Shown: positions 1-64,000 of the stretch, piece after piece | Position numbering within the stretch: position 1 is the first letter of the stretch | Layout of the letters: every line of letters starts with the position of its first letter | Assembly: GCA_048013815.1 (NCBI GenBank) | Contig: CM106586.1 | Coordinates: 24,118,001 to 24,182,000 of the forward strand | Direction of reading: 5' to 3' | From: Setoptus koraiensis | Lineage: Eukaryota; Animalia; Arthropoda | Length of the DNA: 64,000 nucleotides | The notes under the pieces: generated by a model | Seen by the model: only the letters and a program-made list of their open reading frames with translations | The model's database searches: none | Told to the model about the DNA's origin: nothing | Program-made: the position numbers and the translations under genes

Positions 1-402
1 ATAAATTTTAGCTGCTTGCAAAGCCAACTGTTCTAATTTGGTTTTGTACAAAGAGGCGGCTTTGGACTTGTATTTTTCTTTTGCGTTCGTTGTTTCTAGA
101 CAATCATGTTGTTTAAAAAATGTAGCGGCATTCGCATTTCCTCCAACTTGCATCTTTCTCAATTGCAACCATGTCCAATTAGTATCTAATGTTATAGATC
201 TCACAAACGTGATGTGTGTTCCTAGTGACCTATGCGAGGCTGAGCAATCAATGCAAATAAAAATACCATAGGATACGCTGGCCCAACAAGCAAATTTGTT
301 TCCACAATCAAAACATGATTTATTTGCTGGCTTTAATTTCAATTTGGCTAGACCTGATTTCAAATCCTCATGAGGAACAATAGCCGTTTCGTAATCAACC
401 AT
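1..402 (-). CDS. ArfGAP2/3: ArfGAP2/3-type ADP-ribosylation factor GTPase-activating protein, N-terminal 134 codons (gene continues beyond the left edge)
   Basis: Not in the ORF track. Hand translation of the minus strand from ATG at 402 is open to position 1: [96 protein letters not shown]..., with the CxxC-x16-CxxC ArfGAP zinc finger and the HRSLG/FVRS motifs. Confidence 0.92.
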
Positions 403-1204
403 TTTCTCTATTTGTATTCCTTCTTTATTTCTTTGATCCGGATGAATGTATATTTCTATAATTATAATAAGTATATTTATATGTAGATAAGATAATTGAG
501 ATTATCTAAAGATAAATGACACATACTGACTTACGGACCAACTATGTATAGAAGACTGTTGAATGAACAGTAATAGACTTTTGACAACAACTCTGCGCTG
601 ACTTCAGCACACAAAAGGCTGAACTTGGTTTTTGAGCGTATTTCGGCCGGTTTTGTGCAGGCGATCTAAATGTTGTGCAAAAGGTAAACTGAACTATCAC
701 GGCACAAAATAATGTATTTGTGTTTTGTGCCGTTTATCTGCTGTAGGTCACGCACAGATGATCTTTGTGCCTTAGGACGAGTTTGCCTTCAAGAGTTTGA
801 TTACACCCAGTATATACACTCACTGACTAAGCAGCGGGACAAAAACCAGCAGTCTGGTGCGCACACACATTCAGACCTTGATTTCTCCCCTCATTCTGTG
901 TGTGTCGTGTAAAATATTAAATGTTGTTTCATCACTAAATTCTTCATAGAGAAGCATGCGCACCAAAAAGAATTGAGTTTTAAATCAAGGCGCCTTTTCA
1001 GCAGATCATGCGCAGAATGGCATTAGCAGGATCCGGGCAATGTGGCTTAAATCGTTCTGAACCGACCACGGCGTTAAGAAATCTTTTATATTAGTCTTCT
1101 TTAATTCTCTAGCCAATCACCAATTTCAATCATTAATATATTAATACCACTATACCATCAACTAACTTTATTAGACCAGATCGTCGTCTCAAAAATCTCA
1201 TATA

Positions 1205-1399
1205 ATGGATAAAATCACACTGGCTCGTGTAACAAAATTGTTAGGCCGTACAGGTTCCCAGGGACAATGTACCCAAGTTAAGGTGGAGTTCCTTGATGAC
1301 TCAAATCGATCTATCATTAGGAATGTAAAGGGGCCAGTAAGAGAGGGAGACATATTGACACTATTAGAGTCGGAGCGTGAGGCTAGGAGACTCAGATGA
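1205..1399 (+). CDS. RpS28: 40S ribosomal protein S28 (eS28), single coding exon, 64 aa
   Basis: [20 protein letters not shown]...[26 protein letters not shown] is the eS28 signature. Confidence 0.98.
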
Positions 1400-1538
1400 G
1401 GCCCTGATATAATAATCAATAAATGACTCCATTCAAGTGACTATTCGCCTCTACATATCCCACTCTTTATTCATTTAGGTAGTCTCTTATTCGTTTATTT
1501 TATAGTATTTATCTACTTTATTGTCTCATGTCCACTTA

Positions 1539-2555
1539 TCATGCGAATTTTCTAATCCTTTGGAAGATCCTATTCGCCAACCAAACTACTAGTGAAAACA
1601 ATTGTAAGGGATATTCGCTATGTGTATTTTTAGTGTAGATAAGAAATAGAAGGCAAAGTATGGGTGTTAGACGGGTGTTGATCAAGCCTGCTGTTTTTCT
1701 TCCAGACTAGTATTTCGGTTGGTCTTATGTTGATACTAACCCATTTCCAGATGGTTTGGCCTCGTTGCTACTGATTATGAAGAGGGGAAAGAACATGGAA
1801 AACATACAGCCGCTTGTAGCATAAGACTGTGGTATACTAGTTAACAGTGCAAGTGGCAATCCAAAGCCAAAAAAATAGGGCCAGTTGTTCTCAATAAAAT
1901 GAAGTCGACGATGGAGTTCCCATCCAATGTTGAACCATTTGTATTCAAATGAGTATAGTGAATATAGTAGACTTAAATGGAATAGACTAACAAATTGACC
2001 AACCCAGGGGATGGGCAAGAATCCAACTATCACAGCCTGAATTAGAAACAATGCTTGTATTAGCAAACTAAATAATGTGTCCGCGATGAATATCGATATA
2101 CTTCTACCAGTTTGTGGAGTGCGGCCACGAAATGTACATTCGGCAATGTCCTGGAACCAGAATGCATTGACAAATCTACTAAGGGCAAATAGTGGTAACA
2201 CCCAAAAGGCGCTAAATGTATAAGATAAAATTGGATTTACCCAAGACCATACATAAGCAACACGTCCTTCATGGCCGAATATAAATTTCATCAGTTCATA
2301 TATGAAAGGCATCAATATGTAATAAAAGACGATTATGGAGGCTCCGAACACGCCACCATTGAGGGCACAACATTCCAGTATTCTATGATACACATTTACT
2401 GTTTGTTTTGGTGATGCCACGGCGTTTGTTCTAAGTTTGTGAGCTGCTAATGCACGTTTGTTGAGTTTCTCATTTTGAGCATGTATTTTACTAATAGATT
2501 TGATACCAACAAAGGAATCTCGCAATCCAACCAAGACGTTCAATAATGCTGCCAT
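1539..2555 (-). CDS. EI24: Etoposide-induced protein 2.4 homolog (EI24/PIG8), 2 exons, about 297 aa
   Basis: Multi-TM ORF with LFALSRFVNAFWFQDIA, YSLYSFEYKWFNIGWELHRRLHFIENNWPYFFGFGLP. Exons 2555-1741 and 1617-1539, GT-AG intron (GG|gttagt ... catag|C); the second exon adds GEYPLQLFSLVVWLANRIFQRIRKFA*, resembling the EI24 C-terminus. Confidence 0.9.
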
Positions 2556-2603
2556 GATGGATTTATAGTAATGATAATAGGTTGAGCAGCAATTTATTGC
2601 GTG

Positions 2604-2615
2604 TCTATCGATAGA
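2604..2615. promoter_or_regulatory. DRE-like element (TATCGATA within the palindrome TCTATCGATAGA)
   Basis: Exact TATCGATA at 2606-2613, about 50 bp upstream of the EI24 ATG, in the EI24/Rab14 divergent interval. DRE is the DREF-bound housekeeping-promoter motif known from insects. Confidence 0.45.
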
Positions 2616-3724
2616 TTCTTCGGATGGCTTCTCTTTGTGCAGTTGATACAGTTGGGAGAGGGCAGCTGCGTCTTATATATAACAGTGTGTGTAACTTGTA
2701 AACAAGCTGACAAACTGTGAGATTATTTATTATTTATCAGACACACATCACAACAACACTTGCCATGTGCTGTCTTGTGTTCATAGTGTTGTTTTTATGT
2801 CGATGATAATAAATATACTGTTGGAGGTGCTTCCAGCGTATCTACACCGATTTATAAAAAAATCCTCCAGAGAGGCTCACAACATTGAAGAGGTGCACAA
2901 TCAAGCAAAGAGTGTTTGGATAAATGTTTATTTTCTACTGGGTGTGTTACCCATACGGTGCCAAAGACCGCGCGTTGCCCCCTCCCCACCACGCCCCCAC
3001 ATTCTAAACACTACGTGTATCGATCTGATTTGACAAGAAACCTTCCCAACAGTGACACGCCGATCGAGATAGCAAGTAGCTGGTTCGACAGTAGACGAAA
3101 ACACCATCAAAAGCCCCGTAGATTCGAGGACCTCTGCTCTAATTACTGACTTTGCTCTGCTGAATTGAATGTCGAGATCGAGATGATAACAAGTCTAAAG
3201 GAAGTTAAACTGATGCTATCAGTATCATGAGCGTTTAATTTTTTGGAGGGACGAATATCGGATGAAAAGTTAACTTGGCGATTTTTCGTCGCCTACACTA
3301 GCTACAGTGAGAGTTCTTCATACATGGTGAATTCACTTCATGTCTTGTCAGCACACATGTCAACATACTAAAGTCATCCACTCAAAGATTTGTCCAAGCA
3401 AAAAATACTTATCGCGCCCACACTACCCTGGATTGTTCGCTCACCCAGATTCTTCTGCAGGAGATTCGCCTTACCTCTCTGGGAGAAACCTCCCGTATGG
3501 GAGATATTCTCCCCACATCCTCCCATCACTTATCGAACACTTCAATTCGAACTTCACAGATTCGAATTTTGCGCTCTAGTAAACAGCCCGAAAATATACG
3601 CGTTAAGTGCACTGTATACTGTATGGTACTGCTGGCATATCAATATATATGTTATCAACAATAGTATTATTGTTATGTCAGTTGGAGTATATCTCTATAT
3701 ATTATAATTGATCAATTTTAATGA

Positions 3725-4471
<747 letters not shown>

Positions 4472-5249
4472 TTTTCATCACAATATATAAACTCAGATAT
4501 GTGAAGTGTATATGCTTGTGTATGTATGTGTATTTGTCTATTTCCACCACTCACTTGTCTCTTCATCCTCTGCAAGTATTATCATTATTGTCACATAGAA
4601 CAATCAACGTATACTCTAATATTAGCAACACCAGCAACTTCAACAATATAATAACAATAGATCAAGAAGATGATAATATTCATGATGATAATAATAATTG
4701 AGGATTAGGCGGCTTGTTTGGAATATATATTCGCCGTCTAGCTTGATCACTCCGATTGTAGGCTGACGACATCATGCCTACGAAACCAGTCATGGCCAAT
4801 ACAAGCGATACTGTAAGATATATTGATGTAAAACCCATAGCCCATCCTGTTTCCGAGCATGATTTAAACGTATTGGAATCGCTAGAATCGGAGAACATAA
4901 CAAACGGAACTTAAGAAATATCTAAGGATAGTTGTCGCTATGACTCGCCTTACTAGAGTGTTCATCAAACAGATAATTGGCTAAATTATAATTCTAATGA
5001 AAATCAACAATAATTCCACAACTGCACCTATGTCTGTTGCAATATCTATTCCCGTTCTGTATGCAGTGTGTCTGTAAATTTATGTATAACTTGAATCTAC
5101 ATTCACACAATAAACAAATATCATTATCTTGAAGAGGATAAGAAAATGAGGATGAAAGATTTTTTCAGGTAGCGCGAGACTGACAGGTACAGTAGAAATA
5201 ATACTCTATGATGATCTCTTGTGGCGGACAGCCTTAAGCCGGGTGAATC

Positions 5250-5261
5250 TATCGATCGATA
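5250..5261. promoter_or_regulatory. Palindromic DRE-like element TATCGATCGATA
   Basis: Perfect 12-bp palindrome between the converging 3' ends of Rab14 and TXNL1; no assigned gene. Confidence 0.25.
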
Positions 5262-5478
5262 ATGATCTTTAATTGATAGATGGAAGCTCAATTAATTGAT
5301 GGACATTATTTCTATAGTGATTGACAAGAAATTGTTAACATTTTGACATCTTATTGTTAGCTTAAGTTGATTTATTCTACCATCATGTGAGATAATTTGT
5401 GTATAACCTAGAAAGCATCTTCATGCAGCATAATTTACAATATATATTTTTAGTACATAAACTTCATTATTAATCGTA

Positions 5479-6584
5479 TCAATGTGCCTCACCTTGCTTA
5501 CCACCAACTCGCTTGAATTCATTCATGTTCGTTGCAGCTACAGGAGTTCCGATTGGTATTATTTGTGTTATACGAGTGGTATCTTTAGCACCTTGATTGT
5601 CTCTCACAAATATCGTGAGACTGTTAACATTTTGAAATTTTACATACTTAAGTTGGGAAGGCTTCGCATCATCTGTTAAATCTTCTTTTGACAATTCAAG
5701 AGCTTGGACTGGATCAATAGAGTCTGCTTGATCGAAAGATAATGATCTTGGTTGATTCAAAAATAATTTGAGAGTCTTTGGACCGTGATCCTCTGGTGCT
5801 TTGACCTTGAGAGAATGTAATTTGATTGGCTGGGAGAAAGCAAGTGTTATTATGAGTTGTTCATCACAATCAGACTCCAAGAATGTTTGTTTCGACGGGC
5901 TAAGTCCTTGTGCTAGAGGATGATCATTTGACTCATTCAAGCATTCACAACCGCTTTTCATAATGAAGCTTGATAAATCAACATGAGGTCCATACTGCTG
6001 TACATCACTGCTTGATGAACCTGAAGCATCATTTAAATTTTGTCCCAACAATTCGACTATCTTAGCTTCTAACAACTGGGCATTCGCACCTTGCAATTTG
6101 GCAACGGTAGTTTTAGCCTTAAAGAAAATAAAAGTTGGCATCGCGGTTATCTAGAATGAGTTCATTTTGAATGTGTAGGAAATATTTGTGTGAAATAATT
6201 TTCCATTAGATAAGCCAATAAATTTACAAATTTAAGAGAATAGTACTAAGTGAAACTCACGCTATTGGCAGCTGCCACGGAATCACAATCGTCCACATCA
6301 ACTTTCAGGAAGACTGCTTGAGGATATTTGTTACTTAGACTGTCGAATATAGGAGCTATCATCTGGCAAGGTCCACACCTAAGAGACAACATTGCAGTCG
6401 AGGGTGAGATGATTGTGTTATTGATGAGTGATTGAGAAGCAATTGTTATTCGGAAATAACTCAACTAGCCTACCACAATATATACATACCATTTAGCTGT
6501 AAAATCGACTACAACCAGCTTGGGACCGGCTTGTGTCAGACTGGTTTGAAAGTGTGAAGCGTCATTAATTTTGATTATAGGCAT
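5479..6584 (-). CDS. TXNL1: Thioredoxin-like protein 1 (thioredoxin + PITH domain), 3 exons, about 294 aa
   Basis: Exons 6584-6490, 6378-6261, 6150-5479 with GT-AG junctions and consistent phases rebuild [12 protein letters not shown]...[18 protein letters not shown]...VDVD...[10 protein letters not shown], followed by a PITH domain ([37 protein letters not shown]). Confidence 0.95.
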
Positions 6585-7758
6585 CTTAGGCAGATCTGTT
6601 TGAATTGGATAGACGTGAACAATGGTCCAGGTATGAAAAATTAGAGCTTAGTATTTGTGATTTACTAATCTAACGCAAATACAGTTTTATTATGATGAAG
6701 ATAAATGTCCGTGAGAAATGTATCAGCTGATATCATGTGATCTAGGTAGCTAATTTTAGGTAGAAAACGACAAATCTAATAACAGAATCAGGCCCTTTCC
6801 TTGGCTAACAATAAATTCTTTGATCTTACGATGATAGTTATATAACCAGTCGTGGTAATTGATGAAAGTTTCAATGATGTTATTAGAGTCACTGAATGAT
6901 ATGTTTTAGGGGTTTTTGTAGAAGTCTATTTTAGAGTTGTGTTCTCTGCATGGTTTTGTAGAGTTCCGCCAGGTGATGTTAGAGAACCGGTCGGACATCC
7001 GCTACCCTGCCCCCTTCACTTTCAAATTCAGTATTTTCTCTGGCTTCCAGGGTATTCTCGAGTTTTTCCTCGAAATCGACCGAGTCCTCTAGAAAATACC
7101 CGATTCTAGGAATATTGGGGAAATGACTTACAGATGTAACTGATGTGACAGATGATGGAAAGAAATAGAAACAAGTCTTCTATGGACACCCAAAAATCAG
7201 AACAAAAAGACCCCTAGACCCAATTTCAGCTCGGTTATTGCCCGAATCAAGCTGCAACATTCATTTCTGTGTTTGATTTTTCGCAAAAATAAATCCCTTG
7301 AAGACTCGAATTGCGTCGAGTGCGCTAGAGCGCGAGGTTAGGCAAGAGTCGAGAAGTTTTCAATAAACGACGATTTCAAGACCTCGAGAACCCACCATGT
7401 AGCCCAGACATTCCCCCAGGTGATAATTATCTTTTCATTCCTCTGAAAACTTGCATAAGAGCGAAGATATTTCAATCAGAGAGTGAAACAACCTCAGAGT
7501 TGACTATTTTTCATTGAAAGCTGAGAATTACTCCAGGAGGGGTATAGTCAGTCCCAGCGATAAATCAATCCTCCCGATAGAAAGACAGAGCGAACATCTC
7601 GATTTGTGGCAGCTTTGGTTAAATTACTCCATAGTTTACGCGATAAGGCCGAAGACTTCTAGAGCACTTTGTAAGTTGCGATAGTAGATCAGCCAAAATT
7701 ACGCAACCAATGGCCACTCGATTAAGATAAGGCGCTGAAATGACATAAGTGGGCGCGC

Positions 7759-8097
7759 GAGATACCCACTCAGAAAAGTCTTGAGCATAAATTTTCTACT
7801 CATACTAATCATCATCATCATCATCATCATTGACAGTTCTAATACCAATATATGTATATATTTATAGAAATTTTACATGAACTATGAATGATTATTTAGG
7901 TGTGACCTATATACTATATATTGTATAAATGTGTGAGCTTGTGTATTACTGTGTGCATAACAGACACCACACAATAAAGTTTTCATTGTTTCTATCATCA
8001 GTAACTAGGATATCCGGTCTAGTATACTAGTAATAAATTAATTTAGTATAATGGATTTTGCTTGATTATCTACACTTGTTGTCGTCGTTGCTTCTAT
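7759..8097 (-). repeat. Diverged outer flank of the SERCA inverted duplication (copy of about 21160-21520)
   Basis: Reverse complement aligns with 21160-21520; over about 230 central bases I count about 9 substitutions and one 4-bp indel, with more indels at the edges. Confidence 0.9.
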
Positions 8098-8104
8098 GCC
8101 CCGA

Positions 8105-11434
<3,330 letters not shown>

Positions 11435-14400
11435 TGATTAAATGATGCCGTTGTTGTTGATTCACTACTAAAATAATAAAGTAAAATAAAGTTCACACAA
11501 CTGAATTGTTCATCACCAACAGCGGCGGCGGCAGCAACAACAACAGCAACAACCACAACTGTGGCACTAACATCTTTCTCCAAACCACATTTTAAATAGA
11601 TTTGTCAGGTGCCCTTCATCGCTCTCTTTTGATCTTGTGATATTCTTCTATCTCTACACTAGATAGAGCCACTAAGCGCTTTCTTTGGTCGCCATTTATG
11701 GATTAATGAATGTAGTGCCAGCGCCACTACAACAGGCAACAAGCCGCAAGCAACAAGCAACGGAGACAACCATATTATTATCATCATTATTCACTGGTGA
11801 TGATAATATCAACCAACACAATCGGGCGCCCATCCAACGTCAACTGTCAACGATCAACTATGTCAAATGTCCGTGTGCCATGAGTCAGTTTGACTTGTAG
11901 TTGCGTAAGACAATAGGTCACGTATTTACGTGCCGCCACTACCTTACTAATACAGTATATTATCCGCGCTAAACTGATTATGTTAGTCATAGTTGCTCTT
12001 TCATTATCAGTTGGTGCAAGTAAAACATTAGCGACAGAGATAGAGAGGGGAGCCCCCTCATTTGCATGCGAAAGAGAGAATATACTAAATTAGTAAGATG
12101 TTCGTCATGTTAGAGAGGCTTGTTAAGCAGAGGATAGAGGAATAATCAAGCGAATAGGAAAAAGAATAGGGGCTAGTCGGTTGTGTGCACTGTTAATAAT
12201 AAAAATACAAGTCGACTAATAGAAAAATACAAGTCGGGACAGATACAGAGAGTGCGTGAGCGAAATATGTGTAACATAGATGCAGTCCATTATTCTAATA
12301 GTCGACACTATCTCGCACAATCACATTTTTAGTCATTGCATATTGTGTGAGTATGAAGGTTATTTATTGTAGCAGTTGTTGGCCCTAAGTCAAATTCAAA
12401 AATTAAAGGCTTTCGTTCGTCAGACAGCAAGACAGCAAAGGCTTCAGCGGCTTCATGATGATGCCAGTGTGAATGCGAATCCGATCTATGATGTGTCGCA
12501 TAGTTTGCATTCAAATTTTATTGTGTGTGTCTCCCACTTTGTGCGGCAATATCCATTGCATCTAGCTAGTTTTTTGTCGCTGCTGCTGTGAGATAAATAG
12601 CGCTTCTTATCCACTGTAGTTCTGTAGTGGATAGGAAGCTTGCGTCGTTCGCTATGTGTTGCGCAAATCACTAATTTAGCAAGACCCAAGACGACGGAGA
12701 TGGATGAAGAGTGTGGCAAGATGAGACCAGTGTACATGTTTGTGTGCCATATCAAGGTATGTCATTAATGGCGCCAGTGAATGTCATGTACCGTTCTTCT
12801 GTCTGTGTATGTTGACTGTCGTAATACTGACTCAGTGCCGAGATTGTGCCACACTCGTTGCATTCGTGACAAATGCAACAAGTTAAACAACACTAGCTAT
12901 GCCCCTCACAACTAACATCTACATCCATCAATTTAAATTAAAATTTCAATCTCGATTCAAATCAGTTGCTGCTGCGACTGTTGGCCTCATGAGTGCTGTT
13001 GTTCTACTTGCCCACGATGAACTATCTTGGCATACTAATCTATATGTTTCATTACTTAGTGATGGTTGCATATGTTGATACGTTTATACTTGTACATGTG
13101 CATATATTACGGCATATACGAGCAGAGTAGCAGTAGTAGTATGACGCAAATGTCGCTAGGTTTAACGTTATGATAGGTTATAGACATGCTAAATCGGCAA
13201 ATGCTGTCACGTCAGTAATTATAAACAAGCAAAAATCAATAACGTACCACGATCTAAAGTGTACGATTATAGACAGATGCGACCTATAAGCCTCTTGTTA
13301 TTCTTGTTCCTACGGATCAATAAAAGCAGTGAGCTGATAGACAGCTCACAACAAACAAAAGTTATCACTGATAACAATCAATTTGTCAATGAAAATTAAT
13401 CTCACTAACCAACAAACGCAAAAATAGACATTAGATGCATAACTTTACTTTTGTATGTAGATAATTTCATGACGACGATTTTGGCGTCTCTTTGGCAATT
13501 CTGCGATGCATTGAGTGTATGCTAATGATGGTATTAAGATAAAACACTTGTTGTCACTTGCGCGCAAGATGATCGTATTTGATATGATTACAAACTTGTC
13601 ACTGCGATACACTTTTGAGTTAAGCTGCATTTGCTTTTGAGAAATCCTCCGCAACCAAGCTTTCATAGTTAACAAGAATCATTCCAATAAACAAAGTAAC
13701 ACCGACAGATCAACGTTTCACTATCCCGCTTGCAATTGGATTATTGTTTTTGCCATAGCGCAGTTGCTGTTATCATAATTTGCATCATACTGTCGGTATG
13801 TGCAGTCAGTGTGTCTTAGAACTAACAAAAGTCAGTGTGTCACCCATCAATCAATTGATGACTTGCACTTGAAATATTGTGCTTCATTCATGGTGGTCAT
13901 CTCTCAAGTTGTCAGCTCAAGTCAAAGATCAGCAAACATTATGAGCAGTGGGTCAGCAAGACGCGCTAGAAATGATTGACATTTAGTGTACCTCAACCAC
14001 AAGTAATTCAATTAGCATTTGGCCCACAATTAAGCTCATTGATGGCTTTTCTTTCTAATGGCACCACAACAACTGACTATTTGCTGGTTGATGAGTCGTT
14101 TAAATGGCTGTGGTTTCATCCAACGGATCTTTGGCTCTCATGATTGCGGTGGATGCGCCGCAAATAGCATGGATGCGCCTCAGCAAATCCACTACGTTAA
14201 AAGTGAAAACAGGAGAGCGGAGAAAAAAACACACGACAGAGCGACAATTATCATTATTATTATGTTGTGCTGTTTCTCTTAATGTGCAATATTGTTGCTT
14301 TGTTGAGATAAATTAAATGTTGTTGTATAAATAAAAGTGCAACAAGAAGATTGTATCTTAGGTATAACTATTACTATAACTATTGCAAACATAATTAAAC

Positions 14401-15233
14401 CAAAGAGTGTGCAGCACATATCTGTGTAGCGTTTAATCTATATATCTCCTGATGTCATACAATCTTTGTTGGAAGACATGAGAAGAGAGACAGAGTCAGA
14501 GCAGATGATAATGTTGAAAATGGGAGACGCACCGACAGCTAGTCAAGGTCGCCTCACTTGCACACAACACAACACAACACAAAAACTTGCAACAGGCTAC
14601 AGTTGCAACAGAAAACTTTAACGGCAAGCCATCATTGCAGCAAATGCGCCATAAAAGAATCCAAAATTTTCAATGTTATGCTCAACCATCTACACTCATG
14701 CACAACGAATATAGCGAGTATGGCGAGTACGGCGAGCATAGCGAGCTATAGAGCCCACTAGCTCGCCAGATGAGCCTAACTGTCTCAACTGTGAGTATGC
14801 GACAATTTTACTTGGTGAGTTCTACTAAGTGAGTGGGCTCAGTGTGCGTTACTTAATGCGTTTGATACAGTCGCCGAATGGGTGAGTTTGTCTTTGATAT
14901 GAACTTATTAAAACAGAGAAACGAGAAGAGAAAGGAAAATTCTCCTCGCCTCTGCTTTTGTCCAACTGTGTGCATAGAGACACAAACGAACAATCCTCTC
15001 GCATGTTGGTGATGATGATTTTGTGCAATTGTTCTTTTATTCGCTCATTGTACACCTCATTTGCTTCACGATAATTAGCTGTTAATCAAGAGACACTGTG
15101 ACAAAAGAAATAGAATGTGTACCGCATGCTGTAAATAGTTTCAACTCGTCCTAATTTATGTTTCGTGCCTCCAGTTATTCAATTGGCTCTAGAATGGTTG
15201 CACAATTGGTGAGTGAGCGAACGACTGAGTTAG

Positions 15234-15239
15234 GTGTGT

Positions 15240-15282
<43 letters not shown>
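15234..15282. repeat. (TG)n microsatellite
   Basis: Direct reading, two TG>CG interruptions. Confidence 0.9.
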
Positions 15283-15284
<2 letters not shown>

Positions 15285-16364
15285 GTGCGTAGGACGTGCA
15301 AAGTTCAACAAAATGACAGCCAACAACCATCGCTGGAATTGCACAATCACGGACTTTCATGGCGCCCGTGCCTCAATCATTTGGACGTATAAATATAACA
15401 ATATTCATTTGCCAAGACACATGTCTTGTCACTTGAAGAGCATTTATTTGTTGTTCAAATGACAGACGCTGTTTGGTGCTTTTATCATTGGCGCTGCATT
15501 ATATTTTGCGCTTATCTTACAAGTTTTGTTATTGATATCATCATTACTATGATATTGAGCTCGATCATGCACTCGCACGCATCCCGTTTGTATGCTGATG
15601 ACGATGTGATACACAACAACTTTTGTTAGCGACTTTTGTTGTCGTGGTAGAGCGAGCGAGATAGAGAGCGTCTAGCGACGACGCCAGCGATAATAACAAT
15701 GGAATGGAGAACTAATTCTCCAATTCTCCACAACAGCGGACTGGATACATGGCGCACACAGACACACTGGCAACAAAGCTCACTATGTATTATGGCTCAA
15801 CTATCGCCGATTAAAAGTTTTCTTTACTGACGAACGCAACGCCTGACAATAATAGCGAGCGCCTAGCCAAAAGAGTCTAACCAAACTATAACTAGACACT
15901 AGTGATGTGCGTGTTGAGCATATGCTTCAACCTGCCTAGTGTTTTTATTTGTGCGAGTGTGCTTATGTAACACAACAAGCGAGCACCTAAGCACGTTGTC
16001 TGGCAAGCTTGGCACAGATTGCATGATGGCTCGGCAAGTTATTTGGAAGAGTTTCCACTAACACTGGCAGTTACTTGTTGCTGACACAATGACGCAAGCG
16101 GCTAGTTGTGCGGCACACGGCACAGAGTGTAGGCGTTGCGCACGGTGTGTGTCGTAAAAATGGTGAGTATATGAGTGGTGAGCGTGAGTGTATGTGTAAT
16201 TGTCGTAGTCGTCGTCGACGTTGCCTTAGTCTACGTATTCACTAATCCTAATGTTATAGCGCGTGTGTGTGTGTGTGTGCACAAAAAGTTCGTCTGCTTT
16301 AGCGAATTTGAACCGTGTGTATGAAACGTAGCTTTTGTGCGTGCGTGCGTGTACATGCGACCGA

Positions 16365-16406
16365 GTGTGAGTGTGTGTGTGTGTGTGTGTGCGTGTGTGT
16401 GTGTGT
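16365..16406. repeat. (TG)n microsatellite
   Basis: Direct reading, lightly interrupted. Confidence 0.85.
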
Positions 16407-16870
16407 AAATGCCATGCACACATTGACATGAGAGGCATAGGCAGTTGTTAGCAGCAGCAGAAGCAGCAGCAGCAGTTGATGCACAGCGGCAGCATCAGCA
16501 CAGCGACGGCGGCAGCAGCAGCAGCAGCGTTTGTAGCGTCAACAGCACTCACATCGACGATTGTGGATTGTGAATTGTGGAAACACACACACTCACACCA
16601 ATTCTATAATTTGCAGTATATATCAATATTGTTGGTAATATTTATATCAACTGCTAGTAGTTATTAATGCTACTACTGTAATAATATTATCACTATCGCC
16701 ACTACTATTATCATTGTTATTATTTATTATTAATATATTGTAATAATAAGAACTGGATATTAAGAATAGTAATATTATTTTAGTAGTGAATCAACAACAA
16801 CAACAACAGCGTCGTCGTCGTCGTTATTTACTCAACCACAACAACCACAACGAGAGTATCAATATTAATC

Positions 16871-20200
<3,330 letters not shown>

Positions 20201-20397
20201 ATTGGGAAATGGTTTCTATGGTTACGCTGTGTTTATTGTCATGTCCATGTGTTTGTGTATAGTAAGCATTTCTTCTGGTGAATTTAATCTTAGAATAGAA
20301 GATGTATTTCTGCAAGCCAGCGTTTAGTTGAACAAAAAAAAATATATATATTATATATTATTTTATTTCGGCCGTTAGAAAACTATTAGTGGTGGTA

Positions 20398-21058
20398 ATG
20401 GAACTACTGAATCGTGTGGGTCTATATTTAGATGACCAAGATGATTTGAGGATTATCGATCCTGAAACTCTTGATCAATCGATGAGGCTCCGTGATCAAA
20501 TGAAGCACTTTCTTCCTTGTAAGTATGTGCCATGGTAACATTTTCTTTCTTTGTCAAAGTTTCTTCAGTATCACTACACATATACTAATATGCACATTTT
20601 CGCAAATATTTATATTTTAGCTGTCGCTAGTTTCCATCAGCAATTAAAGGCATTCATTCAGGTTATGGCTGACATTGAAAAGTTAACCGTCAACATACGT
20701 TTGAAGGCGTTGGCATCAAGCAATAGTATAGGAAAAACAACTACACTGTCAAACTCAGATAGAATTCAACAACAAAGCAATTACACTGAAGAAAACATCG
20801 ATCCAGCCATGATGGATCTTATCAGAGAAAAATCCGTAATACTTGATAGGTTAGTATCGGTATATACACGTACTCAATGTTATGCAATAATCTTTTTGCA
20901 TTTAATTTGCAAAATAAACTAAAAGCACAAATTTTAATTCTATATAATCCAACTTTTATTAATCTATCAACAAAAGATTAAATGCTGAATTAATAGTCAC
21001 CTCTAACCGTATTGAGGATCAACAACAATTGATAAGCTGTCTGGAATCTATTATATAA
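20398..21058 (+). CDS. IFT20: Intraflagellar transport protein 20 homolog, 3 exons, about 143 aa
   Basis: Exons 20398-20518, 20621-20849, 20977-21058 (GT-AG, phases 1 and 2) give MELLNRVGLYLDDQDDLRIIDPETLDQSMRLRDQMKHF...FHQQLKAFIQ...IRLKALASSN...IREKSVILDRLNAELIVTSNRIEDQQQLISCL. This matches the IFT20 pattern (GLHFDELNKLRVLDPE ... EKKMQLERYRVE, recalled from memory). Confidence 0.8.
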
Positions 21059-21159
21059 TGCCTGTTAATGTAAAGAAATATATATAATCACACAACTGTC
21101 TCACTCACCTACAAACAAAAACACTCATCAAGGAACAAATCAAACCAACTATAAATCAA

Positions 21160-21520
21160 ATAGGAGCAACAACAAAAAGTGTAGATAATCATGATAAGAT
21201 AATCATGCAAATCCATTATACTAAATTAATTTATTACTAGTATACTAGACTGGATATCCTAGTTACTGATGATAGAAATAATGAAAACTTTATTGTGTGG
21301 TGTCTTTTATGCACACAATAATACACAAACTCACACATATATACAATATATAGTATATAGGTCACACCTAAATAACCATTCATAGTTCATGTTGATAAAA
21401 TTTCTATAAATATATATATCTATTGGTATTAGAACTGTCAATGATGATGATGCCGATGATGACTAGTATAAGTAACAAATTTGAGCTCAAGACTTCTTTC
21501 CTGTCTGAGTGGGTGGTCTC
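21160..21520 (+). repeat. Diverged outer flank of the SERCA inverted duplication (copy of about 7759-8097), between the IFT20 and Dscam stop codons
   Basis: See 7759-8097. Contains minus-strand AATAAA at 21230-21235 and 21289-21294. Confidence 0.88.
21230..21294 (-). terminator. Candidate polyadenylation signals (2x AATAAA, minus strand) for the Dscam-like gene
   Basis: tttatt on the + strand at 21230-21235 and 21289-21294, 300-370 bp past the Dscam stop; a further one lies at 21562-21567. Confidence 0.35.
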
Positions 21521-21600
21521 ATAGAGTTTCGTTTTGGCGTTTACATTAAAAATATAGAAAATTTATTTAATCTAATAATTATCACATGTTGACAGGCGGG

Positions 21601-24600
21601 TTAGAAGGCTTGTTTATTATTATTATTACTGTTTTGTATCAAGCTCTCATAGTTTATCGTCGTATGAACCTAATAATTGAATGAGAATTATGAAAAGATT
21701 GCGGTTGAGAGATTGAAATGAATCAGTTATGGCATGTTACAGATAAGTGATATCATTATCTATACCTTTGTAGATAATACCTACCTCATTGAACAAACCA
21801 TCTTTACCGTTAGTTAGGATTTTGTTGGAATTTGATCGTGGTATAACGGAGCGACTATAAGTTGATTGAGAATTGTGTTGATTGTGATCTTGATGTTTGA
21901 CATGATACAAAGAATCATCTTGATTATCATTATTATTATCGACATTGAATGAATTGTTGTTGATATTATTGCAATTACTGTTGTTGTCGCCGTTGTCACC
22001 ACTATTGTCGTCATTTCCTCCACTATGATCAGACACCTGACTTAGATAAGATTGTATAGACTCGATGCCACTATCTGCTGTCATTACTCCGCAATTGTTG
22101 TTGTTTGTTGTCGCAACGAGGCCATTGTCACCGATTTGTGACGGCAGTGTCATGTTGAGTGACTGATGTAGGTGTTGATTCAAATGATTGGAGGCCCCAT
22201 TCTGATTTAACGGAACAACATCGTATACTTGAGGCATTGCATAATTGGAGTTGTCACAATTATTCGCAATGCTGCCATTTGCCTGCAAATTGTTCGAGTT
22301 AAGATTGCTGTCATCAATTAGACCATATGTAGTGTCTAAAACTCTTTGTTGTTGATTAATGAGAATCTGCTCCAATTGCGAATCTGTCAATGGGTCCGAT
22401 TGAGCGTTACGAGCTGTTAGATCTAACGAATGATGCTGACCAAACGTCGATTGAAGTCTATTAGTGTTTGTTTGAGCCTGATTATTGGTAGATTGGCCCA
22501 TATATTGATGATTTAAAGTTTGCATGTTAATCATAGGTTTGCTTGAATTAGCTAAATAGATATTATTATCCAATTGATTGTGATGATTATGACCAAATCT
22601 GTGCAAAGTACCCGTGGCATAATTGACAGCATTGCTATTATCCATTGCATTATTATACAACCGATCATCTAAAATAGCTGTGTGTTGTTGTTGTTTTAAA
22701 ATGGAATGCTGGTGTGACGGTGGCTGAAATGATTTTATGTAATTATGTTGCAATGTCATAGATTGCTGTTGATTGTTTAATATGTGCTTAGTGAGATCTT
22801 GTGTATGCTGATGCATCAATTTATCCCTATTGCTAGCATATTCAGCCACCAACGCACTACTATTTGCCAGCGGATCAATTGATGATCCAAGAGGCATAAT
22901 ATCGGCAGTAGATTTATGAAGTTTTTGTTTCTGTTGTTGCTGTTGACAATTTGTGTATTCGTTTAGATGATTGGCGCTCGTTATTAAGTTGAAATCTTTC
23001 ATCGAGACAGATTGATTAAAATTTGCATGAGTGTTAGACTTGATCCCATTAGAGGATGCTCTCAATGTTTGCAAGTGTTGTTGAGAGTCTGTCGCAATTA
23101 TAACAATTGAATGAATCGATGGGAATAGATCGACCGATTGATTGATTGGCGAACCAATTCACGTACGAAAAAGAATATAAATATATGTATACATATAGTT
23201 AGAGAATGAGAAAGACAATGATAAGGTGAATAGTAATAGAATCATTATGTAACTCACTTGTGCGACTTGACAGAGCTGGCTGCTGTTTGACGTGACACCA
23301 AAACAATCTGGAGCATATGTTATTGCTGTTGTTGTTTGTGTCATGAGTATCAGAAGCTGACTGTTGTTGTTGTTGATGCTGTTTTTTATTGTTGCTAACT
23401 CTGAAGAAACAAAAAGCCATTAAAGTGATGAGAGTAACGACACAGATAAACATTACAGTGGCCGACAGCATGTGATCTTGATAAAAGTAATAATAATCAT
23501 TGTTGACATTTTGCGATTCACTGTTACCACCATTGTTACTGCTACCAGCACTATTGCCACCATTAGCGTCTCTCGTTAAACCGTTTCCAATTCTAAATAC
23601 AGTCTCTATAAAGTGAAACGAAAAACAACAAAAAATACAAAACATCAACAGACAGAAAATTGCGTTGCGTAATATATACAAACAACAACAAAACAAAAAG
23701 AGATATATCACGTTAATAAGGATAATATAGGGGCATCTATTTATAACATGTGAATCAATGATGATGTTAGTAATTAGGTAATTGATTGCACTTACCACGT
23801 CTGGTGTTAACTAATGAGCTTGTTGTATTAGTGGTGATAAAATCGTATTGTGCTAAGGTTGAGCCAGCTGAATTGAAAGCAATCATCTCTAGATCGTAAT
23901 GACTGTTAGTTTGCAGATTCTTCAATGTGTACAACGATTGATGTGGCTGTTGTTGTTGTTGTTGCTGTTGTTGGTCAGTTTGCGATTGTTGTTGTTGCCG
24001 GTTATTTGTGTGTATAATTGGCATATTGTTTTGGGCCAATTGTGCAATGTTTGTTGTAAGCCAATTGGTTTGTTGTTTTGCTTTTAACTTAACTGTAAAT
24101 TGCACTATTGGACAGCCACCTGATTTCCATGAGGCCAAATTGATGGTGACATCATGCGATTGTATTGATATGATTAATTCCTGCTTGCTCAATGGTGCCA
24201 CCGGTGGCTCACCTTGAGTACGAGTTGTCACAGTTGGACTAGGCTCGGATTTGCCAACACTATTGCGTGATGTCATAAACAATTCATAAACTTGACCACA
24301 TTCCAATTGATCCAATGTATAGGTGAATTGTTTGTTTTGTTGCTGCTCTAAGTAGCCGTTATTGTTGTTCATTTGTTTAATGTTTTGATTGTTACCTATG
24401 ATCTGTTGTTGTTGTTGCATCAATTGTTGACTTGTTATGATTCGCTCTATGTATGGTTCATTGAGAGCAATTGGGGCCGAATTAAACTGATTCATCATCT
24501 GCTGAAGCGAGTGATCTTGTTGATTAATTGTTGTTGTTGTTGCTGCTGTTGCTGTTGAGTCAATCGATGACACTGGCTGATTGACACTGCTGGCTGATAG

Positions 24601-27600
24601 AGGCTGCTGCTGTGAACCACTAGCCAAACTTGAGGAAGTTGCTGCTGCTGGCAAGGGCGACACATTCAAACGTCTAAAATAAAGTGAATAATGATAATTA
24701 GCTAAACTAATGAAATTAACTGACATCACTGTCCAAGTGAATGTAATGGATTGCTGACTTGTTGATTGTATGTGTATAATTGGTGCGCTAGGCGGAACAT
24801 CATCCAACGTCTTCACTGACACAACAACAGACTTTGGGCCCCAACCGCGACTGTTGATGGCCTGAACCCAAGTGAGATAGTTTGTGGAACGTTGTAAATT
24901 AGTTAAATGAGCAACAACAAGGGCATTATCTGGCGATCCATTCAGCAATTTATTTGTCAGATGTTTGGTCTGATCCGTTGGAATGTTATTGTATTGCTGA
25001 TGTTGGTGATTTGTTTGATTGCCTGATTGACCACGTAGACTGCTATTGTTGTTATTGTTGTTAAGTAGATGTGTCTCGATGAGTCCATCGTGACTTTGAA
25101 TAGTCTGTCCAAAGTTGTTGTTGTTATTGTTGTTGTTATTATTATTATTATTATAATTATTTAAATTGTCGGTGCTAATCACTGAATTGACATGGTTAAT
25201 CAACAATGAATTTGTCCATTCGATTGTCTTGTTCAACTCGATTGCTGATTCTATGGGTCGATAGCCAATATTAAAACCTATCAAATGTCCATTCCAGGTG
25301 CGTCTATCAGGCGGCTGCTCAATGTGTTTGGGCAACGAAAAAAGTTATTAGTAATTATATTTTTCTATTATATTTGTACTATACATTGTATAAGTTTATT
25401 TGTGCAAATTGCATGGTATCGGATATACACAATAATATACACAATATCCGATATCATGCAATTATCCGCTCATGAGTTTATCACAAATTCAATTATCCAC
25501 TTACCGTCCAAGAGACTTTTATGGAATTCGGACCAGTGGCCGAGGCCTGAATACGATTTGGTGGCCCGCTTGGCGGAGCCTCCTCCGTTTTGGCTCTTAT
25601 CCAATCACTAAATTCACCCAAACCAATCTTGTTCATAGCAGCCAAACGTAATCTATACACGCTGTTTGGTTGTAGATCTTTTATGATTAAATGTGTGTCA
25701 CTTTGATTGACATTCAATTCCACCAAGGTTCTATCTAGATCGTCGGCCAATTGTTCAAAGGCATTCTGGTTAGCGGCCAATGCCGCTTGTTGCAATTGTT
25801 GCTGAACTGTTGTTGTTATAGACTGTTGTTGACTAATATTTGCTTGTCCAATCAATGCATCGAGATCTAAATTGTAAAAATCATCTGATTGATATTGAAC
25901 TAGGTATGATATAATGGGTGAATTGCCGTTGAAATGAGTTAACCAGCGCAATGATAATGTGGTAGAAGTGGCATTAGTTATTATCAACTCTGTCGCTTTG
26001 TCCGGGACATCTGCTCGTCATGACACAACAAGCGTAACATTGTCAAAGTGACAACGTTGTCATAATGTGTATTAACGACGATAGTTACGAGGATTACAAA
26101 ACAAATTAATTAATTAGATTAATTGATGAGCATCAAAATTGGATGCTGAATTGCTTCATTCAGTAAATATTTATTATATAGTTATATATATTATTAACCT
26201 ACCTTGCACTAATAGCATGATGATGGTCTTGTCAAGGCCATACTTATTTTGCGCCTCGCACGTGTAATGGCCTGTATCTTGGCGGTCAGTCTTGGCGATT
26301 ATCAACTTGGAATAGGTGTGATTGTTTTGTGTATTGAGACCTTGGTCCAGCCTTCAGTGGTTGCAATCAATTCATGATTAGTTGTAATATGATGTTGTGA
26401 TGAGATAATAACGTTGTTATCATGATTATTTGTTATTACTTGCATCATTATTATTGATTGATTGATTATGGAGCCAACAGGACAACATAACACAACATTG
26501 TCGCCTACTTACAAGTAACGTTTATCTGTTCGCTTGATGGCTCGATCTTTGTATGACCATTCAATTTGAATGGGTAAATCACCAGAACAAGAGCATGTAA
26601 GCTCGGCTCTGTCTTCGATGCGCACCTCCAAAGTGGTCAGTTTCGAGCGAAACTTTGCAGGTTCTTTCATAGGATAAATTCACAGGATTCATTGATTTCG
26701 GGATTGATGGATTAAAATTAAGGTTAGATTAAACCAATTTAATTAATTTAAGTATGTGAGTGTTTAAAATGATGGCATTGCAGTAACTTACCGTGAACAA
26801 TCATTTTGATGAGTTTCGTTAGATCGGGCCCGTAACCATTGTGCGCCGTGCAAAGATAGTAGCCTGATTCACGCACAGTCAAGTTAGTGATGGCCAATGA
26901 GCCATTTGCATTTATGCTAAAACGGGAGCTCTCATAAATGGGCACAAAGTCCCAGTTTTGGGGCACTTTACATTAAGTGTGCATTGAGTAGATGAGTAGT
27001 TAGGAGATAAATACAAGTTAGTACGCGCACTAATTAAGAATAAAGGTCTAGCACTTTAAGAATTTCCATTTAGTCATCGTGCAAACACACTCTATTGTTG
27101 GTCTGGTCGTGAAGTATTTTTTTGAATGTATTCGTTGGAGAGTATTCTGTATGAGCGAATACTTTCGAATCAATAACTCAATAAATAAAATGCACGAGAG
27201 TCAATGATTTATTTGAAGCACGCCTGACGCTGATGCTGCTATGAAATGACAACTTGTCAGACTGTCGAGCTGTCAGTCAGTCAGTTAGCTATTTAGTCGT
27301 TTACTGATTACATTAGTTAGTTGGCTCCGAAATGAATTGCAACACGCTTCTAAATTGAGTCGCATCGATGTCGCAATGTAGCGTTACAAATATTAGTTGT
27401 CGTTTCGATGGCTTCCAGTTTTTGCATGTTGATGCTGCATAAAAAATTGAAGATGCTAATGAATGTAGCAAACGTGCATTGGAATTTTGAAAGCCTGCAT
27501 GAGTCTAGCACTAGCTACAAACAGAGGCTAGTTGACACTTTAATCAAGCAAGGTGAGTGCAAGTTGCAAGTCGCTATGACGCAACAATGATTATTTTGGC

Positions 27601-30600
27601 TCGGCTCTAATCATGTCGTCGCTATATGCCTAATAGCATATGACACACTACATACAAACGTACTGCAACGTAATATAGTAAAGTGTATGTATACAATGTG
27701 CAATATGTGTCTAGTGGAGAAAATTAGAATCACTAGAGAAGGAGCAAGATGCACACTTTGACTAGCAGTATGTGTGCAAATTCATTCATTGTCTTGTGTG
27801 TTGTCAATCCAACTTGACACTGCCGTTGGACACTCAACTAACAAGAAACGACAAAGCTGATTAGGCAACTTACGCAATAATTTAGTTGCACGTTATGTAT
27901 AATAACGCGTGTTATAATGAGCACGTGGCAGAAGCAAGGCAGGCAAACATTGTAACAGTATTGTAATAACAGTGATTGGTATGAGCACGTCAAGTTAGTC
28001 AAGTTTTAGTTAGTTAGTTTGGTCGCTAGAGTGAGTGTGCGTTTGCATAGTTTGACGTTACTGTATAGTGGGCAACATAGCGGCGATAGATATTAGATTG
28101 TCATTATTAGAGATTATATCTCTCTTGTGTAAACTCACTAACTGGCTAGCTCGCACTAATTAACTTTTGATGCAATCTAATTTGGAAATTATCCCAGTCT
28201 GGTCGCAGACGCACAACTCACAGCCAACAGCTAACAGCTAACAGCGAACAGCTTACAGCTCGAAGCTCAAAGCCCAAAGCTCACAGCTGAGAGCTAATAA
28301 TAATGATGCTAATCTTGTTGGCGCTACTTGAAATAGCCTGTCTAATATATAAATGTCTACACAGTGTTTGTCAGCATGGTGTTTGTCAGGCAGCATTGGG
28401 GCCCTCGATGTGAGCACAAAAACGTCGAGAGCGAGACGAGCACGATAATTCAAGTTGCAGTTTGAACAAGTTAATAACTTTGCAACTAACAAAAACAAGA
28501 CGACTCACAATTGTCAGACGCCATGAGCACGACAGTGTCGCCGACAGAATTGTTGTTGCTCTATTTTTTGGTTGTTGCTGTATTTTTTGGTGCAAGCTCG
28601 CTTTCTTGGCCGGCCGAACGTGTTCGGAATAACAACAGCTCGTTGTCACTCAATTGGTTCAAATGATTTTTAAAACCAATCGCGCACATAGATACTCGAC
28701 ACGCTCGACACACTCGATGGCACAGTTGAACTGCGTCGAGACTCGCGAGTGACCATAGGTCAGCCGTGGGCCAGGCAGTCGCTGGCCGGCATCAAGTTTG
28801 CAGTTGAGATTTAATAATTCAATGTGACTACAGCTAGATATCGCCAATTTACAATAAGTGAGCTAGCTCCAAACATGGGGCCGCGCCAGCAATAAAATCA
28901 TTGCCAGCGCCACCAAAGTTGCCCAATGCAAACCAAAAATCACTGGCCACTAGCTTATTTCAATGGCTTGTGATTTTGGGGGCTCAGTTTGAATTCAAAG
29001 TGCAAGTTTGGCTATTGCCAACACAGTAACAACAATAACGATGGCTAATAAATTTCATTTTGCAGCCGCCAAGCCGTACGGCACAAAATGGAAACCTATC
29101 AATTTGATAGTATCAAATACAATCACAACTATCTATAAAAATAATAAAAAGACAACTCAAGTGAAAAGTTGACCAATTTGCTGGCACTCACTGGCGGCCG
29201 TCCATTGATTTGTTTGCTGAAAATCTAAAAGCACGGGCATAAATTGAGTGAAATTGGTGTCTATGTGTGGAATCAATTCAATTGTCGCCGACACAGTTGT
29301 GATCAATTTTATCGTTAATAAACATACTTTATACGGGAGTCAGTGGGCGCACGACGTGATGAAAATTACAAATTACAATTGCATGTCCATGAGTTGCAAT
29401 TGATATGGTCGATATCGGCCATCGGTGACACTCTAATGAAGTGTCTAGTATCTCTGTCTGGTATCAGATGGCTGAATACAGGATCTAGCAACCATCCAAT
29501 TCTAGCAACTATCTAATGAAAGTTGAAAGTGTCATCATTGCTCTTTCTCTCGCTCTCTCTCTCTCTCTCCTTGAAAATGAAATTGTTTTCTTGAAAAAAT
29601 AAAGTTGTTTTTCACTCGAAACTGAAACCGAAACTGAAACCATCGGACGTAATAATTTGCAGCAGCACTCGCTGAATACATCAGTCGTTACACTGACAAT
29701 TGTGAATAAATTATTGTAATTATGTAAGTGTTTACAGCAATACTCACCTCTGGCCTTTTTCCAGTTTATCACAGGCTTCGGGTGTCCAGTGGCGGCGCAA
29801 TCAATTACCGCAAAATGGCCACTAATAGCCTCCACGTCGCTTGGTTCCACCGTGAACGTAGGCGAGGCTAGATGCAGCGAGCGTTGTCAAGCAGATTAAT
29901 AATAAAGTTTTCGTTTAGAGACAAATCAGTGTAATTAATTGAGTAACTAATTATAAATTATTTGAAAATTATTTGTCTATTTGAAAATAATTGCATAACA
30001 ATTAATTATGAAATGAATTGGTTAATAATTAGAAGATCAGTTATGTAACTCACCGTTTATTATCAATGTAGAACTGTGGCTCGATTGGGCGGCCTCATTC
30101 TGAACTAGGCAAGTGTAATTGCCAGAATATTTCAGTTCTAGACAATCTATTAACAATATTGAATAATCTTCTGAATTTCTTATCTTGATGGCCTGCCAAT
30201 CGTTGAGTTTGCTCAGTTGTTGCTGATTGCGTTGCTGGTGACGCTGGAATCTCTGATGTTGATTGAGGCTATCATAACGACTATTGGCAACATCACTCAC
30301 CGCAACTGTTGTTGCAACTTTTGTTGCATCATCACTACTAATTAACTGGTTGTCCTTTAACCAATGAAAGCTGACAGGTTGATCACCCTCCTGAATGGAG
30401 CAAATAATGCTCACTTTCATACCAACTTTTGCGTCGGACGGAAATTCAAACGGTGACACTTTCGGGGGAACTGTTGACACCATTAGACAATTGGAAAACA
30501 TTTAATGATCACATTATCACATTCATTGATATGCTTGCAATTTCGGTTGACAGTCATTGAGTAATTTTTGTTCAATTCTCATGTTAGCAATAATAACTCA

Positions 30601-31138
30601 CCTATGAGCCTGAGTTGGACCTGGTGCTTGCGTAAAGTTTGGCCAGAGTGCAACAGCAATTGTTGGCTTGTTTGCACACTAGAATCCAACTGACAAGTGT
30701 AAAGTCCCTCGTCTAATGATTTTTGTGCACCCGCTATCACGAGAGATCCATTTGAGTGTGCCCTATGGCGATGACTTAAGCTCACTTTAACGCCATCTGT
30801 GCATAATATCAATCAATGTTATCAATCAATGTTATATATCAATTAATTAATCAATTTTTGTCAAGCAATTATCGAGCAATGAATTGTGTTAATGATGCCC
30901 AATTTACCTTTCTCCCAAATGACACCACTGTCGTTGGGGCCCTGAGCAACTGTCCACGTGTCTGTAGAGAGTGAATTGTCTGCAACTATGGGACAGGCCA
31001 GCTCTACCCATTGGCCCCTAACTGCAATCAATTTTGTGAGATCGTTATTGTGACTCAATGTTATAGGTGCGTCTATTGATCGTCTCAGCAATTGATGATG
31101 AGTTGCAGCTGATAACAATTGTTGGTTGTCTCTGCCGT
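21601..31138 (-). CDS. Dscam: Non-classical Dscam-family adhesion receptor, core exons 2-13 (4 Ig + 4 FNIII + TM + cytoplasmic tail)
   Basis: Exons 31138-30908, 30796-30602, 30470-30054, 29867-29748, 26965-26792, 26663-26513, 26351-26203, 26010-25505, 25314-23796, 23605-23258, 23088-21785, 21669-21601, all GT-AG with matching phases and one open frame. Motifs: LACPI..VIWEKDG..SNGSLVI..DEGLYTC; VPPKVSPFEF..ICSIQEGDQPVSFHWLKD; DCAATGHPKPVINWKKA..SGYYLCTAHNGYG; DTGHYTCEAQNKYG; FNGNSPIISY; WNGHLIGFNIGY; LECGQVYE; SWKSGGCPI; TM ATVMFICVVTLITLMAFCFF. Confidence 0.9.
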
Positions 31139-31489
31139 CTGATGATCGCCCCATTTAAAGATGGACAACATTTAAAATATCAATTGTCGTCGTTGTCGTT
31201 GTTGTTGCATGATGGCCGTGGATTAAGTAGATGATATAAACGAGAAAAGAGGTAACATTCAATTATTGTTATTAGATTGGCTGTCGGATAGCATGTTGTT
31301 ATCATCGGTGAGGATCTCACGAGGATATTGGCTCAGAGCAGACAATCTTTTTCTTCTTATTTATTGGATACACTCTCGACAATCTCGACAATCTCGACAC
31401 TCTCGACACTGTGAGATTGCATCAGTCGGTGCAAAATTCAATTCTGCTCCGCCTCGACGATGCGCGCCCAACCACAGGAGCCCGACGAT

Positions 31490-31569
31490 ATATACCCTAG
31501 GGTATATTCCTTTATGATGCGAACCCTCACGATATAGACCCTTGTGACATACAAAGGGTATACCCTTTG
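31490..31569. other. Two perfect 18-bp palindromes in a degenerate GATATnnACCCT-like repeat cluster
   Basis: ATATACCCTAGGGTATAT at 31490-31507 and CAAAGGGTATACCCTTTG at 31552-31569. Confidence 0.8.
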
Positions 31570-32887
31570 ATATGCACCCTTCCAATATATATCTCTATAT
31601 AGGCTAGGAGAGCGTGAGAATAAAAGAAGCAATTACAATTGTTATTGGATTTTCCATCGGCAACACACACACGCACGCACATTTAGATGACGTTTAGATG
31701 GCCAAGTTGAGATAGTGAAGCGATGCAAAATGTCAACTAAAACACACACACACATCTATTCTAAATAATGGCGAGTTGCCAATTTGGCCAAGTTGCGATC
31801 AATTGATAAAATTGTTTAAGAATTGCATTGGATTGCAGTTGTTAATGTAGTCAGCAGTCGCTAGGTGTGAGTGGTAAATATTAATAAATAATGAATATTC
31901 AGGGTTGTGACGCTTGAGAGAACTTGCAAACGAGATGAATAGTAACGACTTGAATGTTTACTGTTGAGTAGCATTGAGCGGTAGTGAGAAGCGGTAGTGA
32001 GAAGCAGCTTCGAAAAGTGGGATAACCACGCAACAACTTATCCCACTTGGTGCCACAAGAGGCCGGATTAATTTCAGTCGGGGGCTCAGTTACTTGAGAG
32101 CGGCCCAATGGTACAAAGTGGCGTTTGTCAAATGTCTCACATATAGAGCAAGTGCTCATTGAATAAGTTGCAAGCTGAATTGCCAGTGCAAACTGGCACA
32201 CTTATGAGGATGCTCACCAGCATGAGACGCAGCCAAGATATAAGAAGCAAGCGATAAATATATCGCCTGCTGAACACACTGAATAGATGTTTCCATTTTC
32301 AATTTATGCAAATTGGCTCGCTTCTTTTGGGTTCGCGCCTTGGCCCCAAAAGTACACAAAATGCTACCAAAACAGTACCAAAATAGGCGAGACACAGCCT
32401 GGCGAGTGTCTAGGAACAGTTATCATTGGATAAGGGTCGTGTTAGTTATTCGTGACACTTATCTCGTTCTCTTTTTGTTCATTTTGAACCAATTTCGAGC
32501 CTGCTCAATTCTCAACTTGAGCAAGCAGCAGCCAGGTGCCAGTTATTACTCGAAACACTCACCTAAAATATCAGCCCACTCGCTCTACTCTGGCTCTGAT
32601 TTGGGTTTGCTTTTGGTGTGCATTCGGTCTACTTGTCGATTTCTGGCGAGCTGGAGCCCACTTTTGCTTGCAACTGGCAACTTCTAATTTGTGTGCCTGC
32701 GTCTAGTCGGCTGTTCGTTCGGATTAGCTAATCTTGTGATATTGATGAATCAGATTGAGGTAACTATTATGCAATAACAGTTAATAGTGCCCATGATACA
32801 AAATGTAATTGGCCTGAGATGATGGCTCTTTCGAGCCGCTCCAGCAGCACCAACAACAGCACCAACAACAACACCCGCAACAGCAGC

Positions 32888-32932
<45 letters not shown>
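32888..32932. repeat. (AAC)15 microsatellite
   Basis: Direct reading. Confidence 0.9.
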
Positions 32933-32933
<1 letters not shown>

Positions 32934-33102
32934 GCGGCAACCATTAGGCGAGATGAGAAACAAATTTTACAAACATTCTGTCCACTTGATTCTTTCCTCT
33001 TTTTGACCAACGCAAACACACACACAAATACAAATGGGCGCTTGTGTTGTCGTTGTTGTTGCTAGTGGGGCCAATAAATTTCATGCCTTAGTGGGCACAA
33101 AT

Positions 33103-33106
<4 letters not shown>

Positions 33107-33144
<38 letters not shown>
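33107..33144. repeat. (TG)19 microsatellite
   Basis: Direct reading. Confidence 0.9.
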
Positions 33145-33145
<1 letters not shown>

Positions 33146-33965
33146 ATAAGAGTTAGCGTAGGGCCAATCTAAATGTGTGCCCCTACGCTGGCTAGCACCG
33201 GTGTCAGTGTAATTCTTTGCCATTCTCTTGCGTAATCTTTTTCAATTTGAATGTCGCCTGTCATTGGAACTGGCTGCTTATGTTTGTATGCTTATGTAAC
33301 CGATGGGTGCAGCAGATATGCCTAGTTACATTTGCACAACAGTTACAATTGCAAATGCCATTATGTCATTGTGAGCTGCTGGCCGGCTTTTCAACTATCC
33401 AACTGCTATTGCCCAGCAGCTTAGCTTACATCTTGTAGCTTGGCGCGTCGTGTGGCGCCGGCGGCCAGTTTAGTGGGCTCGTGTAACACGCACTCGATAC
33501 ACCAGCTCCGTGTTACTTAACTGCCCTGCTGAACAGCTCAAAACAGCACCGTTACAGTTGCGTAACATCTGACGCACGAGTAAAATCTTTTCTAATGAGC
33601 CGTTTGAGAATACTCTACCTCACGCACGCACACACACACGCACACACACACGCACACACATGAGGCTTGAGAGTGGGCTGAGAGTGAATGAGAGAGAGTG
33701 GCCAAAAGTGGCAAAGTCACTCTCATATCCGCCATTATCCAGCCGCGCGCTGGCATATTGTGTTCAAGTCAGAGCAATCATCTCAGCATGGACAAGAGAT
33801 CAAGTTGATTTTGTAAGATCAACTTGATTTACAGCATAACATGGCAACATTCACTCCAAACTACTGACCACTGACCGCCGACCACTGACCACTGAATACT
33901 GTCCAAATGTTTTGAGCTCAGCTGCCCCCAACCACCTCGTACCCTAATACGGTATTAGTAATACC

Positions 33966-34037
33966 CCTCTCCAAATGCCTCTCCAAATGCCTCTCCAAAT
34001 GCCTCTCCAAATGCCTCTCCAAATGCCTCTCCAAATA
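33966..34037. repeat. 12-bp minisatellite (CCTCTCCAAATG)x6
   Basis: Six consecutive units, the last ending in A. Confidence 0.92.
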
Positions 34038-35757
34038 CCTGTATGTTGAGCGTGGCGAGCAAGTAATTGAGTCTAACTCACTCACTTCATCTCAACAAAC
34101 TCAACTCGCTTTGCTGCTGGCCAGACCCCAACCATACAACACAAAACTATATAATGCTGGCCAATGTGTGGCAAGCCATTATTATGACGAGGCCCAGAAT
34201 AAAAGTCTCCTCTGAGTGCCGTTAAAACATTGATATGGCCGATATAAGCCGTGGCGCGCAAAGCCCGATGATTCGAGTCTTGTAATGCAAACAATTTCAT
34301 CTAATCGCACCAGCCAGCAACTGACAACAGTCTGGTCATCTGTTCAGCCGTGTTCGGCTCAACTGTTCAATTTGAAGTTCAATTTGAACAGTTCGGCCGA
34401 ACAAACTGAAAGCCATTCCAGCTGAACGAGCTATTTGGTTGGTTGGGCCACGCCGAGTGGCCTCAATATTTTTGAATGTTTGCGCAAATGGGCGCGTGCA
34501 AACTCGTGCAAATTCGTGCCCCATGCACGATGGCCACACCAATTGGCAGTGGCACAGTTACAAAATTAAAATTATTACATGTAAACGAATTACTGGCACT
34601 GGCCGGATTTACAGCGGACCTCTCCAAGGGCAGCCAAGCGCCAAAACAAACGCACTACGGATGCGAATTTGCAAATATCCGTGCAGCCGCGCTATGCGAT
34701 AATAGCGATAATTGGTTCGGGCGCGCTTGTTGGCAACGCGGGCAACGTGTTATGTGGGCCATTTAGCATTGGGCGAGATGTGGCCAGTGGTTGCGTGCCA
34801 CAACCACTGGCACCAACTCTGGCTACTAGTGCCGGCTAATGTTGGCTAATAGAATTGAGATTAGATTATTGAGACAGCGAGATTGTAGCTAATCGAATCG
34901 CAATTGCCAACTTACAACTTGCAAGCGACCAAGGTGAATTGTTAGTTATCGCTGGCTCACACTTGCACTCAGTGTGCAATCAATCACCCATTGGCCATTG
35001 TTTGTTTCGTGGCCTCCTTCTCTTGCTACTCCGGTGCTCAAACGGCAAGCCAACGGAAGGGGCACAAATAAAAGTTGCCAGTTGCCTGATACATTCGCAT
35101 ACGCGCATATCGCATGCGAACAATTGATTGAGAGAATTGTTGCATCGACAATGTTGCAGACAAAAAATCCATTTGACCATTTGACCATTTGACCACTTGA
35201 GCAAGCAAACAAGAGGCTGCACAATTTGCGAGCATCGTCACTGTTTGTTTTGCTACAATTGAATCAAGCAAATAGTGCGAGCACGTACTGATCATGACAC
35301 CACGCTTGTGTCTTGTCACTCGCTCAGTCGGACAGTCGGACAGTCGGCCGGTCAGCCGGTCAGCCGGTTGGACGCTCAGACGGCCGGACAGTCGGACAGT
35401 TAGACAAATGACATGTGGTTGAGTGGCACGTTGGCCATATCAATGAGTAGTGAATAGTTGCGCTCACGTTTTACTTCATCGCATCACCCTGTCAGCATTG
35501 ATAAGTGAAAGCGAATAACTAAAACGGCCCAATTTATCTAATTTGTTGCCATTGTTGCTAGATCCAAATGAACAAACAATATTATACAATATAATATATA
35601 TTTGAATTTGACGCACACGGGCACGATGTATGTTTATTTGTGTCGATTCAATTACATCAATCAACTGACGATATAACTTGATGCAGTCTCCGTCATAGTG
35701 TTACAATTCAGCATTTATCTGTTACATGAGTCACTTACTCTGTAGTATGTGACACAA

Positions 35758-38700
35758 GTTATGTAACATAAGTTAGGTAACTGTAAATACGATATGATGA
35801 TACAGATAGTGTGATGACTGCAAATATGAAAAGGTTACAAATAGACACAATTACAACAACCACTGGCCCAATCATTTGGCAATCATTGGTTGTTGTTGGC
35901 TCTCAATTGGTTTATTGTATTTCTGCAAACTATTTGTGGCAAACAAACTATTTGTGCACGTAATACATTTGTTGTTATGAGTTATTATTGTTACTACGAG
36001 TCACAGTTATAGTTACAGTGATACCAGCCAGCTAGCAGTGAGTAGTCACTGGCGAGATAGTATAGCCACCACAAATTGGGCTGCCATAGCTCACTGTTAC
36101 ATCACAAAGCACATACTGCTGTATCAATTGATCAAACATGACATTGCGCAACATGCCTGCCAGCATAACAAGACATGACAAGACAGGTGGCTATCGTAGG
36201 GGCGCAACGTGGCCACTAAAACGACGCCAACGCACAACAAACCGTTGAACGTGTCAGTGGCGTTTGGCACGTGCAAAACAAGTTGTGTGTGTGTGGCCGG
36301 CGGCGGTGGCGGCGGCCAACTTGTCACTGATAATGCAGCTTGTTTTTATTTTACTGTCTGTTTCAGCTTGTTATGTAATGTATGTATTGGTCAACACAAC
36401 ACAACACAGCACAACATTACATAACATTGCTTGTTGTTTGTTTGTGCCAACAACAAGCTACGTTTTGTGATGTTATGTAACGTTGTGTTTGTTGTAGCTG
36501 TTGTGAGTTAGTTAGTTGAGTCAGTGGGCCGCTTGCATCCCAATTGCAGTGGCCCAATCGGCGAGCTGGCCAAAGCGGCAAAAGTGAACAATAACAAGTG
36601 AATAATAAGTGACCACTTGACCACAATTCATTATGCACGCTGTTCACCATTTTGCTGTATGCTGTTTGCTGCACAGCTCACACACACACAATACAGCTCA
36701 CACAATTCATTCAGCATGTCGCAGCTTTACCGGTAACACATTACGTAACATAGGTGACAGTATCACAGTAACAAACGGCGACAATGTTTTGCAACAAGTT
36801 TGTGTGTCATTTGTTGTGTCGTCGTTGTCGTGCCGCTCATTGGTCAAAATAAGCACGCGCACAACAACAGCTGCTGCTGTGAATATCATTACTGTGCCAA
36901 TGACAACTGTCATTTCAAAGCAACTATTGTTAACTGTGTCACTGTCATTGACACATGTCATTGTCAGCTGTTGTTTACAAGTTAACTTGAGCAACTCATG
37001 TAAAACTAATTGCGTCTATCTCGCATGCCCATGGCCGCTCGCTTCAATCGTTTTATCTGGCTCAAACTGGGCTCTTCTTCTATTGATGCCATTCAATATC
37101 AAGTTGCTATTATGTAACCAACAAACAATGTAGCTACATGTGAAAGTGTGAAAGTGGCCCCTTGTGGTCAAATATTGCTTATTGGCTATCAGTTATCGGC
37201 TATCGGGCTACTAACGGGTTATGTAACGATGTGTGCTGGCCCCATTCTCACAAATTGTAAGCTCACAAATTGTTAGCTCATAAATTGTGTTTGTGTTTGG
37301 CCAGGGATGAAATCGAGCAGTTATAGCAGTTGCAATGTAATCATTGTTGCCTCTGCACCTCGTACAGGTATGTTGTGTGTCACAACTGTCTATCACAATT
37401 GTTTGTCTGAATGGATTTTTGAATGGTGACGCATAATTGTGAGCTCACAATCATAGTCTGTTGTCGATTGTAAGTGTGTAAGGTAAGTGTGTATCAGATG
37501 CAACGATAGACAATTCAAATTTATAGTTCCACTGTGATTGTGCGACAGCCACAACATAACGCCTACATCTTATCTGACTTGATTGCCAGCTGATGTGAGC
37601 GCTTTAATTTACGCTTTAATTACATAATGACATTATCCAAATAACAATTATCTCCACTTATCAAGATGGACTTTTCATGCGTGCATTTGAGTCATTTCAA
37701 TTGCCATTTGAGACAACACTGTCCATCTACTCAGCAATCAGCTGTCTGCTGTCTGTTGTCTGTTGAATTGATTATTTAATGATAATGATGATGCAATTCA
37801 CTTTAGATGCATCGCTCGTGTATCCCTCAATAAGCTCGCTGTCACTCACATCTCTGTCGCTCTCAATCGCGCCCCTTTGGTCTTGCCAAGTAACAGTGAC
37901 TAACTGAGGCGAGTAGCTCACTGGCCACTGACAATGGCCAATACAGCTTGCGCGGCACACTTAGCACGCTTAATTTAATTAAATGATTGTTGAGTTTGTG
38001 AGTTCACACAAACTCAACAATGCATAATATTATGTAACTGTTAGTGAATTCGTCGTTAATTTGGCTTGACACTGTGACAATACTCAGACAATACTATTGC
38101 ATTGGCCACTGACTGCGCACAGTGCGAATATATATAAATATATATTACATGCATATGTAATAAGCAGCTACAAACTGGCAAACTAAAGCACCAGCTCAAA
38201 TCTATTACATAATACATTAGATATTGAGCGATGCCCATTGCAAATATAACATTATTAGAGCTTGCTGTAATTAAGCTTGTTGCCTTGATGCCATGGTGTT
38301 ATTATACAGACATATTGATATGTTTACAATACAGTGGCGCACAAGTTGTTTGTTTGTTTGTTGGTTTGCTTGTTTGTTTGCTTGCTTGCTCGTTGGGTCA
38401 AATGAGCCAGCACAAATGCGGATATTATTTGAGAATATTCTCGGCATGCAAGTTTGTCAGCAGTTGCTTTGGTTTGGTTGGTGCCATTGTGACTGGATCG
38501 CTCTAATCAAGGCTGCATTGGCATTGTGTTATTTAACATTGGCATTTTATCATATAGACGGATGACCGCTCAAATAAAGTTAACACTCACTGTCCACTTG
38601 TAATGAGTAACATTCATTAGCATAATGCCATGAGACATTGTCAAGACATATGAGTCATGACAGTGTTAATATGCAAAACAGTTGTTGTGGGCGAGCAGCA

Positions 38701-39203
38701 TCTTTGCAATAATGAGTCCATTCGGATAATAGCGAAACAGTGGTGAGAGTTGGGCCCACTTTCCACTACAAACTCACCTAAGTCTCTCATCTCGTATCAC
38801 ATATACACACATTTACATGGTGAGCCTACGAGTGTATTTACTGTATGTTGTTGCTGTTGTTGTTGTTGTTGTTGCAACATGACATTTGTGTGCCAGAAAA
38901 GGGGCAATCGTTAAATTGTCAGCATTATGAATAGTAGCCACTGTTGTCGTTGTTGTTGCTGCTGCTGCTGTTGTTTGGCAGCGACGTAACGGGCCGATTG
39001 AGGCCAGTTGAACTGCCAAACAAGCGAACAGTAAAAAATAATGCAAACAAACAAACACTGAGCATCCAACAGCAAACAAATAGAAAAGTCGCTTGTGGCT
39101 GTCGGTGTAGCTGTCGGTGTTGCTGTTGGTGTGCTCAAACGGGCACAGCAACTGCCAAGAGTAAATGCAGTTCATGTGCATCAGTGGCCATCAGTTACAT
39201 AAC
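35758..39203. promoter_or_regulatory. Homotypic cluster of 11 RTTAYGTAAY (PAR-bZIP / D-box type) sites, candidate intronic enhancer
   Basis: Exact matches (either strand) start at 35758, 36370, 36416, 36472, 36740, 37109, 37218, 37619, 38029, 38204, 39194. The motif is seen in the sequence; enhancer function is inference. Confidence 0.55.
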
Positions 39204-42200
39204 GGCACAACGACAACAACAGCCACAACAACAACGACAGCGACAACAACAACGACAGCAACGACAACGACAGCCACAAGCGACAACAACAACAGTTGTT
39301 AGCCAGTTACGAGCAGCGAGGCACCTTTGCTCGCTCTTTTGTTGGCCAGCTCGTGTGCCATACGTGTCTATACGTGTCTAAACGTGCGGTCTGACAATTG
39401 CGACAGAAACAATGAGATGATGATGCTCGCTTGCTAATGCAAATGATCTTGTTGTAGCTGCTATTGCGTTACTTTTTACAATACAACAAGCAAACTTAAG
39501 TGAAGTGAAGTGCCAGTCAAGTGCCAAGCTCGCCAGGCTATTCACTGCGGGCAACGAGCGCATTAGACTCAGTGCACAGAAAAGCGCGTTACTCAGCTAT
39601 TTTTACGTGTCGTGCACACTTAGACGATTAAATTGCTTTTATTTGGGTAGCTGCTATTTGGGTATTTGGGTATTCGGGTGGCGAGCTAAGCAAATAGCAC
39701 GAGCCAGCGCATGAGAGGAGTTAGGTGAAGTTGATGCAGTGATTGTTGTGTGCATCAATTGTGACATTGTTACGCAACCGACTACAACTGTTCACGCTGG
39801 CGCACTGCGCCTCCTTTTTGGCTCGTTTGGCACAAGGTGAGCACGAGGTGAGCACGAGGCGACCAGCAGCACCAATGGCAGCATTGAACCAGCAAGCGAC
39901 TTTTTGGCTAGTGAGAGGTCACCTCGATCAATCTATGCAACCTGTGCAAGCCTTGTTACGTACGCTCTCTGTGCCGTGCCACTGAAAATAGCACTATTGA
40001 TCATTATTAGATCTACGGTCGCATAGATCTAATAATGTGCTCACTGGCTGCTTGAGCCGTCTCACTCTATGCACTTGCTGCTGTGACTTACTGTGCTCCA
40101 TCCATCATGATCATTATTACATCATCTTGCTTGCTTACAATTGTTAGATGGTTGCACGTGGTTTATAGTGCGTGTTTGTTATGCTGTTTATATGGCAGTT
40201 TAGCTTTGGATTAGCACGAGTTGCTGGTGGTCAGTGGACGAGAGACGCTGGCCCAAGAACGAGGCCAAGAGTGAAGAAAAGTTTCGCCAGACACAAACGT
40301 AACAACAATGATCGCATCAATGATTATTCAGTTCATGTAGTGTTTATATAGAGACAACATTCATCAACGCCAACATCATAATCATAATCTCATCATTTCG
40401 TATCATTGCCGCTGTACACCATTTGTTGCAACTTGCAACCACCTCTTGTGTACACACTATATCCACCGTATATGTCGCTATAGATCGGCTATTGGCCGGC
40501 TACTGATCGGGTATTGGCCGGGTATTGGCCGGGTATTGGCTGGATGTGCGGCCAAAGTACGGCCAATAGCACAGTGTCCAGCCAAGGGTAGGTGTCATCA
40601 CATAATCATCGCCAGTGGAGATGCCGTTGGCTTTAGTTGGCCGGCCAGACGGACAGTGAGACAGAGAGACAGAGTAATTGGCCCAACAAGCAGCCAAGCG
40701 TCAATTTGTTGTTGTTGGCCAATGGTCGGCCAATGATCGGCCGACAAATAAACGACTGCGACACGCTCGCACTGACCGGTTGTGTCGATCAAATGATGAG
40801 ACAAGCAATCGGTTATAATATTTGCTCATCATTCATCATTTTCACTCGATAACTTGAGTTGTCGATAACTTGAGTCTGGCCCAGTTGCCGAGTCGCCGAG
40901 TCGCCGAGCCGCCGAGTCGAGCCTTGTGGCGATTGGCGCCGGCTATTGCATCACTCAAAATATAGATTATCTCAGTGGTGAGATATTATTCGAGATGCTA
41001 TTTGAGATATGTGACGACGAGCATTGCGCAATGACGCTGGCGATAGTATCATCTTGCGATAGTTGCCACTGTTGCGATTGTTGTTGTCTGGTGTCCAGTG
41101 CACAGCCACAACCACCAACAACCGCCAACAACTTGCTGCAGCTCGCCTTCGATCTGGCTCGCGTTTATCTGGCTCGATCAATCAAACACCAACATCGACA
41201 GCCCGACGCCCACACACAAGCCAAGCATAACAACAGCCAGCCAGTGGAGCGACAAACATTGCTCATCCAATAGCCTCGCACCATGAGGCTCATAGTATGA
41301 GGCTCATAGTATCATACTATTAGTATGAGGCTATTGCATCACTATTCACTATTACCACTGTAATGAGCCAATGGCCGGACGCAGCAAAATAACGCGCGTC
41401 AATCACGCCAAGATGCGTTATCACGCCACCAGCAGCGTATTGTTTAGCATTGGCAGCTCACACAATAATAATAACACACAACATGTGGGCGCCAAGATAA
41501 ATAAATAAATAAATTTGCATAACTATTGTGAGTGGCAGTGTCACTTTGTTTGCAGTTTGTTGCAGCACAAAACTGTTACTGTCTCATCACTGCAGACCAG
41601 TCATCGCTGGCAAGATCGTTTCTTGTTTTGTCGCTTTCTTGTTTGCGTCATCTCGCTCGTCATCTTGTGCAATCGTTAGGCGTGTTATTATGTAATTACA
41701 TGCATGAGGGCGCACATATCGATATCGATCACTGTGTGATTTAGCTGTAGTTTTAACATTGATGGCGAGTCTCATTGATTGGTTGTTGGCATTGCGTCCA
41801 TTGTGATGCCGACTCGCGTACAGCCAACAGCCAATAAAGCCGCTGGCCAATGAAGTCACCAGCTGATGTATCCAACACAAAAGGACAGTTTGGCAGTTGA
41901 CGCTGACAGTTGGTCGCATTTTGTATCGGACAATTGGGCAAGTTGGTATTGTTATATAGTACCATTATTTAGCACACTTATTTGGCCACCTAGCGCTCAA
42001 GTTGAAATGAAAATCTCAACATTTCTAACTTAACATGTGGCCGTCATTGTGAAGACGGTGCAATTGAAATTGAGCACTGGACTATCGGCAACTATTAATA
42101 TTAATATCGTTGCCATTGTTATAATTGCAACAATTGTTACAATCACCAAAAGAAATATCTCTTGCCAATGCGCCAGATGCGATTTATAATATAGATTGAG

Positions 42201-44376
42201 AATAGGTGAATTGAAAACTTACAAACGACAACATTGATAATTCACAATGATAATTCACAAACAATGAAAAGAAAAAGAAGAGCGAGCTGGCAGCTTTTGA
42301 GCCAACTGGCTTACAAGTTGTTAGATTAAATTAAATTAAATCAGATTATAATTATAATCAAAATTAAATCTTGTCCACTGGCGGTGTCTAGCGGCAACAA
42401 CAACAACAACTGTTTGCTACTTGATGGTGGTCACGTAACGGGAGCCAGATCACTCACCTGTTCGTGCTACCAGCAACGTGCTGCACTCTGCACAGTGGCA
42501 CAATGACCACATGCCACTGGTGATATGATACCAGCAATATGTCTTGTCAACTATGAACCAACTTCATACCAGCTGATATGTGGATATTCTTTCATTATGT
42601 TTGGTCTTTTTGAGTTGACAGTTGTCAGCTGACTGGAGTGTCAGCTTATTCACGCTGAGCGCATAAGTGAGCGCACATGCGATGAGTGGGCCCACTTATC
42701 CGTTAACTCAACTCAAGCCAAGTGAGGCCCCTTGTTCCGGTATTGTGTCGCGTTGGCTTTGTGTGCGCGTGCTTGCGCGTGTTATAACGTGTTATGAAGA
42801 GTGTGTCATTACATAAGTCACCACTTGGTTTGGTGAGTGCACTATACTGGCCAATACCTGATACTGAAACCTGCTTGCTGGCTATGTCTGGCTATACACT
42901 CACTTATATACACTGGCTATAAGGGCGGCCAGATAAATTGTTGTAGGCAGTGCAAAGTTGTTGTTGTTGCTGTTGTTGTTGTTTGAGTGAACTTGACCAA
43001 CAAAGATCCGAAGGGGGCCAACAAACAATCGAATTGACAAAGGGGGCACAAAGAGCAAAGAATTGACATCCGACCAGCACACTTATTGACTTTTGGCTTG
43101 ACCCGTTATTAGCCATACGCCGCGCTCGGCACCAACTGACAACAAACTTGAGCCACTGTTTTATCGGCCACTGGCCAACAACTGAACGCCGGCCAACAAC
43201 CGAGGCCCGAGGCAACTCATTCACTTGTCACCCAAGTTGAAGTGAACAAATATGGCCGTGCCAGGTGTTGTCGTTGTTGTCGTTGTTGTCGTTGTTGTTG
43301 TCGTTGTTGTTGTCGTAATGTAAGCGATGCACAGAGTGATGCACACACTCACATGACATAACTTTTTCTGCTCGCATGATCCGTTGGCGCGGCTTCTTTC
43401 GGCGTTCTTCGGAGGTTCTGTCGGTTCTGTCGGTTCTGTCGGTTCTCTGGGTTTGCTTGGTTCGCTTGGCTCTTTTGGGTTTGTTGATCCGTTTGCTGCG
43501 ATATGATAGATAGCGCCAGTGGCCACGATAAAAACGAACCCAACCCAACCAAATCGGGCATCCCCAACGCACGCCCAATCGGCAACCAAGAGTAAGCCCC
43601 GTTCTGTTTGGCACACTGCACATTAAACGAGCTGGCACAGCGAGGTGTTGGGCCGGCTCGCTCATGTGCGCAAACAACAATTGAACTGCTTTTGCTGGCG
43701 TTAGTTAGTTTGGGGCCAAACTATTGTCGACATACAACACAACCAACACACAGCTAGCGACAGGGGCCAGCTAACGAACAGCCCGCGCCCGATGCTAATA
43801 CAATTTTCACTTGAATTAATCTAATTTTCGCCTCCACTGAGCCCTCTCTTTGTTTGTTTGAGCATGCTGACTCACTGACCATTGCTCACTGTTGGCTGGT
43901 CACTCGCTGGCTGTTGGCTGGTCACTCACTGGCCAGTTCTCAATGGTCAGTCGCTGGCTGGCTCTCAATGTTCGGCCAGTTAAACGGACATCACGGATAA
44001 TATCAGCGGCAGCAGATTGTTATTGGCCGTTTCATCAATTGTGTACCAAAGTGTGTCCACCAGTAACGGGACTTAGTTAGCTTAGCTGACCACCAGACGC
44101 TAACGCTTGGCTAGAGAATGTTGAGCTTATTCATTATTATTATTATTATTATTATTATAATATAAGCAACCATGTCGAGCATTCAAGCAAATCAATGCTC
44201 ACACGCACGCACACATTTTGGCGCTATTTCCATTTAATTTCCACTGATGACATTGTTCTCTGCGAGCGCCTGATCACTTATAACTTTATTTATAACTTAT
44301 ATATCCATATATATACTCAATGATCGGCTGCTGCTTGCCATCGGCGATTGACCGCTGGTCGCGGGCTGTTGGTGAG

Positions 44377-44470
44377 CGTTGCTGGCAAGTCGTTGCTGGC
44401 AAGTCGTTGCTGGCAAGTCGTTGGCGAGCAGTTGGCAAGTAGCTGGCGAGCAGTTGGCAAGTAGCCGGCA
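44377..44470. repeat. Degenerate 14-bp tandem repeat (GCTGGCAAGTCGTT)
   Basis: Three near-exact units followed by decaying copies. Confidence 0.8.
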
Positions 44471-44850
44471 AGAGGTCGCTGTTGGCCGTAATCAGATGAT
44501 TAGTGGGGCATGAGAGTGACAGGCATCAGTCTGAGCTGGCTAACTAGCTTATCATGATATTATCATCATCAACGTTGGATCTATAACAGGCCAAATAACT
44601 ACAACGGGCCGAATAACTGTAACAGGCCCAACAACTATAACAGGCAACGACAATAATAAACAAATGTAAATGGCATTGGCCGCTCAATATATTCATTTAC
44701 ATGTAGTGGACAGCGCAACAAAGCAGCGCCCAAATAAAGATAGAAATCAGATGAGATGAGATGAAATGAAATGAGAGCGCCCTTACATCACTCCTATCAA
44801 TGGCTTGTTGCGAGGCCTTATCGCTACGCCGGCCAAACAACGCCAGCGCC

Positions 44851-44942
44851 AACAACAACAGCAACAACAACAGCAACAACAACAGCAACAACAACAGCAA
44901 CAACAACAGCAACAACAACAGCAACAACAACAGCAACAACAA
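44851..44942. repeat. 12-bp tandem repeat (AACAACAACAGC), about 7.5 units
   Basis: Direct reading. Confidence 0.9.
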
Positions 44943-45627
44943 AGGGCGCCAACAAAGAATCAAGCAACAAAAGCAAATTAAGAAGTTGCCTCTCACTAGG
45001 TGGCCAGATTCTGGCTCTTTATTTATTATTATACAAGTATGACGCAAGTCTAATGAACTACCACTAACATAAATCAATGTACTTCTAGGTACAATGATGC
45101 TCGTTAGTCGTTGGCCCTTATTTCTAGTTAGTTGCTCTAGTTGCACTGGCCAGTAACTGGCAACCAAATAACTGGTTACTGGTTATGTAATATCATTGAT
45201 TGTGTGTGATCACAACTTGTGCCAGCAGCGCCGCCTATTGAAAGCAGCCACGTCTAACTTATTATACACAGAGTTAGACAGTCACAAGGTGCTAGGCAAG
45301 TGTCTATTTTGGCACTTGCTCGCAGCTATGCTTTCAATTGATGACAGGGGCTCTCATCAATTGAGAGCCATGAAAGCTGTTTAAGCGAGCAACTGGCCCC
45401 ACACAGCGGCACCACGATGACGCCTAGCTGCCATATACCACAACTATTATCGATATTAGCTCTATATCATATAGACTATATAAATCTATTACCTGACTAT
45501 ACATAAATATGCCGCAGTAAAGCTTTTGTTGTCAGCGGATTGAGCAGTGGATAAATAAATTGAATGAATAGAGGGCGCACTCTTTCTTCAAGAGGTTAGT
45601 AAATGATGATCACACTCTCGTATAGCC

Positions 45628-45694
45628 CGCATGTAGTGACTCGCATGTAGTGACTCGCATTTAGTGACTCACGTGTAGTTACTCACGTGTAGTG
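45628..45694. repeat. 14-bp tandem repeat (ACTCGCATGTAGTG-like), about 5 units
   Basis: Direct reading, units diverge progressively. Confidence 0.8.
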
Positions 45695-46071
45695 TAGGTG
45701 AATAACAGTGATTGAGTGAGCTTACTAAACTCAACTAGCTTATAGCCAGCACAAGCTATATTGGCCAGATAAGACTTGCCATCTTATTTTGGCAACTAAA
45801 TCTGCTTTTGTCAATCACCGCCAGAAGGTGGTGATATCACAATTGAGCTCTCTGTGAGTCTCATTTTGCACACTGTGAGATTGCTCTGGCGCTGGATATA
45901 TCACACATTGGATATCGCGCTACAAACAACGGCTGCCCATTGTGTCACAATGCTGCCATTCAAGCGGAACAGAGAGCGCGCCAACGCCACTAGGTGCCCT
46001 CTGTCTACCTATTGCCAGTGTTAACCAACAATTGCGAGCCTCGCTCTCTCTCTCGTAATATTGTGCCCAAT

Positions 46072-46141
46072 ATTGCCTAATACAGCCTAGTATTGCGTAA
46101 TGCAGCGTACGATTGCGTAATATAGCGCAGTATTGCGTAAT
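46072..46141. repeat. 20-bp-period array with conserved ATTGCGTAAT core
   Basis: Cores at 46092, 46112, 46132 (exact) and 46072 (ATTGCCTAAT); the spacers differ. Confidence 0.8.
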
Positions 46142-49100
46142 AGCGAGTAAGTGGGCATGCCAATTGAACGAATTGACGACGATTGCGAGCTGTGCGAGTT
46201 GTGTGAGTTTTGCGAGTTTTGCGAGTTGGGCCCGCAGCAAAACAGTTGCCAACAAGCAAGTGTTGACCGGCAAAAGTGGGCCCACTCGAACTCGAAATCT
46301 CTCTGCACCCTGAGCCTCACAAATTGTGAGTCACACTGTGCGTTGGCTGCGCACACTGGCACACTGGCTCACTGGATCAGCACAGTGTGCCGTCTGAGCT
46401 CAAATGATCAGTTTGATTGCGATAGAAATCAATTCAATTTTATAACAATTGATCACAATTCAATTTGATCCAATTTAAAATGTGAAAAATGTGCATTCTC
46501 ATTCAACTGCCACTTTATGTGTGTGTGTGCGAGCTGCAAACAACAATCTTGGCCGAGTATTAGCCAGCACAAGATACAGTATAAGATACTGCGAGTTGGT
46601 CTGGCAGTTAACCAAGTGTTACAAACGCACACTGTCTCGCCAGAGCGCGCGATTTATCTCTGGGGCCGGGGGCCAGCACTCACTCAATGACTCACAAGTT
46701 TTGTGTGTACTTAAACTGGGCTTAAACTGCAAAAAAGCCTTGCTCGCATGCACCGGAATAACAGCAGCACGCCGAGAGCGTCGGATCAAATTGGTTTACA
46801 GTCGCCACTGAGCGAGCAATCCATCTTTTGGCCCCTCATTCCGCTAGCGAGGCTGTTGATGTTGTTCAGTTGTTGTTTGGTTGTTGCTCGGTCGTTGCTC
46901 GGTTGTGGCTCGGTTGTTGTTTGGTTGTTGGCATTGGTGCCTGCGCTGGCTTTGGTGCTGTTGTTGTCGGTGGTTGCGCATGCAAAAGTGGCCAAGGTGG
47001 AGTCAATTTCAGTTGAGCGAACCTCTTTCAGCGACTTAACGGGGGCCCCTCATAAAGTGGCCGCACTTTTTTATGCGCCTCCGTAACGCGCGTACAAGTT
47101 GTATGATACAACAAGCCAAAAACTGCCATTGGCGGCTATAATGGCCAGCCGAAGCACAGGCACGTATTTGGCCGCAGTCTTAGCCGGGCACGGTGCTGAT
47201 GTGATGATATTGTGCTGATATTGTGCTGATATTGTGGGCACGACCAGTGCCAACAAGGAGTGATAAGGGCGATATTTGTCGTGTCACTCTGACCGGCCGT
47301 TACGTAACAACATTAGCATCAGTGGCATCGGTGGCATCAGTAGCAATAGCCGGAGAGACTCATTGTAAATTTGGATAACCTCGCTCTCGCTCTCTTTCCG
47401 TTGCCTTGCTCGTAATACTATCACATTATTAGAATGAGACATAGATCAAATTTCCCGCTTGGCCTCCCCATTCATCTATTCTGTTGGTCTAAATCGATTT
47501 CTGATTATTTTCATCACCACCATTTGTGTGTGCGTGTGTGTGTGTCTCACTTAAATGGAGGTGCCATTATGCATCCAATTGCAACTGCAAGTCGCACCCA
47601 AACCCAAAGTCACAGTGTTGCGGGAAACCCTGTTTGCATGCATCCAGTTCTCAAATAAACTAATGATGGCTAGACAACAATGGCGACACTTCTTTTTTCA
47701 TCCCTCTCTTATTCGGGTGTGTACGTGTGTGTGTGTTTATCTGCTTGCCCATTTGTGTTGCTTGGGGTTCTTGTTTCGCCGAGGGCCAGCCAGCAATCTG
47801 GGGTTTATTCACCATTTACCATTCAAGTAACAGCCGGTATCTAACCAATTTGTGTGCCTACCCGAGACAAAGCCACCGTTGGGGCCTCTTTCTGTGCACG
47901 GCCCCAACTGCAACTGTAACTGCCGCTTGTGCACAGAAAGGGGCCCGCGCCAAGAGGCAAAAACTTTGCTCTGGCAGTCGCCAAAAAGAAAACGTGTCGA
48001 TACACTAACAATGATGGATGATCTCGTCAGAGACACACACACTCACAACTTATTCACATGCATGAATCTGCGAATATATAATCTCGTCACATTAGTTTTT
48101 TCTCTCTTTCTCTGTCTTACTTCTCGGGGGCGCCTTGGCGACATTCTTGAGCTGGCTGGCAGACAAGTTGAAAAATGCTGTAAGTAACGAACGGGCGATG
48201 CCCCGAAAAACAGATAATAAACGGGCTAGTTTAGCAGTCAGCTGAGCGAGTGGCGATTGTCACCGGTGGTGTGCAAATACAAAATTTGCCATCATTAGTG
48301 TGAGCCGAGATACAAGAGATTGTCGGCGAAAATCTGGCCAGATATTTGAGAAATTTTTGTTCACCGTCATGTGCCGAGAATTTTCTCTGCAGACTGGCTA
48401 CTGGCGACTGTGGCAAAATCAGCGCACCAGTTTAAAACTGCCGTAGAGAAAACTGGCCAAGTGACCCCTCGCAAAATTGTGTCGCTGAAATTATGTTCTG
48501 AGATTGTGTCCATGAGCCCGTAGAAATCGAGAGCGGCTGGCAAGATTCAATCAGATAACGAGTCGCTGTTGTTTTAAATTTTACAACGATTATCTCTGGT
48601 GCTCATAATATGTCTCACAACACACAGGCAAGATGCTGCCGATGTTTTGTTTTTTGTTGACCCAATATGATCTAACTGGCGCATTGTTTGAGCGAAAATT
48701 CAAGAAAATTTTCCTCTCAGAGGCGCCACTCTAATGATCATAATGAATTATTGAGATGCGGGCGCCCCACTGGATATATACTGCACACTGGTGTACAGTA
48801 TGGATATATATATACTCGTACATAGCATTGTATATAGTGTGGATATATATTTACTGGGGCCACTCGTCGCTAACAAGCAACGCACAAAGCCCGTGTAATG
48901 CACGGCGTTGGGTTTCACTCAATTGTTGTTGCCTGCGGCCATCATCCATCTTTGTTTATATCATAACAACAGCTATTATATGCTGTCGGATTCCAAAGAA
49001 AAGAACAGTCTTGTCGGGCCTCCATGGGGGCGCCCGGTGATTCGACTGGCTGCTTCCGGTGCGCGCCAGCTCACTTTATGCTGTGCGTGCGTGCGTGTGT

Positions 49101-51118
49101 TTGATGGTGAGCGGCGGCCCCATGGCGTCACCTAACTCGTTCGCGACTTGCAAGTAAATAGTCGTTGGGCCAGCACTGAGTCGTGGCCAACCAGCAGCAG
49201 CAGCAGTAGCGACCAGCGAAACCAGCGGCCACCAGCAGCAACCAGGGCCGAGATGAGAAAGTAACGGAAGTGAGCGTGAAAGAGCACAGAGAGCAGAGGT
49301 GTCAACAATAAAAGAGAGATAACAACAACCGTTGTCGCTGTTGCGGGTCGCCTCTGTCGCTTAGGCTGGGCCCCATATAAAACACTTTCTCTGCTTCTAT
49401 TTTTATTTTTATTGTTCTGTGCTGTGTTCTCTTTTTATTGCAAACTCCTTTTATTCTGGCCAAATTGCACACAACAAGCATTGGCGTTCCAATTGGCGAA
49501 TTGCAAATTCGCGAATACGAACACGAGCAGCACAACATGTAAGAATATTTTGGATATTCAGTGCAGATCCATTTGTGCCTAGAATCTGTGTGCCAGAGAT
49601 GGAGCAGCTTAACCGGTCCATTGTGTCTAGGCCCAGACCCACGTCTAGGCTACACACAAGCAGCCCAAGAATAGCTGCTGCTGCTGCTGCAACACAGTTA
49701 TTTAAATTAGATTAGCTTGCCAGGCTGTGATTTGTTGAGCAGACAGAGTAGCTGTGAAATTGTTTTTGTCTTTTTGATAGACACTTCATGCTGCAATGTT
49801 CCAAAACGAACGCTAACTGATGGACATAATGACACATGGCCAACACAACTAAGCAAGCAGTGCCAACCAGTTGGTTGGTTGTTGAACTTGGCAACTTTAT
49901 GCACTTGGTTGTTGACGATGCAGCCTTACGACGGCCTTACAACCGGCACCAAGCTGCACTTGTCAGCACATTTGTTTTCCTTTGAAATAGGCTATTACAT
50001 AATCTGGCACCTGACGTGATCACAGTGGCAATATTTGGCATTTTGCATGCGATACATCATGAGCAGCTACAAGCAAACATCAGTACATTTATAAAATAAA
50101 TAATTAACTCGCTCTATCATATGTTGATCTCGCATATTCTATTGGCTAATTCCTTCATCCGACTGTGAATTTCAGAGTCTGAAACTGACTGGTTAGTCGT
50201 TGTGGAAACGGTTGTTTTGGCCAGTATCTGTTGGTGGTAGTTTGATGCACAAGTGTGATCGTCATCGTTGACCATCGCCAATAGCAAATAGGCCCCTTTA
50301 GGGTGATGCAAATTATTATTATTGTGCCTCAAATAATGACACACTAGATTGAATGTAAGTGTAAGTAGTCTGACAGCAAACCGTTTGTGCTGTTTTGCAC
50401 CTTGCTCTCTATTTCAAATCATTTTAATGTTTTTCCTTTGTTGTACTGTCACTATCACAGCGCGTCTCCATTGTTGTTATTTCTCAAAAATAAAATGAAA
50501 TGGCAAGAAGAAGCAATATATCATTTGCACATGTCACTGTCATTGTCATCGGCTACACCAGCAACGACGACACCGACAACACTGACAACAACAGCGTTGC
50601 GTAATAACAACTGTCTGGCGCACGTAACGCTGCCACTGTAACCAATGAATGGAATTCATCAGAGTCATTCAATAAACTCAAATGATTGAGAAGAATTTTT
50701 CCCTTCGCTTCTCTTCTCTTCTATGCTCTTTTTGTGCAAATTGATTTGCGAACAAAAAACGCCTGCCCAACAGAGAACATCATTTGCCTGACACGCCCCC
50801 AGTCAAGCTTGCAAACCGGATGGCACCGGATTCGATTGAGCGAATTCTCGGCGAATTCGGCGAACTTTGCGGATTCTCTGCGAACTCGGTAGATTCAATT
50901 GACACAAGCGCTAGCCGTAGGAATGACGGCCAATTGCTTTCTGCCAACAGCGAATTCTTGTACCTGTTCGGTTTCACCTGTCTGTTGGTTTGGAATGCAA
51001 AACATGGCACGTTGTTCTGCTTTTTGATTGGTTGTTGCCGAGCGATTGCGTTTTGAAGAGAATTCAGTTAGAATTTTACTTGTAGCAAAATGTCAGGCCA
51101 TAAGGCATGCTCAATGCC

Positions 51119-51196
51119 TGATATTCATGTGATATTCATGCGATATTCACGTGATAGTCACTTGATATTCATGTGATATTCATGTGATATTCATAG
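51119..51196. repeat. 11-bp tandem repeat (TGATATTCATG-like), about 7 units
   Basis: Direct reading. Confidence 0.8.
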
Positions 51197-53330
51197 ATGA
51201 ATAGAGCGCCGCTGAGGCCATGTATTTAATTTGATGTGATGCCGAGCAAGCAACGGATGTGCTTTGCATGGGGATCTGGCGAAATTGTTGGCCACAGAGC
51301 AGCCAAGAATTGGAGCATTGTGAGTGTTGTGAGCATTGCGATTGTGTCAGCAGTGAGGCCAGTTGATAGTAACAAGAGACTGGCCACATAATGGCTGGCG
51401 ATAGTATTTTGACGCTTTTAGTGGCTCATTATGGGCGCGCCATAAATCCGGTTGGCGAGCAAGTGAGCGAAATTACGACAAAGAGATCTCACCAAATATG
51501 TGACACAATGTATGATTGATACCATAATCAATAAGCCGTGATATACATAAATAGCGTGCAGATGTGGGCTGTGATTTTGTTAGTGTTAGGTGACACTGAC
51601 AAAATATCTATGTATGAAAGAGAACAATGGCCCGCGTTGGGTCAATTGTTGGCACACTTACATCACTGGTCACACCATATATGACGTAATAAAGATGCCA
51701 AGCCAGCGCCTAGTGAGCCTGAGAGTGCGAGGTAGCCAGCGGTTGACTATATCGCGGGCCATGAGTCATGGCAACGGAAACGGCACGAGATGAATGTGTC
51801 AATTGGCGCGCTTGTGACACAAAGATGATCGCACAACAATAGATAATGGTCACTTGTATCGCTGGCCAGTGACAGCGGCGCCAACACAAGTGAGCAGAGA
51901 GATGGAATTTCTCTGCGTTTCAAACATTTTGCACATTCTTCAACTTGCTTCGCACTCGAGTTTGTTCTCTCTCAACGACGAGTTGGCCCAGCGACAATTT
52001 GGTTAGATTCAAACAATAGTTTACAGTTTTCTCGGTTTGTCTCAATGTGTACGCCGGCCACAGCCAACAGAAAGATAGTTGTCAAGTTGGCCGGTAGTGG
52101 CCAGCAGCAGAGCACAGATAAGCTGACCAGTGCGAGATCGATATCAGTTGTGCGAGTCACAATTTATAGCTACAAGCCACACACTGCCAGCACACTGCCA
52201 GCACACTGGTCAGCTCGTGCCCGGCGACAGGCCGCCGGCCAGTGCGAGGCCTGAGCAGTGGCCAGGCGGGGGCCAAACGTTAAAAGTGGGGCCAGAAGCT
52301 AATAACGATGATACACGCTGGTGGCCGGGCAATGAAGCACCAATGAAAATCATCGAGCCATGACAAGCCAATGACGACACAACTGTGCCATTGTGCCGCC
52401 GATACAATTGAGCGAAATTCCCCACATGGGGCGCAGAAATAATTTGCAAAAGTTTGTTGGCAAACTTTGAACGTTGAAGAATGAACGTTGACAACAAATT
52501 GACAAAATTGCCCGCTCTCCTTCTCTTGCGAGTTGCCAGCAAAAAATTTCTCTTTCGCCCTGGCTGCTCGTGGCTACTCGTGGCTACTCGTGGCTTCTCT
52601 TAGCCGCTCGTGGCTGCTCGTGGCATCGTTCGTCAAGTGCTTGGCTGTGCAGTGAGTGCACAGTACAGTAAACTGTTGGCCAGACGGTGCACGATATAGA
52701 CGACAATGCGCGCCAATAAGGGTGATTGGAAAAATGGTATGCACTGTTGCACAAACGATTTAACTGGCTGGCCACTAGTAGAGCATAAATGACACAAATT
52801 ACTCTCGACAACACGACTCAAACTGACCATTTGGGGCCCGGTCCAGTCCACGAGTCAGTGTGTGTGATGTACAGCAAACGTAACACAATTTGTAATGTGT
52901 TCGGCCGTTGCAATTGCCGTATTCACAATAGTTGGGCTGAACTTTGAAATTTGTGGCGCTTGCAAACAAGCTTGCAAATGTCACACAAATTTGCATACAT
53001 TGAGCCGGTGCCATAATGCCAAAGGTATTTAGCAATAAAATCATCAATCATGTTGGCGGCTTGCCAAACACGACGATTTGTGTCAACTTGTAGCCATCAC
53101 CGACACAGTGGCTGGCGAGCTCAGTAGCCCGGTTGGTTTGTTTGTGCTCGCAACAATTAATTAATTAGAGGCTAGCGCAATATGAGCGCCACTGGCCACA
53201 GGTGAGTGGCACATTTGTAAACTGTGCCAAACTGCACATTGTTACGGGCGTGTAAAATGGTGGCAATTGCAAGCTGGCTGCATTGCACACCAGCCAGCTT
53301 TCGATGCCGACCAGTATGAGTTGTATATCC

Positions 53331-53394
53331 GGGTATTTCGAGATATATCTGGGTATTTCGAGATATATCTGGGTATTTCCAGATATATCTGGGT
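53331..53394. repeat. 20-bp tandem repeat (GGGTATTTCGAGATATATCT), about 3 units
   Basis: Direct reading. Confidence 0.85.
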
Positions 53395-56300
53395 GTAGCC
53401 GGCATATTCACATGTGTGTTACGTATAAGAGCGTTCTCTATGAATGATGAAATGCGCGGCCCAGGGCGAGTGCGCAATATCCGGTGATGATGATAAAGCG
53501 TGGCAAGCAGAGTAGCAAGGCAAGCATGCGAAATTGATAGAGAACAGTTGCTAGTGCAATGGTTGCGCAACATACGCTTTACACTTGCTGCGACAATTAG
53601 CACGAGAAGAGAAAATGATTGTGACAGACGATTCATAATGTGCGCTCCACTTGTTCGATTTGTTTCTTGCCACTGGCCGCCATACTACACACTATATAGT
53701 ATTACGCAATACATGTGTAGTATATATGTAGTATGTAGTGTGTGTGTGTGTTACGTAACGGCATATAACACTGTGCGGGGGTGCATGGGGGCACGCTGTG
53801 GTATGTGAGAGTGTGTGAGGGTATGAGGGGCGAGGGGGCGAGGCAACAGCGCGACAAACAAATAGTTTAATTCGGACGCAAAAGGCAGAGAATATTTAAT
53901 CCGTGTTTTGCTGCAATTGCTCAGCTTGCGCCAGCCTGTTGTGGTCCGGTGCTTATGGCCGGCAGTTTGTGCCAGGTTTGCAGCGGGCTCGCGGATGGGG
54001 CGCGGATGGGACGCGGACATGGTGCGGATGAGGCGCCCAGACGGGACAGTGGCATGGGCAAGTGCTGCTGGGGGCCAATTGTTGGCGGTTGGCCAGTTGC
54101 TCGGTCAACCGCCAGTTCATTATAAGTGTCGCTCGGGCTGTTTGTGTTTTGCTGTTTTGTGCACAAGTGCCCATTTGGTCAGCCTCGGCCGGCGAGCAGA
54201 GTGTCGGATCTGTGCATCACTGATTGTCGTTGCGAGTGGCCCCAATTGTTGGTTGCCGGTTGGCAAACTTTGTTCCAGCCAACAGTGTGTGCAGACAGAG
54301 ACAGAGAGAGAGGCGCTGGCCAGTTTCACTGCCAGTGGCACAGTGGCAAGTGGCACAAAAAGAGCCAAATCTAACAAAACGAGCCAGCCTCAACAATGGC
54401 GGATGGGGCCCGATGAGGGGCGCAAGAGCAAAAAGAGCCACAAACACAATTATGACCATGTGCGAGCTAATGCACATAAGTCATGTCTGTGTTATTTGCT
54501 TGAGCAGATACTCTCATCCGATTCTGGCTTTGGCACGCTGGTCACTTAGGCACACTGTCCAATGGACAGTTGGCCAGAACAGTTACTGTGCACAGTCAGT
54601 GGTTAGTGAGCGGATAATAACACTGCGCATTGCGCACAAACTAAAAGCTAACGGTGCCCCAACTGTTAACTGTTACGCAACGCTTTTAGGCAACGCACAC
54701 AACAGCGCGAGCCATCAAGCTTATCGAGCTTATTGCGCAACCTTGCGCCATAAGCTATAAGCTCGCATATGAACTTACAGCTTGGCTTGGGCAGCCAGTA
54801 ATTTATGCACACACACTCTGCTAGTGACTCTAGTGTCTGGTCAACGTCATCACGATGAGCACACTTACTTTCCACGGGTGTCTCGTCTCCACTCGTGTCC
54901 AGTGTTGTCCAGTGCTGTCCAGTTCTGTTTAGTGCCGTCTAGTCAAGTCTAGTGCTGGCCCCCAACCGGACCAGACCCAAGTGGCGGTCAGTTTGGGGCC
55001 AAGTGTCGAGCAGATTACTCTGGCTGGATAATTTCAGCTGTTATGTGCTATAACGACATGCAACAACGACATGCTGCAACCGTATGAACACGGCAAGCAA
55101 AATGTGAAAATAACAATGTGTGCGGCCGGCCAAAGACAAACGATGACCAGACAAGTGTCTTTTTCGAGCGTTATATTTGTTGTTGCGAACAAGCTCATAC
55201 ATAAATAAATACAACAAATCAGTCAGCTTGCCAGCAACTGTCAATGACGCCCACGCGAACCGACTCGTTGGTCAGCAACACACAAAAAACACGACAAATG
55301 GTACAGAAAACAAGCAAGAATGCAGCCTCTCCAGTTTATTCATGCCGCTTGCGACTTATGAATGCAGCTTGCCAAAGTGACCCAAACTCGATTTGATTTA
55401 ATTTGATTTAATTTTATTTTTCATTTAATTTGCTTCGCTCTGATTGCTGGCGCAGTCACCTCGATTTCTGGCACAGTGGCGTAATTTGCACAGTCCGTTT
55501 GTTTTGTGCAGAGCCAGTAAACAAATGACAGGACGAAATCTCTCATTGATCTCTGCGTCGAGTCCAATCTTGAATCGGTGAAACGTGTAAACGCTTAATG
55601 AGTCCAGCAACACATTTCATATAACAATGGCATGTTGCGTAACAGAGGCCCGTCATCATTGGCAGTGAGCGGATGTCGATACGGTAAGATGGCGCCATTT
55701 TTAAGTTTCTAACAATTGACAATTGTCAATTGTCATTCGACAATTGTAAGCAATCGATCTTAATGGAACTAGCCGCTATGCAACGACGAGCACAGCACCA
55801 CAGCAGGCCCACAAACGAGGCCCGATCAAGCCAGTTGGCAAGCAACTCACAAGCAACAAAGTGAGCCAGCGCAAATGGCGCCTCTGGTGCCCGGTGGCGC
55901 GACTATTCCCATGGTTCGCTCGTCGTTGTCGTGCTTTTTGTTTGGGCTGCCAGAGTTTGTGTCCCCCGAGTGAGTGCAAGTGTTGGCAAGACAAAATCAG
56001 CAAGACGAAAATTCATGGCAAACAGGCGAGAGGCAGCAGAAGAGCAGTGTTAGTTAAACAAGTGACAGCACAAATAGTGTGGCAGACAGTTTATTCTTGG
56101 TGGCAACAAACAGGCAAAACAGGCAAAACGAGCGAAACAAGCGAAAGAATTGCAAGAAACGAGACAAAGCGAAGAAACGAGCCGAAGAACGAATTCTCTG
56201 GCCTGTGTGTTGCCAGTTCGAACTGCACCGTCGATCGGTATCATCGTTCGCAGGAGAATCAGTCATCTCGTTGCATAACACTGAAAGAACAAGCTTGTTG

Positions 56301-59300
56301 TTGTTGTTGTTGTGCTGGCCGTAAAAAACAAGCTGCATCCAAAGTAGCCTAGGTACCCCCATTTGCTTGTACCGCTATGGCGTGTGTAGTTGCCCGCGGG
56401 ATAATGTGGCTTAAATGTGTGCTTGTGCATATATAAACAAAAGGTGCCACCACCAGTGGCCCGGGGCTAGCGCGCCAAACGTACAAGTGCCTGGGGCCCC
56501 GCTAGAAATTAATGGTTTAGCTCGCTCATATCAGACACGTTGGAAATGAATTTATGAAATGTGCAGTGCTCATTTATGCACAATTTGCTTGTTGTGCTAG
56601 CCAAATGTCAATGGCTGGCAATGGCACACAATAGGCACAGCAGACGCGAGACTGGCTCAATGAGGCACAACTATGTGGATGAGCTAGCCAAAACGTGGTG
56701 TGCAGATCGTTTTGTGCACGGTCGTGTCCATTGTTTGTCAGTCTAGTCACTGCTGCCCGCTTTGGTGTGCCAGCTATGCCAGTTCAGTATCAATATCATG
56801 GCGAGTCGCCAGCACACCAAGATATACGTAGCGAGAGAGGGAGAGGGAGGCAGAGAGAGAGGGAGAGGGCGAGGGAGAGAGAGGAAGCCAGAAATGAAGA
56901 AAATGATGACTTGATGCACAAAACTAGCTAAACAAACTAACACTAGATAAGATTAGATAAACTGGGGCAAATAACACACGACACAACTCTCGTCCACTGT
57001 CAGAATAATATAATAACGCAGCCAGGGAAATAATACTAATCAAGTCTAAGCCTGAGGCCATGCTTGCTATTTTGGTGTGACAAACAGAAAAAAGGGAGAA
57101 AATGCGAGATTGCGAGCCGAATGCAGCCAGAATGCGACTGCTGACAGGTGCCAATGGACTGGATTAAGTAGCCGTACCTATATAAACCGGCCCCATATAA
57201 GTGCGCCATATCCCCCCGACAGCAACATTGAGCCAGCCAGCAATATCAGTCAATAATAAATGATGAAATACAGTAAATCAGCATAATGCCAATGCGAGCG
57301 ACGTGGCCAATTTAGCCATGCAACAGTTAATGTAAAGTATTGTCGCATGCCTAATTAATGTGATAAATACATTAATTTCAAATGGATCGCTTCTATTGAG
57401 CTTGCCACGAAGCAGGCCACAAGCTTGTTCATTTGCTCACTGTGTTTAGAAATCAATTTCAATCTTTTGTCGATTATTGGTCAGCAGCGCTGATTATTGC
57501 ATAATAATTGATCACGGTGGTTCATTTGCGACACAAATACCAATATAATGGAATCATATGTATCAACGATTATATCAACGAATGACCAGTGCCGATGCCG
57601 GCCAATGTCGTTGCTGGCTTGTTTCGCTCGTTGATAACAAGTTGTTATACGCAATTGAAAGCCCGAATGCGGCCACATGAGCCGATGGCTGTGCTCACTT
57701 GTCACTGACAACTTGTCACAGTACCGGTGCCAATATTTATCCGGATATATAAGGATATAGATAGATATATACTGATATACACGGTCATTAGCGAGCACAA
57801 GTTTGATTGGAATCAAATTGATGTGCATCGAGAGCAAACAACTGTGACACTTGTGAGACGAATAGTTACAATTAACAAGTTGCTTATGCTCGTACTCACA
57901 ACTTGCGAGCCACAAGCCAGAGTTTGTGTCGAGCAAGCGATTGTAATGGCAGGCCAGAGTTTAATTTGAGCCGGGCATTATCATTGAGCTATTGGGGCTG
58001 TCTGGTTGGGCAAGAACGCGGCTATCCGAAGAAGATGATAGCTGCAATTTGGGCATCGCTTAGGAACAACAAAATTGTTTATAACTTACAAGTGATCCCA
58101 GAGTGTGTGTGACGCTAATGAGCATTAGCTGTTGGGCCCCAATTCGGTTGGCTCAAGTGAGCAGCTGATTCAATTGGTAGTTGTGCCATAGTTATAAGTT
58201 GCCAGAAATGCTTGACCGACGGGTTATTGTTGGCATTGCAATTATTGCATGTGTGTCGCTTGTGTTGCTGGTAGCAACCGTTAGGCAGCAAACGTAATTT
58301 GCCTAAACCATTTGGAGCGACTAAAAACAGATTGCTCCTTCTCTGTTGCTCAATTATGATTACGCAACTACCGTACTGATGATTACGCTACCAGATGATT
58401 ATTACCATCATCATAGGCTACGTTACGTAACTGGTCTGACCAAGTGATATACTGTGTTTATCAGTCACAAGCCAGCTTGTATCAATTCAGTTAGGTTTGC
58501 GTTTATACTGACCATTAAATTGTTGTTTGCTGCACTGCAACAACAACAACAACTACTACTGCTACTACCACTACTTCTACCACTACACTACAACAAACGG
58601 TAAAGCACCAACTGGTGGCGCTGCTGCTGCTGCTGCTGCAATTATTATTATATTTATTTTATTTAAATGATTACCACTGGCAACTGGGCTGCAATCTACA
58701 TTTGTGTTTGTGTCACACAAATTGTGCAGATCGCAAACACTTTCACTTTCACTTTTACTCACTCACAACTAACTAAACTGGCAATCAACTAACAACTGTA
58801 AACCAAACCAAACCAAACCAAACTGCACAGTCCAAAAGTCAACTGTCTGGCCTCATCTTAAATTGAAATGAAATAATTGGCCTCAAAGTGGTCACGTTAC
58901 TCACTAAATGCACGCGCACACTAACTAATGAGAGGGATTCACTTTTCACGATTTCGTCGCTTTACCAACAAACTTTGCCTAATGACAGATCTGGCAGGCA
59001 GAGATCGTTGAAGCAAATCAAAGACTTGTCTGCCCAATGGCAAGTCTGTCCACTTGTTCATGTGTACAATAGGCAAACAGTTACGTAAGTCACCATGGTT
59101 GTCGGTCATACACACAAGTGCAAAAGTGATGACCAATGCGCCTAATGATTGAATAACACTAATAACTGTATACACTAAATCGCCAGCCAGTGGCAAGCTC
59201 GAGAGTTGCAATTGAGTGAACCGAAAACAAAAGCCGACGGCCCACTGATCCGCTTATAGCTCATGTTGTGTTGCGATCCATTGTGGCGTTGTGATCCATT

Positions 59301-59691
59301 CTCGTGTTGTGATCCATTGGATCCGTGCACGGTATCTAGTGGCCATGCTATGGCTGTTATAGACACGCAATGATGATATGTGGATATGGCTGGATATGGC
59401 TGATAGGCGCATGGATATATGAGATATATCTGGATATCTGTGATCGACTTGCTGCCAGACTCTTGCCGGCCGACTCTTAGCGCCACACTCTGGCTGCCAG
59501 AGGCCAGGGGCCAGAAGCGAGAAGCGAGAGGCCAGAAGCCAGCAAACTAATAGACTAACAAAGAGCCAGCAATAACAGTGTTTGTGTGTCATGGTTGGCC
59601 GTTGATAGAGAGCAGCGAGAGTGTTCAAACAATTCAATCATCTCGCTTTTGATATGTGTGATGATGCAACTTATCACTACTACTGTTACTC

Positions 59692-59810
59692 CAACTGCAA
59701 CAGCAACAGCAACAGCAACTGCAACTGCAACTGCAACTGCAACTGCAACTGCAACTGCAACTGCAACTGCAACTGCAACTGCAACTGCAACTGCAACTGC
59801 AACTGCAACT
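59692..59810. repeat. Hexanucleotide microsatellite (GCAACT), about 20 units
   Basis: Direct reading; a few GCAACA variants at the left end. Confidence 0.92.
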
Positions 59811-62045
59811 ACAATTGCGATAGCTTCATAAGAGCAAAGCCAAAAGTATCATCGCTGTCATATATTACGTAACTAGCAGCGGATTTGGATTTGCTTTGGC
59901 CGACTAACAGTTGAAAGTTGTCTTATTATTATTACTATTACCATTGAATGGCGTCGATTGGTTGTTGTTGTTGTTGGCATTATTTTTCGTGCCCATCAGC
60001 TGCTGTTTCGGTGAGCTTCTGTCGGCTTGTATTGGCCCTATTGGCTTGCTGGTGTGTTGGCCAGAACGGCCAAACAGCAACAAACTAACTGAGTGAATGA
60101 AATGACAAAATGACCGAAATGACCGAAATGACACACAACAGAGACACCGCAACAACACACAAGCAGTTTGCCAATCGATAGCAGCAGCAGCAGCCAAACT
60201 CATAGCTCATCGACAACAATCGCCATTGGCGCCCAATGTGAGCAAGTCGCGAACGACGCTAGGCTCACCCGCGCCCGTTTTCGCTTTCCCGTTTTGCTCG
60301 CTTTCTCGCTTTCTCGCTCCAATGTCTTGCTCGCTGACAATGTGAGATGGGCACACCGAGGTGCGACACATACAAACATCATGAGCCCATCATCCATCAT
60401 AATTCCTCTGGCTCTCACTTCTTCTATCCATTTGTTTCTCGGCTACCAGCGCTAGTTCCATCATTGATCAGTAGGGGCTCTCGCTGCACACATATAGACA
60501 CATACGCACTACAACACGTATAAACAACACATATACACGGATATACACAAACATATCGACACTCACACACTGTTAGAAAGTCGTCTTGTTGGCTTAGTTA
60601 CATAATAACACATACAGCAAACACTTTGCAAAATACTTTGCACATATAGAGCACGATTTAGCCCTTTTTGTCCCATCGGTCAGTCTTGTTCTGCCACTCA
60701 TACCACCGATATCAATGATGCAACATCCTGGCGCAACAATAACACACTGTCTTGAGCCAATCATCATAATGCTGCTGTTGCGTCATATCAACCAATCATA
60801 TCATACTTGACTATAACTAAATAAACACTCTCAGCCGATCAGCTGATAATTGTAATTAATTTCTTGCTCTTTTTATTTGCTGTTAGCGGGTTGTTTTTAG
60901 TTTGGTGCCACTGCTAATATCTGGTTGGCCCGCAATTTGGCGCGCTGAGCTCACGATTGTCAGCCAACAATTTATTCTGCTCGCTTCATTCTCGTTGTTG
61001 GCGTCATTTTGTGGGGCTGCGCTGGCTGCGAAAACTAAAAGTTGCCTAGCAATAGCAAAAGAGATACAAGAAACTTTGCGGAGATGTCAGAATTGATTTT
61101 AAAAACACGTGACACACTGTGTTGCGACAACAGTGCAGCGCAAAACTATAGTTTTATACTGTTACTTGTGCCACAGTGTGTACCGCAACACAGCAAGTGG
61201 CCTGGTATGTTACATAACATGATGTTATATAACACAAAGTTATGAAACTGGCCATGACAAAGACAAAAAGAGAGAGCAAAGCGTCATCTTTGTGTATCAG
61301 TTGTTGTTCACTTTTTCACTTTTCCTTTTTTTCTCTTTTTCACTTTTTCACTTTTTTATCAACTCTCTCGCTCTCTGGTCACTGCAATCGCAAGCAACAA
61401 CCATGTTGTGTGGGCCGCAGCAACAACACAACAATATACTTGACTTGACTTAAATTGACCAACCAAACTTACAACTCACAAACTCAAACTAGCGAGCGCA
61501 CAAGCCCGTTAGTAGTAGTAGCAATTATGTGAGGCGTCATATCTATGAATTAACGTCACCGGATGATGATTTAATAATGGGTAACAAAGCCTGAAACAAA
61601 CTGAAATGGGGCCAGTTGCTATTGGTGCGCCGGCCAGCGCATTTGAGCCAGCAAATAACTGCAACAATAACTGTAGGTCTCGTCTCATCTAATCTAATGG
61701 TGTCCACTAGATGACAAAAAGACAAGAAATCGACCGACCGCAAACAATGCAATTTCATTTTATCTTTTTGTTTGTCTTTTAATCTTGCCTCGTCTCGCCC
61801 TCTGTTCATTCTGTCTCATATCTGTCTGTTTGTCCGTCCGTGCCACTATCTTGTTGTAACTGTATATATGTATTTGTTTTTCACAAACACAAACACAAAT
61901 ACATCACATAATATTATATCTAGCTTCTGTTATTTTTGTCGAGGCTCGACATTGCTCACTTGCATTCGTGTGTGTCCATACAAAACAAACAACAATGACA
62001 ATGTTTTTTCTCTCTCTTTTGTTACGTCACATCCGAGCTGCTTAC

Positions 62046-62262
62046 CTGACAGTATTTGTTTGTTGATAGTGTCGCCATCAAGCGATGACGCTAACTTGAG
62101 ATGATGGCCAGCTGATCGATTGTTTGTTTGTATCATTGAAAAGTGATTAACTGGCGATAATAATTCATGATTGCTGACTGACATAACGCTGGCCAATGAT
62201 TGTGGTGTCATGCTGATCAAAGTAGTTAGAATCACAATTAGTTGTATTGGTATGATTAACAT
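62046..62262 (-). CDS. Dscam: Putative signal-peptide (leader) exon of the Dscam-like gene; in-frame upstream ATG at 62664
   Basis: MLIIPIQLIVILTTLISMTPQSLAS is signal-peptide-like and ends in a strong phase-1 donor TCAG|GTAAGC at 62046. This joins in frame to the phase-1 acceptor at 31138 (joined CDS 5,400 nt = 1,799 aa + stop). The link across 31 kb is inference. Confidence 0.55.
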
Positions 62263-64000
62263 TGACGGTTTAACAAATTTACAATTCACACTCTCTAATG
62301 ACTTTTTCTTCTTTTTCCCTGTCATATTGCCCCTAGATTGATGCTGATGAATAGAGCAAGCAACCACAAACAAACTATTTTCATTGATAGCCGATAGCTT
62401 GTTGCTACGAGTTGCTGGTGTTTCGTTCAACCAACATTTGCTGCTACCACAATTAGTAATAAGCATTTCGTCGATATAATTTGCTCTCGTTTTAGCTCTA
62501 TAATGACTAAATAATGTTGCTGTCGGTCGCATACATTTCCATTTCGTTTCATCTGATTTAAATTGAGCTTCATTGATTGAATCATAACAAACAATCGCTT
62601 GCTTAGTTCTTTGCAACGGTGAGTTTCGATGATTCATTTGGCTCGCTGGATGACAATTTTCCATATTATTTGTACAATTGATTTTGTGTTGAATTGATTT
62701 GCTCTTACTTGCTTTCACGTTTTTCACTTGACCATTTTGTAAATCTCTAATAGATAGCAGTGAACAAAATTGACTATATAATCACTCGATAATTAGTGCA
62801 AACAATTTAGCACAAGTGCAGTGGCAAGCGAATATGAGCGCCAGCCTAGGCTGTAGTGAATTGCGGGAGTGCTAATTATTATTATTATCGTTCGTTTATT
62901 AAAATTGCATCATTTCATGACCTTTGAACTTGATATGATACTTGAACTTGCCATTGTTGCAGTCTATGCAAAATGCGCATGCATCAACAATTAACAATTT
63001 TAACGAGTCACTCACTTACTTTTACTCATTAAGTTGCACACATAATTTAATATTTAAACACGTTCACTGTTTTAGTTGATTGTCCAACTGATTTCAACGT
63101 AACTCACACAGCTCTTAACAAATATATAAACATAATAACTAGATAGAATTCTTTCGCTTGCTCACAAGCAGCCCCACTAACAGTCTAGACAAAGTTGGCT
63201 AACTAAAATGAGAGCCACAAATGAGAATGACAGTGCAAGGGGCGCATGCACAACAGAGAATTCCGTTGAGCGCACTCGCCGGGCCCCACCATGACAATAC
63301 AGCGCCTCGGAATGAATACAGGCTAGCTGCACCATTCTTCCACTGCTCATTGCGCAATGATAGACTGGCCCTAGGCAAGGTAATCTAGACACGATAAACA
63401 ACTGCGATAGGTGCGCTTCGAAACTATAATAAACTCATTCGATCTCGCTAGATCTCACGATTTGCCAACTATAGTAAGTTGTGCGATTGGAAAGTAAACA
63501 AATGGAAAAAAACAAAAAGTAACGGTCAATTGCGACCAATTCTTTTCTTGTCTATAGACGGGTGTCAAGTTGATAGTTTGTCCAGCAGTCTGAATGAAAT
63601 GTATTATGTAAAATATGTATTATTGCCTCATTAAGTACACTTAGAAAATATCTGGCTCTGTTCGATTGGTTGCGACAACTATTTACTGTGTCAGCTGTGC
63701 TACTTGCCATTTCCGCAAGCCGCAAAATTGACACTAGCAAGCTAACTCACGGCCTGTGTCATTTATATCGGCAGACACAAATAAAAAATGCGACACAACA
63801 ATCAATATTTTTATTGCCCACACAACCGACGGCAGCAAGCGACTTTGTGCTGAATCAATCAACTCTTGTCTCAGATAATTTTTGCTAGCTTTTACATTAT
63901 AATTAGAAATCAATTTGTTGTGACCCAAATGCAGTTCAAAAGCCTTAGCTGACCGGAATATAATGTGTCGCAATGGTGACAGATCAGCATGAGCGAGCAC

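Follow-up and report, generated by a model that had tools for sequence, protein, structure and literature searches.

Closest described systems

The sequence RTTAYGTAAY is the extended form of the element of the PAR-bZIP and E4BP4(NFIL3)/Vrille factors, which has TTAYGTAA as its core, and in Drosophila the clusters of the gap-gene factors include those of Giant, a PAR-like bZIP protein. D-box sequences have been ranked from DBP/E4BP4 ChIP-seq, and TTATGTAA, TGATGTAA and TTACGCAA are among them (PMC6687812). In Daphnia, the developmental gene Dsx1 is under clock-independent control of a Vrille/E4BP4 consensus site in its upstream enhancer (PMC5667737). As for the mites, the sequenced genome of the eriophyoid A. 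lycopersici contains vrille, Clock and cycle, and no period, timeless, cryptochrome or Pdp1 was detected in it (PMC7738191); the supplements of that paper held no usable bZIP or Dscam entries.

The locus described here lies in a 64-kb stretch of a gall-mite genome (the window, that is, the whole stretch of DNA that was analysed). It comprises a 30.7-kb gene-free non-coding domain (31201..61900), in which there are 34 sites of this bZIP family (RTTAYGTAAY, RTTACGCAAY and RTTGCGCAAY). The domain is on the 5' side of a Dscam-like gene of the minus strand, a neuronal adhesion gene, ahead of its first recognisable exon. The density of the sites reaches 1.11/kb, as opposed to 0.21/kb across the remainder of the window, and the 5.4-kb non-coding SERCA spacer has none (0 sites). 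The site excess is confined to the non-coding domain adjoining the Dscam-like gene and is specific to half-site combinations of the PAR/E4BP4 type, which occur independently of orientation and do not constitute a repeat family.

The domain and its neighbouring genes

The body of the Dscam-like gene extends over 21737..31154 on the minus strand, as mapped by Pfam and tblastn, with the cytoplasmic tail at 21.7-23.1 kb, the FN3 exons at 23.8-26.0 kb and the Ig exons at 26.2-31.2 kb. Its Pfam matches are FN3_DSCAM-DSCAML_C, fn3 and I-set, and the protein search placed arthropod Dscams as its closest relatives; the exons were searched singly and not as a joined spliced model, and the exon at 23767-25335 retrieved distant Dscams only. 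The initial annotation had taken the domain for a Dscam intron, which is an assumption, since the domain is 5' of the first recognisable exon; a search upstream of 31.2 kb with queries devoid of Ig1-5 found no Dscam exons, and neither Ig nor FN3 exons were detected in the gene-free domain. Its far boundary is set by a minus-strand ORF of 265 codons (61930-62727), which has a hydrophobic, signal-peptide-like stretch and for which the searches gave no Pfam family, no relatives and no Atlas match, with low recognition; it could be a gene in its own right or else the first exon of the Dscam-like gene.

In composition, the gene-free domain has a GC content of 43-49%, compared with 32-42% in 1-32 kb, and according to the tandem repeat finder it is rich in micro-arrays of 8-22 bp. 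No Rfam families were found in it, and no bZIP gene was seen in the 64-kb window.

Arrangement of the sites

Every one of the 20 RTTAYGTAAY starts that had been listed between 35758 and 61218, together with the two at 23244 and 30040, proved to be an exact match. The most conspicuous part of the map is a dense homotypic cluster at 35758..39203, made up of 11 of the 20 exact sites of the domain (starts at 35758, 36370, 36416, 36472, 36740, 37109, 37218, 37619, 38029, 38204 and 39194). Under uniform placement in the domain, the scan statistic gives P about 2e-4 for 11 sites inside 3.45 kb, and the proposal of a homotypic cluster of 11 sites within 3.5 kb is thereby borne out. Variants are found within or beside it at 35652, 36097 and 40117 (TGATGTAA), at 36143 (ATTGCGCAAC) and at 39769 (GTTACGCAAC).

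Further along the domain, scattered exact sites span 41687..50003 (41687, 45182, 49994 and 47299, the latter being the perfect palindrome GTTACGTAAC), with variants in or near that span at 41023 (TTGCGCAA) and 50596 (TTACGCAA). A tandem array of 20 bp x3.6 detected by the tandem repeat finder (46071..46142) bears three ATTACGCAAT sites at 46092, 46112 and 46132, that is, with a 20-bp spacing. There is a second sub-cluster at 53562..55643, composed of 53562 and 54732 (TTGCGCAA), 53701, 54672 and 55634 (TTACGCAA) and 53750 (GTTACGTAAC), and the distal sites at 58359..61218 are 58359 (TTACGCAA), 58422 (GTTACGTAAC), 59864 (ATTACGTAAC), 60597 and 61209.

The initial annotation described the sites as dispersed and non-tandem, which is correct in regard to their unrelated flanks and not entirely so in regard to the arrays: site 35758 sits in a micro-array of 14 bp x2.6 (35746-35781), and about 4 of the 34 sites, and no more, are array-borne. 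Outside the domain, the two exact sites reported next to Dscam donors (23244..23253, whose minus strand reads GTGAGTTACATAAT, and 30040..30049) do overlap putative GTGAGT donors, as inferred from the sequence, although the one at 30040 is missing in the related-species contig considered below. Contrary to the statement that there were no sites in 1-21 kb, exact matches are present in the SERCA coding sequence at 10104..10113 and, as a mirror copy on the other palindrome arm, at 18192-18201; the arms are 100% identical, and this pair is probably one chance coding match counted twice.

Size and specificity of the motif excess

In the whole window, exact RTTAYGTAAY occurs at 24 distinct positions, equivalent to 29 strand hits; 100 dinucleotide shuffles of the window average 1.83, and none exceeds 6. 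The 20 positions of the gene-free domain account for 25 strand hits, and Markov models of order 0-3 self-trained on 32-62 kb expect 0.44-0.71; in 35.7-39.3 kb there are 12 strand hits and the same type of model expects 0.12-0.30. From a self-trained order of at least 5, the expectation climbs only through the memorising of the sites, which makes it uninformative. The excess does survive higher-order backgrounds, because training the models (order 0-6) exclusively outside the gene-free domain gives an expectation of 0.65-1.24 for those 25 hits. This agrees with the initial claim of an excess, and a compositional artefact was rejected up to order 6. In sum, the count of perfect sites in the domain of ~30 kb is about 30x the chance expectation.

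The motif also emerges when no consensus is imposed. In an unbiased 8-mer ranking of 32-62 kb, TTATGTAA (17 occurrences vs 0.98 expected), GTTACGTA (11 vs 0.38), TTACGCAA (11 vs 1.13) and TTACGTAA (6 vs 0.25) come directly below the microsatellite words, with TTATGTAA and TTACGTAA as the highest-ranked non-microsatellite 8-mers of the gene-free domain. A one-mismatch scan yields enrichments of 54x for TTACGTAA, 15x for TTATGTAA, 13.5x for TTGCGTAA and 4.6x for TGATGTAA. The enrichment is restricted to variants interpretable as combinations of bZIP half-sites (e.g., TTACGCAA, with 13.5x, and TGATGTAA, with 4.6x), the remaining one-mismatch variants stay close to expectation with 0-5 sites apiece, and TTATGCAA is barely enriched (2.2x). 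Furthermore, R...Y flanks, which the 8-mer core search does not demand, accompany 20 of the 23 TTAYGTAA cores (p about 7e-10), 10/11 TTACGCAA and 4/5 TTGCGCAA. Among the control motifs, the CRE, AP-1, TAATTA, E-box and octamer words stay at 0-2x, and the Zelda word CAGGTAG does not occur in the gene-free domain.

The orientation of the sites is balanced (9:8 and 4:7), which makes an RNA-level signal unlikely. Beyond the motif, the flanks are unrelated: a blastn comparison of +/-80 bp returned trivial overlaps between neighbours and one low-complexity match of 18 nt. An origin from a repeat or mobile element was rejected due to this lack of similarity between copies beyond the motif, both in that comparison and by eye.

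Comparison with related species and variation

The search with the Ig exon at 30040-30501 led to one related-species contig (L001, 4.4 kb), whose alignment spans 29.7-33.0 kb, a stretch without the family sites of the domain, and shows conserved non-coding islands of 85-96% identity. Site 30040 is not conserved, as L001 shows GGTGAGCT------CTAATC there, and the sole site in the upstream part of L001 has no counterpart in the window. The runs on other organisms (X9 and X11) matched only a CAA microsatellite. Within the species, 13 SNVs and 4 indels were found in 5.96 kb and none of them falls in a site, with only about 0.3 expected to do so.

Proposed function and alternative explanations

The interpretation that we favour, with a probability of about 0.65, is that 31.2-61.9 kb is a cis-regulatory landscape with many sites for bZIP proteins of the PAR/E4BP4 class, most likely serving the adjoining Dscam-like gene. 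The domain would offer about 34 high-affinity candidate sites to a dimeric factor of that class, each consisting of two inverted GTAAY (less often GCAAY) half-sites that abut at a central YG. The likeliest binder would be the orthologue of Vrille/NFIL3 or else a different PAR-like bZIP, for example that of Giant. So many near-optimal sites might result in a high, cooperative or buffered occupancy, in such a way that the concentration of the factor would set the repression or the activation of the enhancers of the domain. Part of the sites would have been born by local tandem duplication, a form of site birth described in flies (PMC3188502), which the site-bearing micro-arrays at 35746-35781 and 46071-46142 would match. 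Binding by a bZIP protein, the identity of the binder, Dscam as the target and the sign of the regulation are all points that we infer from the DNA sequence, and the Dscam-like gene is the presumed target by adjacency only. Taken by itself, the locus is a well-supported candidate for an enhancer cluster of a Dscam-family gene. Few long gene-free domains are left in the streamlined genome of this mite, and those that remain are likely functional.

What the site excess says about this particular gene depends, nevertheless, on how far it extends. If it were genome-wide, the sites might not be gene-specific enhancer inputs, and an abundant bZIP could instead be a general mark of all the retained long non-coding domains, much as Zelda or GAGA motifs mark many fly enhancers; it would serve in pioneering, boundary formation or silencing, with no input specific to Dscam. 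This is a rather unlikely alternative, in spite of the spread of the sites along the whole 30 kb and not in one module, given that they crowd together strongly at one place (11 in 3.45 kb, P about 2e-4) in a way that resembles discrete modules. It overlaps with the regulatory reading preferred here, and the two are not mutually exclusive: the use of the motif at this locus is probably one instance of a genome-wide use in the long non-coding domains of the mite, and not a device peculiar to Dscam or to the clock. A stronger form of the idea, in which the motif and its GCAA half-site variants would be the dominant signature of essentially all the retained long non-coding domains, under one Vrille/PAR-like global regulator or marker, is conceivable and somewhat doubtful. 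A neutral origin, with the sites as remnants or footprints of mobile elements, a seed prone to duplication or some peculiarity in the composition of the non-coding DNA of this genome, and no binding site at all, could be suggested by the two site groups located inside short tandem arrays and by the micro-arrays of 8-22 bp that fill the domain. However, only about 4/34 sites lie in arrays, the flanks are unrelated, the Markov models trained outside the domain expect about 1 site up to order 6, the other non-coding DNA of the window has no sites, and neither a footprint nor a composition model predicts half-site-type variants or the R/Y flank rule, all of which makes such an origin improbable.

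The remaining alternative is a circadian D-box output, in which Dscam would be rhythmic through a PAR activator and the E4BP4/Vrille repressor. The sequence of the sites is certainly that of the D-box consensus, and the eriophyoid A. lycopersici retains vrille, Clock and cycle (PMC7738191). However, that species has yielded no period, timeless, cryptochrome or Pdp1 (PMC7738191), and clock-independent functions of Vrille in development are described too (PMC5667737), so that we regard this output as very improbable and the clock linkage put forward in the initial annotation as doubtful. Were the motif to dominate the long non-coding domains, this would also bear on the role of the clock-associated Vrille in a lineage reported to be without per, tim and cry, where the clock has perhaps been largely lost.

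Comparison with known systems

If one perfect bZIP motif dominates the long non-coding domains, it would provide a simple handle on the regulatory organisation of an extremely streamlined animal genome, and a former clock factor of the Vrille/PAR-like type would play a role comparable to that of the fly Zelda or GAGA factor. In that case, the likeness to the Zelda TAGteam and GAGA systems would be the presence of one short motif across most regulatory domains, although the mite motif belongs to another factor class (bZIP), and we know of no pioneer activity of Vrille or PAR factors in arthropods.

The 10-bp sites of the mite are identical to the D-box, including the R/Y flanks and the palindromic pair of GTAAY half-sites, and the variants tolerated in the mite, TTACGCAA and TGATGTAA, are also among the ranked D-boxes (PMC6687812). 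Unlike the classical D-boxes, which are single or few near the promoters of clock-output genes, there are 34 in one 30-kb domain of the mite, and TTATGCAA, the top mouse D-box, reaches only 2.2x in it. With the homotypic clusters of developmental enhancers (PMC4621482, PMC3188502), the domain has in common the many copies of a motif in a few kb of non-coding DNA by a developmental or neuronal gene, the independence of orientation and the partial origin by local duplication. It differs from them in that the mite sites are unusually perfect, as exact 10-mers with one dominant motif, and belong to a candidate enhancer region of a non-model mite. Finally, whereas the enhancer of Daphnia Dsx1 has one functional site validated by mutagenesis and the mite locus has dozens of predicted ones, both bring together a non-insect arthropod and the Vrille/E4BP4 consensus.

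Motif excess and clustering

In a pattern search of the 64-kb window, RTTAYGTAAY occurs at 24 distinct positions (29 matches when both strands are counted), whereas dinucleotide-preserving shuffles of the window (n = 100) average 1.83, with 6 as the highest count. The initial annotation, which proposed exact sites of this motif as an enhancer cluster placing Dscam under clock-linked or PAR-bZIP developmental control, placed 20 starts between 35758 and 61209 and two more at 23244 and 30040, all of them correctly; its statement that 1-21 kb is devoid of sites does not hold, since two are present, at 10104 and 18192. These are mirror images, one in each of two inverted SERCA arms (8105-11434 and 16871-20200), and, as the arms are 100% identical, they amount to coding sequence counted twice. 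Each arm spans 3,330 nt and carries an intronless 1009-codon SERCA-type ORF, the two ORFs arranged head to head with 5.4 kb of spacer between them, and more diverged inverted matches (90-96%) lie outside them, at 7776-8058 versus 21209-21495.

Analytic Markov models of orders 0-3, trained on the region itself, predict 0.44-0.71 strand matches in 32-62 kb versus 25 observed and, for 35.7-39.3 kb (training on 32-62 kb), 0.12-0.30 versus 12. Self-trained models of orders 5-7 come near the observed count solely through having memorised the sites, and for that reason the models were trained instead on the window minus the domain, i.e., the gene-free non-coding stretch at 31.2-61.9 kb beside the minus-strand Dscam-like gene, with one SERCA arm taken out. 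These predict, for orders 0-6, 0.65-1.24 strand matches versus the 25 observed, so the significance survives a higher-order background and the excess is confirmed as robust.

The site family formed by RTTAYGTAAY, RTTACGCAAY and RTTGCGCAAY counts 34 members in the domain (1.11 per kb) versus 7 in the remaining 33 kb (0.21 per kb), with TTAYGTAA cores reaching 0.75 per kb in the domain, and the 5.4 kb of non-coding DNA that separates the SERCA arms has none of the family. The excess is thus confined to the domain and is not a property of the window's non-coding DNA in general. Within it, 11 of the 20 exact sites gather in 3.45 kb, a degree of clustering matched by random uniform placement in only 0.02% of 20,000 trials, in agreement with the homotypic cluster of 11 sites proposed initially. 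This sub-cluster (35.7-39.2 kb) has five variants inside or adjoining it; three ATTACGCAAT sites with 20-bp spacing form another in a tandem array at 46.09-46.14 kb, and six sites a third at 53.5-55.7 kb.

Motif specificity and sequence context

In an unbiased ranking of the 8-mers of 32-62 kb against an order-3 expectation, TTATGTAA (17 vs 0.98), GTTACGTA (11 vs 0.38), TTACGCAA (11 vs 1.13) and TTACGTAA (6 vs 0.25) come directly behind microsatellite words. A systematic one-mismatch scan returns a sharp profile, with TTACGTAA enriched 54-fold, TTATGTAA 15-fold, TTGCGTAA/TTACGCAA 13.5-fold and TGATGTAA 4.6-fold, and the remaining variants near expectation (0-5 sites each). This is the set that should be expected of a bZIP dimer reading GTAA and, less well, GCAA half-sites, and D-box sequences ranked from mouse DBP/E4BP4 ChIP-seq include TTATGTAA, TGATGTAA and TTACGCAA (PMC6687812). 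Of the domain's 23 TTAYGTAA cores, 20 have R...Y flanks (binomial p 7e-10), as do 10 of 11 TTACGCAA cores and 4 of 5 TTGCGCAA cores, a constraint seen independently, as the 8-mer core search imposes no flank. CRE, AP-1, TAATTA, E-box and octamer words occur in the domain at 0-2 times expectation, and the Zelda word CAGGTAG does not occur there. The asymmetric cores are independent of orientation (9:8 and 4:7), which argues against a strand-specific RNA signal, and no Rfam family was found.

The sites are not a repeat family either: the flanks of the 34 family sites are dissimilar, save for trivial overlaps between neighbours and one 18-nt low-complexity match. The unrelated flanks described by the initial annotation are therefore borne out; Tandem Repeats Finder does place the site at 35758, together with the 46.1-kb triplet, within short arrays. 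Such arrays (8-22-bp periods, 2-7 copies) pack the domain at 32000-62000 and include CCTCTCCAAATG x6 at 33966-34040, CGTTGCTGGCAAGT x3.4 at 44377-44423, TGATATTCATG x7 at 51119-51194 and TATATCTGGGTATTTCGAGA x3.5 at 53324-53394. The array-borne sites fit a process described in flies, in which local duplication gives rise to adjacent sites for a factor (PMC3188502), and the other short arrays may be sites of other factors multiplied in the same manner. A second over-represented motif, TTCACTTT/AAAGTGAA, is enriched 9.6-fold in the domain (9 vs 0.94) and recurs as a x6 tandem array at 61307-61356 (region 61307-61368). For GGGCCC the enrichment is 2.5-fold in the domain (11 vs 4.4) and 4.1-fold outside it (6 vs 1.5).

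Gene surroundings and conservation

The gene at 21.7-31.2 kb (minus strand) belongs to the Dscam family (Pfam FN3_DSCAM-DSCAML_C, fn3 and I-set), with arthropod Dscams as closest relatives, whose FN3 and Ig parts map to 23.8-30.8 kb (tblastn); the search was made exon by exon. Its N-terminal end faces higher coordinates, which puts the motif-rich domain on the 5' side of the first exon that can be recognised. No further Ig/FN3 exon was found in 31.2-64 kb, using homology queries that lacked Ig1-5 and an Ig hallmark pattern. A minus-strand ORF of 265 codons (61930-62727) in AT-rich DNA marks the far limit of the domain. It has a signal-peptide-like hydrophobic stretch, no Pfam family, sequence relatives or Atlas match, and low language-model recognition, and may be an orphan or separate gene, Dscam exon 1 or non-coding. 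Given the scope of those queries and the ambiguity of this ORF, the intron assumed in the initial annotation is unproven.

Contigs from two same-species samples differ over 35740-41700 by 13 substitutions and 4 indels, none of them in the 12 sites, although with only about 0.3 expected there this carries no weight; in two further organisms of those studies a CAA microsatellite is the sole match. The Ig exon at 30040-30501, used as a protein query, led to a 72% identical product on L001, a 4.4-kb contig from a related species (Logan run SRR33593474), which is colinear with 29.7-33.0 kb (exon-bearing segments 77-88% identical) and ends short of the first domain site. Where 31246-33019 is compared with L001 78-1718, short non-coding islands of 82-97% identity stand out from sequence that otherwise does not align, a divergence well suited to footprinting. 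These islands lie immediately upstream of the first Dscam exon that can be recognised and are candidates for a promoter, 5'UTR or enhancers. One perfect site in the upstream part of L001 has no counterpart in the window. In Ig-coding sequence at about 30.6 kb (30628-30635 aligned to L001 2441-2448), the window has TTACGCAA and L001 TTACGTAA, which by alignment is a GCAA-to-GTAA half-site swap. The intragenic sites at 23244-23260 and 30040-30056 overlap putative splice donors and share an identical 14-nt coding-strand string, GTGAGTTACATAAY; as the latter has no match in L001, the donor overlap is probably a coincidence.

Candidate binders and interpretation

The reading we favour (probability roughly 0.65) sees the domain as a regulatory landscape rich in high-affinity PAR/E4BP4-class bZIP dimer sites, including a true homotypic cluster, which would most likely act on the adjacent Dscam-like gene and would probably be one case of the motif being used across the genome. 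The analysis shows the excess, its specificity, its restriction to the non-coding domain, its independence of orientation and that the sites do not form a repeat family; that a protein binds, which factor it is, which gene is the target and in which direction it is regulated are inferred. Besides Vrille/NFIL3, a Giant-like bZIP is a further possible binder of the domain's sites.

A neutral, non-binding origin of the excess is improbable, since it is opposed by the outside-domain models and their expectation of about one match. Clock-linked control of Dscam through the sites, as proposed at the outset, has very little likelihood: the genome of the eriophyoid Aculops lycopersici is reported to contain orthologues of vrille, Clock and cycle, but period, timeless, cryptochrome and Pdp1 were not found in it (PMC7738191), and with this gene set, though perhaps not that of the window's species, a D-box clock output of the classical kind is unlikely. 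The same gene set makes Vrille/NFIL3 the obvious candidate for the binding factor. Vrille acts in arthropod development outside the clock, e.g., at the enhancer of Dsx1 in Daphnia (PMC5667737). That the motif has a global role, architectural or as a mark, is a minority possibility, which overlaps with the bZIP-landscape reading. As a type of feature, homotypic clustering of a known motif is already familiar; what deserves pursuit is that one bZIP motif may be dominant throughout a miniaturised genome.
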